The notes under the pieces are model-generated. The model had not been told where the DNA came from. It searched no databases and worked only from the letters and a program-made list of their open reading frames with translations. DNA of 64,000 bases from positions 1,595-65,594 of the forward strand of contig JBBTUN010000012.1 of assembly GCA_038063735.1 (NCBI GenBank), in the 5' to 3' direction. Below are positions 1-64,000 of the stretch, one piece after another. Position numbers and translations under genes: made by a program. This stretch comes from Patescibacteria group bacterium (GTDB lineage Bacteria; Patescibacteriota; Microgenomatia; Curtissbacterales; GWA2-41-24). Within the stretch, counting starts at the first letter, position 1. Each line of letters starts with the position of its first letter.

Positions 1-34
1 ATCCACAAGACCCCTGACAACATTCACGATACTT

Positions 35-1378
35 TTGACCTGCCTACTTGCCTTAATTTTTTTAAGCAGCTTTATCACCAAACCCAAAAAAGCCACGGAA
101 TCGCCGGAAACCCCCACCAAGGAAGTTGCAACATATAACATCGGCAGTGCCCCCATGCTGCAACTCCACGCCCAGGTACAAAAATCGGGTGTCATCCAGA
201 TAGTTGCCCAAGCCCCAGGGATTGTTAGCAAAATCAATGTCACCGAAGGAAAAACCGTCAGCCGCGACACAAATCTCATCTCCCTTGGCGCAAACTACCA
301 AGGGGCCAGCGCCGCCTCCGTTCAAAGACAGCTTGCAAGCGTGCAATACCAAAACACCAAAAACACGTTCGATATTCAAAAAGACCTAATTGCCAAACAA
401 AGGGACTTGGCAGGCAAGCAAGATGAGTCGGCAGACCAGATTCGCGATATAACCTCAAAATCCACCGACGATACTCGAAACCTCATTTCATTAAACGAAA
501 ATATTCTCTCGACAATTGATGCCAATTTAAAAACGCTTGAGGACAACAATGCCGGCGGGGCAAACGACGCCCTAATCTTGCAAACAAAGCAACTAAAAAG
601 CCAGCTGCTTGCCGGAAACAACCAGGCAAAAAGCAGTCTTAGGCAGGCAGAGTTCACTCAGGACACCAGCAAAACCCCGGCCCAAATTTCGGATCTTTCC
701 CGGGACATTGCCCAAAAACAATTAGACCTGCAGGAAAAATCTCTTAAACTCGCACTCGACACAGCAGGTCTTCAGTTAAAACTTGCCCAAATCAACGAGT
801 CCACAATGTTCCCGACAAGCCCTTTTGCCGGTACAATTCAAAGAGTTCACGTAAAAATTGGTCAAACTGTTTCTCCGGGCACACCACTCGTTACCCTTGC
901 CGGTGCAACAAATAACTTAACAGCAGTTGCTCTGGTTCCACAAAACATTGCCAAGGGAATCACAAAGCTTCAAAGCAGCTACCTCTTAATCGGTGATGAC
1001 AAAATAGAAGAAAGCCCAACTTATATTTCAAAAGAAGCAACAAACGGTCAGCTTTATAGCGTGATTTTCAATATACCGCCCGAATACGCCACCAAATTAA
1101 CAGATGCCAGCTTCATTGATATCCGGGTTCCCATAGGATACGACTATGCAAGCGCTGCTGTCCCTTTTGTCCCGCTCGACGCACTCCATCAAACACAAGA
1201 CGAAGCAATCGTTTTTACAATTGAAGACAACAAAGCCCTGGGCAAAAAAGTTGCCTTAGGAGAAGTTCAGGGAAACTACGTAGAGGTGAAATCAGGTCTT
1301 TCGGAGAATGATGTTGTCATTGTAGACAGAAATGTTGTTGCCGGTGACAAGGTTAAAGCTAAATCCCCACAAATATAA
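35..1378 (+). CDS. RND efflux periplasmic adaptor (membrane fusion protein, HlyD/AcrA-like)
   Basis: N-terminal TM/signal segment and long coiled-coil middle. C-terminal beta-barrel motif 'VHVKIGQTVSPGTPLVTLA'. Stop lies 4 nt before the RND permease start. Begins with TTG and the frame is open to the window edge, so the true start is uncertain. Confidence 0.6.
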   Translation: MTCLLALIFLSSFITKPKKATESPETPTKEVATYNIGSAPMLQLHAQVQKSGVIQIVAQAPGIVSKINVTEGKTVSRDTNLISLGANYQGASAASVQRQLASVQYQNTKNTFDIQKDLIAKQRDLAGKQDESADQIRDITSKSTDDTRNLISLNENILSTIDANLKTLEDNNAGGANDALILQTKQLKSQLLAGNNQAKSSLRQAEFTQDTSKTPAQISDLSRDIAQKQLDLQEKSLKLALDTAGLQLKLAQINESTMFPTSPFAGTIQRVHVKIGQTVSPGTPLVTLAGATNNLTAVALVPQNIAKGITKLQSSYLLIGDDKIEESPTYISKEATNGQLYSVIFNIPPEYATKLTDASFIDIRVPIGYDYASAAVPFVPLDALHQTQDEAIVFTIEDNKALGKKVALGEVQGNYVEVKSGLSENDVVIVDRNVVAGDKVKAKSPQI

Positions 1379-1382
1379 ATAT

Positions 1383-4300
1383 ATGGAAGAAAAACGTTCA
1401 TATTTGGATCAGCTGCAATTTGATCCAAAATTAGCCCAAAGCGTAGTTGCAAAATATCTTACAAATTTTAGGTATGTTCTTCTACTAATAATTGCCATAA
1501 CAGTTGCGGGTGTTTTCAGTTTTTTAAATTTGCCAAGAAGACTAAATCCCCAGGTAAACATTCCAATCGTCTCTGTTACTACCCCTCTTCTTGGTGCATC
1601 CCCCGAAGACGTTGAATCATTAATCACCATTCCAATAGAAGACAAAATCGCCGGCCTTGAAGGCGTCAACACCATTGCGTCTACATCTCTTGATAATTTT
1701 TCGGCAGTTTCTGTCCAGTTTCAAAGCGGCACAAGTCCGGATAAAGCCAAAGACAATGTGCAATCGGCAGTTGACACAATTACAAATCTTCCCAACCAAG
1801 CAAAAACTCCAAACGTTCAAAAACTGGATTTCGAAAACCAGCCTGTTTGGACATTTCTCATAACTTCAAATCAGGACGAAGCAAGTCTTATGCGCTTCGG
1901 CGAAAACCTAAAAGATAGACTGGAAAGGTTATCCTCGGTAAAGCAGGTAAACATCGCAGGTTCAGAAGAAGAAGAAATTCAAGTCTTCGTTAAACCTAGT
2001 GTGCAAAAAGATTACAATATAGATCCCCAAACCATATCCCGTGCTATTCAGGCAAGTATCCACGCCCAACCTGCCGGCAACCTAAATACCGAAAATTCGT
2101 CTTTTGCCCTAACTATCGATCCAACCACAAAATCGCTTGACGAGCTTCGCGATATCAATATAAATGTGGGCACACAAATCGTAAAGCTAAGTGATGTCGC
2201 AACAATTTCCGTTAGATCCAAACCAAATCAACCAAGGGCCTACTACGCAACAAATGACGCATTACCGCAAAAAGCGATCACATTTTCAGTCTTCAAAACC
2301 GATTCCGCAAATATTGACAAGACAGTAAACGCTGTTAAAGCTGAAACTGGCAAAGCTCTTGGCGAAAACCCGAACAAATTCAATTTACTCACCATTATTA
2401 ACCTTTCGGATGAAGTCGACAAACAATTTTCCGATTTGCTCAGTAGCTTTCGGGATACAATTCTTTTGGTCATAGTCGTCCTTTTCCTGTTTTTAGGTAT
2501 CCGCCAGGCACTGATCGTCGCCTTCTGTATACCTCTTTCATTTTTAGTTTCATTTACTGTCATGCAAACAGTAGGTTTAACACTAAACTTTTTGTCGCTG
2601 TTTTCGCTAATTTTGGCACTAGGCCTGTTAGTCGACGATGCAATAGTCGTTGTAACTGCAACAACTGCCTATTGGAGAAGTCGAAAATTTACACCCAATG
2701 AAACCGGTTTACTTGTGCTTCGGGATTTTATAGTCCCCATTTGGTCAACAACTATAACGGCTGTCTGGGCTTTTTTACCGCTACTTGTAGCATCCGGAAT
2801 AATTGGAGAATTCATTAAATCAATCTCTATTGTTGTCTCCGCAACTCTTCTGGCATCAACCGCAATCGCAATACTAATTACGCTGCCCATGATGATGGTT
2901 TTCCTAAAACCCGACTTCCCAAACAGAGTAAAGCTTATGTTCTGGTTTTTATTGTTTCTAGTGCTCCTCGGTGTAGTTGTCACCCTTAGCCTGAAAAGCC
3001 CTCTTTTACCAATAAATATTGTCACGGCAATAGTGCTTGCCATTGTCGGCTTTAAACTCCGGCACCAGTTGTTGCAGGAAACAAACAACTGGCTAAGTAA
3101 AATATTTGATTCAAGAGCCCTAACAACAAGGGTCGCAAAAATTATGGACTCCGGGGTGATCGATTCAACTAAATTTGCAACTCGCTACCAAAATTTAATA
3201 GATAAGGTTCTATCATCAAGATCCTTTAGAAACAAAACTTTAATAATAGTTGTCGTTTTTGCTATCTTTTCTTATCTACTCCTACCACTGGGTTTTGTAA
3301 CTAACGAGTTTTTTCCAAAAACCGATCAGGGCACACTCTATGTTTCTGTGGAACTCCCTGCCGGCACCAATTTAGACACAGCCGAAAAAGAGGCCAAAAC
3401 CTTGGTTGAGGACCTCAGGAAAACAGAAGGCGTCAAATATGCAACCGCAGAAACGGGCCGCTCAATCTCAACCGAAGATTTCTTTGGACCCCAAAGCGCC
3501 ACTAATAACATTCTTTTTACCTTAGTATTGCCCGACAAAAAAGAGCGAAAAGTGAAATCAATCGAAATTGCCCAAGTGCTTCGCGATAAATACGAAAACA
3601 ATTATTACAGGGGCAAACTTTCCGTAATTGAACAATCCAGCGGCCCTCCCGCGGGAGCAGACTTGCAAATCAAGTTTTTAGGCGACGACCCCAAAGCCCT
3701 GAACGCCCAGGCAGACAAAGTCGTTTCCTATCTACGAAGCCGTCAAGCCATAAATAACATCCAAAAATCAATCAAAAGCGGTGGTGGAAAAATTGTTTTT
3801 GTTCCCGACAGAGTTAAGATTGCTCAAACCGGTATTACCGAATCGGAACTTGGTTCTCAACTAAGAACATATGCAAGCGGGTTTACGCTGGACTCCAATG
3901 CAAAAATAAGCGGCAAGGAAAAAGATATTGTTTTCCGGACAAATTCAAGCTTCCAGCAACCGGAGTCCCTTGGATCATTAAATATAAAAACGCAAACAGG
4001 TGATTTTCCACTATCCGCGCTGGGAACTCTCGAATTTAAACCAACTGCAACCCGCATTACCAGAGAAGATCAAAAACGCACACTTTCGGTAACAGCGGGT
4101 GTCGTAAACAGCAAACAGATCGCAGCAGAAAATAAAAACCTTCAGGATTTTGCAACAAAACTAAGCCTGCCGACCGGCTACGAATGGAAAATCGGTGGGG
4201 TAAACGAAGAGAATCAAAAGAGTGTCAATTCAATCTTCCAGGCCATGACAATCGCATTTATCTTGATAGCAGCCACAATGGTCATCCAATTCGGTTCGTA

Positions 4301-4709
4301 CAGAAAAGCCTTTATTATTCTTTTACTAATACCGCTTGCCATATCCGGAGTATTTATTGTTTTTGCGCTAACGGCAACACCACTTTCATTCCCAACCCTG
4401 ATCGGAATTCTTGCGCTTTTCGGAATTGTAGTTTACCAGTCGATGTTAATTGTAGATAAAATAGGCAGGAACCAAAGAGCAGGAATGTACCTAAAACATG
4501 CAATCTCCGACGCGGCTGCGTCCCGGGTCGAACCCATCATGTTTGGAACAATAACAACGGTTGTCGGCCTAATTCCAATCACCCTTTCCGACCCGCTTTG
4601 GCGCGGACTTGGTGGGGCAATTATTGCCGGGCTTCTTTTTTCCGGTGCCATCATGCTTCTTTTTATCCCCGTTGTTTACTACAAATTCTACGAAAAAGAG
4701 GTTGCATAG
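1383..4709 (+). CDS. RND (AcrB/HAE1-type) efflux transporter permease
   Basis: About 1100 aa with 12 predicted TM segments. N-terminus matches the AcrB periplasmic porter pattern ('VTTPLLGASPEDVESLITIPIEDKIAGLEGVNTIASTS'); 'LGLLVDDAIVV' TM motif. ATG at 1383 immediately follows the adaptor gene. Confidence 0.8.
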   Translation: MEEKRSYLDQLQFDPKLAQSVVAKYLTNFRYVLLLIIAITVAGVFSFLNLPRRLNPQVNIPIVSVTTPLLGASPEDVESLITIPIEDKIAGLEGVNTIASTSLDNFSAVSVQFQSGTSPDKAKDNVQSAVDTITNLPNQAKTPNVQKLDFENQPVWTFLITSNQDEASLMRFGENLKDRLERLSSVKQVNIAGSEEEEIQVFVKPSVQKDYNIDPQTISRAIQASIHAQPAGNLNTENSSFALTIDPTTKSLDELRDININVGTQIVKLSDVATISVRSKPNQPRAYYATNDALPQKAITFSVFKTDSANIDKTVNAVKAETGKALGENPNKFNLLTIINLSDEVDKQFSDLLSSFRDTILLVIVVLFLFLGIRQALIVAFCIPLSFLVSFTVMQTVGLTLNFLSLFSLILALGLLVDDAIVVVTATTAYWRSRKFTPNETGLLVLRDFIVPIWSTTITAVWAFLPLLVASGIIGEFIKSISIVVSATLLASTAIAILITLPMMMVFLKPDFPNRVKLMFWFLLFLVLLGVVVTLSLKSPLLPINIVTAIVLAIVGFKLRHQLLQETNNWLSKIFDSRALTTRVAKIMDSGVIDSTKFATRYQNLIDKVLSSRSFRNKTLIIVVVFAIFSYLLLPLGFVTNEFFPKTDQGTLYVSVELPAGTNLDTAEKEAKTLVEDLRKTEGVKYATAETGRSISTEDFFGPQSATNNILFTLVLPDKKERKVKSIEIAQVLRDKYENNYYRGKLSVIEQSSGPPAGADLQIKFLGDDPKALNAQADKVVSYLRSRQAINNIQKSIKSGGGKIVFVPDRVKIAQTGITESELGSQLRTYASGFTLDSNAKISGKEKDIVFRTNSSFQQPESLGSLNIKTQTGDFPLSALGTLEFKPTATRITREDQKRTLSVTAGVVNSKQIAAENKNLQDFATKLSLPTGYEWKIGGVNEENQKSVNSIFQAMTIAFILIAATMVIQFGSYRKAFIILLLIPLAISGVFIVFALTATPLSFPTLIGILALFGIVVYQSMLIVDKIGRNQRAGMYLKHAISDAAASRVEPIMFGTITTVVGLIPITLSDPLWRGLGGAIIAGLLFSGAIMLLFIPVVYYKFYEKEVA

Positions 4710-4734
4710 TTTTCAAAGTGATATAATCATTCTG

Positions 4735-5103
4735 ATGAAAGCGTTTTCCATTCTGGCAAATTGGGTGCTTTCGGCGCTAACCATCTTTCTCATTTCCCAG
4801 TACATTCCCGGTTTCAAAATTGACTCATTGCAAACGGCATTTGTGGTAGCTTTAGTTCTAGGCATATTTAACGCGGTCATCAGGCCTGTGCTTCTTGTTC
4901 TCACCCTTCCCATAAATATTCTCACGCTTGGGCTTTTTACATTTGTTATCAATGCATTTTTAATTCTGGCAACAGACTATTTTGTGAAAGGCTTTACGGT
5001 CACAAGTTTCACCCCAGCCTTAATCGCAGCTATTGTGCTGTGGCTCATCAACATAATTGTAGGAAAAGCCTCATTTCCTATAAAAGCCGCTGCCAACAAC
5101 TAA
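4735..5103 (+). CDS. small integral membrane protein, YvlD/DUF360 (phage-holin-4-like) family
   Basis: Four hydrophobic helices. Internal ATG at 4735 (MKAFSILANW...) is the likely start rather than the ORF-track start at 4609. Confidence 0.4.
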   Translation: MKAFSILANWVLSALTIFLISQYIPGFKIDSLQTAFVVALVLGIFNAVIRPVLLVLTLPINILTLGLFTFVINAFLILATDYFVKGFTVTSFTPALIAAIVLWLINIIVGKASFPIKAAANN

Positions 5104-5196
5104 GCCGCCACAACACTTGATACCTTTAACCCCTTTCTTGCTTTCTTGCGAATGCGTGGTAAAATAAGTCACTGCTAAATCTCCTGTCCGCCGAGC

Positions 5197-5739
5197 ATGA
5201 ACAGTCTTAAAATAATTATTCCCGCAGTAATTTTATTTATTCTAGCAACGGCCGGTGTGTACACTATCTACCAAACACAAACGGCAAACAAAAAAACTGT
5301 AGACGCTACGCCACAAATAAGCCCGCAATCTAATTTCCCTACCTCAAGCGCCTCACCAAAATTACAACCATCGCCAACAAGTGCGTCTCAAACAAATGTC
5401 CAAGCCCAACCTGCAACCGGCACAGACGAACTTGAAATCAAAAATGAAGGAATTCAATTGCAAAGCCCCACACGGGGAGAGCTCGTTAATTCTCCTCTTA
5501 CTGTTTCGGGCATTGCCAATGTAACTTCTCAAATCGTAGTGATAACCGTAAAAGACACGGCCGGTAATACACTTGGACAAGGCACTGCACAAGCTTGCGT
5601 TGGTCTGGACGCTTGTTATTTTGAAACCACCATCGCTTTCTCAGGGCCAAGAACTTCAATCGGTTACTTAGAAGTTTACTCCCCGTCAACCATTGATAAT
5701 TCTCCTACCTTTTTACAAACTATCCCCGTAAGTTTTTAA
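5197..5739 (+). CDS. secreted hypothetical protein (signal peptide, low-complexity linker, beta-rich C-terminal domain)
   Basis: N-terminal signal-anchor 'IIIPAVILFILATAGV', followed by a Ser/Pro/Gln-rich linker. No recognisable catalytic motif. Confidence 0.35.
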   Translation: MNSLKIIIPAVILFILATAGVYTIYQTQTANKKTVDATPQISPQSNFPTSSASPKLQPSPTSASQTNVQAQPATGTDELEIKNEGIQLQSPTRGELVNSPLTVSGIANVTSQIVVITVKDTAGNTLGQGTAQACVGLDACYFETTIAFSGPRTSIGYLEVYSPSTIDNSPTFLQTIPVSF

Positions 5740-5781
5740 GCCACATCTGCCCAAACTGTTGTACAATTATTTAAACATCCT

Positions 5782-7260
5782 ATGCAAAAGCAAAGTGACG
5801 GGGACATTAAAAAAACACCCACAGTGTTTGTAATATTTGGTGCAACCGGAGACCTCGCCCGCAAAAAAATATTCCCCTCTTTTTTTGAGCTCTTTAAAAA
5901 TGGTTTACTGCCAGAAAAATTTAAAATTATCGCAGCCGCACGTTCTCCTTTTACCACGGATCAATTTTTGCAAATTCTTGCCCAAACTGTCGATGCCAAG
6001 AGTGACACTTGGGATAAATTTACAAAAATCATTGAATATTTCCAATGCGACGTAGAGCGGGACGTCAATCTCAACAAGCTGGAAGACGAACTAAAAAAAG
6101 TTGAAAAAGAGTTCGGACAGTGCGCTCAAAGAGTATTCTACATGGCTATATCCCCTTACATTTACGAGGCTGCTTTTGATCTTTTGGGCAAACATAACCT
6201 CCACTTGAGCTGTGCGGAGCATAACACAAAAACCAGAATTGTTGTCGAAAAACCCTTTGGGCACGACTACGAGTCGTCTCAAATTTTAAATAAAAAGCTT
6301 TCTACTTACTTTGAAGAAAACCAGATTTTTAGGATTGACCATGTACTTGGCAAGGAGACCGTCCAGAATATCTTCGCCTTTCGCTTTGCAAACGAAATAT
6401 TCGAGCCCATCTGGAATAACAAATACATAGATAACATTCAAATCACTTATGCCGAATATGTCGGAGTAGATAGACGCGGTGAATACTACGATAGAGCTGG
6501 GGCGCTAAGGGACATTATTCAAAATCACTTACTTCAACTTTTGTGTATTGCCACAATGGAAGAACCAGATAAATTTGAACAGCTGGCAATAAGGACAAAG
6601 AAGCTGGAAGTTTTAAAAAGCATTAAAAAAATCACTCCCCAGGAAGTAGCAAACACAACCATTCGTGGCCAATACGAAGGATACTTGAGCGAAGAAAAAG
6701 TAGACCCCAAATCCACAACCGAGACTTATGCCATGGTTAAACTGGAGATTGAAAACAAAAGATGGCAAGGTGTACCAATATACCTAAGAACCGGCAAAAG
6801 ACTAACGGGTAAAGTTACGTCCATAATCTTCAGTTTCAAAGAAAACATTCACGAGCTCTATAAAGGAACACAAAAAACGCCCCTGCCTAATCACATCACC
6901 ATCCAAATCCAGCCAAACGAAGGTATAGGCATCAGAATCATTGCCAAAAAACCGGGACTAACAACCGAACTGGAACATGTCGATATGGAATTTTGCTATA
7001 GGCGTTCTTTTGACACTCCACAACCGGATGCTTACGAGCGTCTTTTAATGGATATAATTTCCGGCGACCAAACACTATTTTTAGGGCCTGTTGGAGAAAG
7101 CTGGAAAATAATAGACCCAATCCGCGAAGTTTGGAATAGCGGTAAACCAAAGTTAACCACATATAAACCCGGTTCTTGGGGTCCAAAAGAAGCCGAGGAT
7201 TTAATCAAAAAAGACGGCCGCCAGTGGCTCGCCCCGCTTCTTACCATCTGCAAAATCTAG
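5782..7260 (+). CDS. zwf: glucose-6-phosphate 1-dehydrogenase
   Basis: NADP-binding 'VIFGATGDLARKK' and the G6PD active-site motif 'RIDHVLGKE'. Length 492 aa. Confidence 0.9.
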   Translation: MQKQSDGDIKKTPTVFVIFGATGDLARKKIFPSFFELFKNGLLPEKFKIIAAARSPFTTDQFLQILAQTVDAKSDTWDKFTKIIEYFQCDVERDVNLNKLEDELKKVEKEFGQCAQRVFYMAISPYIYEAAFDLLGKHNLHLSCAEHNTKTRIVVEKPFGHDYESSQILNKKLSTYFEENQIFRIDHVLGKETVQNIFAFRFANEIFEPIWNNKYIDNIQITYAEYVGVDRRGEYYDRAGALRDIIQNHLLQLLCIATMEEPDKFEQLAIRTKKLEVLKSIKKITPQEVANTTIRGQYEGYLSEEKVDPKSTTETYAMVKLEIENKRWQGVPIYLRTGKRLTGKVTSIIFSFKENIHELYKGTQKTPLPNHITIQIQPNEGIGIRIIAKKPGLTTELEHVDMEFCYRRSFDTPQPDAYERLLMDIISGDQTLFLGPVGESWKIIDPIREVWNSGKPKLTTYKPGSWGPKEAEDLIKKDGRQWLAPLLTICKI

Positions 7261-7272
7261 GGTATTTACAGT

Positions 7273-8154
7273 CTACGAGCACCCTGGTATAGGGAATTGT
7301 GTAATTATCTTAAAGTAGAATTGATTAATAAGTGTTGCATCTGCTGCACTTACTACATTATTACCGTTAACGTCTGCTGCTTTAAAAGCATCCGTGCCAC
7401 GAACCAGTGGCGGAGTTACACCAAAGACAGTTTGTTTGACCAGAGTTGCATCATTCGCGTTTACAATATTATTATTGTTAACATCTCCATACTTTTTCAA
7501 CACACCCGCAGAATTGATAAAAGTGACACAAGAGATTGGGGGAGGTGTCGGAATTGGTGTTGGAGTCGGAACTGGGGTTGGCAAGGAACAGCCAGTCGTC
7601 GTAAAAGTCCCTGTTTGGGAATACCACCAAATATTATTGCTCCAACTAGGGTCTTTTGTTCTTATCCTCCAATAGTAGCTTGTGTTTGCTGGTAAATTGA
7701 CAATCGTTTTTGAATCATTTCGACCAAATGGAGCCGTGTTATAACTTCCTATGCGTACAGAAGAATACGAATCACCGGGTGTAAAATTATTATTGTTTAC
7801 CGAATAATCCAGCCAAACTTCCTCATCCCGCATGTCAATATTTTTCCAGCTTACAGTGGCATCTACATTACCATTATTGCAAACCATGGAAGGCACTCCA
7901 TCATTTGAAAGTGCCGCTCCGCCAGTTTCCCCAAAGGAATCTTCATCGCTCGAGTCACTGCTTGTGCAACTAATCCGGCATCTACCGCTGACATAATGCG
8001 TGCTGATAGCCATATTGTTAAAAATTACTTCCTCGCCAGATCTAAAAGCATACTTATTAAATACCTTCTTAACACAAGCAGCCCCTAACCCTTGACAGTC
8101 CCCATAACCAGGACTATTGCTAGAACTAGAACTAGGATAAACATAAAAAGTCAT
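7273..8154 (-). CDS. FN3-like plus dockerin-type-I-repeat protein
   Basis: Pro/Thr linker 'PTPVPTPTPIPTPPP'. C-terminal duplicated Ca-binding dockerin-like repeats ('GDVNNNNIVNANDATLVKQ', 'ADVNGNNVVSAADATLINQFYF'). No signal peptide of its own. Start overlaps the stop of the upstream ORF by ATGA. Confidence 0.5.
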   Translation of the reverse strand: MTFYVYPSSSSSNSPGYGDCQGLGAACVKKVFNKYAFRSGEEVIFNNMAISTHYVSGRCRISCTSSDSSDEDSFGETGGAALSNDGVPSMVCNNGNVDATVSWKNIDMRDEEVWLDYSVNNNNFTPGDSYSSVRIGSYNTAPFGRNDSKTIVNLPANTSYYWRIRTKDPSWSNNIWWYSQTGTFTTTGCSLPTPVPTPTPIPTPPPISCVTFINSAGVLKKYGDVNNNNIVNANDATLVKQTVFGVTPPLVRGTDAFKAADVNGNNVVSAADATLINQFYFKIITQFPIPGCS

Positions 8155-8570
8155 ACAAACTTCAGGTCAAAAGTCGCAGAACCATCACCGCCTGCCGTAG
8201 TTGTTCCGGTGACCGTAAAAGCCTGGTAAGCAGTATCATGATAACTGACTGAATACCCAACAGGTTCATTTGCGACAAAGGTTAAAAAGCCCATCGAACA
8301 TGAAAAATTATTGCTCACAGTACAAGTACCTTTTCTCCCTGACACACCGGTCGCATCAACGTCAAACGTCCAGTCACTCGGGAAATATGCTTTCAATGTT
8401 GTTCTTGGGGCAAAATTCGAAGGTAGCAGTGCTGCCTGCGGGGTTTTGCTAGGGCTCTGGGATATCACAACATAAACAACTGCCGCAATAGAAGCAAATA
8501 CAAACGCTAAAATCAAAAAAGCAAAGATAGCCCCAGAACCGGATTTAAATTTAAAGGCAGCTTTTTTCAT
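8151..8570 (-). CDS. membrane-anchored hypothetical protein (possibly the N-terminal part of the downstream dockerin protein)
   Basis: Begins 'MKKAAFKFKSGSGAIFAFLILAFVFASIAAVVYVV' (signal anchor). Stop overlaps the next gene's ATG. The frames differ, so this is either translational coupling or a frameshift. Confidence 0.4.
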   Translation of the reverse strand: MKKAAFKFKSGSGAIFAFLILAFVFASIAAVVYVVISQSPSKTPQAALLPSNFAPRTTLKAYFPSDWTFDVDATGVSGRKGTCTVSNNFSCSMGFLTFVANEPVGYSVSYHDTAYQAFTVTGTTTAGGDGSATFDLKFV

Positions 8571-8584
8571 TAAATCGTCATTTC

Positions 8585-9565
8585 CTACAACGCCACAGCC
8601 GGGCAAGCAGGAAACATTGCAATAGTCTTAAAGTAGAATTGCAAAATCAAGTCTGAATCTGCTGTGGTTATGGTTCCATTACCATCAACATCTGCCGCTT
8701 TCTTGGCATCTCCCAAAAGCGCCGGGTCTATGCCGGCGACGCTTCTTTTAACAAGGGTCGCATCACCTGCAGTTATATATTTATTATTGTTAACATCTCC
8801 ATACTTTTGCACTTTACCGGCCGAATTTGTAAAAGTGCAGGCGGTTGATGACGGCGTGGGTTTTGGAATAAAACTATTAACGTCTGGTCGTTCACTTACA
8901 GAAATCGTTACAGGTTCCGAACATTTCTGCAGAAAGTAACTGGCAACAATGTTTAAATCCTCTATCGCAATAGCGCCATTTGCGTCCATATCGTAACGTT
9001 TGTTATACTTTGCATCCCCTGTTTTAGTATTGTAAGAATTCGCAACCTTGGTCATATCCAAAATAGTCACTGCGCGGTCTCCATCAACATCCACGGGCCA
9101 GGCATTAACTCCACAAACTTTATTAGGACTCGTACCTATGTATCCCTCAACTTTATCCGAAAAACCGTCACGGTCGGTGTCTGAGTTTACAATCAGATCA
9201 CACTTTTGCCCAAAAAACCCGGAAGCTATATCCGTGTCCAGTTTCGATATCAAATCGTCGCCATTAAGGTCATACGCTTTGTTATAGTTAGCATCTCCCG
9301 CCTTCGTTCCATTTGCATTTGCCATTAATGTAATGTCAAGTATGGTTACTGCCCCGTCATGGTCAAAGTCTACCTGAGAACAAGAAACAGCGGTTAATTT
9401 TGGGGTTAGCGCGAACGGAGTCTTACCGGGATTATTAGCAATGACTGCCCAAACCGCAATGCCGACAACAGCAATAATCAAAATTGCCAAAAGCAGAAAT
9501 GAATTTTTGGGTTTAGATCTAATTCTAGCGGAACGCGAAACTTTTCTATTGGCAGCTTTTTTCAC
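8585..9565 (-). CDS. signal-anchored protein with multiple dockerin-like Ca-binding repeats
   Basis: N-terminal TM. Repeats 'DFDHDGAVTILDITLMANANGTK...DLNGDDLISKLD' and 'DVDGDRAVTILDMTKVANS...DMDANGAIAIEDLNIV'. C-terminal module 'GDVNNNKYITAGDATLVKR...ADVDGNGTITTADSDLILQFYF' is paralogous to 7273..8154. Confidence 0.5.
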   Translation of the reverse strand: MKKAANRKVSRSARIRSKPKNSFLLLAILIIAVVGIAVWAVIANNPGKTPFALTPKLTAVSCSQVDFDHDGAVTILDITLMANANGTKAGDANYNKAYDLNGDDLISKLDTDIASGFFGQKCDLIVNSDTDRDGFSDKVEGYIGTSPNKVCGVNAWPVDVDGDRAVTILDMTKVANSYNTKTGDAKYNKRYDMDANGAIAIEDLNIVASYFLQKCSEPVTISVSERPDVNSFIPKPTPSSTACTFTNSAGKVQKYGDVNNNKYITAGDATLVKRSVAGIDPALLGDAKKAADVDGNGTITTADSDLILQFYFKTIAMFPACPAVAL

Positions 9566-9630
9566 AGGTACAACTCAAGTATCGATCCACAAATGCCGCA
9601 TTGTCAAGCCCTTAAGAGTCAACGTGGAGA

Positions 9631-9969
9631 TTATTTATTGCAAACAACTGGGTCAGCAGAAGAAACGGCAGCTAAGTCTTTGGAATTTATCCAACCGTCG
9701 CGATCCAGGTCGAATTTAGAGTTATTTTTGGCCCCCTCTACTTTTCCAAAACCGCCAATAGCTATATCAAGGTCTCGGCTATCAACACGGCTATCCACAT
9801 TAAAATCGCACTTATTAACTACAACAGGCACTTGCGCACTTACCTGTCTGCCTTCCCTGCCGGCTTGAGATAGTAAAACTACCCCTGCAGAAAGCGGAAT
9901 TACCATAAAGGCACAAAGGGCCAAAAGAAGCCACGTGCCTTTTTGATATTTGTTAAACGCGTGTTCCAC
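9631..9969 (-). CDS. small secreted dockerin-like-repeat protein
   Basis: Signal peptide followed by one 'DFNVDSRVDSRDLDIAIGG...DLDRDGWINSKDLAAV' module. Confidence 0.4.
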   Translation of the reverse strand: MEHAFNKYQKGTWLLLALCAFMVIPLSAGVVLLSQAGREGRQVSAQVPVVVNKCDFNVDSRVDSRDLDIAIGGFGKVEGAKNNSKFDLDRDGWINSKDLAAVSSADPVVCNK

Positions 9970-9991
9970 AAATTAATTGTAAACTATACAG

Positions 9992-10939
9992 TTATTTTTT
10001 CAAAATTTTCTTGACCTCGTGCCCGCCAAAGGCATTGCGAAGCGCCGCAACCATACGAGCGGCAAATGATTTTCGGATTTTCTCACTTGTTTCCGATTCG
10101 CGTCTAATCTCCAGCGACCTTTCTATTATCTCAATTGGCAGCCCTTTTTTCTTCGCCTCCTCAACCGCCCAAACGGTTTCACCGGAAGCCTTGCCAATTA
10201 CCCCTTCAATTTTACTCAAATTTGGGTCCTGGCCCAAAACCTCTATTGCCCGCTCCATCATAAAACCACTGACCAAAGACCCCTTGTCATACAAATTCGC
10301 AACTGCCAACAAATCCAAATTATAAGGTGATTTCTCAAGCACCCCGAAACCTTCTCCGATTGATTGCATATAACCGTATTCAATCGCATTATGGACCATC
10401 TTTACATAGTGCCCGGCACCGCCCTCACCAAAATATTCATATCCACCACTCGGTTTTGCCAAAGATTCCAGAATCGGTTTTATCTCGTGATAAGCAGATT
10501 TATCTCCACCTACCATCATTGGATAACCACTTTCACGGGCAATTAATCCTCCACTTACTCCTATTCCCAAAAACCGCACACCCTTTTTCTTAAAAGATTC
10601 GTGCCGTTTGTCTGTATCCGAAAACCTGGAATTTCCCCCGTCTACGGCGATATCTCCCGCTTCGACGTCGTCCTGAACTTGTTTCAGGATCTTTTCAGTC
10701 GCTTCCCCCGCCGGCAACATTGACCAAACAATTCGGGGTTTATCTAACTTTCCAACCAAATCATTAACTGACTCGGCCACAAACAACTTTGCTAACTGAT
10801 CTTTATCTAAAATCTGAGATCTAAAATCTATAATCTTTTCTTTAGTCCTATTCCAAACCACAACCTCATGACCTTCTTCCAGAAGTTTAGAAACCATCCG
10901 GTTACCCATCTTTCCTAAACCAATAAAACCTAATTTCAT
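9992..10939 (-). CDS. gnd: 6-phosphogluconate dehydrogenase (short, YqeC/Gnd-like form)
   Basis: 'MKLGFIGLGKMGNRMVSKLLEEGHEVVVWNRT' Rossmann N-terminus, about 315 aa. Sits with zwf and pgl. Confidence 0.8.
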   Translation of the reverse strand: MKLGFIGLGKMGNRMVSKLLEEGHEVVVWNRTKEKIIDFRSQILDKDQLAKLFVAESVNDLVGKLDKPRIVWSMLPAGEATEKILKQVQDDVEAGDIAVDGGNSRFSDTDKRHESFKKKGVRFLGIGVSGGLIARESGYPMMVGGDKSAYHEIKPILESLAKPSGGYEYFGEGGAGHYVKMVHNAIEYGYMQSIGEGFGVLEKSPYNLDLLAVANLYDKGSLVSGFMMERAIEVLGQDPNLSKIEGVIGKASGETVWAVEEAKKKGLPIEIIERSLEIRRESETSEKIRKSFAARMVAALRNAFGGHEVKKILKK

Positions 10940-10946
10940 AATTTAA

Positions 10947-11663
10947 TTAAAGCACAATATCAGTAATAACGAACGACTTTACAGGATCCTTTCTATAAAA
11001 AATTGCCGGATATTTTTGCATATCGTTTTCTCCCTCATCCAGCATTATTTTCAAAGCGTCTTTCTTTTCTTGTCCAAACATCATAACTACAAAGTTGGTA
11101 AATTCCCCAAGTGCTCTTATGGTTAAAGTTATCCTTTTTGGAAACTTGTCATCAACTTCTTCTCCAACTACCAAGTCTGCTGATTTCGCTGCAAGACTTC
11201 CGTGGAATACTCCAGCAGTATGAACGTTGCTGCCGACCCCCATTACCCCAACCCTTTTGGGAAACTTTTTAAATAGTTGACTGATTACATCGCCATAAAA
11301 CTTGGTCGTCTCGTCAAAACTTTTTCCGCAAAGAATTTTGCGACTTTCTATGCAATGTTTATCTGCAAATTCTTTTATTCCGGCATCCGCCAATAACTTT
11401 TCGTTGCTATCTTTGTGAAACGGCTCACCATAACGCTCATCCACAACACAAATTGCACCCGGAATAATATCGTCAGCTTGCCCCTCGAAGCCTTGGCGAA
11501 GTGGGGGGCTGACAATCATCTTCTTATAATCCATTGATGTCCCACCGGAAAGCGCCAGAAGTGTATTTTTATCTACAATTTTTTTGAGAATATCATGAGC
11601 TTTAATTTGCCCCGCATCCTTGTCTTTGACTTTTACATGTTCGATCATCTCTTGAGTTTCCAA
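10947..11663 (-). CDS. pgl: 6-phosphogluconolactonase (NagB/DevB family)
   Basis: 'LALSGGTS' motif, about 238 aa. Adjacent to gnd and near zwf, completing the oxidative pentose-phosphate branch. Confidence 0.7.
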   Translation of the reverse strand: METQEMIEHVKVKDKDAGQIKAHDILKKIVDKNTLLALSGGTSMDYKKMIVSPPLRQGFEGQADDIIPGAICVVDERYGEPFHKDSNEKLLADAGIKEFADKHCIESRKILCGKSFDETTKFYGDVISQLFKKFPKRVGVMGVGSNVHTAGVFHGSLAAKSADLVVGEEVDDKFPKRITLTIRALGEFTNFVVMMFGQEKKDALKIMLDEGENDMQKYPAIFYRKDPVKSFVITDIVL

Positions 11664-13027
11664 ACGGCTCCATCTTTTGTGTCTTCAATTTCCACCCCCA
11701 TTTCATTTAACTGACTCCTCACCTTGTCTGACTCTTTGTATTTTCCTTCTGAGCGCAATTTTTCTCTTTTCTCAATCAACCCGCCTGCACCTTTTGGAAG
11801 CTCAGCCTTTTTAACATTGACTAAGCCCAACCCCAAAACTTCATCCAACTTCAGAACCGATTGGTGTTTGGCACTCGAAGGATAATCGCTCCTCACAAGC
11901 TCCCATAAAATAGCTACCGCTTTTGGCATATTCAAATCATTGTTGACCGCCTTTTCAAAATCCCCTTCGTACCCTGCACAACCTATTTTTGATTCTTCCC
12001 AACCAGCGATTTCCACTCTTAAATTATTTAAGGCATTTTGCGCCGACTGCAAACTCTCCCAGGTAAAGTTTAATTTGGATCTGTAATGGGCCGTTAAAAA
12101 TAAATACCGAAGGGCAAGAGGGTCAAAACCACGCTCAACAATATCCTTAAGCGTAAATATATTCTTGTCTCTTTTTGCCATCTTCGCCCCATTAACCAAC
12201 AAATGCTCTCCCTCCATCCAAACATTTACAAATTTCTTCCCGGTTGCCGCTTCACTTTGGGCAATTTCGTTTTCATGATGCGGAAAAAGTAAATCAATTG
12301 CACCGGCATGAATATCAATTGTCTCCCCAAGCTCATTCATGCTCATTGCCGAACATTCAATATGCCAACCGGGCCTTCCTTCGCCAAACGGCGCATCCCA
12401 ACTTGGCTCACCTTGCCTTTTGCCTGCCCCTCGAAGCTTTAGCGGAGTGGGGAATTTCCAAAGTGCAAAATCCGTCCAGCTCTCCTTATCGTATTCGTCA
12501 CTGGCAACACGGGCCCCTTTCTTTAAATTCCGTTTTTCAAGCTGTGATAACTTTCCGTAATTTCTAAATTTTTCAACCGAAAAATAAACCCCGTCTTCTC
12601 CTTTGTACGCAAAACCTTTTTTAAGAAGAGTTTCAATAAGTCTAATCATCGAATCAATCGATCCTGTAGCCCTTGGATAAAGGTCTGCCCTTTCTATATT
12701 TAATTTTTCAAGATCCTCAAAAAATGAGTATGAGTATTTATTTGTTAAATCATTAATTGGAATTTTTAACTCTTGGGCTTTTTTAATTATCTTGTCGTCA
12801 ATATCGGTTAGGTTCATTATGTGCTTAACCTTATAACCGTTAAACACCAAAACTCGCTTCAAAACGTCCTCAAATACGAACGTGCGCCAATTTCCAATAT
12901 GCACATAGTCATAAACAGTCGGACCGCAAGTATAAAGCCCTACAGTCGACACCACGGATTTGTCAAAACTTTCAACTTTTCTGGTTAAATAATTGTAAAA
13001 CTTAAGAGGCATATCTACACCCACCAC
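11645..13027 (-). CDS. cysS: cysteine--tRNA ligase
   Basis: Class I HIGH motif 'YDYVHIGNWRTF', KMSKS-like 'GAKMAKRDKN', Zn-binding Cys. 460 aa. Confidence 0.9.
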   Translation of the reverse strand: MVGVDMPLKFYNYLTRKVESFDKSVVSTVGLYTCGPTVYDYVHIGNWRTFVFEDVLKRVLVFNGYKVKHIMNLTDIDDKIIKKAQELKIPINDLTNKYSYSFFEDLEKLNIERADLYPRATGSIDSMIRLIETLLKKGFAYKGEDGVYFSVEKFRNYGKLSQLEKRNLKKGARVASDEYDKESWTDFALWKFPTPLKLRGAGKRQGEPSWDAPFGEGRPGWHIECSAMSMNELGETIDIHAGAIDLLFPHHENEIAQSEAATGKKFVNVWMEGEHLLVNGAKMAKRDKNIFTLKDIVERGFDPLALRYLFLTAHYRSKLNFTWESLQSAQNALNNLRVEIAGWEESKIGCAGYEGDFEKAVNNDLNMPKAVAILWELVRSDYPSSAKHQSVLKLDEVLGLGLVNVKKAELPKGAGGLIEKREKLRSEGKYKESDKVRSQLNEMGVEIEDTKDGAVWKLKR

Positions 13028-13049
13028 TTGAGGCTAATTGTAGCATAGC

Positions 13050-13454
13050 CTACTCTGCACCCATATTCCTACTTTTTTCCGCGCTTCCCATTGCAACTGC
13101 CCTTGCAACATCTTGTCTTTCTTCACGCTTTTTCTCCCCGGCAAGTTGCTGCAAAACCAGCTTTTTCTGTTCTTCTTCCTGCTGCTTTGCCTGTTCCTCT
13201 TGTTTCATTTTCATTCTGTGTTCCTGGTAAATAGCCATTATGCCTTGCCTTCTCTGGATATATTCCTGCTCGTCCGCCAGTCGTGATGCCTCCGCCTGTT
13301 CCTTGACTTGATCGTCCGTCAAGTCTTGCTGCTTGCTTCCGGTTATTTGGCTCCACATGTCGGAACCCGCACCCTGAAGCTGCCCAAAAACGTGACTACC
13401 CGCTTGTTTTGCACGAATCCTAGCTTCACTGGCAACATCGGCAGCAATGTCCAT
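13050..13454 (-). CDS. hypothetical charged coiled-coil protein
   Basis: K/E/Q-rich ('KQEEQAKQQEEEQKK') with no TM segment. Lies downstream of the ECF sigma gene, so a regulatory partner is possible but unsupported. Confidence 0.25.
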   Translation of the reverse strand: MDIAADVASEARIRAKQAGSHVFGQLQGAGSDMWSQITGSKQQDLTDDQVKEQAEASRLADEQEYIQRRQGIMAIYQEHRMKMKQEEQAKQQEEEQKKLVLQQLAGEKKREERQDVARAVAMGSAEKSRNMGAE

Positions 13455-13515
13455 AATTTAATTGTGAGATAAACTCGCCAAAGAAGCAACACGACGAAGA
13501 ATCAAAAAGGGAGAT

Positions 13516-14145
13516 CTAAGCTACATCGCTGTCTTCTAGTTCGATTTCCCGTTCAATAACCCTATTTAATCTAGACTGTGCTCTATTTTTAATAACTCGA
13601 ATATTCCCCGCGGATAGTCCAACCTTGTCAGCAATTTCATCATATTTTCTGTCTTCAATAACGCGCAACCGTATAACGTTTCGCTGATCAACAGTCAAAA
13701 CGTTCCTTGCAATCTCATTCACTCGATCAATCTCGAAACTACGCTCAACAGCTGTTTGCGGTTCATGCGCGTCTGGAGCGGGCAAAAGATCATTATCCAC
13801 AACTGTATGCAAAGAAACTTCGTTTTTTTTGCCTCGTAAATAATCAACACCTAAATTGTGTACTATTCGTAGTAACCAATAATTCATTGATATCCCCTTA
13901 TGTACATATCTAGGAAGTGCTTCAACCGCCCTCAAAAAAGCATGTTGTGTTAAATCCTCAGCAGTTTCCTCGTTTCCAACCATAGCTTGAGCATGACTGT
14001 ATATACCTGGCCTAAACTTTTCAAAAATTTGGCCGAGGGCGTGACTATCACCAACCTGAGCCTTGTCGATTAAGTCTGCTTCAGCTCTAGTTGCGGGAAT
14101 TCTTATAAATTCAATATTTCCGGGTAAGGCTCGTTCCATAGACAA
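13516..14145 (-). CDS. RNA polymerase sigma factor, ECF (sigma-70 family group IV)
   Basis: Region 2 'AEDLTQHAFLRAVEALPRY' and region 4 HTH 'YDEIADKVGLSAGNIRVIKNRAQSRL'. 209 aa. Confidence 0.7.
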   Translation of the reverse strand: MSMERALPGNIEFIRIPATRAEADLIDKAQVGDSHALGQIFEKFRPGIYSHAQAMVGNEETAEDLTQHAFLRAVEALPRYVHKGISMNYWLLRIVHNLGVDYLRGKKNEVSLHTVVDNDLLPAPDAHEPQTAVERSFEIDRVNEIARNVLTVDQRNVIRLRVIEDRKYDEIADKVGLSAGNIRVIKNRAQSRLNRVIEREIELEDSDVA

Positions 14146-14190
14146 GAATCTTACCAGAAATTAGGCACATTATCAACCTATAATATAATA

Positions 14191-14784
14191 TTAGAAGTCT
14201 TTTCGTCCTTCAAGCGCCCGTCGAAGAGTAATTTCGTCCGCATATTCCAACTCTGCCCCAATCGGTATCCCCCTGGCAATTCTGGTAGTTTTAATTCCAA
14301 GTGGCTTAACAAGCCGTTGGATATACATCGCGGTTGCCTCGCCTTCCATAGACGGATTAGTGGCCAAAATTATTTCCGTAACAACCCCATCGCGAAGTCT
14401 GGGTAAAAGCTGCCGTATTCTGAGCTCTTCCGGTCCTATGTTCTCCAGCGGGGCAATGACCCCGTGTAAAACGTGATACATTCCCCGAAAGCCGCTTTTA
14501 TCAACTGCCCAAACATCCAGGGGGTCCTCGACTACGCAAATTATGGATTTATCCCGGTCGTCATCCGTACAAATATCGCAGGGGCTAATTTCCGTCACAT
14601 TCTGGCAAATAGTACAAATCTTGGTCCTCTTTTTTAAATCCAGGGCAGCCAGACCGATACCTTCGGCCAAGCCATCCGGCGCATGTAAAAGATAATATGT
14701 AAGCCGAGCAGCAGTCTTTGGCCCGATTCCGGGCAAAGATTCAAACGCCTCAATCATCGCAGCAACACTTTTTGGAATTTTCAT
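14191..14784 (-). CDS. recR: recombination protein RecR
   Basis: HhH N-terminus 'LPGIGPKTAARL', C4 zinc finger 'CTICQNVTEISPCDIC', Toprim domain. Confidence 0.9.
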   Translation of the reverse strand: MKIPKSVAAMIEAFESLPGIGPKTAARLTYYLLHAPDGLAEGIGLAALDLKKRTKICTICQNVTEISPCDICTDDDRDKSIICVVEDPLDVWAVDKSGFRGMYHVLHGVIAPLENIGPEELRIRQLLPRLRDGVVTEIILATNPSMEGEATAMYIQRLVKPLGIKTTRIARGIPIGAELEYADEITLRRALEGRKDF

Positions 14785-14824
14785 CTAAAGAAGTATATCA
14801 ATTAAGAAGAATTAAAGTGAACAC

Positions 14825-15112
14825 TTAATTTCCGCCAAGCATTCCCTTGAGGGAATCAAAACCGCCCATTTGCTGCATCTTTTTGGCAGCTTCTTTTTGG
14901 CTTTCTTTTATCGCCTCATTAACAGCCTCAACTACAGAATCATCATCCTTATCGTTGGAATCAACAGACACTACCCTTTGCGCCAGCGTTATTTTTACCT
15001 TAACTCCCCGTTTTTCTACCTCAACCGTTTCAGCATCCAGCGCCCTTTGCATTGCCATTGCGTCATCACGCATTTTTTTAAGTTCCTTTAGCTGTTGGAG
15101 TTTATCAAACAT
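14825..15112 (-). CDS. ybaB: nucleoid-associated protein YbaB/EbfC
   Basis: 95 aa with the typical 'LQQLKELKKMRDDAMAMQRALD' sequence. Canonical dnaX-ybaB-recR neighbourhood (dnaX lies further downstream here). Confidence 0.8.
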   Translation of the reverse strand: MFDKLQQLKELKKMRDDAMAMQRALDAETVEVEKRGVKVKITLAQRVVSVDSNDKDDDSVVEAVNEAIKESQKEAAKKMQQMGGFDSLKGMLGGN

Positions 15113-15215
15113 AACAAATACCTTGAGTCATGATACAAATGACAGTTGTCAAATGTCAATCGTTTACCCTGAAATTGAGTCAGGAAAATTGTATTATTGA
15201 AGGGTTAAATGTAAA

Positions 15216-15578
15216 ATGTGCATAGTGCATATCACTATCTCCGCTATCCATCTTAAAAATCCCCAGAAAGCCAAAGACTATGCCAAGAGCAAATTTACAA
15301 AACTCACCAAATACGACCAGCGTATAGAAAAAATAGAAGTCCGTTTAATAGGGGCGCTAAGCCACAGAGACAAAAACACAGATTTTGACTGCGAACTTAA
15401 AATAGTCGTTCCCGGTCACGATCTCGAAATAAAAGACACTCAAAGCACAATAACAGCTGCCATCGACAAAGCAGAAGATCGCGTTAAAAGACTACTGGTC
15501 AAAAATAAAGAGAAACACCTGTCTAAAAAACACAAACTGGGGCTTATATCGAAAATTCGCCAAAAACTCTCGTTCTAG
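15216..15578 (+). CDS. hpf: ribosome hibernation promoting factor (short HPF/RaiA)
   Basis: 'HITISAIHLKNPQKAKDYAKSKFTKLTKYDQRIEKIEVRL' matches the HPF N-terminal fold pattern. Confidence 0.65.
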   Translation: MCIVHITISAIHLKNPQKAKDYAKSKFTKLTKYDQRIEKIEVRLIGALSHRDKNTDFDCELKIVVPGHDLEIKDTQSTITAAIDKAEDRVKRLLVKNKEKHLSKKHKLGLISKIRQKLSF

Positions 15579-16013
15579 CTATTCTTCAAATTTTTTAAAT
15601 TCTTCGGATTTCTGCTTTAGGATAGTCGATTTCGCCTTAAGGTGGTTGTGCGGTTTAAGTCTTACAACCTCAGTTTTTTTAAGCCCAACTTTATCAAGTT
15701 CGCGCCGTACTAAAGTGTCACTGGCCCACTGGTCATAGCCCAAACAAACTACATCCGGTAAATACTCCTTTATATGATCAAAGAAGTCGTCTACTGCTCC
15801 AAGTACCGCGTTATCTACAATCTTAAGTTGCCTAATCATGTCCAACCGCTCTTCTTCATTAAACAGCGGCCGCTTGTGTTTTATTTTCTCAACATTGTAG
15901 TCCCTGCCAACAGAAACAATAAGAGAATCTCCAAGAGCTTTTGCCTGCCTGAAAAAGTCCAGGTGGCCCGGATGTAAACCGTCAAAAGCACCAAAACACA
16001 TTACGACTTTCAT
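15579..16013 (-). CDS. cytidylyltransferase-like nucleotidyltransferase (HxGH family)
   Basis: 'GAFDGLHPGHLDFF' (T/H)xGH nucleotidyltransferase motif. 144 aa. PPAT/RibL/TagD-like; substrate unknown. Confidence 0.5.
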   Translation of the reverse strand: MKVVMCFGAFDGLHPGHLDFFRQAKALGDSLIVSVGRDYNVEKIKHKRPLFNEEERLDMIRQLKIVDNAVLGAVDDFFDHIKEYLPDVVCLGYDQWASDTLVRRELDKVGLKKTEVVRLKPHNHLKAKSTILKQKSEEFKKFEE

Positions 16014-16028
16014 TTGCTGCTCCTTCGT

Positions 16029-16586
16029 TTAAAAAGTTCCTTCCAAAACATGCTTCTCCGGCCTTTCATCCTCAGACGTAATCTCACGGGTAATCCAAAC
16101 GCTTTTTAGACTCGAATATTTATCCGAATCGCGAAATGTTAAACTCCAGGCTGTTTTTGCTCCTTCCATAAAACCCGCCTCCACCGTTTGCCCACCACCA
16201 ACCAGCCACACTTCGTACTTACTACCTTTGGGGTCTGGTAATGTAGCATCCACGGTTAGTGTATAACTACCGTTTCCAAAAACCCTGGTTGCAACAGCCG
16301 ACGCAGCTTCACCGCTCACATTCCTAAGCGTAGCAGTGTTACTCGTTAAATTTACGGCATTTTCTACCTCAACAGGAGTACCGTCAACTTTTACTGGGGT
16401 CAAACCCCGAGTAGCATCACGAAGAACAATACTGTCCCCACTCCCACCAATACCTGCAACGTTAGTCTTGGAAGCAATAAAGTACAAAACTCCCGCTATT
16501 AAAATAACAATAATAATTGTCCGAACTGCTTTTGGGGATGTCTGGCGTTTTCTTTTTAATAAGCTTTGGTTTGCCAAATCTCGCAT
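16029..16586 (-). CDS. hypothetical membrane-anchored protein
   Basis: Single N-terminal TM, Thr/Ser/Val-rich beta ectodomain. Confidence 0.3.
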   Translation of the reverse strand: MRDLANQSLLKRKRQTSPKAVRTIIIVILIAGVLYFIASKTNVAGIGGSGDSIVLRDATRGLTPVKVDGTPVEVENAVNLTSNTATLRNVSGEAASAVATRVFGNGSYTLTVDATLPDPKGSKYEVWLVGGGQTVEAGFMEGAKTAWSLTFRDSDKYSSLKSVWITREITSEDERPEKHVLEGTF

Positions 16587-16632
16587 GTTATTAAAGTTAA
16601 GCTTATCACAACTAAAAGTTACAGTTCAAAAC

Positions 16633-17067
16633 TTAAAAGGAAGACTGCCTTATACCTATTTTGGGTGTAAGTTGACGCCTTCGCTTTTTTGACCGCCTCA
16701 CCCGCCCATTATCCAAAATTATAGAGTAAACTACGGGAACGAGTAGAACCACAGGGTACAAAAGCCAATTTCGGGAATCGGAAAAATAAAAAACAAGGTC
16801 AAAATAATAAAACTTGGCAACCTCAAAAAAGTTGATTAAAATTAGCACAAAAAACCAGGCAATGGACACTCCAATTCCAACCGCCAACAAATTTTCCCCA
16901 GGCACATTTTTGTTATCAAGATAATATACAGTCGCAAGTAGTACAACCAGAGGAAGTATTATATAAAACCACGGCAGCAAAACTACCCCGCTGACCAGAA
17001 AGGTCAGAATCCATATTAAAGCGCAGTACCACAAAATCCGCCAGCTCGGTTTTAAGTATCTTCCCAT
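16633..17067 (-). CDS. hypothetical integral membrane protein
   Basis: Three to four hydrophobic helices. Confidence 0.3.
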   Translation of the reverse strand: MGRYLKPSWRILWYCALIWILTFLVSGVVLLPWFYIILPLVVLLATVYYLDNKNVPGENLLAVGIGVSIAWFFVLILINFFEVAKFYYFDLVFYFSDSRNWLLYPVVLLVPVVYSIILDNGRVRRSKKRRRQLTPKIGIRQSSF

Positions 17068-17188
17068 TCAATTAAAACGCGTCTTTAGGGGGTTAAATTT
17101 GTTTCCCGCATCAAATCTACGACTTTTAATTTCTTGCGTCAAGAGGGGCAAAGTGGTGCTTATTTAGTGATTAATATCCAAAAAGGGG

Positions 17189-17512
17189 TTACTGGGAGTC
17201 GACCGCTTGATTAACTCCTAAAACGTCACTATCAATTGTATCTAAATTCGTCCCCGATAAATCTTTCTCAATAGAGCCGATGTCATCCTCGGGTTCCAAT
17301 TTATTTATTTGTTGCGTTTGGTCACCATTCACGTCAACTTTATGATCTGGAATTGATACGGGGTTATATCCACCCAAAAAACCATATTTATACAAAACAA
17401 CGCCCAAGATACCAACAACTACCAAAAACATTACAACCAAAACTAAAACCGACCCTCTGCGATTAGTCATTCCCCGCCTCCCCCGCACTTTTTGATCCCT
17501 CGCGCAATGCAC
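17189..17512 (-). CDS. hypothetical small membrane protein
   Basis: One TM ('VLVLVVMFLVVVGILGVVLY'). Confidence 0.25.
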   Translation of the reverse strand: MHCARDQKVRGRRGMTNRRGSVLVLVVMFLVVVGILGVVLYKYGFLGGYNPVSIPDHKVDVNGDQTQQINKLEPEDDIGSIEKDLSGTNLDTIDSDVLGVNQAVDSQ

Positions 17513-18038
17513 TTGCCGCTTTTAATTCTCTGAGCGTCTCAACAAGCCCCTTATGGTACGCAAACAGCGCATTCTTAGCGTCTTTAATTGAAGCAAGAGC
17601 CGTGTCAAGCGTGGTTCTGTCAACAACGGCCAAAGTATCACTAGCCGCTTTGTCTATAGCTCCCTTGGCCTTAACCTGTAACAATTTCGCTTCTGCTAAT
17701 TTCGCTTCAGCTTTAGATGTATTTACACCTTTTTCGCCAAGCTTTTTTATTCTGCTTTCAATTTTGCCCGAAATTTTATCCAGTCGCAAAAGATAAGCAT
17801 TCAAATTCCTGTCTATTGTGGAAAGCCTTTTGGTAACATTTTTTTTGATCTTGTCTTTTAACTCAGCCCTTCTGGATGCCTCTTTTTCGCGAATTTCAGC
17901 CTTTACTTCAACCTTCTTGTCACGCAAAGGAACATTTGTGGAATTAAAACTGCCCACTGTTGCCGAAACCCCAGAACTAAAAATAATTAGGGCAAGCGCG
18001 AAAACCAACACGAAAACTGGGAATTTCCTCACAACCAC
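17463..18038 (-). CDS. secreted coiled-coil hypothetical protein
   Basis: Signal peptide followed by a long K/E/A-rich helical region. Confidence 0.3.
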   Translation of the reverse strand: MVVRKFPVFVLVFALALIIFSSGVSATVGSFNSTNVPLRDKKVEVKAEIREKEASRRAELKDKIKKNVTKRLSTIDRNLNAYLLRLDKISGKIESRIKKLGEKGVNTSKAEAKLAEAKLLQVKAKGAIDKAASDTLAVVDRTTLDTALASIKDAKNALFAYHKGLVETLRELKAASALREGSKSAGEAGND

Positions 18039-18069
18039 ATGTTATCAAGTAATAATTAATGCAGTCAAG

Positions 18070-18483
18070 TTACCGTGGAGAAACAGATAGTGTAATAGCG
18101 GTTTTCTTACCATCTGCAGCAGTATTAATAGTAACTGTTCCGGCCTGCTTATTATTTTTAATATCATAAGAATAATTTGTTTCAGAGTTTTGCACAAATT
18201 TAAATTCCCACCCAAGCGACCCCAGCGAATTGTTATAAAACTCGACAACCTTGGCAATGTTGTCATCTGTTATGGCAGATGCACCATATGAACTATCAGA
18301 GCCATAACTTTCTACTATTTTTGCCTTAGGATACAGGGGTAGAGCCGGAAAATTTTTACCCGCTCTCCCTTTTAGAAAAAGTCCGGGCTTGGATTGGTCC
18401 CCGCTACTAGCACCACCCAAATTTGGTAAACAAGCCGACAAAAAAACAGACAAAAAAATAACTATAAATATTTGCGCTCTCAC
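18070..18483 (-). CDS. putative lipoprotein
   Basis: 'IVIFLSVFLSAC' lipobox-like signal. Confidence 0.4.
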   Translation of the reverse strand: MRAQIFIVIFLSVFLSACLPNLGGASSGDQSKPGLFLKGRAGKNFPALPLYPKAKIVESYGSDSSYGASAITDDNIAKVVEFYNNSLGSLGWEFKFVQNSETNYSYDIKNNKQAGTVTINTAADGKKTAITLSVSPR

Positions 18484-20102
18484 TTTGAAAATATTTCCTG
18501 AGCTATTTTCTCAAGCTCATCAGCTTTTACATCGACCACATCGCTTCTACCGACTGCGACAGTTGGGGTGCTTTCCCGTTTTGCCAAAATAAACTTTAGC
18601 CGAACCCGTCTGCCAATTGTTTCCTCCATTTTGCTATCTAACATATGCATTATTTTTGGCTCTTCAAGCTTGTCCTTATGAAATTTATAAAAAACTTCAA
18701 GTGTTAAACTTTCCCCATCAAAACCAAACGGTTTGGTAGATCTGAGCAAAGCAACAACATGGGCATTCAGTGGCCTAACTCTATTTAAGAATTCGCTCCA
18801 GTTTTTTTCAACCTCCACAAGACCTTTCCCCCCACTCCTGGGCCTTATTTCCATTTTGACATCGTCATCCTGTTCTTCCTTTGCCTGTAGTACACTCGAT
18901 GATTCTGTATGTTTTACTGCCTCTGATACTTTTGACACATTTGACTCATTTACTACCCTTACTCCAGCCTCTCCTATAAACTTGCATATTGCCAAAACAA
19001 GTGGAATTTGCGCCATCGGAAAAATCTTGATCTCCCCGTCGGCAATAATCAGTAAACGTATTAGTGTCTGCAATTTTTCAAATTCGATACTGTCGGCAAG
19101 TTGCTTAAGATCTGCCTGGCTATTCTCGTCCAACTCTTCAAAATTGTCAGCACCAATTTTAAAATACAAAACCTTTTCCAAATACAAGACTGTTTGCCTT
19201 ATAAATAAAGAGATGTCCACCCCCTCTTCAACAAGATCTTCTACAAAAAGTGCGGCAGGCTTGATTTCTGATCGAATTAACATTTCGACAAAGTTATAGA
19301 TCTGGTTTTTGCCACTAACTTTTGCAATTGCCGAAACATCTTCTTGCTTTATTTCACCGTTTGCACTTAACTGGTCCAAAAGCGAAACAGCATCCCTAAA
19401 CGATCCGTCGGCCACTTCTGCAATTTGACTCGCGCTGCCCTGGTCCAGTTTTATTTTCTCGCTCCTGGCAATTCTGGTAACAGCACTGGCAATATCAACC
19501 TTGCTTGCTCTTTTAAAATTAAACTTCTGCAGGCGCGATAAAATTGTTGCTGGTAGCTTGCTGTATTCGGTCGTTGCCAAAATAAAAATAGCGTGTTTTG
19601 GGGGTTCCTCGAGAGTTTTCAGGAGTGCATTGAACGCTTCCGTAGTTAACATATGCACCTCGTCGATAATATAAACCTTATAAGGAGAAGAAACTGGAGA
19701 GAGCTTAACCTTTTCCCGCAAATCTCGTATTTCGTCGATCCCGCGATTAGAAGCCGCGTCTATTTCGACAAGATCCAAAGACGAACCGTTTGTTATCGCA
19801 ATACAACTTTGGCACTTATTGCATGGTTCCCCAAAACGGTTAATAGTTAATGGTTCATGGTCAATAGATTCTTTTCCGTCCTTTCTTCTGTGAACTGCCA
19901 ACTTTGAACGGTAAACTTCACAATTAATCGCCTTTGCCAAAATCCTGGCTGTGGAAGTTTTCCCCGTACCCCGCGTGCCATAAAATAAATAAGCATGACC
20001 AATTTTCCCGCTTGTTAACTGGCTCTCAAGTGTTCTTTTAACCTCTTCCTGCCCAATAAGCTCGCCAAGCGTTTGAGGTCTATATTTTCTATAAAAAACC
20101 AT
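18480..20102 (-). CDS. dnaX: DNA polymerase III subunit gamma/tau
   Basis: AAA+ Walker A 'GTRGTGKTSTARILAKAINC', Zn module 'CNKCQSC'. The C-terminal part carries a repeat-derived 'SNVSKVSEAV' insert. Confidence 0.9.
   Translation of the reverse strand: MVFYRKYRPQTLGELIGQEEVKRTLESQLTSGKIGHAYLFYGTRGTGKTSTARILAKAINCEVYRSKLAVHRRKDGKESIDHEPLTINRFGEPCNKCQSCIAITNGSSLDLVEIDAASNRGIDEIRDLREKVKLSPVSSPYKVYIIDEVHMLTTEAFNALLKTLEEPPKHAIFILATTEYSKLPATILSRLQKFNFKRASKVDIASAVTRIARSEKIKLDQGSASQIAEVADGSFRDAVSLLDQLSANGEIKQEDVSAIAKVSGKNQIYNFVEMLIRSEIKPAALFVEDLVEEGVDISLFIRQTVLYLEKVLYFKIGADNFEELDENSQADLKQLADSIEFEKLQTLIRLLIIADGEIKIFPMAQIPLVLAICKFIGEAGVRVVNESNVSKVSEAVKHTESSSVLQAKEEQDDDVKMEIRPRSGGKGLVEVEKNWSEFLNRVRPLNAHVVALLRSTKPFGFDGESLTLEVFYKFHKDKLEEPKIMHMLDSKMEETIGRRVRLKFILAKRESTPTVAVGRSDVVDVKADELEKIAQEIFSK
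18915..18960 (-). repeat. dispersed repeat family 1 copy (GTATCAAAR 9-mer tandem), in frame in dnaX
   Basis: 'tgatacttttgacacatttgactcatttac'. Encodes SNVSKVSEAV. Confidence 0.6.
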
Positions 20103-20108
20103 TAGCGT

Positions 20109-20510
20109 CTATTCATGATGTCTTCCAATCAGATGTTCAGTCGCGTGTGCAGTTAAAAAAAACACCTCATCATCTACCATCACATCATTCCGGCTTGCAC
20201 TAAGCAAGACTTCCGGCCAACATAAAATAATGTCACCGAGTCTTAATGTCTCGTCAGGAGCATTTATAAAACCTTTCTTTGTTTCCTGGGTAACTTCCTC
20301 CAGTGGAAATGCCAACACTTCGTGGTTTTTGTTGTCTTTTAAATATAGAGTGGTTAAATTTCTCATTTTCCTTCTACCTACAACTGCAACAGAAACCTCA
20401 ACCTCACCCTGTAAGATCTTATTCTTAACCAGCGTTTCGATAATAGCTTTTCTAACAACTTTGCGGTTAACCGGATACCTCGTATCAGAAAGGATGTCAA
20501 CTTGAACCAT
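20109..20510 (-). CDS. ybeY: rRNA maturation endoribonuclease YbeY
   Basis: Conserved H-x3-H-x5-H metal site 'HATEHLIGRHH'. 133 aa. Confidence 0.65.
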   Translation of the reverse strand: MVQVDILSDTRYPVNRKVVRKAIIETLVKNKILQGEVEVSVAVVGRRKMRNLTTLYLKDNKNHEVLAFPLEEVTQETKKGFINAPDETLRLGDIILCWPEVLLSASRNDVMVDDEVFFLTAHATEHLIGRHHE

Positions 20511-20958
20511 TTATCTGCTTGAGCCTGGCAGTAACGATCTCGGAAACGACACCCCCATCCACTCGACCCTTTAGTTTTCCCATGATAACACCCATGACTT
20601 GCCCCACATTTGCGTTTGCTGGCAAACTCATACTGGCAATAACCTCATCAACAACCTTTCTAACTTCATCCTCACCCATTTGGGCCGGTAAATACTTGGA
20701 CAGTATTGCAAACTCCTCCTTCTCGCGACTAGCCAAATCATCGCGGCCGGCTTTATCGTAAGCATCAATTGATTCTTTTCTTTGTTTAGCACTTTTAACA
20801 ATTACACCGGTAACTTCTTCATCGGATAGTTCCCGACCAAGCTCAATTTGCTTGTTTTTTACCTCAGACATCAACAACCGAAGAGTAGAAGTCTTTACTC
20901 CCTCATTCGCCTTCATAGCACCAACCATGTCATTTTTTATATCATCAACAATACTCAT
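20497..20958 (-). CDS. GatB/YqeY domain protein
   Basis: Sequence typical of the YqeY family ('TSTLRLLMSEVKNKQIE...', 'ILSKYLP'). Confidence 0.65.
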   Translation of the reverse strand: MSIVDDIKNDMVGAMKANEGVKTSTLRLLMSEVKNKQIELGRELSDEEVTGVIVKSAKQRKESIDAYDKAGRDDLASREKEEFAILSKYLPAQMGEDEVRKVVDEVIASMSLPANANVGQVMGVIMGKLKGRVDGGVVSEIVTARLKQINGSS

Positions 20959-21010
20959 ATAATTTCTAACTCTTACCTACACCCTAGACACTATCCTCCC
21001 ATCCCTGTCT

Positions 21011-21199
21011 TCAAAACTTACTTTTGATATATTTCTTCCTGGCCATTTGGATCTTTTGTTGCTTGCGAAGCGACGGTTTAAGGTAATGCTCGCGTTTTTT
21101 AATTTCGGTTAGTATTCCTTCACTTTGAACTTTTTTATTAAACTTCCTAATCAAAGATTCCACCGATTCCCCCGGTTGTGCCGTAACTTTAGTACCCAC
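21011..21199 (-). CDS. rpsU: 30S ribosomal protein S21
   Basis: 62 aa, basic. 'SVESLIRKFNKKVQSEGILTEIKKREHYLKPSLRKQ' matches S21. Confidence 0.85.
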   Translation of the reverse strand: MGTKVTAQPGESVESLIRKFNKKVQSEGILTEIKKREHYLKPSLRKQQKIQMARKKYIKSKF

Positions 21200-21288
21200 T
21201 TATAAAAACACCCCCTCACAAAAATAATTATCAATTTCCAAACCCCAAACTCCAAGTTTTGTCATTTGAGTTTTGTAATTGGTCATTC

Positions 21289-21681
21289 TCATAGCTTCTC
21301 CCACTCTACTTTCCCGCCTGCCAAAAGATGCATATGCAGGTGTGGCACGTGCTGCAATCTCCCGCCATTAAAAATAAGCCTAAATCCTTCTAACTTTCTT
21401 TCTTTTACTAAGTTCGCTGCTGCCTTGTGCATCGCGACAAGTTCCTTAGAATCTGCATCTTCTATTGTCAAAACCGAAGCTATATGCCTTTTTGGAATAA
21501 TCAAAATATGAACGTTGGCAATAGGATTAATATCGTCTATTGCCAAAACAAACTCACTTTGATAAATCGGTTTCGATTTAATTTCACCGGCGATAATCTT
21601 ACAAAAAATACAATCCTTTTCCATTATATACCTCGCCCGCAGCACTGCTTCCTTGGCTAAAAATTTCGCTTTTTTTATCAT
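21289..21681 (-). CDS. HIT-family (histidine triad) hydrolase
   Basis: 'HVPHLHMHLL' histidine triad and 'CIFCKII' N-terminus. True start is probably the internal M at about 21624. Confidence 0.8.
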   Translation of the reverse strand: MIKKAKFLAKEAVLRARYIMEKDCIFCKIIAGEIKSKPIYQSEFVLAIDDINPIANVHILIIPKRHIASVLTIEDADSKELVAMHKAAANLVKERKLEGFRLIFNGGRLQHVPHLHMHLLAGGKVEWEKL

Positions 21682-21785
21682 AAATCATAATTAATTTTAA
21701 ATTTATAATTCTAAATTTCAAATTAAATCTTAATTTTTAAAATTAAAACATTAAAAATTCATTAAAAATTAAAAACTTAAAATTT

Positions 21786-22631
21786 CTAAGCTTTTTCTAA
21801 AATTGCCACTATTTCTTCAATTGTCATTTTTGTAGGTTTCATATTTGGGTTTCTTGTCGACCCGTTCCGAAGAAGAACCCCGGACGCATGCAAAAACCAA
21901 TGCCCAACCTTATCTCCCTTGGTTATCAGCTCGTAGGCCTTTGTAAAGTCCACCTTGTGCGCGTTTGAACCCGTAACCCTTACATAACCTTCAGTGGGAT
22001 CCTTCCTTACAACAAGTGCGTAGCCACCTTTAATCGCAACGTCCATTACCCCGTCGTTTTTAGTATATACAGCCACACCCTCTCCCCATCTCGTTTTAAA
22101 CTTTAAACCTTTACTAACTTCTTTTTGCGCTTTAACCTTGGATTGCATGATCAGGTACACTCCATCAAGTGAATCCGAAACCCAACTTATATACTTTTCA
22201 TTATCCCTGGCAAAAGCCATTTTCAGGCCCGACAAAACATTATGCAGAGAAAATTCCCACCTGTCGCTAGCTGGTTCCGGCCACTTGTAACTGTCCCAAC
22301 CATGATCCAGTTCGGTAATTACCTGAATCATACGCGAAAGCGCCTCGCTGTCCGCCTTTATATATCCTTCATTCAGCAAATATTCATAAACCAGCTTCGC
22401 GCCACAGGTAAAATCGTTTGTATGATGATGGTCAAAACGCCCCCCACCAACGTCTACATGCACAACATCGTCATTGGAATCCACGGGTTCATTGTTATAA
22501 GTATTGTCACCCGCAGGAACAAGTTCTACGCGCGCGTTTTTAAAATCTGGATGAAACTTTTTTAGAAGCCAAATCGCCGGAATACCATCAAAATCCGGAG
22601 AGATATGCGTAACAATTATCTTTTGCGACAT
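21786..22631 (-). CDS. DHH-family phosphoesterase (NrnA/nanoRNase-like)
   Basis: 'HISPDFDG' and 'GGGRFDHH' DHH motifs. Confidence 0.6.
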   Translation of the reverse strand: MSQKIIVTHISPDFDGIPAIWLLKKFHPDFKNARVELVPAGDNTYNNEPVDSNDDVVHVDVGGGRFDHHHTNDFTCGAKLVYEYLLNEGYIKADSEALSRMIQVITELDHGWDSYKWPEPASDRWEFSLHNVLSGLKMAFARDNEKYISWVSDSLDGVYLIMQSKVKAQKEVSKGLKFKTRWGEGVAVYTKNDGVMDVAIKGGYALVVRKDPTEGYVRVTGSNAHKVDFTKAYELITKGDKVGHWFLHASGVLLRNGSTRNPNMKPTKMTIEEIVAILEKA

Positions 22632-22725
22632 TAATCATTGGTTTACAAAATAACCTAAAAACACTTCCTTTCTATTGAAGTTTGATCTTACATTCTAACT
22701 TTTTAAACCGCTTTTGGCAAGAAAA

Positions 22726-22992
22726 TCAATAAGTAGTAGAAGTTCTTCTGATTATAGATGTAATTGTCACCAATTTAAGTTCAACAAAATAGAAAATTCT
22801 AAAACTCCCAACACGCAACCTGTAACCCTCAGTTAATTTCTTAATATGTTTCCCGTCTGCAATATGTGGAGATACCGACAATAAATCTTCAATATTTTTT
22901 AGGATCTTACTCTGAACGCCCGATGGAACTTCTCGCAGTTGTTTTAGAGCAGTTTTCTTAAAAACTACCTTAAACTTTTCCGCTTTTAACAT
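22726..22992 (-). CDS. type II toxin, RelE/ParE family
   Basis: 88 aa, basic. Overlaps and lies downstream of an antitoxin-like gene. RelE-like 'GYRLRVGSFRIFY'. Confidence 0.55.
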   Translation of the reverse strand: MLKAEKFKVVFKKTALKQLREVPSGVQSKILKNIEDLLSVSPHIADGKHIKKLTEGYRLRVGSFRIFYFVELKLVTITSIIRRTSTTY

Positions 22993-23233
22993 CGTCTAAA
23001 GAATAAACTTTTTCACTTTTTGTGGCTTTTTTGGATCTGGACATCTCCAACTCTTCCCATAAGGATTCGTTTTCGTCAATCATAGATTGAAAATAGCCAG
23101 GAGAAACTATAACAGAAAGCTGATCGCTATTGCGGGTAACTACAACCACTTCGTCTTTCGCCTTTACAGTATCAAAAATCTGCTTTGCATTTTTACGGAT
23201 ATCACTAACGCTTTTAATATTAACAGTTTGCAT
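22970..23233 (-). CDS. type II antitoxin, Phd/YefM family
   Basis: 87 aa. 'NIKSVSDIRKNAKQIFDTVKAKDEVVVVTRN' is a typical YefM N-terminus. 23-nt overlap with the toxin gene. Confidence 0.55.
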   Translation of the reverse strand: MQTVNIKSVSDIRKNAKQIFDTVKAKDEVVVVTRNSDQLSVIVSPGYFQSMIDENESLWEELEMSRSKKATKSEKVYSLDDVKSGKV

Positions 23234-23298
23234 AACAAATTTAGTATATAATTTATCTACATATTTGTCAACAAATTTCGACCCTCAATTCCATCTTT

Positions 23299-24084
23299 TT
23301 ATTGGGTACTTGGCAAGGAAGCCTCTCTTGGAACGAGTGAGACAAGATTTCTCCATTTTGGATCACCAGAGTGGTTTCTAGCAAACACCCTCGCATCTCT
23401 TTCTATTGGATCAATAAAATCATTCGCCACGACACCCGAGATTGCGCCAATAGCAGCAGCTGTTATCGTCAAAACACCTCCCCAATAGTTAAATCCATAC
23501 CGATAGTTCTCAACAACTACGTAAGCGGACAATCCAATTGAACTAACACCCAACATTGCCAGCCTCCTGTGCATTCTCTTCGAAAAAGACTCTTTAGATT
23601 CGGCCGCATGACAAATTTCGTGATGTAAAGTATGGTTGGCAATTCTATTGGCACCATTAAGTATCAGTTTTCTGGCAAACACAGTTCCCCGAGGTCCCTC
23701 CACATTTTGCAGATAATTCTCCAGCCTTTTTGTGTAAAGCAAACGTTTAAACTGTTTTTTTGGTTTGATCTGTCCAGAATGGATTTGTTCAGCAACCTTC
23801 CCGTACTTTGTCGCAGCCTGCAACACTGCACCTATGTTTAATATTATCGTCCTCTCATCACGCGAATATCTTCCACAGACACCACCCCCATCCGAGACAA
23901 TCAGCTTATGCTTATCTATCTCTTCACTGTCTAGACCGACTTCGCTAAGGACTCGACCAACCCTATCACTATCAACAACCACCTCGTACGGCAACGATTC
24001 CCAATCGACTTTCGGCGCAAAGTCAACCCGGAATTTCCTTCTTTCTTTGTTAAGCGAGCTAGCAAAACTTCCAGTTTCAACCAT
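23299..24084 (-). CDS. hypothetical HExxH-motif protein with C-terminal TM (putative Zn metallohydrolase, DUF45/WLM-like)
   Basis: 'NHTLHHEICHAAES' HExxH motif. C-terminal hydrophobic helix. Confidence 0.3.
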   Translation of the reverse strand: MVETGSFASSLNKERRKFRVDFAPKVDWESLPYEVVVDSDRVGRVLSEVGLDSEEIDKHKLIVSDGGGVCGRYSRDERTIILNIGAVLQAATKYGKVAEQIHSGQIKPKKQFKRLLYTKRLENYLQNVEGPRGTVFARKLILNGANRIANHTLHHEICHAAESKESFSKRMHRRLAMLGVSSIGLSAYVVVENYRYGFNYWGGVLTITAAAIGAISGVVANDFIDPIERDARVFARNHSGDPKWRNLVSLVPREASLPSTQ

Positions 24085-24128
24085 TGTTATTAAGTATAAT
24101 GTGGCAGAATAAACAAACTAAAATATAA

Positions 24129-25280
24129 TCAGGAGGCAGCAATCGTTTTTTTAACCAAATCCAATGTTTTTGCCTGAAAAATAGAAACTGCCAGGTACCG
24201 TTCCATATCTACTTTTTGCTCCGGCGTTAAATCCGTCTGGTTCACACCTTTTCCGGCATTTTCTACTTCCTCACGGCTAACTTCAATTTTTGCACCTGTT
24301 CCGATTTCGTCCAAAATCAATGTCGCTTTAACATTCTTCTCGGCCTGTACTCTCCACTTTGCCCGCAGCGCATCAACAGTCGTATTTTCATCCCTCAAAA
24401 AATCCTCCAGTTTTTTACCACTCGATTCTACCTGTTGGTTCAAACGCACCATAATCCGGTTTATCTCGTCATCAACCATTATGTCCGGCACATCAACCTC
24501 GCCAATCTTAGCAAGCTCCTCAAAAATTTCTTCTTCAAATTTAGCCTCTACCTGGTCCGTAACCAGTGTCTCCAAATCTTTTCGAACCAATTCCTTCAGG
24601 TGCAAAAGATCCCTTGCCCCTATTGCTTTGGCAAATTCGTCGTCAATTTTCCCCTCAGACTTCTTCTCGTCAACCTTATTCTCATCTTTAAGAAAAATCT
24701 TCTCACCATGCGCATCATAAATAAACTTTCCTTGCCCTTCCGTAGCTTTAGCGAAGGAGGGTTTACCTGCTTCCTCTTCTTCATTTGATACATTTGATAC
24801 TTTTGACTCGTTCGAAACCTTTTGCTTAACCCATGCCTCATAAATATTTTTAATGGACTGTGTAACATCTTCTTCCGTTACCTCTTTGGCTTTAATTTTT
24901 TTAACCTTCATTGCTTTCCAGTCTCCAAGTTTTACTTTTGATCTTTCTGTTAAAGTTGCCACAAAAGAAAAAGGTGCACTCTTTGACAAAGAATCCACAG
25001 CAACCTTGGGTTTTGTAATGGGAATAATATTTTCTTTGTCAAATATATCGGAAAGATGTTGGGAAACCAAAAAATTAGCTGCCTCGTTTAAGATTTTGGT
25101 TGCCCCAAGTTTGTCCTCGACCATAGTAATCGGAACATTGCCGGGCCTAAAACCATCTATTTTGACATCTTTGCCAAGCTCAGTAAGCGCATGCTCGTAA
25201 GCCTTATCAAAATCCGCCTTCGAAACATCGACTTTAACCTCAACCTTCCCTTTTTCGCCACGGGTAATTGTGTGCTGCAT
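24129..25280 (-). CDS. tig: trigger factor
   Basis: N-terminal ribosome-binding domain 'GFRPGNVP' motif, about 383 aa. Contains a repeat-derived 'SKVSNVSNEEEE' insert. Confidence 0.85.
   Translation of the reverse strand: MQHTITRGEKGKVEVKVDVSKADFDKAYEHALTELGKDVKIDGFRPGNVPITMVEDKLGATKILNEAANFLVSQHLSDIFDKENIIPITKPKVAVDSLSKSAPFSFVATLTERSKVKLGDWKAMKVKKIKAKEVTEEDVTQSIKNIYEAWVKQKVSNESKVSNVSNEEEEAGKPSFAKATEGQGKFIYDAHGEKIFLKDENKVDEKKSEGKIDDEFAKAIGARDLLHLKELVRKDLETLVTDQVEAKFEEEIFEELAKIGEVDVPDIMVDDEINRIMVRLNQQVESSGKKLEDFLRDENTTVDALRAKWRVQAEKNVKATLILDEIGTGAKIEVSREEVENAGKGVNQTDLTPEQKVDMERYLAVSIFQAKTLDLVKKTIAAS
24781..24815 (-). repeat. family 1 copy, in frame in tig
   Basis: 'tttgatacatttgatacttttgactc'. 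Encodes SKVSNVSNEE. Confidence 0.6.
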
Positions 25281-25292
25281 ATCAAATGGAAA

Positions 25293-26570
25293 TTATACAG
25301 TTTTTTGGCTATATTTTCTATAATCTTTAAGAAGACAGTTTTCTACAGCAGATTTAAAATTCAGTATTTCGCTTTTATCGCTTCCCCTCATTTTAAATTC
25401 AACATTCCCCTTGCCAGCTTTTCCAGAGACAACCAATCTCACAGGAATCCCAATTAAATCCGCATCCGCAAATTTTTCTCCAACCGAAACATCCTGCCGG
25501 TCATCCCATAAAATATCTTCTTTGCCTAATCCATTTTTGGCACAAACCTCAAAAAAATCTCTTGCCAAACCTTCGTCATCACCAATCTGCACCAAATGAG
25601 CTTTAAAAGGCGATACCGCAGCCGGCCAGATTATTCCTCGCTCATCATGAAAAACTTCCACCAAAGTTCCGACAAGTCGCGTCACACCAATCCCGTAACT
25701 TCCAAGATATGCAAATTGCCTTTTTCCTGCTTTGTCCGCATAGCTCACATTCATTTTTTCGCTGTAAACCGTTCCAAAACGAAAGATGTTACCAACCTCT
25801 ATTGATTTGCTCTCACTTATCTTGCCTTTTTTGCATTTTGGGCACGTTTCGCCATCCCCAACTTTGGCGATCTCCTTATTTTGGGCAAAATCGCAAGCAT
25901 CACACCAGTAAATCGTATCCTCACCGGCTTGGGAAAAAACCTGGAATTCATGAGTGTTTTCTTTTGTAAAAACCCCGCCTGCAGCCTCAACTATTTTCGC
26001 ATCCAGCCCAATTCGCTTAAAAACCTTAAGATAACTATCCGCAACCTCCCAATAATATTTATTTAGATCATCCTGTGAAGTGTGGACACTATACAAATCT
26101 TTCATCAAAAATTCCCTCCCACGCAAAAGTCCAGATTTTGCACGCAATTCATTTCTAAATTTAGTGGAAAAGTGGTAAAGCTTAATAGGAAAATCGCGAT
26201 ATGTGCTTATATGTTTGCGGACCAGATCTAAAAGTATTTCTTCATGCGTAAACGAAAGCGCATATTCACGATCGTCCTTTTTAAACTGATACATGACATC
26301 TTTAGCGCTTTTCCATCTTCCTGTTTCATTCCAAACACTTTTAGGGTGCATAAGCGGCATCAAAATTTCCTGTGCGCCCGTTACGTCCATTTCCTCACGA
26401 ATAATTTGTTCTATTTTAGAAACCACCCGAAACCCGAGCGGTGCAAGCGTATAAGACCCAGCCATTAATTTATCAACAAAACCGCCCTGCAAGAGTAATC
26501 TCGCGTTTACAGAAGTTTCATCTTTTGGGGTTTGCTTGGTTGTTTTGGAAAATAGTTGCGAGAGTCTCAC
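25293..26570 (-). CDS. proS: proline--tRNA ligase (bacterial type, lacking the INS editing domain)
   Basis: N-terminus 'MRLSQLFSKTTKQTPKDE...LLLQGGF' aligns with bacterial ProRS. Class II motifs and a Zn-ribbon 'CDACDF...CPKCKKG' are present. Only 425 aa. Confidence 0.85.
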   Translation of the reverse strand: MRLSQLFSKTTKQTPKDETSVNARLLLQGGFVDKLMAGSYTLAPLGFRVVSKIEQIIREEMDVTGAQEILMPLMHPKSVWNETGRWKSAKDVMYQFKKDDREYALSFTHEEILLDLVRKHISTYRDFPIKLYHFSTKFRNELRAKSGLLRGREFLMKDLYSVHTSQDDLNKYYWEVADSYLKVFKRIGLDAKIVEAAGGVFTKENTHEFQVFSQAGEDTIYWCDACDFAQNKEIAKVGDGETCPKCKKGKISESKSIEVGNIFRFGTVYSEKMNVSYADKAGKRQFAYLGSYGIGVTRLVGTLVEVFHDERGIIWPAAVSPFKAHLVQIGDDEGLARDFFEVCAKNGLGKEDILWDDRQDVSVGEKFADADLIGIPVRLVVSGKAGKGNVEFKMRGSDKSEILNFKSAVENCLLKDYRKYSQKTV

Positions 26571-26943
26571 AAAAAAAGTATATCAGAACCTACCTCGCTA
26601 TGGCGAGAGCATCAAATTCAACTCTCGTCGATCTATTTTTTCACAATCTAATCTTACCCCCATTACGAGCGAGCGTTAAATCCATCCTGAACAAAAATCA
26701 TTGGGAAGCTGGTACTGACACTACAACGTAGAAGAATACCAGAGGGTTCCCGGATTTTTGTGAAGACAGATGGATAGCAAGCGAAGTCTGGGGTGCCCTT
26801 TCTTGGTTCCGTTCTTTGGGCACGCAAAGAATGGAACAAAAAAATACTTTTCTTAAAACTGCTTGTGAATTAATCCTAAAATATCGTTTAGATAATGGAG
26901 CAATTACAAAACAAAGATTATTGTAATTTGTGTAATTATCGCA

Positions 26944-26984
26944 ACGATATATTAAAACTGTTTATTGATAAGTTTTAATATATC
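26944..26984 (-). terminator. perfect 14-bp inverted repeat overlapping the rseP stop codon (possible terminator or attenuator)
   Basis: CGATATATTAAAAC-n13-GTTTTAATATATCG. On the minus strand it is followed by moderately U-rich sequence. Confidence 0.3.
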
Positions 26985-28070
26985 GTTATACGTAACCAAA
27001 AGTATCAACCCAATTAACACCACAAACCCCACAGTGTGCACCCATTTTTCAAAAGTTGCATGAACCTTCCGGCGGGTTACAGCTTCTACAATTATAAAGA
27101 AAAAACGGCCTCCGTCCAGCGCAGGAATAGGCAAAATATTTAAAAACGCCAAATTAAGAGACAAAAGCCCGACAAGCTGCAAAACAGATATGGGCCCCAG
27201 AGCAACTGCCTCCTGCGTAATCTTGGCTATACCAACGGGTCCGGAAACCCCCTGAGAAACAGCCGTAAAATCGTTATTTTTAATAGAAAAACCAACCAGT
27301 TGCCGCATAACATCCAAAGAATAATCTACTGTATTGTAACTATGAATAAAGCCGGAAAATACTTTTTGTGCCGGAGTATCGTAATTAAGAACTACTAACT
27401 CCCCAAGTCCAATCCCAAGCGCCGGCACGCCCAGCTTTTCGTTATAAGTAGGCGTTGCTTTTATATTCTTAAGTTGGTTGTTAACCGGGTTTTCTACCGT
27501 AAGGGACAATTCTTTGCCCTCCGAAGCCCTCACAATGCCCTGCAGATCCGAGATAGACGAAATTTTTACCCCGTTAATTTCAATAATGGAATCCCCCTGC
27601 TTGATTCCGGAAGAAAATGCCGGTGAGTTATCATTAACATCTCCAACCAACACTTGCCTCGTCTCGTTTACAAACTTAAACTTGTGCTCAACAATTAGCG
27701 GCAAATTAACTTTAAAACCCAAAGCAATTACAACTATATAAAAAACGGCAACAGCAAGAGCAAAATTCATAAAAACGCCGGCAACCACAACAAGCGTTCT
27801 TTCCCAAATAGACTTTGAGTAGAAACTGTTCTTTTCTTGCCTCCTCTTGTCGGTTGGATCCTCACCTACTAAACGCACAAAACCGCCAAATGGCAGCCAG
27901 TTTACAGAATAAATAGTTCCACTAATTTTTTTACCCCAAATTCTTGGAGGCAGGCCAAAACCAAACTCCTCAACACCAATACCGGCCCTTTTGGCCATAA
28001 TAAAATGCCCAAATTCATGGATCATAACCAAAACCGAAAGAATTACTATGAAAATGATTACAGCCAGCAT
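26952..28070 (-). CDS. rseP: RIP zinc metalloprotease RseP (site-2 protease, M50 with PDZ)
   Basis: 'HEFGHFIMAKRAG' HExxH in TM1, PDZ region, 'LNLAFLNILPIPALDGG' LDG motif. Confidence 0.85.
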   Translation of the reverse strand: MLAVIIFIVILSVLVMIHEFGHFIMAKRAGIGVEEFGFGLPPRIWGKKISGTIYSVNWLPFGGFVRLVGEDPTDKRRQEKNSFYSKSIWERTLVVVAGVFMNFALAVAVFYIVVIALGFKVNLPLIVEHKFKFVNETRQVLVGDVNDNSPAFSSGIKQGDSIIEINGVKISSISDLQGIVRASEGKELSLTVENPVNNQLKNIKATPTYNEKLGVPALGIGLGELVVLNYDTPAQKVFSGFIHSYNTVDYSLDVMRQLVGFSIKNNDFTAVSQGVSGPVGIAKITQEAVALGPISVLQLVGLLSLNLAFLNILPIPALDGGRFFFIIVEAVTRRKVHATFEKWVHTVGFVVLIGLILLVTYNDILKLINKQF

Positions 28071-28118
28071 AACTTCAAATCTTACCAGTATTACTTATAA
28101 ATTGGAAATTTTGCGAGA

Positions 28119-28667
28119 TCAAATTTCCCTTAGCTGCTCTTCCTTATTTTTCCCGGCAACTTCGATCGCTTCAACATACTCGTCATGAAGTTTTTGAAGT
28201 TCTACTTCAAGCCTTTTTTCTTCATCCTCGGAAATATCCCCAGCTTCTTTCTGCGCCTTTAACAACTCCCGCTTTTCGTGCCTAACTTGCCTGATTTGCA
28301 CCTTATATTTCTCCAGAATCCCGTGCATTTGCTTAATGAATTCCTCACGTCTTTCGGCAGTTAGCGGCGGGATAACAATCCTAATAATGTCTCCGTCAGA
28401 GACCGCATTTAAGCCGACGTTAGATTTGGCAATACCTCCGACTATATTTGTAATAATTGCTTTGTCCCAAGGGGAAATAATAATAACATTTGCCTCCGGA
28501 GTAGTTACCTGCCCCAACTCCTTAACCATCATTTTGGAGTCATAAGCATCAACCATAATATCCGAAACCAAAGAAGAATTAGCCCGCCCTGTCCTGATTT
28601 GCGCAAGCTCACCCTTAAGGTGGGCAACTACATCCTGCATTTTTAGTTGTATGTCGGTAAGGGGCAT
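28119..28667 (-). CDS. frr: ribosome recycling factor
   Basis: 182 aa. 'LAQIRTGRANSSLVSDIMVDAYD...PPLTAERREEF' matches Frr. Confidence 0.9.
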   Translation of the reverse strand: MPLTDIQLKMQDVVAHLKGELAQIRTGRANSSLVSDIMVDAYDSKMMVKELGQVTTPEANVIIISPWDKAIITNIVGGIAKSNVGLNAVSDGDIIRIVIPPLTAERREEFIKQMHGILEKYKVQIRQVRHEKRELLKAQKEAGDISEDEEKRLEVELQKLHDEYVEAIEVAGKNKEEQLREI

Positions 28668-28700
28668 CGCCGGTGTATTATACTATACGGCCAAGATTTT

Positions 28701-29102
28701 CTAGGCCGTAACTTTCTTTCTAATGTTTCCTTTCTGGTCCTTGGCATAAGCAGACCCATTCCCTGTTAAAAATAACACAACATGCCCGCTATCTTTGTCA
28801 CCAGCTTTTAAAGAAGGAACCATTGCCTCTAAAATCCAAACAGCTTTACTGTAAACATCGTTATACACGTGAGCTCTATCAGTTTCTTCCACTTCGTCCC
28901 ACAGATTTGACCTCGCCTCAACACTATTTGCCGTTGAAATTTCCTTTAGAATATCTAATCTGAATTTGGCAAAATTAACAGCAACCCCGTCAACTTCCGA
29001 CAAATAAGTCAAACAATTTTCCAGGAATTTACGCTCCATCACAGCAAGTACTCCAATGTCCACTTCTGCTCCGGTTCTCCTTTTTTGCTCAACGAATCCC
29101 AA
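28701..29102 (-). CDS. hypothetical protein occupying the usual pyrH position between tsf and frr
   Basis: 133 aa with no UMP-kinase motifs; unrecognised family. Confidence 0.3.
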   Translation of the reverse strand: MGFVEQKRRTGAEVDIGVLAVMERKFLENCLTYLSEVDGVAVNFAKFRLDILKEISTANSVEARSNLWDEVEETDRAHVYNDVYSKAVWILEAMVPSLKAGDKDSGHVVLFLTGNGSAYAKDQKGNIRKKVTA

Positions 29103-29104
29103 AT

Positions 29105-29563
29105 TTAACTCCCAAGTTCAAACCTAACAAAACGTTTGATAACAATATTCTCCCCAACCTTTGCAATTGTTTCCTTGACAAGCTGCTCAACGTTTTTGCC
29201 AGAATCTCTAATGTATACCTGCTTTAAAAGCTCGCCAACATCTTTCGGGTTCATTGCACTAATCTGCATGGCAACTTCGTGTGAAAGATTTTTAAATTCA
29301 TCTGTTTTGGCAACAAAATCCGTCTCGCAGTTTATTTCCAAAATTACCCCAACCCGTCCGTTCCCGTGAATATACGTGTCAACCAGTCCTGCCTTAACTT
29401 CCCTGTCGGATTTGGTAGCAGCCTTTTCTATTCCCCAGCTTTTAACAAGTTCCTCCGCTCTTTTAAGATCCCCTTTTGCCTCCTCAAGCGCACGTCTGGA
29501 GTCCGCAATCCCAGCTCCGGTTTTTTCTCTTAATTTTTTAATGTCTTCAACACGTGCGTTCAT
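29105..29563 (-). CDS. tsf: elongation factor Ts (short form)
   Basis: UBA-like N-terminus 'IKKLREKTGAGIADSRRALEEAKGD' and 'VGVILEINCETDFVAK' core. 152 aa. Confidence 0.85.
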   Translation of the reverse strand: MNARVEDIKKLREKTGAGIADSRRALEEAKGDLKRAEELVKSWGIEKAATKSDREVKAGLVDTYIHGNGRVGVILEINCETDFVAKTDEFKNLSHEVAMQISAMNPKDVGELLKQVYIRDSGKNVEQLVKETIAKVGENIVIKRFVRFELGS

Positions 29564-29570
29564 GTGAATT

Positions 29571-30509
29571 TTAAATATTTGTTTTAGAAACAGGCGGTGT
29601 TACTTTTTTGACTTCTTCAACTATTTCCGTCACCTTTTGCTCATTCGTCCCCTTTGGTCCCTCTGCAGCCCTTGACTCATTTGCTTGCCCTGAGCCCGAG
29701 CGAAGGGATACTTTTGATACCTCTTCCCCGCCTGTCACCTTTCCTTTAGCCAGTTCTTCCTTTGCCTTTTCTTTTGCCTGCTCCCCGGCAAGGGCAATCT
29801 TTTGTTGCGCGCTCTTTTTATCAAACGCCTCTTTTCCAACTCGATAAGCGTCAGCTATCGCGTTTGTCACAATCTCGATAGCCTTGATTGCATCATCATT
29901 GCCGGGTACTGGATATGTAATCAAAGAAAGATCGGCATTTGTGTCACAAATTGCAATGGATGGAACTCCCCGCTTAACAGCCTCGCGGCAGGCATTTTCT
30001 TCCCTCTTAACATCAATGACAAAAAGCGCATCGGGAAGCTTGTCCATATTCTCGACTCCACCATAAAAGCGGGTGAGCTTTGCAATATCCCGATCTATCA
30101 AAAGAAGTTCTTTTTTGGTCCTATCGCTAAATTCTCCGGATTCCTTTTTTGTCCTTAAATCTTTAAGCTTTCTAATGTTTTTCGTGGTCTGCTCAAAATT
30201 CGTGAGCAAGCCCCCTATCCAGCGCTCTGCAATGTACATTGCGCCGCTTTTGGTAGCAGCATCTACAACAATACTTCTTGCCTGTTTTTTAGAACCCAAA
30301 AAGATAATCGTTCCGCCGTTTGCCCCGACTTGTTTAACAAATTCACACGCTTCCTCTAACTTTTTAACAGTGTGCGCCAGATCAATTACATGGACTCCAT
30401 CCCGTGCGCCAAAAATAAACTGGCCCATTTTTGGGTTCCACCTGCGAACCTGATGACCAAAATGGACACCAGCCTCCAAAAGTTCCTGCATCGTTGGTAA
30501 CTTACTCAT
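29571..30509 (-). CDS. rpsB: 30S ribosomal protein S2 with low-complexity C-terminal extension
   Basis: 'LLEAGVHFGHQVRRWNPKM' S2 signature. The C-terminal tail includes a repeat-encoded 'EEVSKVSLRSGSGQANES'. Confidence 0.9.
   Translation of the reverse strand: MSKLPTMQELLEAGVHFGHQVRRWNPKMGQFIFGARDGVHVIDLAHTVKKLEEACEFVKQVGANGGTIIFLGSKKQARSIVVDAATKSGAMYIAERWIGGLLTNFEQTTKNIRKLKDLRTKKESGEFSDRTKKELLLIDRDIAKLTRFYGGVENMDKLPDALFVIDVKREENACREAVKRGVPSIAICDTNADLSLITYPVPGNDDAIKAIEIVTNAIADAYRVGKEAFDKKSAQQKIALAGEQAKEKAKEELAKGKVTGGEEVSKVSLRSGSGQANESRAAEGPKGTNEQKVTEIVEEVKKVTPPVSKTNI
29672..29722 (-). repeat. family 1 copy with palindromic core, in frame in the rpsB tail
   Basis: 'ttgcttgccctgagcccgagcgaagggatacttttgatacc'. 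Encodes EEVSKVSLRSGSGQANES. Confidence 0.7.
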
Positions 30510-30714
30510 TTTTTATACAAAACCGGACATTAGAAATTGGAAATTTGAAATTAAAAATTTCTTAATGCCTCCTTTAAACCTCCGCCAGGAATATGTGGTC
30601 AAGGAGACGTGCTCCTAGCGTGCGTTATCTCGGGAGAGATTATCACAAAATAGTGGAAAATAGCAACTAGCTGCGTCGCTTAGGTGTTTTTTGCGTATGG
30701 ATTAAGAACAAGCT

Positions 30715-31017
30715 TTAACTTCTTTCTTTACCGTAACACGTCCCGCCTTCGTCACCCATCATAATTTCTGGATCCGGACGGACAGAATCAGGCAGAGGTT
30801 TGGGCAACTGCGACAACATGGCTCTATCCAGCACTATCACCGGAGCCCCATCCATTCCCCTGGTTTTCTTAATAAGGTGTCCCTGTATTCTCTTCGCCTC
30901 TTGAGAGGAGACTGTATCGTTGTGCAGCCCGCCCATGTCCTTATCCGGAGCTATGTCTGACTGCGGTCTATGTCTCGGTCCTTTTAAACTTCTCATGCCA
31001 ATAAAAAAAGCCACCAA
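30715..31017 (-). CDS. questionable ORF inside a GC-rich intergenic island (may be non-coding)
   Basis: 100-aa ORF with no motifs. Local GC is visibly higher than the surrounding AT-rich DNA. Confidence 0.15.
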   Translation of the reverse strand: MVAFFIGMRSLKGPRHRPQSDIAPDKDMGGLHNDTVSSQEAKRIQGHLIKKTRGMDGAPVIVLDRAMLSQLPKPLPDSVRPDPEIMMGDEGGTCYGKERS

Positions 31018-31074
31018 ACTCCGGGGCCAACAAAAGACCAGTCTAACATGCGACAGAAAAAACTGTCAATGTCA

Positions 31075-32775
31075 TCACTTCCTTCTAATAGAACCTTTTG
31101 CAGCTCCTATTTTTCTGTCTATCCTTTTTTCGCTTTCTCTTCTTGCCAAATCATAAGATTTATAATCAACAAACTTAAGCGCAAAAACTAAGCTCGGGTG
31201 GACTTTCTTTACCGCCTCAACTTTTAAATGCTCAACATGTCGGTAGTCCGGATGCCCTTGCGGTCCGGTCCTAAGCTCCGCCTCCCACGCCAGTTCCCGC
31301 AAATTTTCCCACTGGTACCAACGCATTCTATTACCCATCATTACTACGTACTGCGCTTGATCCGGATATTTTTTTGCGATTTTTTTATAAAACTTGTCAA
31401 TTTTATTTGCTGCATCAACATATGGTTTATCAAGCTTTGCCCAAACTAAATCCGGCGGAACATCAAACCCCAACTCTGTTGTAAACCGTTGCCTCTCCTG
31501 CGTCAGCATCCTGTGCCTGTGCAAATCGCGGTAAGCACCAAAGTTTGCAATTATGTCGAATTTATAATAGGTATTTTCAAAAGCGCGCACCAACCGGTGC
31601 TGCCTAACCTGCCGCTTGCCAACAACCTTTTTGATAATTAAAAGTTTTTCCCGCGCAGTTAGCTTTTCAACCTGCTCCTTTATCTGGGAAAACGAAACCG
31701 TCGCGTATTTATATAAAAGGCTCGCCACAATTCTATCTTCGGCATCACTATCCCACTCCACAAGTTCCACATCCTGGGTCTTTGATACATTTGATACCTT
31801 TGATACTTTTGATACCAGTCCCTCTAACGCCTTTTCTGTTTTAGAAACATACTTTTGGTAAATTTTCCCCCGAGGGCTGGTTGCCCTCTCCACCATCGAT
31901 GGGATAACCTGCATCAGTTCCTTTTGGGCCGCTTTTCCAAGTTCCCTGATTTCATAAATAGGAGATGCCAAACATTTGGTTATTACATATTCAAACGCCT
32001 GTCCCACACCAAAAAAGCCAACATTCGTTAAAGTTCCAGCCGGCAAATATGCGCGAAGCACGTCATAGGCTTTAGCGTTTATCGTTTCCCTGTATGCCCT
32101 ATCCGTTTGGTCTTTTCCCTGGACAAACTTTTTTCGGAGTATTTTAGAGAGTGGTTCAAGCGACTGTGAATAACGGGAAAAGAGCATATTCATAAGGCGC
32201 TTATACTCCGCACCATAAGAAGATTTAACAAGATCCGGATCCATAAAACATTGCCACCAGCCGCCAATTTTTGTATTAAAAGCAACATATCGCGTCGATT
32301 TCTCCAAGGGGGCAAAACCAATCCGAAAATCCTCCAAAGTTTTGGTTGCAATCTGCGAAACGCCTTCTAAAAATAAATGCGCACCGGCCATTTGCGCAAT
32401 CGAATCATCGCCATATGCAGCCAACCATCTGGCGAAAAAATCGCGCGCGCGCCTGCTGTTTACAACTGCCTCCCATCCTCCATGGCTATGCAGATAATCA
32501 ACAAAAGAGGTCAGCTCCGTCTTCATCACTTCGGCCTCCCTGATTGATTTCTTTTCCGCACCTTCCAAATTGGGTTCCAAAATCGGCTTTATATACTCGT
32601 CATAAAATAATCGCCTGACACCTTTTGTCGATCTGGAATATCGGGACGCAAGCGCCCCCAAAATTTCACTTGGCAAATACTTTGCAGCAAAAACATTCCT
32701 GTCCAAATTTGTAAAAAAGGGGGAAATGTACCAAGCCTCTTCCTTCGTAAATTTTTCAGCTTGAGAACTAATCAT
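31075..32775 (-). CDS. thyX: FAD-dependent thymidylate synthase ThyX (long, about 566 aa)
   Basis: ThyX 'RHR' flavin/dUMP motif 'YRDLHRHRMLTQERQ' and an N-terminal 'ALASRYSRS'-like segment. Double-length relative to canonical ThyX. Contains an in-frame 'LVSKVSKVSNVSKTQ' repeat insert. Confidence 0.7.
   Translation of the reverse strand: MISSQAEKFTKEEAWYISPFFTNLDRNVFAAKYLPSEILGALASRYSRSTKGVRRLFYDEYIKPILEPNLEGAEKKSIREAEVMKTELTSFVDYLHSHGGWEAVVNSRRARDFFARWLAAYGDDSIAQMAGAHLFLEGVSQIATKTLEDFRIGFAPLEKSTRYVAFNTKIGGWWQCFMDPDLVKSSYGAEYKRLMNMLFSRYSQSLEPLSKILRKKFVQGKDQTDRAYRETINAKAYDVLRAYLPAGTLTNVGFFGVGQAFEYVITKCLASPIYEIRELGKAAQKELMQVIPSMVERATSPRGKIYQKYVSKTEKALEGLVSKVSKVSNVSKTQDVELVEWDSDAEDRIVASLLYKYATVSFSQIKEQVEKLTAREKLLIIKKVVGKRQVRQHRLVRAFENTYYKFDIIANFGAYRDLHRHRMLTQERQRFTTELGFDVPPDLVWAKLDKPYVDAANKIDKFYKKIAKKYPDQAQYVVMMGNRMRWYQWENLRELAWEAELRTGPQGHPDYRHVEHLKVEAVKKVHPSLVFALKFVDYKSYDLARRESEKRIDRKIGAAKGSIRRK
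31779..31816 (-). repeat. family 1 copy (3.5 tandem 9-mers), in frame in thyX
   Basis: 'tttgatacatttgatacctttgatacttttgatacc'. Encodes LVSKVSKVSNVSK. Confidence 0.7.
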
Positions 32776-33439
32776 CTAAGCTCATATTCCCGTCACAGAT
32801 TTCTTTCTTCTTCAAAACTTCCAAAACCTCTTTCGCGATTTCACCTTTTGTTTTCGTCCCATCCAAAACGTAAAAAGAGAATTCTTTTGCTTGTTTCAAG
32901 TAATTGTCCCGAACTTTCTCTAAAAAACTTTGCCTCTCAAAAAGTTCTTTTGAACCCCTCGAGCTTTCCATACGCTTCATCGCAACAGAAACAGGGGTAT
33001 CAATTAAAAATGTTGCAGATGGCATCGGAAAATTTTTACCAAGCTCCCGCAGCCACTTACCATCCAAATTCAATTCACCATATGCCAAAGTCGAGAAAAA
33101 GTACCTGTCGGAAATAACAGTTTTCCCTGCGCGGGTAGAAGGCAAAATCAATTTATCCAGATGGTCTGCCCTGTCCGCGCTATACATAAGCTGCAAAGTT
33201 TCCCAAGAAAACTTCAGTTCATGCTTAAGCGCGCGCCTTATTAACTGACCAACTGGGCCATCCGTCGGCTCACAAGTCTTTATAACTTTTTTGCCTTTTG
33301 ATTTTAAGTAATTAAAAAGAAGACCTGTCTGCGTAGTAGAACCCGCTCCATCAATCCCTTCAAAAACAATAAGCGCAGCTTTTCTGCGAATAAATTTACC
33401 GCTCGAATCCTTAGCGGTGTGCGGTTTACTTTTTGCCAT
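32768..33439 (-). CDS. tmk: thymidylate kinase
   Basis: P-loop 'IVFEGIDGAGSTTQ' and DR(Y/F) motif 'SDRYFFS'. Confidence 0.85.
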   Translation of the reverse strand: MAKSKPHTAKDSSGKFIRRKAALIVFEGIDGAGSTTQTGLLFNYLKSKGKKVIKTCEPTDGPVGQLIRRALKHELKFSWETLQLMYSADRADHLDKLILPSTRAGKTVISDRYFFSTLAYGELNLDGKWLRELGKNFPMPSATFLIDTPVSVAMKRMESSRGSKELFERQSFLEKVRDNYLKQAKEFSFYVLDGTKTKGEIAKEVLEVLKKKEICDGNMSLDD

Positions 33440-34844
33440 TTGTTGCCTTGTCTATTTTAGAAGCAACAGCAAGGCGTGATCCAGAATATCTGTCAGATCT
33501 CGAACCTTCATACTTCATTTTTACCGGAGCAGCTAATTTTTCAAAAGTAAACGCGCATATTGGCATACCACAATACAATATTGCTGGCTTTGGCCCTAAG
33601 TTCCCGAGCTCCAAAACAGGCGCCCCGTTCCAGCCCGGATCAAACCTTGCAGCCGTCGAATGCACTAAAATTCCAAGCCGGGCAAGCGAACTTTTCCCCT
33701 CAAGCCTGCCCAAAATGTCCGGAGCCAATTTCAAAACTTCAGAAGTCGAAGCAATCGCAAACGCACCCGGTTCCAAAATAAACGGATCGCCGTTGGTAAG
33801 ATTGATTTCTTCCATCGCATCCTCTGGTAAACCACGCCTTGTGTCTATAAACCGATAGGCACCGGACCTAAACAGTTTAATATTCCCACCCAAATGAAAA
33901 TCGATAGAAACCTGGTCGATATTATCTTTCCAGTTGGCGGGCAGCGGCGAAATTTTGATATCGCCTTTCTCTACCGCTTCTTCGATTAACCAGTCCGGCA
34001 ATATACCTGTCATATTTTTACTATTTTCTTGTTGCTTATTCGCAGAAAAGCTCTGCTTATTCGTAGAAAAGCTCTGCTTATCTCTTGTCTCTTGTTGCTT
34101 CTTGCTTATTGCTTGTCTCTTATTCACCATATGGTCATAAACAATCTGGCTCCATGTCTCCATTTTTTTGAAATGGCGACCCAGTTCATCTACGGTCATC
34201 ATTGTACCCGATTTATGCTCGTCTCGGACATTAATTTCACTGCTATCCCCAGACAACATTATTACAAGTCCTACATGCACCAACCCAACATCATTAGCGT
34301 CGTGGTTTAAAATCCCCAAAAACTTAGCCGTATATTTTCCCTTATAATCTATCTCTTCTTCAAACTCCCGCTTTGCCCATTCCATCACTTCATCACCTTT
34401 GATACCTTTGATACTCTTGATACCTTTGACGTCTTTTAGATTTATATGTCCCCCAACACCAATAGAATACATATTAGCCAAGCGTTTATCCGTATGCGTT
34501 CCTTTTCTCTGCATCGCTAAAATTTTCCCACCTGCCTCAAAAATCAAATAAGGAATAACCTGTTTCCACTTGGGGTCACTTTCCACCTCGCCACGTGCCA
34601 TAAACTTATGGCTTTTTGTGATTACTTTTAAATACTTAGGAAGATTTTCAGAGCGTATCCCATTCCAAATCTCGCCGTCAAAAAGTTCCGTCCGCGAAAC
34701 AACCATCACCCGTTCGGCTTCCTTGCCCACCAAAACTTTCTTGACATCCATAGCTTTAGCGACGGATGTAGTGACGGCGGGTTTACCCTGAAGAACTTTC
34801 TTTTGAGATTTTTTCGGCATCAGAATTTTCGGGGCAGAGGTCAA
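33426..34844 (-). CDS. dcd: fusion protein: N-terminal NUDIX hydrolase domain plus C-terminal dCTP deaminase (Dcd/dUTPase-fold) domain
   Basis: Nudix box 'GGHINLKD...EWAKREFEEEIDY', interrupted by a repeat-encoded 'VKGIKSIKGIKGD' insert. K/Q-rich linker. C-terminal 'ILPDWLIEEAVEKGDIKISPL...EPGAFAIASTSEVLKL...GWNGAPVLELGNLGPKPA' is a typical dCTP deaminase. Confidence 0.7.
   Translation of the reverse strand: MTSAPKILMPKKSQKKVLQGKPAVTTSVAKAMDVKKVLVGKEAERVMVVSRTELFDGEIWNGIRSENLPKYLKVITKSHKFMARGEVESDPKWKQVIPYLIFEAGGKILAMQRKGTHTDKRLANMYSIGVGGHINLKDVKGIKSIKGIKGDEVMEWAKREFEEEIDYKGKYTAKFLGILNHDANDVGLVHVGLVIMLSGDSSEINVRDEHKSGTMMTVDELGRHFKKMETWSQIVYDHMVNKRQAISKKQQETRDKQSFSTNKQSFSANKQQENSKNMTGILPDWLIEEAVEKGDIKISPLPANWKDNIDQVSIDFHLGGNIKLFRSGAYRFIDTRRGLPEDAMEEINLTNGDPFILEPGAFAIASTSEVLKLAPDILGRLEGKSSLARLGILVHSTAARFDPGWNGAPVLELGNLGPKPAILYCGMPICAFTFEKLAAPVKMKYEGSRSDRYSGSRLAVASKIDKATNGKK
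34024..34125 (-). repeat. repeat family 2 (purine-rich GCAACAAGARACAAG / tandem 23-mer), in frame in the NUDIX-Dcd linker
   Basis: 'gcttattcgcagaaaagctctgcttattcgtagaaaagctctgcttatctcttgtctcttgttgcttcttgcttattgcttgtctc'. Encodes KQQETRDKQSFSTNKQSFSANKQ. Confidence 0.55.
34396..34432 (-). repeat. family 1 copy, in frame in the Nudix box of the NUDIX-Dcd fusion
   Basis: 'cctttgatacctttgatactcttgatacctttgac'. Read in another frame, it encodes VKGIKSIKGIKGD. Confidence 0.7.
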
Positions 34845-34886
34845 ATTTATTGTAAAGGATTTCTCAAAAAAAACTAGCCACCACTT

Positions 34887-35291
34887 TTAGAGTAGTCCCG
34901 AAACACGAATTAAACCTTCACCTATTTCCAACTTACTTACAGAACCGTACGAGTCCTCGCAAATTTGTTCCCCGCGTCTTAACAATTCTTCACCCACACT
35001 AGTAAAATCTCCTCTATCTATATCATCCAAGATTTGTTCCTGCTTCTGTCTTAATTCTCTACAATGTCGTGCAACATTTTCCTTACCTGCCGAGTCATAA
35101 CACTCACCAATCATCAACAGCACATTTGTCCATCCCTCTAACCTGTATAACACATACATACGCACTAAACCGTGCAATTCTTCCCTTGGTGGACTTATCT
35201 TTATAGCCATTTCCCTTTCTAGCGCAACTGTCATTACGCTTTTTCTAGAAATAGCATCATCCAATTGGAGCAGCCTCAAACGATCTGTCAT
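34887..35291 (-). CDS. hypothetical protein
   Basis: 134 aa, no recognisable motifs. Confidence 0.25.
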   Translation of the reverse strand: MTDRLRLLQLDDAISRKSVMTVALEREMAIKISPPREELHGLVRMYVLYRLEGWTNVLLMIGECYDSAGKENVARHCRELRQKQEQILDDIDRGDFTSVGEELLRRGEQICEDSYGSVSKLEIGEGLIRVSGLL

Positions 35292-35300
35292 CTCGCGATT

Positions 35301-37448
35301 TTACTCCACTTTTTTATCAGATTGCAATTCTTCTTTTCTTTCAATGTTTGATACCTTTGATTTATCCTGAGATTTATCGAAGGACTCGTTTGCTTGCCCT
35401 GAATCTTTTTGAAGGGATACTTTTGATACTTCTCCCTCTGGCTTTGTCCAACTTGCAAAAGTACAATTAGGATAATTGGCGCATCCCCAAAATGGCCTTC
35501 CCCGCTTTGTCCGCTTCATAACAACCTGCCCACCATCCACGGGACAAACAAGCCCGGTCTCTTCGTTCAAAGCCTTCGTATTTTTACAATCAGGAAATCC
35601 GCTGCAAGCCAAAAACTTTCCGTACTTTCCATAGCGTACAACCATAGGCTTGCCACATCTTTCGCAAACATCACCCGTTTCTTCAACTTCTACCTTCATT
35701 TTCTCTGCCTCTTCGGCGACTCTATCTACCTTTTCCTCAAACGGTTTCCAAAACTTCTCCATTAGCTGCGGCATCTCGAGTTTTCCAAGTGCAATATCGT
35801 CAAGTCCGTTTTCCATATCTGCTGTAAACGAGTAATCGATAATATCGCCAAAATATTTTTCCAAAAACTCTATCGTTGTCTTGCCAATAGGCGTTGGCCC
35901 AATTTTCTTGCCTTCCAGCCTTTCGATATAAAGCCTGTCGTACAAAGTAGAAATTGTCGGCGCGTAAGTAGAAGGCCTGCCGATTCCATGCTTTTCCAAA
36001 TCGCGAATAAGAGTTGCCTCTCCGTATCTTGCCGGCGGCTCTGTAAACTTTTGCTGCGGATTAATATTCTTAAAGTCCAGCGGTTCGTCCTTTGCCAAGT
36101 CTGGCAAAACCTGCTCGGTAATCGGCGCTTTGGCATAAACCCTGTACCATCCGTCAAACTTTATTTTCTGACCATTCACCCGAAGCAAATAACTTTTTGC
36201 TTTTTGCTTTTTGCCTTTTGCTTCTACATCTACCGCCGTTTCGTCAACAACTGCTTCTGCCATCTGGCAAACAACCATCCTTTTCCAGATCAACTCATAC
36301 AATTTCCTTTCATCCTGACTTATCACTTGCTTGCCCTGAGCTTGATCGAAGGGTAACTTGTCACTTGTCACTTCTATACTCGTTGGTCTTATCGCTTCAT
36401 GTGCTTCCTGCGCAAGTTTGGATTTTATTTTGTATGCCCGTGACTTTGGCGGTAAATAATTTTTTCCATACTTTGCTTCTATAAATTTACGCACGGCGCT
36501 AACCGCTGCCGGCGCCAAATTAACAGAATCGGTTCTCATATAAGTAATCAAACCGTTTTCGTAGAGGCTTTGGGCAACACTCATCGTTCGCTTTGGCACA
36601 AAACCCAAAACATTTGCGGCCCGCTGTTGCAGCGTAGAGGTAGTAAAAGGCGGATTAGGATATTTTTTAACCTCTTTAGATTCAACGGAGGCAACAGTGT
36701 ACTTTGCAGTTTTTAAATCTGCGACAACTTCATCCGCCTGCTTTTGATTTTTAACACTCGCCTTTTTCCCGTCAACTTTCTGAAGTGTCACCGTAAAGAT
36801 TTCACCCTCCAACACCTTTGATACCTCTACCTCAACCACCCAATATTCCTCGCTCTTAAACCCCTCTATCTCCCGTTCGCGCTCAACAACCAACCGCAAA
36901 GCAACAGATTGCACCCTACCAGCGCTGAGTCTACTTTTAACTTTTTTCCAAAGTAGTGGCGAAAGTTTATAACCGACAAGCCTGTCCAGCACCCTTCTTG
37001 CTTGCTGCGCCTCAACTAAATTCTGGTCGATACTTCGCGGATGCCCAAAAGCAGCAAGCACCGCATCTTTTGTAATTTCATGGAAAACTACCCGCTGCAC
37101 ATTTCGCTTAGATGCCGGAGTTTTAGATTTTGCGTCTATTACCTTTAAGAGATTCCAGGCTATTGCTTCGCCTTCGCGGTCAGGATCCGGTGCAAGGTAT
37201 AAATGACTAACACCTTCCGTCGATTTAACCAGCTGGTTAACCATTTTTATTTTGTTTTTAGGAATTACGTATTTAGGTTTAAAACCATGATCCACATCTA
37301 CCCCAAACTCACCTTTGGGCAAATCCCGAACGTGTCCCATAGAAGCAATAATCTGGTAATCTTTCCCCAAAAACTGACTTAACGTACGAGCTTTGGTTGG
37401 GCTTTCTACTATTACAAGATTTTTTGACATAATTATTTTAGGTATCAA
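35301..37448 (-). CDS. topA: DNA topoisomerase I
   Basis: Toprim N-terminus 'LVIVESPTKARTLSQFLG...ASMGHVRDLP', active-site region 'ITYMRTDS', C-terminal C4 zinc ribbons. Carries at least three in-frame repeat inserts. Confidence 0.9.
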   Translation of the reverse strand: MIPKIIMSKNLVIVESPTKARTLSQFLGKDYQIIASMGHVRDLPKGEFGVDVDHGFKPKYVIPKNKIKMVNQLVKSTEGVSHLYLAPDPDREGEAIAWNLLKVIDAKSKTPASKRNVQRVVFHEITKDAVLAAFGHPRSIDQNLVEAQQARRVLDRLVGYKLSPLLWKKVKSRLSAGRVQSVALRLVVEREREIEGFKSEEYWVVEVEVSKVLEGEIFTVTLQKVDGKKASVKNQKQADEVVADLKTAKYTVASVESKEVKKYPNPPFTTSTLQQRAANVLGFVPKRTMSVAQSLYENGLITYMRTDSVNLAPAAVSAVRKFIEAKYGKNYLPPKSRAYKIKSKLAQEAHEAIRPTSIEVTSDKLPFDQAQGKQVISQDERKLYELIWKRMVVCQMAEAVVDETAVDVEAKGKKQKAKSYLLRVNGQKIKFDGWYRVYAKAPITEQVLPDLAKDEPLDFKNINPQQKFTEPPARYGEATLIRDLEKHGIGRPSTYAPTISTLYDRLYIERLEGKKIGPTPIGKTTIEFLEKYFGDIIDYSFTADMENGLDDIALGKLEMPQLMEKFWKPFEEKVDRVAEEAEKMKVEVEETGDVCERCGKPMVVRYGKYGKFLACSGFPDCKNTKALNEETGLVCPVDGGQVVMKRTKRGRPFWGCANYPNCTFASWTKPEGEVSKVSLQKDSGQANESFDKSQDKSKVSNIERKEELQSDKKVE
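35346..35430 (-). repeat. family 1 composite copy (9-mers plus two palindromic cores), in frame in the topA C-terminus
   Basis: 'tttgatacctttgatttatcctgagatttatcgaaggactcgtttgcttgccctgaatctttttgaagggatacttttgatac'. Encodes EVSKVSLQKDSGQANESFDKSQDKSKVS. Confidence 0.7.
36186..36228 (-). repeat. family-2-like A/G-rich tandem (GCAAAAA)n, in frame in topA
   Basis: 'ctttttgctttttgctttttgccttttgcttc'. Encodes EAKGKKQKAKS. Confidence 0.35.
36321..36372 (-). repeat. family 1 palindromic-core copy, in frame in topA
   Basis: 'cacttgcttgccctgagcttgatcgaagggtaacttgtcacttgtcac'. Confidence 0.6.
36812..36832 (-). repeat. family 1 short copy in topA
   Basis: 'cacctttgatacctctacc'. Encodes VEVSKVLEG. Confidence 0.4.
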
Positions 37449-37477
37449 AAGTCACAAAAGTATCATAAGTATCAAAT
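37441..37477 (+). repeat. family 1 copy, inverted orientation, intergenic between topA and the four-helix-bundle gene
   Basis: 'ggtatcaaaagtcacaaaagtatcataagtatcaaatg'. Confidence 0.6.
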
Positions 37478-37485
37478 GAAAACAA

Positions 37486-37842
37486 CTAGAAAGAGTTGGA
37501 ATACTTATTTAGAAGATACCCCACTTCCCCTTTCTTTAGGTCAAGAACTTTATACTCCCCCTGCAGAACAAAACCCAACTCTAGTGAAACCTCAAGGTCT
37601 GATTCTAATTCGAAAAGAGATCCAACTGCAATCTCCAAAAATCTTTTCTTATCAAGTTTTGACCTCCTGGAATAACCCTCAGCAATATTAGAAAGCACAG
37701 AAACTGCTGCTCTTCTCATCTGACTTTTCAGACCAAACTCTTCACTTTTTGGAAACTTTGTCGTCACATTGTAAACCATTACAACCAAGTCTTTAGCTCT
37801 TTGCCAAACAATAAGCTTCTGATAACCCTTCGGTTCACTCAT
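37486..37842 (-). CDS. four-helix-bundle protein (23S rRNA intervening-sequence protein / Avd-like family)
   Basis: 'LIVWQRAKDLVVMVYNVTTKFPKSEEFGLKSQMRRAAVSVLSNIAEGYSRRS...FLEIAVGSLFELESDLEVS' matches the four-helix-bundle family. Free-standing here and flanked by inverted repeat copies. Confidence 0.7.
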   Translation of the reverse strand: MSEPKGYQKLIVWQRAKDLVVMVYNVTTKFPKSEEFGLKSQMRRAAVSVLSNIAEGYSRRSKLDKKRFLEIAVGSLFELESDLEVSLELGFVLQGEYKVLDLKKGEVGYLLNKYSNSF

Positions 37843-37866
37843 TTTCTTTATTATACATTTGCAGGC

Positions 37867-37977
37867 GTTTGATACCTTTGATACTCTTGACCCCTTTTGT
37901 ACTTTTCTAACTTTTGTCCCTTGATATACAAACTCACTTTTGATACCTTTGATACGTTTGACGCCCTTGATACTTTC
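37867..37977 (-). repeat. family 1 long copy, intergenic between the four-helix-bundle gene and the csaA-like gene
   Basis: 'tttgatacctttgatactcttgacccc...cttttgatacctttgatacgtttgacgcccttgatac'. The reverse complement begins GGTATCAAAAGT, as does the left copy. Confidence 0.65.
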
Positions 37978-37983
37978 TTAAAT

Positions 37984-38304
37984 ATGGCCACCATTGACGA
38001 TTTCCAAAAATTGGCAATAAAAATCGGCACTATTCGCTCTGCGGAAAAAGTAGCAGGTTCCAGCAAACTCTTAAAGCTAGACATTGACCTTGGCCATGAA
38101 AAACGCCAAATCTTAGCTGGCATTGGTGAAAAGTACGACCCTAAAGATCTTAAAGGCAAACAAATCCCAATTTTGGCAAACCTGGATCCAAGAATGATGA
38201 TGGGCCTGGAATCAAACGGTATGATTTTGGCAGTCGACGTAAATGGCGAGCCGGTACTCTTGCACCCCGATGAAAAAATCGCCAACGGCACCCAAGTCAG
38301 ATAA
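37984..38304 (+). CDS. tRNA-binding protein (CsaA/Myf, EMAP-like domain)
   Basis: 'KIGTIRSAEKVAGSSKLLKLDIDLGHEKRQILAGIGEKYDPKDLKGKQIPILANLDPRMMMGLESNGMILA' is the classic CsaA/MetRS C-terminal-domain pattern. Start taken as the internal M 'MATIDD'; the upstream part of the ORF-track entry is repeat DNA. Confidence 0.7.
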   Translation: MATIDDFQKLAIKIGTIRSAEKVAGSSKLLKLDIDLGHEKRQILAGIGEKYDPKDLKGKQIPILANLDPRMMMGLESNGMILAVDVNGEPVLLHPDEKIANGTQVR

Positions 38305-38966
38305 TGACAAACCCCCCTAAGCTTTGGTCAAAAGAATATAAACAAAAAGGAATTCCCTCTTCTTTCCGCCAAAAACCTTCCGGGGCTATGAAATTGCTTA
38401 GCATTGCAAACTTAAAAGGCAAGACCATAGCTGATCTAGGCTGCGGAAAAGGTAGAAACACTTTCTACCTAATTAAAAATGGCGCATCAAAAGTATATGC
38501 AATAGATTTTGTGCCAGAAGCAATCAGGGAAATTAAATCCGCTAAAAATCCCAAAATTACAGCTGTCTGCCGTGATCTTGCAAAACCATGGCCAATTCCT
38601 AGTGATTCTCTTAATTTGACAATCGATATATTCTGCTTCAAGCATCAAGCTAGCCTGAAAAACCAAGAATTTTATAAATCAGAAATCGAAAGAACTTTAA
38701 AGAAAAAGGGGTTATTACTTTTAGATCTTGCGGCAGTTGATGACGGTTTTTATGGAATACAACCCAAAAAAGAAATTAAACCAAATGTTTATAAAATCAC
38801 GGACCCTGTCACCGGAGTAAACTCCCTACTTTATACAAAAGAAAGCCTGCTCACCGAATTCCCTAATTTCGAGCTATTGGATTTTACAAACGACAAAAAA
38901 GAAGGCCAAATGCACGGACAAACTTACTCACGATCCACCCTAAAATTTCTTCTTAAAAAAAATTAA
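38304..38966 (+). CDS. class I SAM-dependent methyltransferase
   Basis: Motif I 'DLGCGKGRNTFYL' and acidic 'VYAIDF'. Start overlaps the upstream stop (ATAATGA). Confidence 0.6.
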   Translation: MTNPPKLWSKEYKQKGIPSSFRQKPSGAMKLLSIANLKGKTIADLGCGKGRNTFYLIKNGASKVYAIDFVPEAIREIKSAKNPKITAVCRDLAKPWPIPSDSLNLTIDIFCFKHQASLKNQEFYKSEIERTLKKKGLLLLDLAAVDDGFYGIQPKKEIKPNVYKITDPVTGVNSLLYTKESLLTEFPNFELLDFTNDKKEGQMHGQTYSRSTLKFLLKKN

Positions 38967-39011
38967 CGCTGCAACTCGTACACAAAAGTAGTAAAATACG
39001 CCGCACACAAA

Positions 39012-39629
39012 ATGGCAAGTCCAGATAGAAACCAACCAGGCGAAGAACGTCACGAAGAAGACCATTTCCCGATAATCGGAATCGCCGGGCCAATCGCCTC
39101 CGGCAAAGAAACTGTAGCCCAAATCTTAAAAGACAATTTTGGGATTGCTCGCTTTGTAATTTCCGATAATCTTAAAAGACTTGCCGCAGCCCAAGGTATT
39201 AAACCCCCATACTCAAGAGATCTTCTTCGGGATATTAGCCTCAAATTAACAGACCAATCAGGTCCTGGTGCAAACATCCAATTGACACACGAAATAATCC
39301 AAACTCAACGGGCACTTATTAAAATGCAAGGTGCCACTATCGACGGCATAAGACACAAGGGTGAGGCCGAAGAACTTAAAGCCATACCAGCCTCATTATT
39401 AATTGCAGTTACAGCACCGCAACAATTAAGGTATGAACGCGCTCTTCATCGCGAACAGGAAGAAGATGAAACCTTCTACGACAGATTCATAAAAAGAGAT
39501 AACATCGAACTTGCCGAGATCGAACCGATTTTCGAACTCGCAGATGTCGTTATAAATAACACCGGAACCCCAGAAGACCTTGAACGGCAAGTTATCGAAT
39601 TCTTCATCGAAAAAACAAGCGTTTTTTAA
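39012..39629 (+). CDS. P-loop kinase (dephospho-CoA kinase / dNMP-kinase-like)
   Basis: Walker A 'IGIAGPIASGKET'. About 205 aa, lid-like basic region. Substrate unknown. Confidence 0.4.
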   Translation: MASPDRNQPGEERHEEDHFPIIGIAGPIASGKETVAQILKDNFGIARFVISDNLKRLAAAQGIKPPYSRDLLRDISLKLTDQSGPGANIQLTHEIIQTQRALIKMQGATIDGIRHKGEAEELKAIPASLLIAVTAPQQLRYERALHREQEEDETFYDRFIKRDNIELAEIEPIFELADVVINNTGTPEDLERQVIEFFIEKTSVF

Positions 39630-39667
39630 AACTCGACTAACTTGCCTCAATTTGATATCTTTTACAG

Positions 39668-39907
39668 ATGCACTGGCAGGACTGGGTTTTTTCTATAGGA
39701 AACTGGATTTTCAGCATCGCATTGATCCCTGCCATTTTAGATAAAGAAAAACCACCTGTATCAACAAGCCTTACTAATACAATTGTTTTATTTGTTATGT
39801 CATTTACGTTCTCAACACTAACACTCTACCTAAGCGCATTTTCAATCGGCATAAACGGCATACTCTGGTTAATCCTCGGCGTTCAAAGACTTAAGCAGAA
39901 AAAATGA
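39668..39907 (+). CDS. small membrane protein
   Basis: Two hydrophobic helices. 79 aa. Confidence 0.25.
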   Translation: MHWQDWVFSIGNWIFSIALIPAILDKEKPPVSTSLTNTIVLFVMSFTFSTLTLYLSAFSIGINGILWLILGVQRLKQKK

Positions 39908-39934
39908 TCAAACTTGTCGGAGATAAAAAATATC

Positions 39935-40546
39935 CTAAAACTTAACCCCTAATTTTTTAAGGTCTGCTTCCAGCTGTTTAGGATTTTTATATTGGATTGC
40001 CTGCATCCCCAGGCTTTTTGCCGTTTCCACATGATCACGTCTATCATCTATAAACACAATGTCCCCTGCATCTTCGCGCGTCTCATCAAGAGCCAGCCTA
40101 AAAATCCTTGGACCGTCGCGCTTTGTAACGTGAGCTTCGTGGGAGAAAATCCCTTTATCAAATTCCTCTAAAAAATTATACTTTTCCTGCAAGTAATCCA
40201 CTCTATCTTTTGCGTTATCCGAAAGGTAAAAAAGCTTTGTCCCCTTTTTCTTTAACTTTTTGGCAATAACCACAACTTCTGCAACCGGCTCGTACGACTC
40301 ATACCAAATTCTGTTCAATTCCTCGGCCGGTGCGTCTATGTAAAGAATTTTCTTAACCGCCTCCCAGAATTCTTCGTACGTTATGTCACCGCGCCTATAT
40401 TGCTTGCCAAAATCCGAACTAACAGCCATTACATCCGAAACTAATTTTGGGTCTAAATTAAATTTTTTTGCTATTTTTTTCGAAGCAATTTCTTTGCCGT
40501 CTGTAAAGTACACTCCGCCTAAATCAAAAATCACAACTTTTGCCAT
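39935..40546 (-). CDS. HAD-superfamily hydrolase
   Basis: Motif I 'VVIFDLGGVYF' and motif IV 'GDIVFIDDRRDH'. Confidence 0.6.
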   Translation of the reverse strand: MAKVVIFDLGGVYFTDGKEIASKKIAKKFNLDPKLVSDVMAVSSDFGKQYRRGDITYEEFWEAVKKILYIDAPAEELNRIWYESYEPVAEVVVIAKKLKKKGTKLFYLSDNAKDRVDYLQEKYNFLEEFDKGIFSHEAHVTKRDGPRIFRLALDETREDAGDIVFIDDRRDHVETAKSLGMQAIQYKNPKQLEADLKKLGVKF

Positions 40547-40651
40547 CTGCTAATTATACCCTATAACCAGATTCAAAGCCTATATCCGCTACACAATTCC
40601 CTACCCCAATTCCGCTTGCATCACAAAACATAAGGGAATATAATCCCCGCA

Positions 40652-41482
40652 GTGCAAGAACAGGCAATTCCATGCTGCCAGCCGCAAGAAGCCGGGCAAG
40701 AACAAATAAACATTGGGGGTTTATTTGACGCCTACCTGTCTTCCGAATACTTCTCCGCGCATTATAGGCGGAACACTCAACTCGTTTTTTCGCAAGACAT
40801 AAGAAGATTTTTAAAGATATTCAATTTCACCAACCAACTGGAAGCAGACAAATTACCGGAACTGATCAAGGAATATGAAACATTAAGTAATTCAGCATCC
40901 GCTCGCCGCACATTATCAGCTCTCAAAAGTGCCGCCAGCTGGGGAATAACAGAAGGGCTGTTAGACGGAAACCCGGATGTAAATTTTCAACCTAAGAAGA
41001 ATGGTGATCGCTCTCCGTTTATGGATTTTAATGTTAGTCCTTTGTCAAACAAGGATTTAAAAAAATTGATGCAGGCAGTCGACAAAAATCCTAGAGATAA
41101 AGCATTAATTTTAACCGTTCTGCTAACAAGAGGGAGCACTGATACCGTCAGGAGACTAACAAAAGAAAGCATTACTCATAACGCAAACGGTACAACTACA
41201 ATCACAATAAACGCCTTTAATATAGTGATGCCAGAAGAAGCCGCGTCAGTATTATTAAGTTACGCCCAAAGCCTTAAGCCCGGATCGCTTTTCCCATGCC
41301 GCAGAGAACCTCACGGGCCGCTAACAAGACAGGCAATGCATGTAATTTTCCAAAAATACAAAAACGGAATTGGCCTCCAAAATTTGTCGCATGGCATCCT
41401 GGTAAAAACAGGATCAAATATGTTTGGCATACCCCAGCAGCAAGTCCATCAACCTCAAGCTCCCCAAACGCCGGAGCCGTAA
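40652..41482 (+). CDS. tyrosine-recombinase (XerD/integrase)-like protein, catalytic residues apparently degenerate
   Basis: Collinear with the XerD catalytic domain ('RDKALILTVLLTRGSTDTVRRLTKESI', 'LFPCRREPHGPLTRQAMHVIFQKY', 'LSHGILVKTG'). The HxxR box is changed and the C-terminal Tyr segment is absent. Confidence 0.4.
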   Translation: MQEQAIPCCQPQEAGQEQINIGGLFDAYLSSEYFSAHYRRNTQLVFSQDIRRFLKIFNFTNQLEADKLPELIKEYETLSNSASARRTLSALKSAASWGITEGLLDGNPDVNFQPKKNGDRSPFMDFNVSPLSNKDLKKLMQAVDKNPRDKALILTVLLTRGSTDTVRRLTKESITHNANGTTTITINAFNIVMPEEAASVLLSYAQSLKPGSLFPCRREPHGPLTRQAMHVIFQKYKNGIGLQNLSHGILVKTGSNMFGIPQQQVHQPQAPQTPEP

Positions 41483-42540
41483 TTTTTAACAAAACCGGAA
41501 AGCTCCATTAAGGAAAGTTCCGACGCAATTTTCTCGATCGGCATACCAATTTCGCGGGCAATAGTGTCAATATGCTTTGCCTCCCCATCCAGTATCGACA
41601 AAATCTTTTGCTGGTCTTTATCTCCAGGGATAATTTGTTGCTTTTTGCTTATTTCTTGTTGCTTTTTGCGCTCCACATCCAACCCCGCTAAAACATCCGC
41701 GGCATTTGTTACCGGAGTCACCCCGTCTTTTATTAAATTATTAACTCCCTCTGCTGTTTTGGCAGTTATTGGCCCCGGCACCGCAAAAACCTCACGCCCT
41801 TGTTCGGCGGCACTTCCTGCCGTAATCATTGAACCGCTGTCTATTGCTGCCTCCGTTACCAAAACCCCCAGAGATAGTCCCGAAATTATTCTGTTTCTGG
41901 CGGCAAAATTGCTTTGCACCGGCGGGAATCCAAGCGGGAATTCGGATACGACTGCCCCGCTTTTGGCAATTTCTTCTGCCAGTTTTTTATTTTCCGGCGG
42001 ATAGACCAAGTCCACCCCACATCCCAAAACTGCAATTGTTCTCCCGCCAGCCTCCAGCGCCGTTCTATGCGCAATACTATCTATTCCCCGCGCCAAACCA
42101 CTAACGATTGTTAAACCATTTTTTGCAAGATCAAAAACCAATCTTTCTGTAACCTGTCGACCGTATGGCGTGGCGTTTCGACTCCCCACAACCGCAACAG
42201 CCAAATCATCGCCGGGCAAAATAGTGCCTTTGTAATACAAAACGGGCGGGCAGCCGGTAATTTGCCGCAAATTGGCCGGATACTCGTCCTCTACCATAGA
42301 CACAACTTTTATGCCGGCCGCATAAACTTTGGCAAGATAAATATTAGGGTCAACTTTACTACGGAAATCAACTATGGAAAGCTTTGTTTTGGCATCAATT
42401 TTGAGTTTACTGATCTCGCTGTCGGACGCTTCCCAAAATTTTTTAAGTGTCTTAAAACTTTTTCGAAGATAACCAAACGTAACCGTCCCAACTCCACCAA
42501 TCGCACTCACAGCTACCCAACACGCAAGTTCCTTATTCAC
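41455..42540 (-). CDS. dprA: DNA processing protein DprA (Smf)
   Basis: Rossmann-like 'VAVVGSRNATPYGRQVTERLVFDLAKNGLTIVSGLARGIDSIAHRTALEAGGRTIAVLGCGVD'. Confidence 0.85.
   Translation of the reverse strand: MNKELACWVAVSAIGGVGTVTFGYLRKSFKTLKKFWEASDSEISKLKIDAKTKLSIVDFRSKVDPNIYLAKVYAAGIKVVSMVEDEYPANLRQITGCPPVLYYKGTILPGDDLAVAVVGSRNATPYGRQVTERLVFDLAKNGLTIVSGLARGIDSIAHRTALEAGGRTIAVLGCGVDLVYPPENKKLAEEIAKSGAVVSEFPLGFPPVQSNFAARNRIISGLSLGVLVTEAAIDSGSMITAGSAAEQGREVFAVPGPITAKTAEGVNNLIKDGVTPVTNAADVLAGLDVERKKQQEISKKQQIIPGDKDQQKILSILDGEAKHIDTIAREIGMPIEKIASELSLMELSGFVKNYGSGVWGA
41634..41670 (-). repeat. family 2 copy, in frame in dprA
   Basis: 'ttgttgctttttgcttatttcttgttgctttttgcg'. Encodes KKQQEISKKQQ. 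Confidence 0.5.
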
Positions 42541-42547
42541 TTTTTGA

Positions 42548-43099
42548 TTAAACTTTAATTACAACCGTACCTGCAAGTTTGTCATGGAGAGCCTGCTTTT
42601 TCGCGTCAAAAATCGCCATGGGGTAACCGATAATTGTAAGAGCCGAAATCAATTTAAAAACAAACTCACGTGTTACAAACTTTCCTGCAGACGGTGTTGT
42701 ACCATCAACCGTCAAAACTGTCTTAACATGCATAGCTTTCCTACCTATCGTCTGTCCATTCTTATGCTGATAAGCCCCATAATAATAAATCGCTATTGCT
42801 GATTGGATAACAAGTTGTACAACCCACATCAAAATCCCAATCAAAAAATCCCCTTTGCCCACAAACAAACCTACTAGGCTAAAAATAATAAAAATGGGTA
42901 CATTGATTGCAAACAAAACCAAACTATCGATAATATTTGCAAGCCACCGGGACAAAACACCCGCATATTCCGCCCCAACAGTAGACGTTGCTACCGGCAT
43001 AGGCGTAGTGACGGAAGGTTGAGGCGTTGCAGGAGTCGGCGCCACAACGGGCGCACTACTTAATGTCGGCATACTGGGATTGTCTTGGTCTTGATCCAT
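42548..43099 (-). CDS. RDD-family membrane protein
   Basis: Pro/Thr-rich N-terminus followed by the 'RWLANIIDSLV...YYGAYQHKNGQTIGRK' RDD-domain pattern with three TM segments. Confidence 0.55.
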   Translation of the reverse strand: MDQDQDNPSMPTLSSAPVVAPTPATPQPSVTTPMPVATSTVGAEYAGVLSRWLANIIDSLVLFAINVPIFIIFSLVGLFVGKGDFLIGILMWVVQLVIQSAIAIYYYGAYQHKNGQTIGRKAMHVKTVLTVDGTTPSAGKFVTREFVFKLISALTIIGYPMAIFDAKKQALHDKLAGTVVIKV

Positions 43100-43176
43100 T
43101 TTTCGTTATCTAAATCCAGTTTATGCCAAAAATAGAAATTTAAACAACCATTAGAAGAAAATAACACTCAAAAATC

Positions 43177-43515
43177 CTAAACAAGGTCTGTCGGGAAAAT
43201 AATCCCGTATGCATGTGTGATAAATTCACTTCTGTCTTTACTTGTCATCCTTGCTTCCTCTGCTAAAATTATCGAAAGGGCAGTGATTTGGGATACCTCA
43301 ACACCGTATGCTTCGCCAAGTTCCACCTGCCTTTGACCAATTAACGCAGGCAGATCATCAGCGCTAACGGTGTGATCTAAGCCTCTTTTTCTCCATTCAT
43401 CCGCAACCTTCGGGGGTATATACAACTTTTGTTCAACTGTCATAATAATGGAAATAATAAACTGCCTTCTATATTTTTTCAAACAGTTCCGCTTCCAGTT
43501 TTGTCCGCTCGGCAA
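43177..43515 (-). CDS. hypothetical protein
   Basis: About 90-110 aa; probable start at the internal M 'MTVEQKLY'. Confidence 0.25.
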   Translation of the reverse strand: MPSGQNWKRNCLKKYRRQFIISIIMTVEQKLYIPPKVADEWRKRGLDHTVSADDLPALIGQRQVELGEAYGVEVSQITALSIILAEEARMTSKDRSEFITHAYGIIFPTDLV

Positions 43516-44041
43516 TAAACTTGCCAGCTTTTTTAGCCTGCTCTTTTCTGAATTCCAAAGTTGTCATGCTGGCATTTTTATTAAGTTCCAAAACCAGCTC
43601 CTCTATACTCCGCTCGTCAAACGCAAGCGCAACGCTTTTGTAATTCTTTATTGCAGCTCGTATCAGCGTTTGCCCGCCAATATCCATACTTTCCGGGAAA
43701 ATAGATTCGTCAGGCGCATACAAATCAACAATAACCAAATCAAAAGCCTCCAAGCCTTCTTTTTTTAATTCCTCCAAATGTAAGGGGTTTTTTTTATCGG
43801 CCAATATTCTCACAAAATTCACCCTATCCAAACTTTTAACACGTCCGCTAAAATCAAAACCGCGAACAACAGATTGGCCTTCAAAGCCCTTTGCGCGAAC
43901 GTAATTGATCGTACCTTCCGTTCCCCAAAACTTCGTCCTGTGTTTATCAAGCAGCTCGAGTAGGCCGTCCAAAACGCCCTTTTCAAAAACCGCTGCAAAT
44001 ATATTTAAAACTTCAATTTTATCCATAATTTTAAGCAACAA
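43469..44041 (-). CDS. purH: IMP cyclohydrolase domain protein (PurH N-terminal MGS-like domain as a stand-alone gene)
   Basis: 'GRVKSL', 'FDLVIVDLYAP' and 'MDIGGQTLIRAAIKNYKSVA' align with the PurH IMPCH domain ('GRVKTLHP', 'VVVNLYPF', 'IDIGGPTMVRSAAKNH'). Confidence 0.75.
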   Translation of the reverse strand: MLLKIMDKIEVLNIFAAVFEKGVLDGLLELLDKHRTKFWGTEGTINYVRAKGFEGQSVVRGFDFSGRVKSLDRVNFVRILADKKNPLHLEELKKEGLEAFDLVIVDLYAPDESIFPESMDIGGQTLIRAAIKNYKSVALAFDERSIEELVLELNKNASMTTLEFRKEQAKKAGKFIAERTKLEAELFEKI

Positions 44042-44108
44042 GAGACAAGTAATAAGTGACGGGCATTTTTCTTATACTTATTGCCTATTTCTTTTTGCTT
44101 ATCACTTC
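44035..44108. repeat. family 2 copy in the spacer between the two purH domain genes
   Basis: 'gcaacaagagacaagtaataagtgacgggcatttttcttatacttattgcctatttctttttgcttatcacttc'. Confidence 0.5.
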
Positions 44109-45036
44109 AATGTTTAAAATGCCTTACCCCTGTAAACACCATCGTAATTCCGTGCTTTTTGGCCTCCGCAATCACTTTGTCGTCGTTAATCGATCCACCA
44201 GGTTGAATTATTGTCGATATCCCTGCTTTTGCTGCCAGTTTTACATTATCCGGAAACGGAAAAAACGCATCGCTTGCAAGTACCGCCCCCTTAGTTTTAA
44301 CCCCGGCTTGCTTCATAGCCAAGTGAACAGAGTTGACCCTATTCGGTTGCCCGGTTCCCATCCCAAGCATCGACACGTCCCGCACAATAACTATCGCATT
44401 ACTCTTAACATGTTTTACGACTTTCCACGCAAACTCCAAGTCCGCAAGTACCCGCTTGGACGGTTTACCTCCATTTACTATTTTCCATTTACTAGAATCC
44501 TCCTCAACATCATCTGAAGTTTGAATTAAATAACCACCAAAAGCGCGGGTAAATTCCAAAAGTTTCGGCGGTTTTTCCGCTTTAACAACTCGCATCTTGG
44601 CACTTCTCCTTTTAAGCCTTTCCAAAACTTCGAGGGTATAATCCGGTGCGACCAAAAGCTCAAAAAACTTGCCATGCATTGCCTCGATCATTGCCATAGT
44701 CGGAGGCCTGTTAACTGCAATAATTCCACCAAAGGCACTGATATTATCCGCTGCGTACGCCGCATTAAAAGCCTCGGCAAGATCGTCTCGCGACGTTATT
44801 CCGCTTGGGTTAGCATGCTTAATTATTGCAACTGTCGGGGCGCTAAACTCACAAACTAAATTCCAAGCATGGTTAGCGTCCCCAATATTATTATGAGAAA
44901 GCTCGATTCCCCAAAGCTGTTCAAAGCCGCTATTACCATCTTCCACGTAAAACGCACTCGCCTGGTGCGGGTTTTCTCCATAACGAAGATCTTTCAATTT
45001 CGCTAGATTTATTTTTAAATTCTTATCTAAAACCAT
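44107..45036 (-). CDS. purH: AICAR transformylase domain protein (PurH C-terminal domain as a stand-alone gene)
   Basis: 'LRYGENPHQASAFY', 'AFGGIIAVNR', 'VKSNAIVIVRD...GMGTGQPNRV', 'ASDAFFPFPD', 'IQPGGSINDD...FTGVRHFKH' match the AICARFT domain. Start placed at 'MVLDKN' to avoid overlapping the PBP2 gene. Confidence 0.8.
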   Translation of the reverse strand: MVLDKNLKINLAKLKDLRYGENPHQASAFYVEDGNSGFEQLWGIELSHNNIGDANHAWNLVCEFSAPTVAIIKHANPSGITSRDDLAEAFNAAYAADNISAFGGIIAVNRPPTMAMIEAMHGKFFELLVAPDYTLEVLERLKRRSAKMRVVKAEKPPKLLEFTRAFGGYLIQTSDDVEEDSSKWKIVNGGKPSKRVLADLEFAWKVVKHVKSNAIVIVRDVSMLGMGTGQPNRVNSVHLAMKQAGVKTKGAVLASDAFFPFPDNVKLAAKAGISTIIQPGGSINDDKVIAEAKKHGITMVFTGVRHFKH

Positions 45037-45040
45037 ATCT

Positions 45041-46801
45041 CTATTTCCGGTTTGCAAACCACCAATCCAAAATTTCTTTGGCAACGGGAGCGGATACTGC
45101 GCTTCCCTGCCCTCCACGCTCAACCAAAACAGTTAGCGCAATTTCCGGTTTATCTGCCGGTGCATAAACTGTAAACCAAGCGTGAGAACTGCCTCCAAGT
45201 TCTTCTGCAGTTCCCGTTTTACAAGCCACCCTATACTTTGCATTAAAAAATGGGGCACCAGTTCCCCCGGCTTCACAGGCCCCTTCCATTCCGGCCCGAA
45301 CCAAATCCAAGTGTTCTTGCGAAACTAAATTCTCACCAACGACTTTCGGCTCGAATTTAATCTCACTAGCGCCATCTCCCCCGTTAATTTTGGAAACCAA
45401 ATAAGGTTTTGTCAACTTTCCGCTGGCAATGTAAGAAGTTATCTTGTTAACTTGTATTGGAGTTGTCAGCATAAAACCCTGGCCAATGGCAAGGTGCAAA
45501 GTATCCCCCAAAAACCAACTTTCACCAATACCGGCCTTTTTCCATACCTCATCCGGAACCAAGCCAAAAGATTCATCGGGCAGATCAATTGCTGTCTTTT
45601 GCCCATAGCCCAATTTCACAGCCATTTGCTTTATTGTATCCACCCCAATTTCCTGACCAAGTTTATAGAAAAATACGTCGTTCGACCTGGCGATTGCCCG
45701 CTTCATCTTAATAAGCCCGTCTGTTTTCCCATACTCCAAATAAAACCAGTTAGAAAAAGTTTGCCCGCCAACTTTTATGCTTCCCGTATCGTCAAACTCG
45801 GTGTTGGCATCCACCTTACCGCTTTCCAGACCGGCCAACGCAGAAACTATTTTAAAAACAGAACCCGGAGGATAGTTTCCCTGAACGACCCTATTAAAAA
45901 AGGGTAAATTTTTATCTGTCACCGCGCGCCCTATATCTTCCGGGTCAAAAGAAGGCGCAGAAGCAAGCGCCAAAATTTCACCCGTATTTGGATTTTCGAC
46001 AACGACCGCCCCTTTTTTACTGGTCGCAAGATCGGAGTATTTTTTTAAGGAATCATAGGCAACTTTTTGCAAACCCCCATCAATTGTTGAATACACATCA
46101 CGCCCGCTTCTGGCCTCTTCAACCCCAAGTATAGACACGTTTTTACCTTCAGCATCAACCTCAACCAGCCTTCTACCCGGCTTTCCAAGTAAAAAGGAAT
46201 CGTACGTGTCCTCAATCCCTAACCTGCCCATTGCATTAGTTGTCGAGAGGCTTTTATCCTGCTCTTTCTCCTCTACCTGTACGACACTGGTATAACCCAA
46301 AACATGCGCGCCGGCTTCTCCCAGGTTGTATTTGCGCAAAACCTCACGCATTACCTTTCCATCCACCCCCTCAAAATATTCACCCGCCCTACCGCCTTTT
46401 TCCAAATTTTGGGCGTCGGTTTCCGTTATTTCGCGTTCCTTATCATCTTTTTTCAAAAAGTAAGCGATTTTGGAGCTGGCTAGTTCATCCCCCCGCCTGT
46501 CAAATATTTTTCCTCTCCCGGCTTCAAACTCAACCAGCTTAACCCGATTGTTGTCGGCAAGTTCTCTGTTTCTGGCGCCAGCTACTACTGTTAGAACAAA
46601 AAGCCTTGCCACGAAGACCAGCAAAATCAAAAAAGACACTAAATAAAAAAAGTAGATGCGGGAAAGACTCAGGCCACCGGCAACATAACCGTCATCCTCC
46701 AGGTCTCCTTTTCTCCACTTACTCGTCTTCTCCTGCCAAATCGAGCTCTCGGCTCCAAACATATTTTCATTTATTCTCCTCCTGCCGCGCACGTGTATCA
46801 T
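45041..46801 (-). CDS. mrdA: penicillin-binding protein 2 / peptidoglycan D,D-transpeptidase
   Basis: N-terminal TM; SxxK 'GSVFKIV', SxN, 'KTGTAE'. Directly downstream of mreB. Confidence 0.8.
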   Translation of the reverse strand: MIHVRGRRRINENMFGAESSIWQEKTSKWRKGDLEDDGYVAGGLSLSRIYFFYLVSFLILLVFVARLFVLTVVAGARNRELADNNRVKLVEFEAGRGKIFDRRGDELASSKIAYFLKKDDKEREITETDAQNLEKGGRAGEYFEGVDGKVMREVLRKYNLGEAGAHVLGYTSVVQVEEKEQDKSLSTTNAMGRLGIEDTYDSFLLGKPGRRLVEVDAEGKNVSILGVEEARSGRDVYSTIDGGLQKVAYDSLKKYSDLATSKKGAVVVENPNTGEILALASAPSFDPEDIGRAVTDKNLPFFNRVVQGNYPPGSVFKIVSALAGLESGKVDANTEFDDTGSIKVGGQTFSNWFYLEYGKTDGLIKMKRAIARSNDVFFYKLGQEIGVDTIKQMAVKLGYGQKTAIDLPDESFGLVPDEVWKKAGIGESWFLGDTLHLAIGQGFMLTTPIQVNKITSYIASGKLTKPYLVSKINGGDGASEIKFEPKVVGENLVSQEHLDLVRAGMEGACEAGGTGAPFFNAKYRVACKTGTAEELGGSSHAWFTVYAPADKPEIALTVLVERGGQGSAVSAPVAKEILDWWFANRK

Positions 46802-47854
46802 TTAGTCTTTGGATCTGAAACTTACCTTTTTAAGAAGTGCATCGTTAGTTAGCGCCTTTGCACAACCGACAACAACACAGTAAAGCGGATCGGTAGCAAC
46901 GTTAACAGGCATCTTGGCCTCCTGGGCAATTAATTTTGGCAAGCCAAAAATAAGCGCTCCTCCCCCGCAAAGCATAATCCCTTTTTCAGAAACATCCCCC
47001 GCAAGTTCCGGCGGCGCATCTTCAATTGTTTCCACAACTGCATCCACTATCGACTTGATAGTAGGCGCCAGCGCTTCGCGAATTTGAGTAGAAGTTAGTT
47101 TTATAGACTTTGGCAAACCTTTTTCCAAATCCCGTCCGCGAACTATCATTTGCTTTTCTACCTGCATTGGGTAGGCACTCCCCAAAAGCATCTTTACTTC
47201 CTCCGCGGTTTTTTCACCCAGCGCCAGTCCATACCTGGAACGCACATAATTTACAATGTCCCTGTCCATCGCATCCCCTCCAATTTTTAGAGATTTACCG
47301 GAAACTATTCCACCCAGAGAAATTACGGCCATGTCACTCGTCCCACCCCCAATATCAACTATCATCGAGCCGCGCGCCTCCTCTACATTAAGCCCGGCAC
47401 CAATTGCCGCCGCCATCGGCTCTTCAATTAAATATGCTTCCCGCGCGCCGGAATCATACGCGACGTCAAAAAGCGCCCGCCTTTCCACTTCTGTTACCTG
47501 AGAAGGGATTCCCAGAACAACTCTTGGCCTTGGTATAGAAATTAAACGCCCCGGTTTCGAATGCACTTTCTTTACAAAATAAGAAAGCATCGCCAGTGTT
47601 GTATCGTAGTCGGAAATTACACCATCCTTCAGGGGTCTTACGGTAGTTATATTAAGAGGTGTTCTACCGATCATTTTTCTGGCATCCCCACCAATTGCAA
47701 TCACTCTCCTGCTTTTTTTGTGAAGTGCCACGATCGAAGGCTCGCGGATGACGATCCCCTTTCCGGCAACATGAATTAAAGTATTTGCAGTTCCTAAGTC
47801 AACACCCAAGTCAGAAGAAAAGTAGCCTAAGATATTATCGACAATAGGAATCAT
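46802..47854 (-). CDS. mreB: rod-shape determining protein MreB
   Basis: Actin-fold motifs 'DLGTANTLIHV', 'IVDIGGGTSDMAVISLGG', 'MLCGGGALI'. Confidence 0.9.
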   Translation of the reverse strand: MIPIVDNILGYFSSDLGVDLGTANTLIHVAGKGIVIREPSIVALHKKSRRVIAIGGDARKMIGRTPLNITTVRPLKDGVISDYDTTLAMLSYFVKKVHSKPGRLISIPRPRVVLGIPSQVTEVERRALFDVAYDSGAREAYLIEEPMAAAIGAGLNVEEARGSMIVDIGGGTSDMAVISLGGIVSGKSLKIGGDAMDRDIVNYVRSRYGLALGEKTAEEVKMLLGSAYPMQVEKQMIVRGRDLEKGLPKSIKLTSTQIREALAPTIKSIVDAVVETIEDAPPELAGDVSEKGIMLCGGGALIFGLPKLIAQEAKMPVNVATDPLYCVVVGCAKALTNDALLKKVSFRSKD

Positions 47855-47911
47855 AGAAGCGCCACAAAGTATAACGCATCAGGAAGAAGTTTAGTAGAAG
47901 GTTTACATCAT

Positions 47912-47962
47912 GCTTATTGTTCGAGCTTGCTCGCCCTGAGTTTTGTCGAAGGGTCGAGAACT
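47912..47962 (-). repeat. family 1 palindromic-core copy, intergenic upstream of mreB
   Basis: 'gcttattgttcgagcttgctcgccctgagttttgtcgaagggtcgag'. Confidence 0.55.
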
Positions 47963-47967
47963 TAACT

Positions 47968-48693
47968 TTAATTCGTAAACTTAAATGTCGAGAGAATTTG
48001 ATCGAACATCACACCTGCTGGCTTAGAATATGATGTTCCAGTCTCCCCATTTCCGAAAGCGCTAAACCAGTAAATATAATCACCTCTTTTTACCCAAACA
48101 TCTTTATCTGTGTTTTCAAACTGCATTCCCGTATTTGTTTTATAGCCGTTTGTATTGTCAATTGTTACTTTTTGTATTTTTCCATTTTTTAGCCCTTCGT
48201 TGAATGAAGGAACTCCTCCCAGATTTTCTTGGTATGTTTTATCTAAATATCCATCAAGTGATAAATCGGTGGTTATTACTTTTATTGTAATACCTATAAA
48301 TTTATCCTCTGGGAACTTATAAGCATCGTTTTCCCCATTCATAAAAATTTGCGTGTCTGCTACTTCTGACCTAGTTGAAGTTTGAAAGTCCAGTTCTAGA
48401 GGATATTTAATCGAGTAACGATACATAGAATTTGTATACGTTTTCCAATTCGCCCCGATTGGGTCTGGGTTTGCCGTTTCGTCGGAGGCGTTAGGTGGCG
48501 GAGTGGTATATTTGTATTGCAGTTCATTCGCCTCGTCAGCTGACAAACCAACTCCGTCATTCATCCGTTCTTGATTTTGTATGGAATATTTTTGGTAAAC
48601 AAACAATCCGCCTACGCCTACAACAACGGAGGCAAGAACAATTAGGACAATTAATATTGGCGCAAAACCTTTTTTCATTTGGGCAAGTTTCAT
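47968..48693 (-). CDS. hypothetical membrane-anchored extracellular protein
   Basis: N-terminal TM, beta-rich ectodomain, no motifs. Confidence 0.3.
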   Translation of the reverse strand: MKLAQMKKGFAPILIVLIVLASVVVGVGGLFVYQKYSIQNQERMNDGVGLSADEANELQYKYTTPPPNASDETANPDPIGANWKTYTNSMYRYSIKYPLELDFQTSTRSEVADTQIFMNGENDAYKFPEDKFIGITIKVITTDLSLDGYLDKTYQENLGGVPSFNEGLKNGKIQKVTIDNTNGYKTNTGMQFENTDKDVWVKRGDYIYWFSAFGNGETGTSYSKPAGVMFDQILSTFKFTN

Positions 48694-48789
48694 CTAAATC
48701 AATCGTAAATGGTTTACCCCGAGAAACGCAAGTGATGAAGGGTCAACTATTCAATTGTCAAAGAACTTGCTGCCTGTTAACATCTAAAC

Positions 48790-50757
48790 GTGCAGACTTC
48801 TCTACAAAAAATCCTTGACAAAATCATATATCTTTCTTTTCTTGCCCTGGCAGCAATCACCCCCTTAATTTTTACAACTACAACAACCGAAATTTACGAA
48901 GTGCCAAAAATGTACTTTGTGTACTTTTTTGCAACCGTCCTTTTGTTTGCAACTTTATTCAAGTTTATTCTCCAGAAAAAAATTACAATTCCAACTTCCG
49001 GTGCTGTCAACGCGCTGGCCATTTTTTTAATCATCCAGGCAATCTCCACGATATTTTCGACCGACAAATTTACATCTATTTTTGGCTACCCTACACGCCT
49101 AAACGGCGGCCTGTTGTCCCTTTTTGCCTATTTTGTCATCTTTATTAGCGCCCAAATTAACCTGGACAGGCAAAAAGCAATTAACATTATTTTGGCAGCC
49201 TTTTTTGCGTCCGTTGCGGTCGCCATCTGGGGAATCCCTTCCTACTTTAGGTACGATCCATCCTGCTACGTTTTAACAGGCAAACTTACGTCAAGCTGCT
49301 GGCAGAAAGAATTCAACCCTACACTTCGAATCTTCTCCACCCTTGGCCAACCAAATTGGTTAGCCTCTTATTTGGTCCTTACCCTGCCTCTCACCCTGCC
49401 GCTACTGCTTGGCGCAAAAAAACAAATCCAAAAAATAATTATTATAACCTCCGGCGCCCTCATCTTTATGGCCATTATCCTTACAACCTCAAGGGCCGGA
49501 ATTTTGGGTACCGCAATCGCAATCGTCATAGTGTTCGCTCTTACAAAGCTTAAAACAATAAAGAATCAGCTGCCAGCCTTAGTAGCACTGGCGATAACAT
49601 TCGTTTTGATCACACTTATTTTTGGCACAAAACTAACTTCCCGAATTAACGAAGCCACAAAAACGGCTCCTAAGAATTCCGCCGGCCAAAGTTCGTCAGC
49701 TCCAACTAAATCCGCACTAGCTTCCGGCGGCACGGATTCCGGCCAAATTCGCTTAATTGTTTGGGAAGGGGCAATTAACATTTTTAAACGCTGGCCATTA
49801 TTAGGCGCCGGCCCCGAAACTTTCGTAAACACTTATTATTTGTACCGCCCGCTTTCCCACAACAACACAACCGAATGGGAATTTTTCTACAACAAAGCTC
49901 ATAACGAATTTCTAAACTATTTGGCAAACACCGGCATCTTGGGCCTTGGATCGTACCTGGCATTTATAACACTAGCCGCTCTGGCACTTTTCAAAAGCAG
50001 GTCCGAGAATTTTTCGGCGAGCATCATTGCATCTTCGCTTGGCTATTTCGCAACAATTTTCTTCGGTTTTTCGACAGTTGCAACCCAAACAATTTTCTTT
50101 AGCCTTCTTGCCTGCGGGCTTGTTATGGCAAAAAACAAAACATCCACTAAAACCTACAGCCTGCCTTATCTAAACAACAGAGCCTTCTTCACTCTTGCCG
50201 CCTTAACCATTTCTCTGCTTGGAGTTTACTGCTTAACATTTTTCGCCCGTTTGTATTTTGCCGATACCACAACAAGGCGCGCCCAAAATTCCCTGAGTGC
50301 TAAATCTATCCTAAATTACGACAACGCAAATACCTTAACTCCGGTAGAAAACCCATACCTTATGGCAGATTTTGCCTATGCGCTTGGTGTTTATCAGGAC
50401 AAAATAGATAATACAGACGATAAAAACAGACTTGCTGCCCAAGCCGATTTGTACGCAAAAAAGTCGACCGGCATTGCCCCGAATAATTATTTAATCACCC
50501 AAAAAGCGGTAAAAACTTACATTCTTATTGCCGGTGCGAAGCAGGAATACACGAAAAATACCCTCAACTTTGGCAACAAGTTAACCCAACTCGCCCCCAC
50601 CTACCCAACCAGTTTCCTGCTTCTTACTAAAACGCAAATTACACTTGGTGACAACACCGCAGCGCTTGCCAGCATAAATAAAGCACTTTCCCTTAAACCC
50701 GATTACCCAGAAGCTCAACAGCTACTTGAAGAACTCGGGGTAAAACCGATACAATAA
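48790..50757 (+). CDS. O-antigen-ligase-like (Wzy_C) polytopic membrane protein with C-terminal TPR repeats
   Basis: About 10 TM segments with a large loop, then a TPR-like C-terminus 'KALSLKPDYPEAQQLLEELG'. Confidence 0.5.
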   Translation: MQTSLQKILDKIIYLSFLALAAITPLIFTTTTTEIYEVPKMYFVYFFATVLLFATLFKFILQKKITIPTSGAVNALAIFLIIQAISTIFSTDKFTSIFGYPTRLNGGLLSLFAYFVIFISAQINLDRQKAINIILAAFFASVAVAIWGIPSYFRYDPSCYVLTGKLTSSCWQKEFNPTLRIFSTLGQPNWLASYLVLTLPLTLPLLLGAKKQIQKIIIITSGALIFMAIILTTSRAGILGTAIAIVIVFALTKLKTIKNQLPALVALAITFVLITLIFGTKLTSRINEATKTAPKNSAGQSSSAPTKSALASGGTDSGQIRLIVWEGAINIFKRWPLLGAGPETFVNTYYLYRPLSHNNTTEWEFFYNKAHNEFLNYLANTGILGLGSYLAFITLAALALFKSRSENFSASIIASSLGYFATIFFGFSTVATQTIFFSLLACGLVMAKNKTSTKTYSLPYLNNRAFFTLAALTISLLGVYCLTFFARLYFADTTTRRAQNSLSAKSILNYDNANTLTPVENPYLMADFAYALGVYQDKIDNTDDKNRLAAQADLYAKKSTGIAPNNYLITQKAVKTYILIAGAKQEYTKNTLNFGNKLTQLAPTYPTSFLLLTKTQITLGDNTAALASINKALSLKPDYPEAQQLLEELGVKPIQ

Positions 50758-50786
50758 ACACAGAAGCTGCCTGCCCCAAACAGCTA

Positions 50787-52022
50787 ATGGCAATCTTAAA
50801 CAAACAAGATCCTCAAATTGCAAAGCTCATTAAACTTGAAGATAAGCGTCAGCAGGACGATATTGTCCTAATCCCTTCCGAAAATTACGCCTCAGCTGCG
50901 GTGCGCGAAGCCTTGGGCACCCGTCTTAGTAATAAGTATTCCGAAGGCTATTCTCATAAAAGATATTACAGCGGCAATCAGATAATCGATTCTGTTGAAG
51001 ATATCGCCAAAGAAAGAGCCATCAAACTTTTTAAATGTAAATTCGCAAATGTCCAGGCATATTCCGGTTCACCAGCCAACATGGCAATCTACATGGCTCT
51101 TATGGAACCGGGTGATACGGTCATGGGATTGTCGCTTCCCCATGGCGGCCACCTAACCCATGGCTGGCCGGTAAACTTCTCCGGCAAATTCTATAAATCC
51201 GTCCAATACGAAGTTGATAAAAAAACGGAGCGTCTTGATCTTAAAAAAATAGGCAAGCTCATTAGAAAAACTAAACCAAAAATGATCTTTACCGGGGCAA
51301 CCGCCTACTCCCGTGTCTGGGAGTGGCGTGAATTTAGTAAAATCGCCAAAAGCGTAAAGGCATGTTTAATAGCAGATATCTCCCACATTGCAGGCCTTGT
51401 TGTTGCCGGAGTCCACCCTTCCCCATTTCCATACGCGGACGTCGTCATGACCACAACCCATAAAACTCTGCGCGGACCACGCGGCGCGTTAATACTTACC
51501 AATAACGAAGAAATTGCTCAAAAAATAGATAAGGCGGTTTTCCCCGGCCTGCAGGGCGGACCCCACGACAACCAGACAGCAGCAATTGCAGTTGCCCTTC
51601 GCGAAGCTCAGGGTAAACCCTTCAGAACATACGGAGCACAAATCGTCAAAAACGCTAAGGAACTGGCAAAGACTCTCCTTGCAAACAACATTCGCCTTGT
51701 CTCTGGCGGTACAGATAACCATTTAATACTTATTGATCTTGGCGCATCCGGCCCGACAGGCAAAGATATGCAAAACGCTCTTTATGAAGCCGGCCTTTCT
51801 ACAAACAAAAATACTGTTCCCAACGAAACCCGCAGCCCTTTTGTCACTTCCGGAATCAGGATCGGAACTCCGGCAATTACAACCCGCGGCATGAAAGAAC
51901 CTCAAATGCGCCTAATCGGAAGCTTTATTGCCCAAATCATCAAAGACCCCGAAAATGAAAGCCTAAGAAAAGAAATTAAAAAAGAAGTTTTAGAATTGAC
52001 CAAACGCTTCCCAACACCGTAA
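50787..52022 (+). CDS. glyA: serine hydroxymethyltransferase
   Basis: PLP-lysine region 'VVMTTTHKTLRGPRG'; 'LIPSENY' N-terminus. Confidence 0.9.
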   Translation: MAILNKQDPQIAKLIKLEDKRQQDDIVLIPSENYASAAVREALGTRLSNKYSEGYSHKRYYSGNQIIDSVEDIAKERAIKLFKCKFANVQAYSGSPANMAIYMALMEPGDTVMGLSLPHGGHLTHGWPVNFSGKFYKSVQYEVDKKTERLDLKKIGKLIRKTKPKMIFTGATAYSRVWEWREFSKIAKSVKACLIADISHIAGLVVAGVHPSPFPYADVVMTTTHKTLRGPRGALILTNNEEIAQKIDKAVFPGLQGGPHDNQTAAIAVALREAQGKPFRTYGAQIVKNAKELAKTLLANNIRLVSGGTDNHLILIDLGASGPTGKDMQNALYEAGLSTNKNTVPNETRSPFVTSGIRIGTPAITTRGMKEPQMRLIGSFIAQIIKDPENESLRKEIKKEVLELTKRFPTP

Positions 52023-52066
52023 ATTTTCCACCTTGTTTTTAAAAAGTAAAATGATAATATGAGTTT

Positions 52067-52351
52067 ATGACAAACAGCGACATCCAAAAAATTGGCCAGG
52101 TGGTAGATCAAAAAATAAATAAGGCTCTAAAACCCATCGCAAAAAGACTGGATAAAATTGACTCCAGGTTAGACAAAGTTGATTCCAAATTAGACCGTCT
52201 TGAAAGCAAAACTGATGCACTAATCTTAGACGTGAATGATTTGCAAGAAAACGTAGGTGGCATAAAAGACAAACTAGTAATAATAGAAGAAAAGCACGAC
52301 GAGGATACAGCTCAAATAAAAAACCACATTGGCCTCTTAAATCCCAATTAA
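52067..52351 (+). CDS. hypothetical small coiled-coil protein
   Basis: Heptad-like 'KRLDKIDSRLDKVDSKLDRLESKTD'. Confidence 0.25.
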   Translation: MTNSDIQKIGQVVDQKINKALKPIAKRLDKIDSRLDKVDSKLDRLESKTDALILDVNDLQENVGGIKDKLVIIEEKHDEDTAQIKNHIGLLNPN

Positions 52352-52460
52352 TTGTCGCAGGTAACAATTTAAGTTAAACTTCTTTCTATGTCAGCACAAA
52401 TTTTAAAGGGCAAAGCGATATGCACAATTTTCAACGTAAAGAGAGTTGTTTTAAAGCTTG

Positions 52461-53435
52461 TTAAGCGGCCACGCTAGCGGATAAACTTGCAAAATCCAAA
52501 CCATTAAAAGCAAAAACCGGGTCGCTAGGCTCAACATTATCTACAATTTTCCCCCGCCCAACCACATACACAACTTTTGGCGAAGTTCCCAAATCGGTTG
52601 TATCCGAAGTCAAAACCTGTTTTGTAGCTTCAACCATATCACTATTGTGAATGTACCCTTTTGCAATTTCCTCTTGTTGTTCAACAGGAAGCATTGGAAC
52701 CAAAAACCTTGTCACCATCTTTCCCACTAGACTATCTTCAATTAATCCACCACTGACAATTGTCATATCAACATTAGGATATGCCATACCACTCCTATGC
52801 ATCCATTGTTCAAACTGGTTCTTTGAAGAAGCTACTCCTCTATAAAAATCTGGCGCATCTTGGCTCTCAAAAAAAGTTGAGGGAATGCTGGAATAGTAAA
52901 CCACCCGAAGCCGGCTCTCAACATTCACCGCAGCACTCTGAACCAGATTTACATTTGCCAAAAAGTTAATTGCTATTGCTTTGTCTTGCGCCCCGCTAAC
53001 CCATTCCTTAACATGTCCAGACAAAACACCAAGCATTTCCTTTTTATCTTCAGGGGTTTTCGCCCTTGCGGCACGACCCAACTCCAATGCTAATTTGGTT
53101 GAGAAATCTTCCATGCCTCCTGCTGCAGAAAGCACTATGTCCGTAGGCAACTTACTCGCATCCTCTAGAAAAGAAAGGGCTTTTCTGGTCGAATCCGAAT
53201 CAGTTAGATCAGCAACAAATGGAGTTGGAGAAACTCCATCCATTTTGGAAGCTGCATCTTCGAAATGAGAAAAGTGTCTAGTACCAATTATCAAATCAGC
53301 GCCTGCGTCTGCAAGGGCAATAGAGGTCGCAAGGCCTGCACCTGTTGCCCCTCCTGTAACCAAAATTCTTCGGCCCTTTAATGGTTGACCCTCCTTAAAT
53401 TCCGACCGCGCATCACTTTCTAATCTGTTCGACAT
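52461..53435 (-). CDS. SDR-family NAD(P)-dependent oxidoreductase (atypical)
   Basis: Rossmann 'ILVTGGATGAGLATSIALADAGADLIIGTR'. Confidence 0.45.
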   Translation of the reverse strand: MSNRLESDARSEFKEGQPLKGRRILVTGGATGAGLATSIALADAGADLIIGTRHFSHFEDAASKMDGVSPTPFVADLTDSDSTRKALSFLEDASKLPTDIVLSAAGGMEDFSTKLALELGRAARAKTPEDKKEMLGVLSGHVKEWVSGAQDKAIAINFLANVNLVQSAAVNVESRLRVVYYSSIPSTFFESQDAPDFYRGVASSKNQFEQWMHRSGMAYPNVDMTIVSGGLIEDSLVGKMVTRFLVPMLPVEQQEEIAKGYIHNSDMVEATKQVLTSDTTDLGTSPKVVYVVGRGKIVDNVEPSDPVFAFNGLDFASLSASVAA

Positions 53436-53495
53436 TCACAAAAAGATACCATCTGATAATTGCCAAGTCAACTCAAGATAAAATAGAATTCAGAT

Positions 53496-54404
53496 ATGGC
53501 AAAAATCCTAGACGGCAAAGTTGTCCGCGACCAGATCCAAGAAAATCTAAAGTCTATAATCCAAAATCTAAAATCTAAGCCCAAGCTTGTCATTATCCAA
53601 GTCGGCGATAATCCGGAAAGCAATACATATATTGGACAAAAGATTAAATTTGGAGAAAGAATCGGCGCTAAAGTAGACCTTCAAAAACTCCCCGCCGACG
53701 TTTCTCAGGATCACCTATCATCTATAATCCATAATCTAAACTCTACCCCCACAATCCACGGCATTATCATCCAAATGCCTATTTCCGAACACTTGAACCG
53801 CGAAAAACTAATCGAGCTCATCGACCCAAAAAAAGATGTCGACGGCTTAACTAACACCAACCAAAAACTTTTGGAGGAAAACAATCCCAATGCAATTATC
53901 CCCGCAACCGCGAAAGGGGTAATTTCTATTCTTAACTTTTATAAAATAAAGGTTAGCGGCAAAAAAGCAACGGTTGTCGGCCGATCAAAACTTGTGGGCG
54001 CACCAGTTGCAACACTTCTTAAAAATCTTGGCGCAACAGTCGAAATCGGTCACAGTAAAACTCCGGATCTAACTGCCGTAACAAAACCAGCCGACATAAT
54101 TGTCGTTGCCGTCGGCAAACCCAATTTAATCAGCAAAGAGCATGTATCAAAAGGTCAAGCTATAGTAGATGTCGGCATAAATGTTGTTGAAAGGCAACAA
54201 GAAACAAGCGACAAGCGACAGGAAGGAAAAGAAAACAAAAGGCCAATGGCCAATGGCAAAAGGCTTCTTGTCGGCGATGTAAACTTTTCCGAAGTCCAAC
54301 CAATCGTTTCAGCAATCACCCCCGTCCCAGGCGGCATCGGCCCCATGACCGTCGCATCTCTTTTTGAAAATTTACTGGAGGCTTACAAAAAACAAGATGA
54401 TTGA
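53496..54404 (+). CDS. folD: bifunctional methylenetetrahydrofolate dehydrogenase/cyclohydrolase FolD
   Basis: 'GKVVRDQIQENLK', 'VGRSKLVGAPVATLL', 'PVPGGIGPMTVA'. Contains a repeat-encoded insertion 'RQQETSDKRQEGKENKRPMANGK'. Confidence 0.85.
   Translation: MAKILDGKVVRDQIQENLKSIIQNLKSKPKLVIIQVGDNPESNTYIGQKIKFGERIGAKVDLQKLPADVSQDHLSSIIHNLNSTPTIHGIIIQMPISEHLNREKLIELIDPKKDVDGLTNTNQKLLEENNPNAIIPATAKGVISILNFYKIKVSGKKATVVGRSKLVGAPVATLLKNLGATVEIGHSKTPDLTAVTKPADIIVVAVGKPNLISKEHVSKGQAIVDVGINVVERQQETSDKRQEGKENKRPMANGKRLLVGDVNFSEVQPIVSAITPVPGGIGPMTVASLFENLLEAYKKQDD
54194..54262 (+). repeat. family 2 copy, in frame in folD
   Basis: 'gcaacaagaaacaagcgacaagcgacaggaaggaaaagaaaacaaaaggccaatggccaatggc'. Encodes QQETSDKRQEGKENKRPMANG. 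Confidence 0.55.
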
Positions 54405-54999
54405 CGAACGCTTCATCATCTTTGGAGCATTTATAAATTTTTTAGGTGCAATGAGCTATCTTGTCAGCACACTAAGAGGCCGCACAAAACCAAACAAAGT
54501 GACTTGGCTGTTATGGGCAGCGGCACCTATGCTTGCCTTTAGTGCCGAAATTAAACAGGGCGTTGGCCTAATTTCACTTACTACCTTTATGGCTGGTTTT
54601 AATCCTATTCTTATTTTCCTTGTCTCCTTTGTAAACAAAAAATCAAAATGGAAAATAAGTAAATTTGACATCGTCTGCGGTAGCCTGTCGGTTCTTGGTT
54701 TAATTCTATGGCAAATAACAAAAGTCCCAAATTTTGCAATTCTTTTTGCCATAATGGCAGACGGACTAGCTGCAACCCCAACTGTTGTTAAATCCTACAC
54801 AAATCCTGAAACCGAAAATGCCGCGGCCTACTTCGTTGCAATGATTAGCGGTACCATCGCAATTTTGACCGTAAAAACCTGGGGATTCGCTCACTATGCT
54901 TTTCCCGTCTATATCGTCGTAATTTGTTTTATTCTATTTACACTAATCCAGTTCAAACTTGGTTCTAAAATCCAAAGAGCCTACAAAAAACAATATTAG
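54397..54999 (+). CDS. hypothetical polytopic membrane protein
   Basis: About six TM segments. ATG at 54397 has a GGAGG upstream and overlaps the folD stop. Confidence 0.35.
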   Translation: MIDERFIIFGAFINFLGAMSYLVSTLRGRTKPNKVTWLLWAAAPMLAFSAEIKQGVGLISLTTFMAGFNPILIFLVSFVNKKSKWKISKFDIVCGSLSVLGLILWQITKVPNFAILFAIMADGLAATPTVVKSYTNPETENAAAYFVAMISGTIAILTVKTWGFAHYAFPVYIVVICFILFTLIQFKLGSKIQRAYKKQY

Positions 55000-55032
55000 A
55001 AATAAATATTTCTTCTGACTATAATCAACACG

Positions 55033-56775
55033 ATGTACGCCAATGTAGTCGTTTTAACCTACCAAGCACCGGATACTGATTCGTTCAGCTACGAAATTCC
55101 AAACGAACTAGAAAAAGATATTGAAATCGGGCAGTTGGTCAAAGTACCGTTTGGGACAAGAATGCCGATGGGGGTAGTAGTCGGTCTACACAAATCATTG
55201 GATATTAGAAATCTTAAATTAAAAATTAAAAATTTAAAAAGTATCCTCATTTCGCAGCCCCTTCTCCTCCCATATCAAATAGGTTTGGCAAAGTGGATGT
55301 CTGCTTACTACTTTGCTCCAATGGTCAATTGCCTCAACACTATTCTTCCAGAATTGCCTAGTAAATTGTTAACGGTTTACCCTGATTCAAGAAGGGTTCA
55401 TGGTTCATGGCAAAAAGAAAATAAAACTATCAACTATGAACTATCAACTATGAACCAACACCTCATCCTCGTCCCCTCCATCAACAAAATCCCAGAAACT
55501 TTAGCTAAATTTCCAAAAGCCAAAAATCATGTCGTCTACCACAACGAACTTAAAGCTTCAGAAAAATTCGACGCCTGGCAAAAAATTCTAAGCGGCGAAG
55601 CTGATTATATTTTCGGCTCCCGCTCCGCAATCTTTACACCTTGCCCAAACCTCAAAGAAATAATTATTTACGACGAACACGACAGCGCATATAAAGACGA
55701 GCGCTCCCCTTACTTCGATACACTAACAGTTGCACAAAAAATATCTCAACTAACAGTTGCCCAAATTAAAATTGTCGACCCCGCCCCCAAAATCACAACG
55801 TATTTTCAGTTGGAAAGTAGAATCAAAATTCAAACCTTCCCCCAAAAAACTCAAGTAGTAAACCTGGTAAGCGACAAAACCAGCGGCAATAAATCCCCGA
55901 TAAGTTTTGACCTGGAAGAGCACATTGGGCAAACCCTGGAAGAAAAAGGGGCAGTCCTGCTTTTTTTAAACAAAAAGAAAGAATCTGGGCATATGTTTTG
56001 CAAAGCTTGTAAAACCTCGCTTTATCTTGAAAAACAACCGAATCAATGCACAAACTGCAATTCCCCGAACATTTTTTGGAGTGTTTTAAATATCAACTCG
56101 CTAGCAACCGACGTCAAAAATCTATTTCCCCAAAGCAAGGTTAATCTCATTACCGACAACAAACAACAAACTACAAACCACGAACTATCAACTATTGATA
56201 TTGGCACGGCATTTGCTCTTTACTCACCATTGGCTAAAAAATACAATCTTATTGCTCAAATTCAAACAGATTCTCTGCTAAATGTTGCAGACCACGCATC
56301 CGGCGAAAAACTTTTTGCCCAAATAACTTCATTAAAAAAAATACTCACGCCAAACGGCACGCTAATTTTGCAATCGTACAGCGTTGAAAACCCAATACTT
56401 AACCTGGTAGCCCACGGCGATTACAAATCTTTTTATCTGGAAGAACTAAGCCAGCGCAAACTCCTAAACAACCCGCCATACTCATTACTTATAAAATTAA
56501 CAATCAAAGGAAAAGGAGACGACAAAGTCAAAAACGAAGCCGAATCCCTCGCCGGTAGCTTACCATCAACCATCAACCATCAACCATCAACCATCCTCGG
56601 TCCCTACAAACCAATATTTTGGCAAAAATTACCTGTCTATCATATAATCCTTAAAAACAGAGTGGCCAATTACTCATTATCAGATAGGGAAAAGGTGATA
56701 AATAGTATTGCACCGCTCTTACAAAAAGGTTCAAAAAAATACTCAATAGAAGTAGAACCAGCTGGAATCCAATGA
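55033..56775 (+). CDS. priA: primosomal protein N' (PriA)-like, helicase Walker A motif not detectable
   Basis: N-terminal 3'-DNA-binding-domain pattern 'VVVLTYQAPDTDSFSYEIP...GQLVKVPFGTRMPMGVVVG'. PriA-like 'LVPSINKIPETLAKF', 'GSRSAIFTPCPNLKEIIIYDEHDSAYKDERSPYFD' and Cys4 'CKACK...CTNC' are present, but there is no GxGKT P-loop. Confidence 0.55.
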   Translation: MYANVVVLTYQAPDTDSFSYEIPNELEKDIEIGQLVKVPFGTRMPMGVVVGLHKSLDIRNLKLKIKNLKSILISQPLLLPYQIGLAKWMSAYYFAPMVNCLNTILPELPSKLLTVYPDSRRVHGSWQKENKTINYELSTMNQHLILVPSINKIPETLAKFPKAKNHVVYHNELKASEKFDAWQKILSGEADYIFGSRSAIFTPCPNLKEIIIYDEHDSAYKDERSPYFDTLTVAQKISQLTVAQIKIVDPAPKITTYFQLESRIKIQTFPQKTQVVNLVSDKTSGNKSPISFDLEEHIGQTLEEKGAVLLFLNKKKESGHMFCKACKTSLYLEKQPNQCTNCNSPNIFWSVLNINSLATDVKNLFPQSKVNLITDNKQQTTNHELSTIDIGTAFALYSPLAKKYNLIAQIQTDSLLNVADHASGEKLFAQITSLKKILTPNGTLILQSYSVENPILNLVAHGDYKSFYLEELSQRKLLNNPPYSLLIKLTIKGKGDDKVKNEAESLAGSLPSTINHQPSTILGPYKPIFWQKLPVYHIILKNRVANYSLSDREKVINSIAPLLQKGSKKYSIEVEPAGIQ

Positions 56776-57293
56776 TAAAACCATTTATCGCACTGCCGGA
56801 CCAAAATATTCGACAAAAGTCCAAAGAGGTCGTCGCTTTTGATAAATCGATAGAGCAAATCATCAAAGATCTAACGGAAACTGCCCAAGTGCAAACCGAC
56901 CCAGTAGCACTTGGTCTTGCAGCACCCCAAATCGGAGTTTTTAAAAGAATTTTTGTGGCTCGAATTAGAAACAAATTTAAACACTTCGTAAATCCAACTA
57001 TCACTAAATTTACAACTAAAGAAGCCACACTAATGGAAGGCTGTTTTTCTGTTCCGCAAATTTATGGCAACACAATTCGTCCAATAGAGGTAGACATCAA
57101 GTTCCAGGATATGCACGGTAAATGGCAAAAAGCCCATTTTAAAGGCCTGGCCGCCAAAATTGTCCAACACGAATTTGACCACCTAAACGGCATTCTTTTT
57201 ATAGACCATGTCTACAACCAAAACGGTAAAGTTTTCAAGGTTGAAAAAGATAAAAAAGGTAAAGAGCAATTTGTAGAAGTTCCAACAACTTAG
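56772..57293 (+). CDS. def: peptide deformylase
   Basis: Motifs 'GLAAPQIGV', 'EGCFSVP', 'HEFDHLNG'. Confidence 0.9.
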   Translation: MIKPFIALPDQNIRQKSKEVVAFDKSIEQIIKDLTETAQVQTDPVALGLAAPQIGVFKRIFVARIRNKFKHFVNPTITKFTTKEATLMEGCFSVPQIYGNTIRPIEVDIKFQDMHGKWQKAHFKGLAAKIVQHEFDHLNGILFIDHVYNQNGKVFKVEKDKKGKEQFVEVPTT

Positions 57294-57307
57294 GGTACAA
57301 TTTACCT

Positions 57308-64000: not shown

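Follow-up and report, generated by a model that had tools for sequence, protein, structure and literature searches.

Dockerin-type modules on putative membrane-anchored proteins in a strain-variable gene cluster of a groundwater Patescibacterium

The analysed window, a stretch of 64 kb, comes from a Patescibacterium of oligotrophic groundwater. NCBI protein names place the host among the Patescibacteria, in agreement with an earlier sequence-only reading that had proposed a small-genome bacterium, and the contig of one relative measures 1.08 Mb. Between zwf and gnd lies a cluster of 2,697 nt (7273-9969) with the four open reading frames of that reading, all on the minus strand. The genes and their parts are as follows.

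5782-7260, plus strand: zwf (ORF with precomputed Pfam G6PD_N and G6PD_C)
7273-8154, minus strand: ORF1, 293 aa, no signal sequence; 3' fragment of the same gene as ORF2
7279-7530, minus strand: ORF1 dockerin C' (aa 209-292), Dockerin_1 39.4 bits
7531-7587, minus strand: ORF1 Pro/Thr linker (aa 190-208), read from the sequence
7588-7896, minus strand: ORF1 beta-rich FN3/Ig-like module (aa 87-189), Pur_ac_phosph_N sub-threshold
7897-8154, minus strand: ORF1 C-terminal half of domain A (aa 1-86), domain-A profile positions 80-141 (P0001)
8151-8570, minus strand: ORF2, 139 aa; 5' fragment of the frameshifted gene
8152-8166, minus strand: frameshift interval, reading CCTGAAGTTTGTATG, located by alignment with uninterrupted homologues
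8154-8399, minus strand: ORF2 N-terminal half of Cys-rich domain A (aa 58-139), domain-A profile positions 2-78 (P0130)
8427-8570, minus strand: ORF2 leader plus anchor (aa 1-48), conserved and common to P0002, P0003, P0005 and P0020
8585-9565, minus strand: ORF3, 326 aa; leader and anchor, three dockerins; Dockerin_1 72.3 bits
8603-8839, minus strand: ORF3 dockerin C (aa 243-321), 'CTFTNSAGKVQKYGDVNNN...QFYFKTIAMFPAC', type-I-like; includes the C-terminal tail flagged earlier
8921-9115, minus strand: ORF3 dockerin B (aa 151-215), 'CGVNAWPVDVDGD...YFLQKC'
9119-9181, minus strand: ORF3 bacterial thrombospondin-type-3-like Ca-binding repeat (aa 129-149), TSP3_bac 17.1 bits, below the gathering score (GA) of 25
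9200-9382, minus strand: ORF3 dockerin A (aa 62-122), 'CSQVDFDHDG...FFGQKC'; PDB match 2Y3N_B, a dockerin
9631-9969, minus strand: ORF4, 112 aa, GTG start; anchor and single dockerin
9634-9810, minus strand: ORF4 Cys-bracketed dockerin (aa 54-112), Dockerin_1 27.3 bits
9865-9933, minus strand: ORF4 hydrophobic anchor (aa 13-35), from hydropathy
9992-10939, minus strand: gnd (ORF with precomputed Pfam 6PGD/NAD_binding_2)
10947-11663, minus strand: pgl (ORF with precomputed Pfam Glucosamine_iso)

The genes gnd and pgl are co-directional with the cluster and tightly packed, with a spacing of only 22 nt between gnd and ORF4, and zwf runs towards the cluster, only 12 nt separating the two stop codons. 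The units pgl-gnd and zwf converge, and the cluster fills the gap between their 3' ends without interrupting an operon. The idea that it splits a contiguous zwf/gnd/pgl unit is therefore abandoned, as zwf lies on the plus strand and the corresponding gap in relatives holds other surface-protein genes. The GC content of the cluster (0.42-0.44) is the same as that of its surroundings and thus offers no compositional hint that it is foreign. The frequency of promoter- and terminator-like sites around it does not exceed that in shuffled sequence.

On profile and model evidence, the repeats in the cluster are genuine type I dockerin modules. The Pfam model Dockerin_1 (PF00404, gathering score 22.9 bits) matches ORF1 with 39.4 bits, ORF3 with 72.3 bits in three stretches and ORF4 with 27.3 bits, which amounts to five modules spread over three ORFs. 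ORF2 has no Pfam match and therefore no dockerin, so that the proposal of dockerin modules in all four ORFs holds for ORF1, ORF3 and ORF4 only. EF-hand models score far below their own gathering scores in the cluster ORFs, which settles the choice between true dockerin repeats and an unrelated EF-hand/RTX family in favour of the former. A search of the window, translated in six frames, with an HMM of the five modules recovers the five and nothing else (next match, E=1). Scanning 75,381 translated residues for the Ca-loop pattern D-x-[DN]-x-[DNS]-x-x-[IVLA]-x-x-x-[DE] gives 11 occurrences; 10 of these fall in the cluster, paired 32-37 residues apart, a concentration far beyond chance. All five modules consist of a duplicated segment, each copy with a 12-residue Ca-binding loop followed by a helix, and all ten loops are intact (D1, D/N3, D/N5, a hydrophobic residue at position 8, D12). 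In 17 modules of the family, neither loop varies at D1 or D12. A cysteine pair brackets every true family module, and both cysteines are missing in 65 of 80 generic dockerins. PDB sequence matches of the modules are exclusively dockerins. The module type is well known, and NCBI already annotates a 'dockerin type I domain-containing protein'.

ORF4 is the smallest of the dockerin proteins. Its orthologues in the two closest syntenic relatives (L010 and L011) have 109 aa and a complete anchor, in support of the long ORF4 start. ORF3 begins with a conserved Lys/Arg-rich leader plus anchor (aa 1-48) and contains three dockerin subtypes and no catalytic domain; our own HMM detects its three modules with 94-113 bits each, and its close homologues P0008 and P0009 share 83-88% identity. 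Module B has scaffoldin-borne dockerins (4WI0_B, 2B59_B, 3KCP_A) as its best PDB matches. The preceding TSP3-like repeat coincides with a precomputed PF18884 match in P0008 and P0009, and in homologues it always lies upstream of a subtype-B dockerin; a weak partial match to the flexitail model (NF041520, 18.5 bits against a cut-off of 40) covers aa 129-195. Module C is the sole confident part of the AF2 model (pLDDT 81-94 over aa 240-323), and its best 21 PDB matches in Foldseek are all dockerins, with TM(target) values of 0.8-0.88 and rmsd values of 1.1-1.8 Å against the type I dockerins 4UYQ_B, 2CCL_B and 4FL4_A. The three-helix dockerin fold is thus predicted for module C only, pLDDT being below 50 for modules A and B. 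By its architecture, ORF3 looks like an adaptor or hub.

N-terminal hydrophobic anchors are present in ORF4, ORF3 and ORF2, with best 19-residue Kyte-Doolittle windows of 2.6-3.2, and absent from ORF1, which reaches a maximum of 1.03. The description of the cluster as signal-anchored therefore applies to three of the four ORFs, and the remark that the second ORF (8151-8570) lacks a signal peptide has to be reversed: ORF2 carries the anchor and ORF1 does not. The lineage-specific Lys/Arg-rich leader and the hydrophobic segment of about 22 residues that follows it could be either an uncleaved signal anchor or a long signal peptide of the Gram-positive type. At the other end of the proteins, the previously described shared tail exists, as do the Pro/Thr linker and the ATGA overlap at 8154-8151. 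This 'QFYFK..FP' tail had been considered a sorting signal, a candidate that is rejected here. The tail can be aligned, position by position, with how solved dockerins end ('LIEKYITGRITHLPV' in 8X39), and it corresponds to the last dockerin helix and the known C-terminal clasp; in known dockerins the termini are clasped together, with an 'FPV' clasp region (PMC3821032). For LPXTG, PEP-CTERM, T9SS CTD and similar signals, the tail shows neither a Pfam or NCBIfam sorting-domain match nor a C-terminal hydrophobic segment.

Judging from alignments with homologues, ORF2 and ORF1 are one gene broken by a 1-nt frameshift inside domain A, as had been suspected. The syntenic orthologue P0002 is a single ORF of 492 aa with an unbroken domain A, and the junction falls inside a domain with six invariant cysteines that is uninterrupted in five aligned homologues. 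The domain-A profile spans 144 positions, which in the window are divided between the two ORFs; among 43 matches from 1.84 billion representatives, this genome alone shows such a split, and nearly all the other members retrieved for the family have an unbroken domain A. The ORF2 stop codon TGA (8153-8151) overlaps the ATG of ORF1 (8154-8152), and the ORF1 frame is closed upstream by a TGA at 8169-8167, so that the shift (-1) must sit within about 15 nt. It is best explained by the loss of one nucleotide. An exact copy of the 51-nt junction core is present in nine loci, which belong to seven separate assemblies (ERZ1292619, ERZ1292625, ERR3858120, ERR3858121, SRR32696708, SRR32696710 and SRR32696712), five of which contain the full 2,697-nt cluster at 100% identity, the other two matching at 100% over the parts covered. 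This identity across seven assemblies indicates that the frameshift is real. The dockerin-bearing ORF1 has lost its export signal, and the gene is thus most likely a recent pseudogene. With its dockerin intact, ORF1 remains an open frame of 293 codons, and some residual function may persist through re-initiation at the ATGA. The FN3-like module within ORF1 gives sub-threshold matches to Pur_ac_phosph_N in two of six family members (17.2-20.4 bits against a cut-off of 30), and its profile retrieves nothing below E=0.6 from the PDB sequences; AF2 of the fused ORF2 and ORF1, based on six sequences, gives a pLDDT of 46.9.

Single-base frameshifts are a common artefact of sequencing or assembly, but with the junction core exact in nine loci and seven assemblies, and with no long homopolymer at the junction, such an error is hardly credible here. 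ORF2 and ORF1 might also be a functional pair of genes whose expression relies on translational coupling at the ATGA or on a programmed -1 frameshift. In favour of this are the perfect ATGA overlap, the lack of further stop codons in ORF1 with its intact dockerin, and the fixation of this state in the seven assemblies. This reading is nevertheless improbable: the break separates the first cysteine pair of the conserved six-Cys domain from the second and third, ORF1 has no export signal, the 15-nt interval 8152-8166 contains no X-XXY-YYZ slippery heptamer and only T runs of 3 and 5 nt, and the +1 frame meets a stop after six codons.

The gap between gnd and zwf differs between strains. In three relatives (L010, L011 and L095) both genes are retained and the gene content between them is different. 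In a relative from another well of the same aquifer (L094), leader and dockerin are 96-98% identical to those in the window, and the middle segment of 618 nt is unrelated to the 863 nt found here. Sequence comparison shows a clean swap between these two strains of one aquifer: leader and dockerin are conserved, and the passenger segment that they enclose is exchanged. The cluster can thus be described as a strain-variable island of predicted surface-protein genes, the gap in relatives being filled by different genes of this kind. Among the GTDB genomes scanned with gnd there is no close relative; the best match (62% identity) comes from a 6-kb contig with the label Gammaproteobacteria, on which zwf and gnd are co-directional and dockerin genes are absent, and the next matches, at about 45% identity, belong to Chloroflexota.

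Homologous proteins combine these dockerin subtypes with Peptidase_M10, DUF4185, PA14 and CBM60, and domain A occurs in fusions with Peptidase_M23, Peptidase_S8 and DUF4185. The putative surface proteins P0002 and P0023 share leader, domain A and beta-module with the window gene and end in a flexitail domain (NF041520; 73.5 and 67.3 bits against a cut-off of 40) in place of the dockerin. A profile search with the dockerin alignment returned 98 matches, all of at most 150 aa, which are stand-alone metagenomic dockerin proteins with no other domain.

A cohesin partner was sought at several levels. Pfam detects no Cohesin in the 64-kb window, in its 20 uncharacterised ORFs, in the precomputed annotation of the neighbours or in the relatives' loci. 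With a local cohesin HMM built from 1ANU, 1AOH and 3KCP (sequences verified), the best match in six-frame translations of the window and 16 related loci and in 160 fetched proteins is noise, 10.1 bits over 30 residues of a 137-aa putative lipoprotein (18070-18483). Comparison of domain A and the FN3-like module with cohesins by hhalign gives a probability of 0.1%.

The cluster shares several features with the type I dockerins of cellulosomes (PF00404; C. thermocellum Xyn10B, 1OHZ/2CCL, and A. cellulolyticus ScaB, 4UYQ), including the two tandem 12-residue Ca-loops with their helices, a length of about 60-70 residues, a tyrosine before the conserved glycine, the C-terminal '..FP..' clasp region and, for module C, the predicted three-helix fold at TM values of 0.8-0.88. 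Unlike these, the window modules are all bracketed by cysteines, their carriers possess N-terminal hydrophobic anchors, no cohesin or glycoside hydrolase lies nearby, and the host is a Patescibacterium of oligotrophic groundwater. The best PDB sequence match of both C-type modules is the double-dockerin module of Clo1313_0689 from C. thermocellum (8X39). Multi-dockerin proteins carry several dockerins per polypeptide, sometimes without a catalytic partner or together with a protease (PMC12484212, section 3.2). In contrast to Clo1313_0689, ORF3 combines three divergent subtypes, separated by linkers and the TSP3-like repeat, behind a putative membrane anchor. Within the Patescibacteria, the dockerin-domain protein SEML1_0315 of Southlakia epibionticum is associated with the envelope and essential in this Saccharibacterium, and its authors speculate that it adheres to glycans of the host surface or degrades them (Wang et al. 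2023, PMC10633639). The window proteins differ in coming from a variable, partly decayed locus of another lineage, and the comparison is one of descriptions.

The explanation that we favour, as a probable one, is a strain-variable surface-protein island whose dockerins would dock anchored proteins to a partner, located either in the envelope of the same cell or on a different cell. Domain identities, the frameshift, synteny and the exchange of passenger cassettes between strains are matters of observation; from sequence we infer a docking or adhesion function. Each protein would begin with the Lys/Arg-rich leader and hydrophobic segment and end with Ca2+-binding dockerin modules. ORF4 would be a minimal anchor with one dockerin and ORF3 an anchor with three dockerins and nothing else, while the fourth gene would originally have encoded leader, domain A, a beta-sandwich module, the Pro/Thr linker and a dockerin before the loss of one nucleotide inactivated it. 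After export, the dockerins would fold around two Ca2+ ions, and a disulfide between the bracketing cysteines would probably lock each module. The dockerins could then act as protein-protein plugs that tether the proteins to their partner; in relatives, the same plugs would be carried by M10, S8 and M23 peptidases and by a DUF4185 enzyme, and variable passenger segments would alter what is displayed.

Two other readings of the dockerins appear unlikely, and to a similar degree. The dockerins could plug into cohesins of a scaffoldin whose gene lies elsewhere in the genome and thereby form a cellulosome-like extracellular enzyme complex on the surface, as the true type-I-like modules, the three divergent subtypes of ORF3, which recall hierarchical type I/II/III specificities, and the attachment of homologous dockerins to hydrolases would suggest. 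However, glycoside hydrolases and a cohesin-repeat scaffoldin are both absent from the 64 kb, the cohesin searches of neighbours and relatives' loci and the hhalign comparison speak against it, and with an uncleaved leader the dockerin proteins themselves would be membrane-anchored, the reverse of the classical topology. Alternatively, the modules may lack a dedicated protein receptor and serve only Ca2+-dependent folding and stability or binding to wall or glycans. This would agree with the outcome of the cohesin searches in the window and the relatives' loci, with the 98 stand-alone dockerin proteins of at most 150 aa, none of which has a Cohesin match, and with the flexitail domain that can take the dockerin's position, but ORF3 and ORF4 hold no other domain to be stabilised, and every solved dockerin among the matches was crystallised with, or described as binding, a cohesin. 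A more far-reaching version of the docking explanation is a long shot: the dockerins of this lineage might constitute a cohesin-independent, disulfide-clasped docking system, a modular complex for attachment to, or attack on, host cells, its proteins being targeted to the surface by a family-specific leader. Swappable passenger cassettes and three dockerin specificities would build this complex, to which relatives would add M23, S8 and M10 peptidases; it would serve to bind and exploit the host cell, and cassette swapping at strain level would tune the host range.

To our knowledge, how ultra-small Patescibacteria attach to and feed on other cells is largely unknown, and surface proteins are obvious candidates. 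Non-cellulosomal dockerins are widespread, and the cluster is an ordinary example of them. It offers cheaply testable reagents, namely five small Ca-binding modules of three subtypes, and a natural allele pair, from two wells of one aquifer, in which the passenger segments are swapped. A partner, if found, would show whether dockerin assembly operates beyond cellulose degradation in this phylum.

The four open reading frames (ORFs) of the dockerin cluster are closely spaced on the minus strand behind cysS, pgl and gnd, which share their direction, and they face a convergent zwf gene:

13027-11645, minus strand: cysS, codirectional with the cluster
11663-10947, minus strand: pgl, codirectional with the cluster
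10939-9992, minus strand: gnd, codirectional with the cluster
9969-9631, minus strand: ORF4, 112 aa, 22 nt past gnd
9565-8585, minus strand: ORF3, 326 aa, 65-nt gap from ORF4
8570-8151, minus strand: ORF2, 139 aa counted from the homologue-supported ATG, 14-nt gap from ORF3
8154-7273, minus strand: ORF1, 293 aa, ATGA overlap with ORF2
5782-7260, plus strand: zwf, convergent, 12 nt from its stop to the ORF1 stop

Thus, the cluster fills the 3'-3' gap between two convergent transcription units and no operon is interrupted, contrary to the sequence-only reading, in which it broke up a zwf/gnd/pgl unit. Its GC content equals that of the flanks, and promoter- and terminator-like sites around it show no excess over chance level.

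The neighbourhood contains several further features. Among 185,579 species genomes, the best relative of gnd (9992-10939) is a single 62% match on a short contig, followed by Chloroflexota (~45%), which rank above Saccharibacteria (~39%); the oxidative pentose-phosphate genes gnd and zwf may stem from lateral transfer. Next to zwf lie a membrane protein of the Phage_holin_4_2 family (~4735-5103) and a Gmad2 Ig-like protein with a signal anchor (5197-5739, plus; 52 bits), both of which keep this position in L095, a related 1.08-Mb contig. The region 35-4709 (plus) encodes a membrane-fusion protein (HlyD/CusB-like, 447 aa) paired with a 1,125-aa RND transporter (ACR_tran), a tripartite-type efflux pair that is unexpected for a Patescibacterium. 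Five small exported or anchored proteins with no assigned function lie in a row 3' of dnaX (16029-18483, minus), an arrangement kept in L095; one scores 29.3 bits against the anti-sigma RskA_C model, just under the cut-off of 29.4, and that at 18070-18483 carries a lipobox-like 'LSAC' and matches a cohesin HMM at 10 bits, which is chance level. A PhdYeFM antitoxin/ParE toxin pair is located at 22726-23233 (minus), and no RNA gene other than a single tRNA-Thr(TGT) (61414-61488, plus) was detected in the window.

Dockerin modules, first read into all four ORFs, are present in three of them. Pfam Dockerin_1 (gathering score 22.9) matches ORF1 (39.4 bits), ORF3 (72.3 bits over three stretches, modules A, B and C) and ORF4 (27.3 bits), while ORF2 has no Pfam match. 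EF-hand models score well under their cut-offs on the cluster ORFs, which upholds the assignment of the repeats to dockerins. A Ca-loop regular expression gave 11 matches in 75,381 residues, ten of them inside the cluster in pairs spaced 32-37 residues apart, and all ten loops retain Asp1, Asp/Asn3, Asp/Asn5, a hydrophobic residue at position 8 and Asp12. An HMM built from the five modules found no sixth when run on all six reading frames of the 64 kb. In phmmer searches of PDB sequences, ORF1 and ORF3 matched dockerins exclusively: the C-type modules, found in ORF3 and at the end of ORF1, are similar to enzyme-borne type I dockerins (1OHZ/2CCL, 4FL4, 8X39), and module B of ORF3 is akin to scaffoldin-borne ones (2B59, 3KCP, 4WI0). 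The AF2 model of ORF3 is confident only for residues 240-323 (pLDDT 81-94), which superimpose on solved dockerins with TM(target) values of 0.8-0.88 and an rmsd of 1.1-1.8 A; all 21 top Foldseek matches are dockerins.

The shared C-terminal tail had been proposed as a sorting signal. However, the tail '...LINQFYFKIITQFPI' aligns with '...LIEKYITGRITHLPV', the C-terminal end of the 8X39 dockerin, and Pfam and NCBIfam sorting-domain models gave no match on the cluster ORFs. Slutzki et al. (PMC3821032) described an intramolecular clasp between residues directly preceding the first loop and C-terminal residues, e.g., 'FPV'. Judged by this alignment and the published clasp, the tail is the last dockerin helix plus the clasp region and not a sorting signal. 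Each true module of the family also has one cysteine before loop 1 and another past the last helix, as counted in the five window modules and ~30 homologous modules of at least three subtypes; the apparent exceptions within the family are mis-paired TSP3 repeats only. Among generic dockerins retrieved with the same profile, 65 of 80 lack both cysteines and 8 of 80 have exactly one. We infer that this bracket is a putative disulfide version of the dockerin clasp.

ORF2 and ORF1 had been suspected to be one frameshifted gene, and this is borne out by homologues. The joined query retrieves P0002, a single 492-aa orthologue (55% identity, 80% query coverage) on the related contig L010, where the order is pgl, gnd, a 109-aa ORF4-like gene, a 292-aa ORF3-like gene, P0002 and convergent zwf. 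The junction ...DLKFV|MTFYVYP... aligns gap-free with ...RWSLDYTIRAWP... of P0002 and falls in the middle of domain A, a domain of ~144 residues with six invariant cysteines that is unbroken in P0002, P0010, P0012, P0015 and P0023. A domain-A profile found 43 proteins in all among 1.84 billion cluster representatives, nearly all carrying the domain as a single stretch over most of the profile; only in this genome is it split over two ORFs (positions 2-78 in ORF2, 80-141 in ORF1). Since the ORF1 frame is limited upstream by TGA 8169-8167 and the ORF2 frame ends at TGA 8153-8151, the shift must lie within CCTGAAGTTTGTATG (8166-8152), where one lost base explains it. No slippery heptamer was found in 8166-8152, and the +1 frame at the junction meets an early stop. 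The 51-nt junction core is identical in seven separate assemblies, five containing the full 2,697-nt cluster at 100% and two a partial cluster, which shows the break to be genuine and fixed in this population. As ORF1 contains no hydrophobic segment, export of its dockerin would require joining both pieces, and ORF2/ORF1 is most likely a recent pseudogene.

The region between the flanking genes is variable. Four related contigs retain the flanks around different content. L010 has three genes, its ORF3-like protein combining domain A with one dockerin; L011 has only an ORF4-like gene and a dockerin-free 269-aa protein; in L095 the gap is free of dockerins and encodes, besides P0023 (leader, domain A, Ig-like module, flexitail), an anchored protein of 308 aa and a 198-aa protein. 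In both P0002 (L010, 3039-4517) and P0023 (L095, 10001-11377), a bona fide flexitail (NF041520, 67-74 bits) takes the position of the window protein's dockerin; flexitail and dockerin are interchangeable as C-terminal modules of this family. The fourth contig, L094, comes from Hainich well H51, and the window matches assemblies from well H41 of the same aquifer. L094 is 96% identical to window 8798-8427 (ORF3 end and ORF2 codons 1-48) and 98% identical to 7563-7252 (Pro/Thr linker, dockerin and downstream spacer), whereas its middle 618 nt are unrelated to the window's 863 nt (L094 1-1302 versus window 7252-8798). The passenger segment has been cleanly exchanged, with the leader on one side and the dockerin on the other conserved; well H51 holds an intact allele encoding a 350-aa protein, and the allele of H41 is frameshifted.

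Two leader types, 'MKKAAKRKVSRS...AVWAVIANNPGKTP' and 'MKKAAFKFKSGSG...VVYVVISQSPSKTP', recur before unrelated passenger domains in many homologues, and within the window only ORF3 (9422-9565, minus) and ORF2 (8427-8570, minus) have such leaders. They are related and highly conserved, consisting of 'MKKAA', a K/R-rich stretch, ~22 hydrophobic residues and '(S/N)P(G/S)KTP'. This conservation exceeds the need of a generic signal anchor, suggesting that a dedicated step targets or processes these proteins.

In homologous proteins, these dockerin subtypes come joined to Peptidase_M10 (P0004, P0018), DUF4185 (P0014, P0017), PA14 (P0019) or CBM60 (P0011, P0013). Of 10 relatives tested, 6 combine domain A with Dockerin_1; other companions of this domain are Peptidase_M23, Peptidase_S8 and DUF4185. 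The dockerins therefore mark a range of exported proteins, both binding modules and hydrolases, and the hydrolases are for the most part peptidases and not cellulases. Cohesin matches were absent from the precomputed Pfam annotation of the neighbours, from 20 uncharacterised window ORFs scanned directly, from the flanks of the relatives' dockerin genes and from 98 short dockerin proteins retrieved with the module profile; a search with a local cohesin HMM and hhalign likewise found none.

Metagenomes of the Hainich aquifer (Hain_H41, 0.1-um fraction) contain these exact proteins, which NCBI labels 'MAG: dockerin type I domain-containing protein [Patescibacteria group bacterium]'. Clostridia are already known to have multi-dockerin proteins that lack a catalytic domain (PMC12484212), and an essential dockerin-domain envelope protein was described in a Saccharibacterium and speculated to adhere to, or degrade, host glycans (Wang et al. 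2023, PMC10633639). Worth retaining from the present locus are an anchored three-dockerin protein, the universal Cys bracket, the cassette swap and the lack of a cohesin nearby.

Follow-up and report, generated by a model that had tools for sequence, protein, structure and literature searches.

Several described systems come close to the repeats considered here, which lie in a genome of the Curtissbacteria (Patescibacteria/CPR). Cyanobacterial STRR were reportedly described by Mazel et al. in 1990. Together with the TAACTGA direct repeats (PMC4679880), they resemble our arrays in consisting of a 7-9-nt unit in head-to-tail series at numerous loci, frequently immediately ahead of start codons, and in being patchy across phyla; they are, however, described almost entirely as intergenic and with no link to an IVP gene (23S rRNA intervening-sequence protein, also called S23p; Avd-like), whereas our arrays lie in frame within genes and form the arms of a cassette. 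The intervening sequences (IVS) of 23S rRNA in Coxiella and Leptospira carry an IVP-family ORF within the loop that caps a long stem of inverted flanks and are sporadically present or absent (PMC4990558). In Coxiella the IVS is processed by RNase III, the S23p ORF has next to it a varying number of heptameric tandem repeats (GACAGAT), and S23p is apparently not made in vivo (PMC4990558). The cassette reported here shares this layout but is located outside rRNA, both of its arms consist wholly of tandem 9-mers, and its unit recurs as solo arrays dispersed within protein-coding genes.

Palindromic or dispersed elements form the other group of comparisons. Rickettsia palindromic elements (RPE) are, in the account cited through PMC3184786 (Ogata et al. 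2000), ~105-146 bp long, palindromic and confined to Rickettsia. The small dispersed repeats (SDR) of Nostocaceae, 21-27 nt long (Elhai et al. 2008 via PMC5861425), are comparable to our core motif in being very small (~24 nt) and seemingly mobile without an obvious enzyme, and Nodularia and Anabaena are among the genomes with copies of the core; as given in the citing description, SDR come from Nostocaceae only, with no mention of in-frame spread through essential genes of CPR bacteria. REP/REPIN sequences with RAYT (PMC3116915, PMC3733652) are 20-40 nt, high-copy and strand-biased, and GTAG-headed palindromes are typical of REPs (for REP classes see PMC3733652).

A first-pass annotation of the window, the whole stretch of 64,000 nt that was analysed, had proposed one element family of about 13 copies resembling RPE, Correia or REP elements. 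The repeats are real, but the single element is not: what was flagged comprises two or more kinds of very short repeat at the DNA level, tandem arrays of the 9-mer GTATCAAAR and a core, CCCTTCG-N5-7-CTCAGGGCAAGC, of 24-33 nt (Table 1). We consider it probable, with some reserve, that the 9-mer arrays are this lineage's IVP-arm repeat together with its solo copies, and that the core is a member of a motif family spread over many phyla. The likeness to RPE holds for behaviour, as both are apparently selfish repeats lying in frame at permissive positions of essential protein genes and absent from orthologues. It does not extend to membership, since the window has 9-nt tandem units in arrays of 9-36 nt and a 24-33-nt motif, itself multi-phylum, instead of elements of 100-150 bp. 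Membership of RPE, Correia or REP families is not supported: the junctions show neither terminal inverted repeats nor target duplications, no hairpin is significant, and the 63 of 73 ORFs scanned include no transposase.

Nonamer arrays and core copies in the window

Exact matches to GTATCAAAR number 14 in the window against 1.57 expected, a count reached in 0 of 100 shuffles, and the 9-mer family supplies the window's most repeated 12-mers. Most of the matches stand in tandem arrays on the coding strand. Arrays of at least two units (at most 2 mismatches per unit) number 8, against ~1.9 in shuffles. The minus strand holds 11 of the 14 exact matches and 7 of the 8 arrays. The single orientation noted at first pass stands for all arrays except the copy at 37441, which proved to be the right arm of the IVP cassette. 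The orientation bias is common to intergenic copies, where translation-level selection cannot explain it. One-mismatch matches are far less distinctive (58 against 42.8 expected), and the lone or degenerate units listed as copies at 26-42, 5112-27 and 36816-24, like the pair in dnaX, are inseparable from chance or ancestry. Repeats of 7 or 9 nt in tandem are generally abundant in this genome, and the window yields 31 TRF rows of period 7 or 9 (mean 3.35 and maximum 6 in dinucleotide shuffles). Inverted heptamer arrays build the hairpin at 44028..44112 (RNA fold z -2.9), a site where relatives bear 9-mer or GAAATTT arrays.

An oriented, over-represented 9-nt word could also be a DNA uptake sequence, enriched via biased natural transformation in an uptake-dependent lineage; dprA is encoded within the window. 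Known uptake sequences also occur in poorly conserved coding segments. The units here, however, are tandem and not single, there are merely 14 exact copies per 64 kb, copies arise via insertion and not point substitution, and the unit is tied to IVP arms, which makes this reading extremely improbable.

The core is present in four to five copies of the form CCCTTCG-N6-7-CTCAGGGCAAGC, and TTGCTTGCCCTGAG matches 5 times against 0.64 expected. Using a core profile built from unrelated genomes, we recovered copies at 36328-54, 29682-709 and 47933-56 and a weak one at 35392-402. Direct fusions of array and core are confined to the tails of rpsB and topA, and 21 nt separate the array from the 33-nt core variant in tig. 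The core had been described as a hairpin with a conserved stem. Its stem is 4 bp (CCCT/AGGG), its RNA folds do not outscore those of shuffles (z +0.99 to -0.91), and the intergenic copy, despite an extended stem of 8 bp, reaches a z of just -0.9; the core is not a stable hairpin.

Table 1. Repeat features of the window and the IVP gene, with positions counted from its first nucleotide.
Feature	Position	Strand	Site	Reading or remark
Two degenerate 9-mer units, GTGTCAAAA GTATCAGAG	18921..18938	-	dnaX, residues 389-394	VSKVSE; weak copy
33-nt core-variant insertion, CCCTCCTTCGCTAAAGCTACGGAAGGGCAAGGA	24729..24761	-	tig	PSFAKATEGQG
Three-unit 9-mer array	24783..24809	-	tig, inter-domain linker	ESKVSNVSN
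9-mer unit fused to core, GTATCAAAA GTATCCCTTCGCTCGGGCTCAGGGCAAGC	29683..29720	-	rpsB, C-terminal tail	VSKVSLRSGSGQA
Four-unit 9-mer array, VSKVSKVSNVSK	31780..31815	-	thyX, linker ahead of Thy1 domain	
Three-unit 9-mer array	34397..34423	-	NUDIX box of NUDIX-Dcd fusion	27-nt in-frame insertion
Composite: unit, core with diverged left half, degenerate core, two units	35346..35429	-	topA, C-terminal tail	
24-nt core insertion, TTCGATCAAGCTCAGGGCAAGCAA	36327..36350	-	topA	FDQAQGKQ
Single 9-mer unit	36816..36824	-	TopA beta-hairpin tip	VSK; repeat hot spot in orthologues
IVP right arm, four 9-mer units, opposite orientation	37442..37477	+	Between IVP stop codon and topA start codon	Sole plus-strand 9-mer array; complementary to all intragenic arrays
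IVP gene	37486..37842	-		118 residues, four-helix bundle; PF05635 at 2e-34, TIGR02436
IVP left arms	37867..37973	-		Proximal 2-unit array 37867-84; distal 4-unit array 37938-73
Hairpin of inverted heptamer arrays (xxxxAAG then CTTxxxx)	44028..44112	-	Intergenic, downstream of AICARFT gene	
Intergenic core, CCCTTCGACAAAACTCAGGGCGAGC	47929..47953	-	Between ORF 47968-48693 and mreB	Profile E 2e-4
All minus-strand 9-mer arrays	18921-38, 24783-809, 31780-815, 34397-423, 35346-63, 37867-84, 37938-55	-		

In-frame gains at permissive sites

The identities of the host genes (dnaX, tig, rpsB, thyX, NUDIX-Dcd and topA) were confirmed, and every intragenic copy keeps the reading frame, as first annotated. 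Alignment with Curtissbacteria orthologues reveals clean in-frame gains of 27 nt in NUDIX-Dcd, 24 nt in topA and 33 nt in tig and of a 54-residue tail in rpsB, in line with the lineage-specific insertion that had been proposed. The tig gain is a clean indel relative to the 86%-identical orthologue of the relative L381 (GGTAAG|AAGTTT there, GGTAAA[33 nt]AAGTTT in the window), and no other Tig in the alignment carries the core variant at this position. The neighbouring tig array is shared with L381 and missing from L382 (88% identical) and from most other Curtissbacteria Tig proteins. Three relatives (L001, L003 and L004) are without the NUDIX array. The 8-residue topA insert was found in 0 orthologues of a 32-sequence alignment, with a shorter related 'TQGKQ' at this site in orthologue P0010, and its DNA junction was compared against L003; with the preceding CCC it forms a full core at 36329-36353, the best match in the window to the cross-phylum profile (E 2e-7). 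In rpsB, the fused copy (core profile E 2e-6) lies in a tail outside PF00318 (10-223); RpsB of L382 ends 54 residues earlier, the window protein thus being longer than a 78%-identical orthologue. At the thyX site, L001 has a related array, L003 and L004 a different palindromic repeat, and L382 (87% identical) an unrelated loop of similar length; thyX is a case of replacement rather than insertion. The dnaX units fall between PF12169 (252-368) and PF20964 (430-511), in a linker that differs in the L381 orthologue.

All sites in essential proteins are loops, linkers or tails, as judged from Pfam boundaries and an AlphaFold model of TopA. In this model, onto which the inserts were mapped as the first-pass annotation had suggested, the repeat sites are beta-hairpin loops, a low-confidence loop holding the core insert (pLDDT <50 at residues 369-374) and a disordered tail (pLDDT <50, residues 673-715). 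The tail contains the core with diverged left half (VSKVSLQKDSGQA), the degenerate second core (SFDKSQDKS) and two units (KSKVSN), and orthologue tails bear other repeat peptides. More generally, relatives carry different repeat families at the same hot spots (4 TopA sites, 1 Tig and 1 ThyX). 'EVSK' and 'VTSDKLP' in TopA are old segments, common to orthologues down to ~65% identity, and 'EVSK' is expanded in some to VSKVSKVSD or VSKVTKVTK; the unit at 36816-24 may therefore be ancestral or recurrent.

The peptides had been described as VSKVS-type plus 'SGQANES'. The 9-mer is indeed translated VSK in five genes, but in NUDIX it is read in a different frame (GIKSIKGIK). The core gives SLRSGSGQA in the rpsB and topA tails, PFDQAQGKQ at topA site 2 and, in Tig proteins of other Curtissbacteria, PSTSSGQA in a third frame. 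Since 9-mer and core are each translated in more than one frame, they are DNA-level elements, and gain, loss and replacement at that level are shown for both. The reading that there is no dispersal at all, with local low-complexity linkers grown by replication slippage and a shared unit reflecting convergent codon or peptide preference for flexible, hydrophilic K/S/V-rich segments, would fit the disordered or loop character of every site, the many different short tandem repeats of this genome and the 'EVSK' already present in many orthologues at TopA site 1. It sits badly with the frame and intergenic data, in that an identical 9-nt unit is translated in two frames, occurs in spacers between genes and flanks IVP in both orientations; moreover, the non-repetitive 24-33-nt core arrives as clean one-step insertions, and the same units occupy non-homologous sites in several relatives. 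We regard it as very doubtful.

The IVP cassette and its arms

Intergenic copies of both repeats exist besides the intragenic ones, and those around the IVP gene (solved homologue 2GSC) form a cassette with a tRNA-binding-domain gene on one side and topA on the other. What is left of the former topA upstream region separates the proximal and distal left arrays. In predicted RNA folds, the right arm pairs with the upstream array (z -3.2; second fold z -4.9). L003 and L302 carry the cassette at this position and L001 and L004 lack it, its presence thus differing between L003 and L004 despite 89.5% identical TopA; inverted arrays bound it in the window, L003, L302 and L304. The arrangement is general to the IVP gene family: over 80 metagenomic IVP loci, inverted 7-9-nt tandem arrays flank 72% of the IVP genes and 7% of neighbouring ORFs, and over 60 such loci a flank-to-flank inverted similarity of at least 12 likewise stands at 72%, compared with 7% of 121 other ORFs (Mann-Whitney p 3e-17). 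In 10 of 25 loci the arm unit is met again outside the arms; for foreign units the figure is 22 of 592. Related IVPs, at 52-75% identity, retain related units (GTATCAAAR, GTTTCAAAG and GTATCATAA). The 9-mer arrays are probably the lineage version of inverted IVP-cassette arms, whose unit is also scattered as single-orientation solo arrays. This link, the cross-phylum rather than lineage-specific nature of the core and the richness of the window in heptamer and nonamer repeats go beyond the first-pass annotation.

The core across phyla, mobility and possible roles

The core motif family spans many phyla, Acidobacteriota, Cyanobacteria and Patescibacteria among them, with copies again in frame within conserved proteins; in YchF and PolA they are in-frame inserts relative to solved homologues. 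About 20 nt are conserved across genomes of 33-73% GC, and the loop reads [AG]C..G in 91 of 125 genome matches (~4 expected), a non-random composition. Tandem arrays flank ~8% of cores, where controls are mostly coding positions. No protein family recurs near cross-phylum cores, and IVP genes are adjacent to them at 0 of 296 loci.

How the repeats reach new sites bears on a further reading, that of classical non-autonomous elements (MITE, REP/REPIN or PATE type) served in trans by a transposase from elsewhere in the genome, with RAYT or an IS200/IS605 Y1 acting on single-stranded DNA as candidate enzymes. Presence/absence polymorphism among close relatives is consistent with it, as are a strand bias that fits the leading strand (GC skew is negative over the entire window; 11 of 14 units are minus), the nesting of Acidobacteriota cores in GTAG-headed, REP-type palindromes and an rve_3 integrase fragment adjoining tig in L382. 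Window copies, however, have neither terminal inverted repeats and target duplications nor a GTAG/CGTC head or stable palindrome; they are below the size of any described MITE and mostly intragenic; and no transposase, integrase, reverse transcriptase or RAYT was found in the 63 of 73 window ORFs scanned, nor any recurrent transposase near cores. We hold this reading to be unlikely. At the three clean insertion junctions (NUDIX, topA and tig) there is no target-site duplication or terminal repeat; we therefore infer mobility from presence and absence alone.

Under the explanation that we favour, arm repeats with solo copies beside a multi-phylum core, copies would persist in essential genes only if their length were a multiple of three, if they were sense-oriented, with no stop codon in any frame and hydrophilic K/S/V/Q/G peptides, and if they fell in loops at the surface, in linkers between domains or in C-terminal tails. 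Such conditions suggest that the repeats are passengers, selfish or neutral, on which selection acts as a filter, rather than protein segments of adaptive value. Replication slippage would alter array length, and for arrival at new loci our best guess is a copy-to-copy event at short microhomologies, by template switching or ectopic conversion, or alternatively a trans-acting activity linked to the IVP cassette. Neutral selfish DNA leaves the conservation of the core over 33-73% GC unexplained, which may point to a function or to a recognition partner that is itself conserved.

The arrays might instead be functional cis elements, putative sites of binding or processing by the IVP protein, RNase III or a different RNA/DNA binder, or, in a variant, candidate base-pairing targets of the antisense arm in an IVP-topA transcript. 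The two forms together seem rather unlikely to us. In their favour, the arm unit and the solo arrays have the same sequence, related IVPs keep related units, the unit recurs elsewhere in IVP loci, arrays in relatives extend up to start codons, the only antisense array of the window is complementary to every intragenic array, and the core is conserved across phyla. Against them, sites are not conserved among close relatives, repeat families replace each other at the same positions, and Coxiella S23p is apparently not produced. If the cis-element reading were true, dnaX, thyX, dcd, topA, rpsB and tig would belong to one post-transcriptional circuit.

At least two repeat families in the window

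Within the 64-kb window the 9-mer GTATCAAAR is matched exactly 14 times (1.57 expected), 11 of these on the minus strand, which holds most genes; GC skew is negative throughout. When up to two mismatches per unit were allowed, eight arrays of at least two units, written (GTATCAAAG)n and 18-36 nt long, were found (about 1.9 in shuffles), seven of them on the minus strand. The most repeated 12-mers of the window belong to this family, and TTGCTTGCCCTGAG is matched five times (0.64 expected). One-mismatch matches are barely enriched (58 versus 42.8) and, alongside this, the single or degenerate units at 26-42, 5112-27 and 36816-24 and the pair in dnaX cannot be told from chance or ancestry. Host genes were assigned by Pfam as dnaX, tig, rpsB, thyX, a NUDIX-Dcd fusion and topA, and all intragenic copies in the window keep the reading frame, which bears out the first-pass annotation in placing repeats in frame in essential genes. 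That annotation had treated them as one palindromic element. The 9-mer arrays and the core, a separate 24-33-nt motif of the type CCCTTCG-N-CTCAGGGCAAGC, abut at just two places, the rpsB tail and the topA tail; in tig, 21 nt separate the array from a 33-nt core variant downstream of it. Nor did the core hairpin survive RNA folding: its stem is a conserved CCCT...AGGG of 4 bp, a nominal hairpin, and four copies gave z scores from +0.99 to -0.91, no better than shuffles.

Since each is read in more than one frame, the 9-mer and the core are elements at the level of DNA, not of peptide. Five genes read the 9-mer as the VSK-type peptide originally described, whereas the NUDIX box reads GIK/SIK. 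The core yields SLRSGSGQA in rpsB and in the tail of topA, PFDQAQGKQ at topA site 2, and its third frame, PSTSSGQA, is found in Tig of another Curtissbacterium. The sense strand of either repeat lacks a stop codon in any frame, and the antisense of each has one.

The same 9-mer unit is present in the relatives L001-L004 and L381. As a head-to-tail unit of 7-9 nt at many separate loci, the arrays resemble STRR and TAACTGA repeats (PMC4679880). Repeats of that type are mainly intergenic near start codons, as are the arrays of L001 and L003, whereas five of the eight window arrays are intragenic. DNA uptake sequences are single 9-12-nt words that occur about once per kb and arise mainly by substitution, whereas the window has tandem units, 14 exact in 64 kb, gained by insertion. 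Array units were also considered as promoter -35/-10 boxes, and their unfit spacing ruled this out.

TRF reports 43 tandem-repeat loci in the window versus 14 in dinucleotide shuffles, and 31 rows of period 7 or 9 versus 3.35. Heptamer arrays inside coding sequence are listed in the table; in priA, which holds five, the 3'-DNA-binding domain is the sole part recognised by Pfam. The spacer after the AICARFT gene carries a heptamer hairpin in the window, GTATCAAAR arrays reaching the next start codon in L001 and L003, and GAAATTT arrays in L004, so that one site has held three repeat families. An Rfam scan of the window returned one tRNA, no rRNA and nothing else.

Positions of repeat features in the window and of repeat sites in its TopA protein
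Feature	Position	Place	Remark
Core, ~24-nt form	29683-29707; 36329-36353; 47929-47953		
Heptamer array	19839-19867	dnaX zinc module	inside coding sequence
Heptamer array	34033-34124	NUDIX-Dcd linker	inside coding sequence
Heptamer array	36193-36223	topA site 3	inside coding sequence
Heptamer array	41638-41669	dprA linker	inside coding sequence
Heptamer array	53542-54257	folD	inside coding sequence; ~23-residue insert
Heptamer arrays, five	55216-56595	priA	inside coding sequence
Hairpin of inverted heptamer arrays	44028-44112	spacer after AICARFT gene	fold z -2.9
Upstream arms, sense orientation	37867-84; 37938-73	IVP cassette, 37436-37980	9-mer arrays
Downstream arm, antisense orientation	37442-77	IVP cassette	four 9-mer units
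TopA site 1	residues 209-216	beta-hairpin tip	AlphaFold model
TopA site 2	residues 367-374	loop, pLDDT <50	AlphaFold model
TopA site 3	residues 411-418	beta-hairpin loop	AlphaFold model
TopA tail	residues 673-715	disordered	AlphaFold model

Gain, loss and replacement at permissive sites

Between close relatives the repeats are gained, lost and replaced; they are read in several frames, occupy permissive sites and also form the arms of the IVP cassette beside topA. In a codon-wise alignment the NUDIX-box array is an exact 27-nt addition that three relatives do not have. The eight residues FDQAQGKQ of TopA, a 24-nt core insert, occur in no other orthologue of a 32-sequence alignment; the orthologue P0010 shows there a related but shorter peptide, TQGKQ, and the flanking VTSDKLP is widely common to orthologues. 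This TopA (35301-37448, minus strand) matches a protein of a 'Patescibacteria group bacterium' MAG at 100% identity, and its closest further relatives are annotated Candidatus Curtissbacteria. In tig, the 86%-identical gene of L381 shares the VSN array and lacks the clean 33-nt insert PSFAKATEGQG, and the array itself is missing from an 88%-identical orthologue; in L003 the gene after proS is not tig. RpsB of a 78%-identical relative ends 54 residues earlier. An 87%-identical thyX has an unrelated loop of similar length at the array position, so the array there replaced sequence with no net addition. Judged by these orthologue alignments, the window inserts are for the most part the lineage-specific insertions that had been proposed; thyX is a replacement, and some segments are not recent, such as the widespread 'EVSK' at TopA site 1.

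The insert positions are hot spots at which relatives carry other repeat families, PSFA-type motifs among them. Other Curtissbacteria have a palindromic insert of ~50 residues, 'GPVSSFPPASARS...ELRAVGSPSRTATP', in TopA (alignment A1, columns 541-606); thyX and rpsB of L003 and L004 contain AAGGCCAGGCC/AAGGCCTGGCC palindromes encoding KGQAL peptides; and KQETGNKKQET is found in tig and in dnaX of different genomes (dnaX of L381, Tig orthologue P0123). By Pfam boundaries the dnaX, tig, thyX and dprA repeats fall between domains and the rpsB element past the S2 domain. In the AlphaFold model of TopA (mean pLDDT 70.6) the repeats occupy a predicted beta-hairpin tip, a beta-hairpin loop, a low-confidence loop and a disordered tail. 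ThyX (31075-32775, minus strand) has 566 residues, and its best Thy1 match spans residues 338-528 alone; the long conserved N-terminal half is weakly matched or without assignment, and the junction of the two parts coincides with the repeat hot spot.

Like RPEs, the window repeats stand in frame in protein genes at tolerated sites and are missing from orthologues. RPEs are palindromes of ~100-150 bp with a stable stem-loop, whereas the window arrays measure 18-36 nt, the core insertions 24 and 33 nt, and the cores fold no better than shuffles. MITE and Correia elements have terminal inverted repeats and a target-site duplication, whereas the three clean insertions (27, 24 and 33 nt) show neither at their junctions, where short microhomology alone (e.g., CAAAGG) is seen. 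REP/REPIN elements are extragenic imperfect palindromes of 20-40 nt with a GTAG/CGTC head; the window repeats, in contrast, start with GTATC, have a 4-bp stem and are mostly intragenic, although Acidobacterial relatives of the core do sit in GTAG-headed palindromes. Neither a transposase or RAYT nor, as MITE and Correia elements would have it, a related full-length IS with transposase was found in 63 of the 73 window ORFs. The likeness to RPE, Correia and REP elements put forward at first pass extends to RPE-like in-frame behaviour, while membership fails on size, structure and termini.

Among the Curtissbacteria loci examined, the sole transposase-like feature is an rve_3 integrase-core fragment next to tig, on its downstream side, in L382 (11939-12259; GCA_000404925.1), the closest relative with a sequence. 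Three adjacent window ORFs (7273-9969, minus strand) encode Dockerin type I domains, an unusual cargo for a small CPR genome.

The core across phyla

The pattern CCCTTCG-N4-10-CTCAGGGCAAGC is matched exactly 56 times in viral contigs and, among species-representative genomes, at least 120 times. Hosts among the matches listed are Acidobacteriota, Chloroflexota, Cyanobacteria (Nodularia, Anabaena), Planctomycetota, Pseudomonadota and many Patescibacteria, and the core-bearing genomes among them span 33-73% GC. Some 30 chance matches are estimated for this pattern in 596 Gb, so the raw count weighs little by itself and the argument rests on non-random loops and multi-copy contigs. Loops measure 5-6 nt and follow [AG]C..G in 91 of 125 of the matches listed (about four expected), and there are contigs with multiple copies in which half-units are stuttered. 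A profile built from foreign cores recovers the window copies at E values of 2e-7 to 2e-4. In other genomes the genes for YchF, PolA, a helicase and Ser/Thr kinases contain the core in frame, and in YchF and the Klenow part of PolA it corresponds to extra residues relative to solved structures. Written as CCCTTCG[AG]C..GCTCAGGGCAAGC, the motif is ~24 nt long. A further core-like match at 51594-51613 (plus strand, E 1e-3) was rejected as a copy: it encodes the conserved ALREAQGK helix of SHMT without extra length relative to the Pfam model, and is thus probably a native stretch similar to the motif.

Of the cores, 8.2% are flanked by tandem repeats of period 6-10, versus 0.6% of control positions, a difference that may come down to a shared preference for permissive DNA because the controls were mostly coding. 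No protein family recurs beside the cross-phylum cores, the top clusters being phage genes or common families, and IVP genes were found neither beside cores nor beside 9-mer dimers in viral contigs (0 of 296 loci). The viral matches to GTATCAAARGTATCAAAR (at least 120), tandem repeats from unrelated genomes, are accordingly uninformative. Rfam returned nothing on 18 core-bearing loci, and literature searches with the strings of the core and its peptides found no relevant paper; from the literature searched, the motif appears undescribed. Eight SDR families of 21-27 nt are reportedly known from Nostocaceae through Elhai et al. 2008; compared with that work by its description only, the core is alike in size class and in its occurrence in Nodularia and Anabaena.

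The IVP cassette and the standing of the repeats

Beside topA, 9-mer arrays bracket in inverted orientation an ORF matching PF05635/TIGR02436, a 23S rRNA intervening-sequence protein (IVP, alias S23p) with 2GSC as solved homologue. In the predicted RNA fold the arms base-pair with each other around the ORF (z -3.2 in the window, -4.9 for the orthologous cassette of L003). L003 and L302 have the cassette at the corresponding position. L001 and L004 lack it, the TopA proteins of L004 and L003 being 89.5% identical; no target duplication is visible. ORF and paired inverted flanks are those of intervening-sequence (IVS) elements; the location differs, the cassette lying between protein genes and not in a 23S/16S rRNA helix. 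In Coxiella the 23S IVS is a hairpin processed by RNase III, and GACAGAT heptamers, in numbers that differ by strain, stand ahead of its S23p ORF (PMC4990558); CPR rRNA insertions also carry IVP ORFs (PMC11270868).

We fetched 80 metagenomic loci encoding IVP relatives at 41-75% identity, 60 of which had enough flank, and compared each upstream flank with the reverse-complemented downstream flank, other ORFs of the same loci serving as controls. An inverted score of at least 12 was reached by 72% of the 60 IVP loci versus 7% of 121 other ORFs (p 3e-17). Units of 7-9 nt, different from locus to locus, make up the tandem arrays of the flanks; those beside the closest IVPs are GT(A/T)TCAAAR-like. 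The arm unit recurs elsewhere in its locus in 10 of 25 cases, versus 22 of 592 for foreign units, often as 'empty' hairpins of inverted arrays (z -5.8 to -9.7); the heptamer hairpin at 44028-44112 is an example of this kind in the window. The family comprises 21,073 representative clusters at E <=0.001. Palindromes of the form GTCATTCTGA...GATCCTTCGCTNCGCTCAGGATGAC, with a core-like CCTTCG...CTCAGG skeleton, lie in L302 (4146-4163 and 5129-5146), L341 and L351; this likeness points to a super-family of small palindromes broader than the core.

We conclude that the window repeats are a variant of selfish short repeats in coding sequence. Copies in essential genes would be survivors of selection, with lengths in multiples of three, sense orientation and hydrophilic peptides, and unit number would change through slippage. 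Our preferred mechanisms of spread are template switching or ectopic conversion among copies, or a putative activity tied to IVP cassettes. Since the core is conserved and intergenic copies share a single orientation, there is room for a functional reading of the repeats.

Two by-products may each be new in themselves: the array architecture general to IVP genes, and the cross-phylum core. It is conceivable, if rather doubtful, that both hold jointly in a stronger form, IVS-type elements being a very widespread undescribed class instead of an rRNA curiosity and the three-frame core implying a recognition partner. Such a class may be defined by a gene for a four-helix-bundle, Avd-like protein inside inverted arrays of a lineage-specific 7-9-nt unit, with empty array hairpins and single-orientation solo arrays genome-wide, CPR essential genes included; the IVP protein or the arm RNA may be a candidate recogniser of the arrays. 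The ~24-nt motif, in turn, may, from Acidobacteriota to Cyanobacteria and Patescibacteria, colonise coding sequence in each of the three frames, and a conserved core read in three frames would, if true, imply a conserved recognition partner.

The cross-phylum core poses the question of a conserved machinery that recognises or generates the motif. What 23S rRNA intervening sequences and the S23p ORFs in them are has been a puzzle for 30 years, and the IVP link makes it testable. Inverted arrays of short tandem repeats specifically enclose the genes of this very large family, and copies of the arm unit are scattered through the host genome. The genomes of CPR bacteria are tiny and strongly reduced. 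Such a genome still tolerates, and keeps gaining, repeats in dnaX, topA, thyX, tig, rpsB and a NUDIX box, which provides a natural map of insertion-accepting positions in essential proteins and warns annotators and phylogeneticists that variable segments of CPR marker proteins are repeat-derived.

What the first reader, a model, noticed from the sequence alone, without database searches (positions are those of the whole stretch)
31075..34844. thyX - tmk - NUDIX::dCTP-deaminase fusion: a compact dUMP/dTMP supply module with an unusual fusion
Three overlapping minus-strand genes encode a long-form ThyX (566 aa, about double the canonical length), thymidylate kinase, and a protein fusing an N-terminal Nudix hydrolase to a C-terminal dCTP deaminase. 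No dut gene is present here. The fusion suggests dCTP is converted to dUTP by the Dcd domain and then to dUMP by the Nudix domain, feeding ThyX. This is inference from domain content. The Nudix box itself is interrupted by a 13-residue repeat-encoded insert, which raises the question of whether the Nudix domain is still active.
Basis: partly seen in the sequence, partly recalled or inferred. Interest (0 to 1): 0.55.

Follow-up and report, generated by a model that had tools for sequence, protein, structure and literature searches.

The report
Nudix–dCTP deaminase fusion, thymidylate operon
A tiny-genome bacterium (Microgenomates/Curtissbacteria-like) has a tight three-gene operon for making thymidine nucleotides, and its first gene joins an uncharacterised Nudix hydrolase domain to dCTP deaminase; the fusion is real and conserved across the lineage and may replace the usual dUTPase, but that chemistry is untested.

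Summary
Three overlapping minus-strand genes encode a Nudix–dCTP deaminase fusion (33426-34820, 464 aa from its ATG), thymidylate kinase (32768-33439) and a 566-aa ThyX (31075-32775).

- **Not an artefact.** At least 120 full-length homologues (388-498 aa) exist on independent contigs, all Microgenomates. The order topA–fusion–tmk–thyX–rpsB–tsf–frr is conserved.
- **N-terminal domain.** It is a bona fide but divergent Nudix of the uncharacterised COG4112/TM1382 family. It matches PDB 3E57 at E=4e-20, and the AF2 model (pLDDT 92) gives TM 0.86 to 3E57. Relatives are otherwise almost always stand-alone ~200-aa proteins.
- **The insert.** It is a 12-aa (V/I)K(G/S)x4 tract, net +9 aa, in a disordered loop before the Nudix helix. 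GGH and REFEEE are intact in 120/120 homologues. This loop is an insertion hot spot, fed by a 9-bp repeat found in frame in at least seven neighbouring genes.
- **No dut.** No dUTPase is detectable in the 64-kb window or within ±10 kb in relatives.
- **Untested.** Whether the Nudix domain is the dUTP pyrophosphatase, or the Dcd domain is itself dUMP-forming, cannot be decided from sequence.
- **ThyX.** The long ThyX is the norm in this lineage, not a peculiarity.

This is a new variant of a known kind, of moderate interest.

The parts
31075..34820 (-). Three-gene operon: nudix::dcd, tmk, thyX (long). Coding regions overlap by 14 nt and 8 nt.
   Evidence: ORF coordinates. The same gene order, with overlaps, is found in L001-L006 from other Microgenomates.
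33426..34820 (-). Fusion gene: COG4112-type Nudix domain joined to dCTP deaminase. It is 464 aa from the ATG at 34820; the open frame continues upstream to a TTG at 34844.
   Evidence: P0001 is 464 aa at 100% identity. The A1 alignment shows all homologues starting at MPKK.
34716..34820 (-). Lys-rich N-terminal tail of variable length.
   Evidence: Alignment A1. Mean pairwise identity is 41%, with large length variation.
34110..34715 (-). COG4112/TM1382-like Nudix-fold domain (ORF aa 44-245).
   Evidence: PDB 3E57 at E=3.8e-20. AF2 pLDDT 92.2. Foldseek to 3E57 gives TMt 0.86. 4569 family representatives, mostly ~200 aa and stand-alone.
34344..34454 (-). Extended Nudix box: GGH-INLKD-[insert]-DEVMEWAK-REFEEE-IDY.
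   Evidence: GGH, R, E and EE are invariant across stand-alone and fused members (A2). GGH...RExxEE is present in 120/120 fusion homologues. The Nudix helix is residues 107-121 of the model.
34395..34430 (-). Repeat-encoded insert VKGIKSIKGIKG (four 9-bp units), in the loop before the Nudix helix.
   Evidence: TRF finds period 9 with 3.9 copies. Sequence read directly. pLDDT is below 50 at model residues 102-105. The loop is 25 aa against a 16-aa baseline in 41/120 homologues.
34011..34109 (-). Variable inter-domain linker. It contains a 21-bp tandem repeat (34033-34081) encoding KQSFS(T/A)N twice.
   Evidence: TRF. Linker mean pairwise identity is 13%. Alignment A1.
33429..34010 (-). dCTP deaminase domain (ORF aa 279-472).
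   Evidence: PF22769 at 125 bits and TIGR02274 at 152 bits. E. coli Dcd 1XS1 at 8.8e-32 and M. tuberculosis Dcd:dut 2QXX at 1.2e-26. E. coli positions S111, R115, H121, D128 and E138 are conserved. Mean identity among homologues is 82%.
32768..33439 (-). tmk, thymidylate kinase (223 aa).
   Evidence: PF02223 at 147.7 bits. TIGR00041 at 151 bits against a cut-off of 83.
31075..32775 (-). Long-form ThyX (566 aa). The N-terminal half is degenerate and the C-terminal half is Thy1-like.
   Evidence: Pfam Thy1 at 112.8 bits in 2 stretches, best at aa 338-528. TIGR02170 matches aa 125-296 but below cut-off. 6165 homologues, with the top 120 at 537-618 aa.
31483..31518 (-). ThyX-motif region of the C-terminal half: RHRMLTQERQRF (aa 420-431).
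   Evidence: R420, H421, R422, T425, Q426, E427, R428, Q429 and R430 are invariant in A3. Read from the translation.
31772..31832 (-). A tract of the same 9-bp repeat family, between the two ThyX halves, read as VSKVSKVSNVSK.

Best explanation
This is a lineage-wide (Microgenomates) housekeeping operon for making dTTP from dCTP.

**Proposed pathway.**
1. The C-terminal Dcd domain of the first protein deaminates dCTP to dUTP.
2. The covalently attached N-terminal COG4112-type Nudix domain hydrolyses dUTP to dUMP and PPi. In this role it takes the place of a classical dUTPase and keeps free dUTP low.
3. The long-form ThyX methylates dUMP to dTMP.
4. Tmk phosphorylates dTMP to dTDP.

**Shown.**
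- The genes, domains and fusion exist, and the fusion and its synteny are conserved.
- The deaminase and Nudix catalytic motifs are intact.
- The insert sits in a tolerant, disordered loop.
- No dut is detectable locally.

**Inferred.**
- The substrate of the Nudix domain.
- That the Dcd domain releases dUTP rather than dUMP.
- That the genome lacks dut elsewhere.

**Origin of the insert.** The 12-aa insert is a by-product of a 9-bp repeat that expands in frame in many genes of this genome. It is most likely functionally neutral.
For: **The fusion is real and conserved.**
- 199 hits were found, and the best 120 are all full length (388-498 aa) with at least 89% query coverage.
- Mean pairwise identity is 62% for the Nudix domain, 82% for the Dcd domain and 13% for the linker. 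This pattern indicates purifying selection on both domains joined by a free linker.
- Synteny topA-fusion-tmk-thyX-rpsB-tsf-frr, with overlapping genes, is seen on three independent long contigs.

**The Nudix domain looks catalytically competent.**
- It matches 3E57 at E=3.8e-20.
- The AF2 model has pLDDT 92.2, and Foldseek gives TMt 0.86 to 3E57.
- The next structural neighbours include the pyrimidine (d)NTP pyrophosphohydrolases NudI/YfaO, a putative CTP pyrophosphohydrolase and MutT2.
- The Nudix-helix residues R-E..E-E and the GGH motif are invariant in the family and retained here.

**The Dcd domain looks active.** The deamination residues S111, R115 and E138 (E. coli numbering) are conserved.

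**No alternative dUTPase or defence role is visible.**
- No dUTPase, MazG or dCMP deaminase is detectable in the window or within ±10 kb in relatives.
- The fusion does not match the PADLOC defence models.

**Precedent (established knowledge).**
- Dcd products must pass through dUMP to reach ThyX.
- Bifunctional Dcd:Dut enzymes show the selective value of coupling the two steps.
- E. coli NudI shows that a Nudix enzyme can act as a dUTP/dCTP/dTTP pyrophosphatase.
Against: - No member of COG4112/TM1382 has a known substrate.
- Stand-alone members are very widespread (4569 cluster representatives). They sit in unrelated neighbourhoods, so the ancestral role is probably not dUTP hydrolysis.
- The Dcd domain shares the 'RLEGKSSL...HSTA' signature with the bifunctional M. 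tuberculosis Dcd:dut. It could therefore form dUMP by itself, leaving the Nudix domain another job.
- One relative (L005/L006) carries an additional canonical Nudix gene between tmk and thyX. That gene could be the pathway's pyrophosphatase in that lineage.
- The structural resemblance to NudI and similar enzymes is only generic Nudix-fold level (TM ~0.5, 10-15% identity).
- The rest of the genome was not available for a dut search.
Confidence: 0.45

Rival explanations
1. The Dcd domain is itself a bifunctional, dUMP-forming dCTP deaminase:dUTPase, like the M. jannaschii and M. tuberculosis enzymes. The Nudix domain then does something else. It could sanitise another (deoxy)nucleotide, or it could sense or regulate the pool that controls Dcd.
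For: - The Dcd domain scores almost as well against M. tuberculosis Dcd:dut (2QXX, 1.2e-26) as against E. coli Dcd (8.8e-32).
- It shares RLEGKSSL, HSTA and LEL-N with the M. tuberculosis enzyme, where E. coli has WLDGRSSL, HVTA and LEFYN.
- COG4112 proteins are mostly stand-alone, in genomes and contexts unrelated to dTTP synthesis.
Against: - The best PDB match is the monofunctional E. coli enzyme.
- The domain keeps R126 and W131 as in E. coli, where M. tuberculosis has F and F.
- No validated sequence rule for mono- versus bifunctionality could be retrieved.
- A permanent fusion held under strong purifying selection inside the dTTP operon is more simply explained by consecutive steps.
Confidence: 0.27
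2. The Nudix domain is a non-catalytic structural or oligomerisation module. Alternatively, it has been inactivated in this particular genome by the repeat insert.
For: - Pfam NUDIX is below threshold (17.2 against 21.1).
- The Nudix-box spacing is non-canonical: GX5D-X20-RE here, X11 in the shortest fused homologues, against X7 in the classical box.
- The insert lies within the box.
Against: - GGH, R159, E160, E163 and E164 are invariant in 28/28 aligned and 120/120 scanned homologues, and also in stand-alone members.
- About two thirds of fused homologues carry inserts of 1-22 aa at the same point, and some stand-alone members carry more than 50 aa there. The loop therefore tolerates insertions.
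- In the model the insert is a low-confidence surface loop, with the flanking helix and strands at pLDDT above 90.
- The insert is in frame and the surrounding sequence shows no decay.
Confidence: 0.08
3. The fusion is an anti-phage dCTP-depleting defence enzyme of the kind described for defence-island dCTP deaminases with N-terminal accessory domains.
For: The general architecture fits: an accessory N-terminal domain plus a C-terminal dCTP deaminase.
Against: - There is no PADLOC hit for the fusion.
- It sits in a conserved housekeeping operon with tmk and thyX, between topA and rpsB-tsf-frr, in every relative examined.
- The Dcd domain is near-invariant across the lineage, at 82% mean identity. 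That is unlike fast-evolving defence genes.
Confidence: 0.02
4. The fusion is an assembly, frameshift or gene-calling artefact joining two separate genes.
For: None was found, apart from the repetitive linker, which could in principle hide an indel.
Against: - The frame is continuous through the linker in the window.
- It is also continuous in at least 120 homologues from independent assemblies and sources.
- The only short look-alike is truncated by a contig end.
Confidence: 0.01

Closest known systems
Bifunctional dCTP deaminase:dUTPase (M. jannaschii DCD-DUT, PDB 1OGH; M. tuberculosis Dcd:dut, PDB 2QXX)
   Same: One polypeptide is proposed to carry dCTP all the way to dUMP, coupling the two steps and limiting free dUTP. 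The Dcd fold and catalytic residues are shared.
   Different: In those enzymes both reactions occur in a single dUTPase-superfamily active site. Here a second, unrelated catalytic domain (Nudix) is fused N-terminally. Whether the Dcd domain here has dUTPase activity of its own is unknown.
E. coli two-enzyme route: monofunctional Dcd (PDB 1XS1) followed by Dut
   Same: It is the best solved-structure match for the C-terminal domain (8.8e-32). S111, R115, H121, R126, D128, W131 and E138 are conserved. The pathway logic is the same: dCTP to dUTP to dUMP.
   Different: No trimeric Dut was detected in the window or in the flanks of relatives. The hydrolase partner is proposed to be a fused Nudix domain instead.
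TM1382 of Thermotoga maritima (PDB 3E57), COG4112 'predicted NUDIX family phosphoesterase'
   Same: The N-terminal domain is a clear homologue over its whole length (E=3.8e-20; TMt 0.86). It carries the family-invariant KQIIPY, GGH, RE..EE, H..G and ETWS motifs.
   Different: TM1382-like proteins are stand-alone, ~200 aa, and of unknown function. Here the domain is fused to Dcd, has clade-specific invariant motifs (for example RDEHKSG) and carries a repeat insert in the Nudix-box loop.
E. coli/Salmonella/Klebsiella NudI (YfaO), pyrimidine dNTP pyrophosphohydrolase (PDB 3OGA, 6DT3)
   Same: Both have the Nudix fold. NudI ranks among the structural neighbours after TM1382 and YfcD. From established knowledge, NudI provides precedent for a Nudix enzyme that hydrolyses dUTP, dTTP and dCTP.
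   Different: Sequence identity is only 10-12% and TM is about 0.5. There is no specific relationship beyond the superfamily. NudI lacks the N-terminal extension of COG4112.
Anti-phage dCTP deaminase defence proteins (PADLOC models)
   Same: Both have a dCTP deaminase domain with an N-terminal accessory domain.
   Different: There is no PADLOC match. The genomic context is housekeeping. The accessory domain in those systems is kinase-like (from memory), not Nudix.
Canonical ~220-250-aa homotetrameric ThyX (TIGR02170; e.g. T. maritima, from memory)
   Same: The Pfam Thy1 domain is present and the RHR motif is kept in the C-terminal half.
   Different: The protein is double length, with a degenerate N-terminal half that lacks RHR but keeps E-K-S-T-R-Y. 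It scores below the TIGR02170 cut-off (29.9 against 87.9). Neither phmmer nor a family profile finds any solved ThyX. Double-length ThyX proteins are recalled from Chlamydia, but this was not verified here.

Membership tests
dCTP deaminase (Dcd; TIGR02274 / PF22769) | Score above the curated HMM cut-offs | tested here: met
   TIGR02274 scores 152.3 bits against a cut-off of 92.8. PF22769 scores 125.4 bits against 27.
dCTP deaminase (Dcd; TIGR02274 / PF22769) | Metal-independent deamination triad Ser111 / Arg115 / Glu138 (E. coli numbering; residue roles from established literature, recalled) | tested here: met
   The alignment to 1XS1 reads EGKSSLARLG...VLELGN. S, R and E are all conserved and invariant in 28 homologues.
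dCTP deaminase (Dcd; TIGR02274 / PF22769) | Homotrimer with dCTP-to-dUTP activity, inhibited by dTTP | not testable with these tools
   This needs biochemistry.
Bifunctional dCTP deaminase:dUTPase (dUMP-forming) | Product is dUMP + PPi, formed in the same active site | not testable with these tools
   No validated sequence discriminator could be retrieved.
Bifunctional dCTP deaminase:dUTPase (dUMP-forming) | Closer in sequence to characterised bifunctional enzymes than to monofunctional ones | tested here: inconclusive
   E. coli scores 113.8 bits, M. tuberculosis 97 bits and M. jannaschii 44 bits. The active-site loop HSTA and the RLEGK segment resemble M. tuberculosis, while R126 and W131 resemble E. 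coli.
Nudix hydrolase superfamily | Nudix alpha/beta/alpha fold | tested here: met
   The AF2 model has pLDDT 92.2 and pTM 0.88. There are 206 Foldseek PDB matches at E<=1e-3. The listed best 50 are Nudix-fold proteins: Nudix hydrolases, plus the C-terminal domain of MutY and isopentenyl-diphosphate isomerase.
Nudix hydrolase superfamily | Nudix box GX5EX7REUXEEXGU | tested here: inconclusive
   REFEEE (REUXEE) is present and invariant. Upstream, G-X5-D replaces G-X5-E. The spacer to RE is 20 aa here, 11 aa in the shortest fused homologues and about 8 aa in the shortest stand-alone members, against the canonical 7. The terminal G is D.
Nudix hydrolase superfamily | Pfam PF00293 gathering score | tested here: inconclusive
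   This protein scores 17.2 bits, below the 21.1 cut-off. Family members P0123, P0203 and P0269 pass at 21.4-23.3, while others fail.
COG4112 / TM1382-like 'predicted NUDIX family phosphoesterase' | Full-length homology to TM1382 and to stand-alone members | tested here: met
   3E57 matches at E=3.8e-20 over residues 34-228 against 14-200. There are 2014 representatives at E<=1e-10. IMG names the relatives 'predicted NUDIX family phosphoesterase'.
COG4112 / TM1382-like 'predicted NUDIX family phosphoesterase' | Family-invariant residues (Q-IPY, RL, G-GGH, RE..EE, V..H.G, W) | tested here: met
   All 17 invariant columns of alignment A2 (39 sequences) are kept in the window protein.
Thymidylate kinase (Tmk) | Equivalog HMM above cut-off | tested here: met
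   TIGR00041 scores 151 bits against a cut-off of 83.25.
Flavin-dependent thymidylate synthase ThyX | Pfam Thy1 domain above the gathering score | tested here: met
   112.8 bits against 24.8, in two stretches.
Flavin-dependent thymidylate synthase ThyX | TIGR02170 equivalog cut-off | tested here: not met
   29.9 bits against 87.9. No solved ThyX is found by phmmer or by a family profile. The protein is therefore filed as a divergent long-form Thy1-domain protein, and its ThyX function is inferred.
Flavin-dependent thymidylate synthase ThyX | ThyX motif RHRxxSxxxxSxRY (motif recalled from the literature) | tested here: inconclusive
   The C-terminal half has RHRMLTQERQRF, with RHR present and Ser replaced by Thr. 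The N-terminal half lacks RHR but keeps invariant E158-K-S-T-R-Y163.
Anti-phage dCTP deaminase defence system | Match to PADLOC defence models | tested here: not met
   There is no PADLOC hit for the fusion at E<=0.01.
Stand-alone dUTPase (Dut) encoded nearby | A dUTPase, dimeric dUTPase or MazG gene in the window | tested here: not met
   phmmer with Dut and with the Dcd domain against all 503 ORFs finds nothing real. Pfam on 30 ORFs, 25 of them under 200 aa, finds none. Eleven of the 30 had no Pfam hit at all. The rest of the genome was not available.

The most novel reading that the evidence does not exclude
The COG4112/TM1382-type Nudix domain is the 'missing' dUTP pyrophosphatase of Microgenomates, a non-orthologous displacement of Dut. 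Fused to Dcd, it would make a two-active-site dCTP-to-dUMP enzyme, analogous to Dcd:Dut but assembled from two superfamilies. This would also give the first functional handle, pyrimidine dNTP pyrophosphohydrolase, on a large uncharacterised Nudix family with more than 4,500 sequence clusters and one orphan crystal structure.
Probability: 0.3. Interest if true: 0.6.

Novelty: new variant of a known kind. Interest (0 to 1): 0.42.

Why it matters
**A possible function for an orphan family.** Fusions of enzymes for consecutive steps are among the most reliable in-silico clues to function. This one links an orphan Nudix family (COG4112, PDB 3E57, thousands of members) to dUTP/dCTP metabolism.

**A possible answer to a known gap.** Many prokaryotes lack any recognisable dUTPase ('Life without dUTPase', PMC5122711). 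This operon suggests how a reduced-genome lineage could make dUMP and keep uracil out of DNA without a classical Dut.

**An annotation gap.** Public records name these proteins simply 'dCTP deaminase' and miss half of the protein.

**A natural experiment.** The insert story shows that short in-frame repeats colonise the surface loops of essential enzymes in these genomes, here without touching catalytic residues.

Tried and rejected
- **Frameshift or artefact: rejected.**
- **Weak Dut-like hit: spurious.** ORF 20497-20958 (phmmer E=0.016) is YqeY.
- **Defence-system reading: rejected.** There is no PADLOC match and the context is housekeeping.
- **Gene neighbourhood of stand-alone COG4112 genes: uninformative.** Three loci (L007-L009) were examined for a link to dcd, dut or thyX and showed none.
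- **Sequence rule for mono- versus bifunctional Dcd: not found.**
  - Literature searches gave no usable determinants.
  - The key JBC 2005 paper is not held.
  - Residue comparison is mixed.
- **Structure of the long ThyX: failed.** AF2 on a 20-sequence alignment gave pLDDT 48.5, so no fold search was run.
- **Sequence approaches to the long ThyX: nothing found.**
  - phmmer and a family profile found no solved ThyX.
  - BLASTP between the two halves showed no similarity.
- **GTDB scan with the single protein: little gained.** It returned only 4 loci because the peptide seeds were too specific, so no taxonomic census came from it.
- **Promoter and terminator scan of 30.4-35.4 kb: not above shuffled expectation**.
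- **Rfam and tRNA scans: nothing near the operon**.
- **Literature on the fusion or TM1382: nothing relevant**.

Full report
**1. What is in the sequence**

The three minus-strand ORFs exist exactly as described:
- 33426-34844 (472 aa from the first possible start, a TTG)
- 32768-33439 (223 aa)
- 31075-32775 (566 aa)

The stop/start overlaps are 14 nt and 8 nt. Every homologue of the first protein starts at 'MPKK...', and the database copy of this very protein (P0001) is 464 aa. The real start is therefore the ATG at 34820.

The neighbours are housekeeping genes. topA lies upstream; rpsB, a short tsf, frr, an M50 protease, a class II aminoacyl-tRNA synthetase and trigger factor lie downstream (by synteny). 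The closest named relatives are Candidatus Curtissbacteria and Blackburnbacteria, so the window comes from a Microgenomates (Patescibacteria/CPR) genome.

**2. Domain content**

*Tmk.* It is unambiguous: TIGR00041 at 151 bits against a cut-off of 83.

*C-terminal 190 residues of the first protein.* They form a dCTP deaminase.
- TIGR02274 scores 152 bits against a cut-off of 92.8, and PF22769 scores 125 bits.
- The best solved relatives are E. coli Dcd (1XS1, 8.8e-32), then M. tuberculosis Dcd:dut (2QXX, 1.2e-26), then M. jannaschii DCD-DUT (1OGH, 2e-10).
- In the alignment, E. coli positions S111, R115, H121, T123, A124, R126, D128, W131 and E138 are all conserved.

*N-terminal domain.* Pfam NUDIX reaches only 17.2 bits against a gathering score of 21.1.
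- phmmer finds PDB 3E57 (Thermotoga maritima TM1382, deposited as a 'putative Nudix hydrolase') at E=3.8e-20 over essentially the whole domain.
- An AF2 model built on 39 fused and stand-alone homologues is confident, with pLDDT 92.2 and pTM 0.88.
- Foldseek against the PDB returns 3E57 first (E 8.6e-17, TM 0.86 normalised to the target). It is followed by YfcD, NudI/YfaO, a putative CTP pyrophosphohydrolase, ADP-ribose pyrophosphatases, DR0079 and MutT2, giving 206 matches at E<=1e-3.

**3. The Nudix family and the fusion event**

An exhaustive search of 1.84 billion cluster representatives with the N-terminal domain finds 4569 relatives at E<=1e-3 and 2014 at E<=1e-10. The top 150 are almost all stand-alone proteins of 190-230 aa. 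IMG calls them 'predicted NUDIX family phosphoesterase', which is COG4112. Members hover around the Pfam NUDIX threshold.

Only one full-length representative of the Dcd fusion appears (P0122, 430 aa). There is also one unrelated fusion to transketolase (P0157). The fusion to Dcd is thus a single, lineage-specific event inside a large orphan family.

It is not an artefact.
- The full-length protein retrieves 199 hits, and the best 120 are all 388-498 aa with at least 89% coverage. They come from NCBI, JGI, ENA and Logan assemblies.
- The only short look-alike (P0121) is cut by the end of an 874-bp contig just as the Dcd domain begins.

Across 28 aligned homologues, mean pairwise identity is:

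| Region | Mean pairwise identity |
|---|---|
| Nudix domain | 62% |
| Dcd domain | 82% |
| Linker | 13% |

This is the signature of two constrained domains joined by a free tether. In the window the linker contains a 21-bp tandem repeat.

**4. The insert**

The DNA reads GTC AAA GGT / ATC AAG AGT / ATC AAA GGT / ATC AAA GGT, which encodes VKG IKS IKG IKG at 34395-34430.

It sits between the family-invariant GGH-x4-D and the invariant RE-x2-EE helix. In the model it is the only low-confidence segment (pLDDT below 50 at residues 102-105). The Nudix helix (residues 107-121) and the flanking strands score above 90.

Among the 120 fused homologues, the GGH-to-RE distance behaves as follows:
- It is 16 aa in 41 of them.
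- It ranges up to 38 aa in the rest.
- The window has 25 aa, a net gain of 9.
- The extra residues are always K/G/S/T/V/I tripeptide repeats.

All 120 keep GGH...RExxEE. Some stand-alone members carry 50-residue inserts at the same point. The shortest stand-alone members have a nearly canonical box, GX5D-X8-REUXEE.

The Nudix box is therefore stretched, not broken. The question about activity is answered as far as sequence can answer it: nothing catalytic is lost.

The insert belongs to a dispersed 9-bp repeat (coding-strand unit GTATCAAAG). The repeat occurs in frame in dnaX, tig, rpsB, thyX, topA and a tRNA-binding-domain gene, mostly read as VSK. In the Nudix gene it is read in another frame as IKG.

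**5. Context in relatives**

On three independent long contigs (1.0 Mb, 448 kb and 195 kb) the order is conserved: topA – fusion – tmk – long thyX – (small ORFs) – rpsB – tsf – frr. The same overlapping starts are present.

There are two variations. One lineage adds a nucleoside 2-deoxyribosyltransferase after thyX (L001). Another inserts a canonical 183-aa Nudix gene between tmk and thyX (L005/L006).

No dUTPase, MazG or dCMP deaminase family is recorded within ±10 kb in any of them.

In the window itself:
- Pfam scans of 30 ORFs, 25 of them under 200 aa, find no dUTPase-type family.
- Eleven of the 30 have no Pfam hit at all, and the rest of the genome is unseen. 'No dut' is therefore a local statement only.

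**6. The long ThyX**

- Pfam Thy1 matches twice (112.8 bits, best stretch aa 338-528).
- TIGR02170 aligns to aa 125-296 but far below its cut-off.
- The C-terminal half keeps RHRMLTQERQRF.
- The N-terminal half lacks RHR but keeps an invariant E-K-S-T-R-Y.
- The two halves are not detectably similar to each other by BLASTP.
- Neither phmmer nor a family profile finds any solved ThyX.
- The AF2 model from a shallow alignment was unusable, at pLDDT 48.5.

The form is common. There are 6165 homologues at E<=1e-3, and the top 120 are all 537-618 aa, annotated 'FAD-dependent thymidylate synthase'.

The double length is thus the lineage norm, and is best read as a fused and diverged pseudo-dimer. 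That reading, and thymidylate synthase activity itself, are inferences from the Pfam match, the motif and the operon.

**7. Mechanism**

The operon most plausibly converts dCTP to dTDP. Four steps are needed: deamination, pyrophosphate removal, methylation and phosphorylation. Three are accounted for by Dcd, ThyX and Tmk.

The missing step, dUTP to dUMP, is normally done either by Dut or by the Dcd active site itself in bifunctional enzymes. A catalytically intact Nudix pyrophosphohydrolase domain is permanently fused to Dcd here, under purifying selection, with no dut in sight. It is the obvious candidate.

Coupling the two activities would also limit free dUTP, which is the same logic that explains Dcd:Dut. 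I put this at about 0.45.

The main rival (about 0.27) is that the Dcd domain is itself dUMP-forming and the Nudix domain has another job.
- The Dcd active-site loop (VHSTAA) and the RLEGKSSL segment resemble the bifunctional M. tuberculosis enzyme more than E. coli.
- R126 and W131 resemble E. coli instead.
- I could not retrieve a validated discriminator.

The other readings are less likely:
- A non-catalytic or insert-inactivated Nudix domain (about 0.08) is disfavoured by the motif conservation.
- A defence role (about 0.02) is disfavoured by PADLOC and by the context.
- An artefact is excluded.

**8. Novelty and verdict**

Each part belongs to a known family. The pathway logic is known, and these proteins already sit in public databases labelled 'dCTP deaminase'.

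I found no description of a Nudix–Dcd fusion, or of any function for TM1382/COG4112, in the searchable literature. [quoted passage not shown]

Its value is as a Rosetta-stone clue to an orphan Nudix family and to dUTP control in dut-less reduced genomes. Interest is moderate (0.42). It would rise to about 0.6 if the Nudix domain proves to be the lineage's dUTPase.

Noticed in passing
window 18913-18964, 24784-24826, 29720, 31772-31832, 34395-34430, 35347-35436, 36824, 37442-37476, 37868-37990: A 9-bp tandem repeat (coding-strand unit GTATCAAAG) is dispersed in frame through at least seven minus-strand housekeeping genes: dnaX, tig, rpsB, thyX, nudix::dcd, topA and a tRNA_bind gene. The 17-mer gives 15 matches at up to 3 mismatches, against 0.23 expected. 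It is mostly read as VSK(VSK)n, but as IKG in the Nudix loop and as YQR at the tRNA_bind C-terminus. Homologues in other Microgenomates carry similar tracts at the same Nudix loop.
   Followed up: partly
window 29674-29727 and 35383-35436 (weaker copy 36320-36373): A 54-nt element is shared at 81% identity between the C-terminal tails of rpsB (…EEVSKVSLRSGSGQANES…) and topA (…GEVSKVSLQKDSGQANES…). It looks like a small insertion that adds the same peptide to unrelated proteins.
   Followed up: partly
window 34887-35291 (-): A 134-aa ORF fills the gap between topA and the fusion gene. It has no Pfam, NCBIfam or PADLOC hit and no tblastn match in related loci, where topA and the fusion are only ~50 nt apart. 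It is either a strain-specific gene or a non-coding insertion.
   Followed up: partly
window 30510-31074: A 565-nt gap lies between thyX and rpsB, with 7/14-bp tandem repeats (30525-30560) and a 100-aa ORF (30715-31017). The ORF has no family hit and no match in relatives. There is no Rfam match. Relatives have small unannotated ORFs at this position.
   Followed up: partly
window 31075-32775 (-): The long ThyX is so divergent that neither phmmer nor a 20-sequence family profile finds any solved ThyX in the PDB. Its two halves show no pairwise similarity. The canonical ThyX motif looks divided between the halves: RHR in the C-terminal half and ExSxRY in the N-terminal half. AF2 with a shallow alignment failed (pLDDT 48.5).
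   Followed up: partly
L005/L006 11911-12462; L001/L002 13597-14037: The operon varies in relatives. One has an extra canonical Nudix gene (183 aa, PF00293) inserted between tmk and thyX. Another has a nucleoside 2-deoxyribosyltransferase gene directly after thyX.
   Followed up: no
proteins P0157, P0125, P0128: Other COG4112 architectures exist. One is an 848-aa fusion of the domain to a complete transketolase. Some stand-alone members have 50-55-residue inserts at exactly the same GGH-to-RE loop, and one of these is Cys-rich.
   Followed up: no
window 37486-37842 (-): A gene for a '23S rRNA-intervening sequence protein' (PF05635, 118 bits; bAvd-like four-helix bundle) lies just upstream of topA, far from any rRNA gene in this window.
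   Followed up: no
window 29105-29563 (-): EF-Ts is only 152 aa, about half the usual bacterial length. The same short form (152-153 aa) is seen in all related loci.
   Followed up: no
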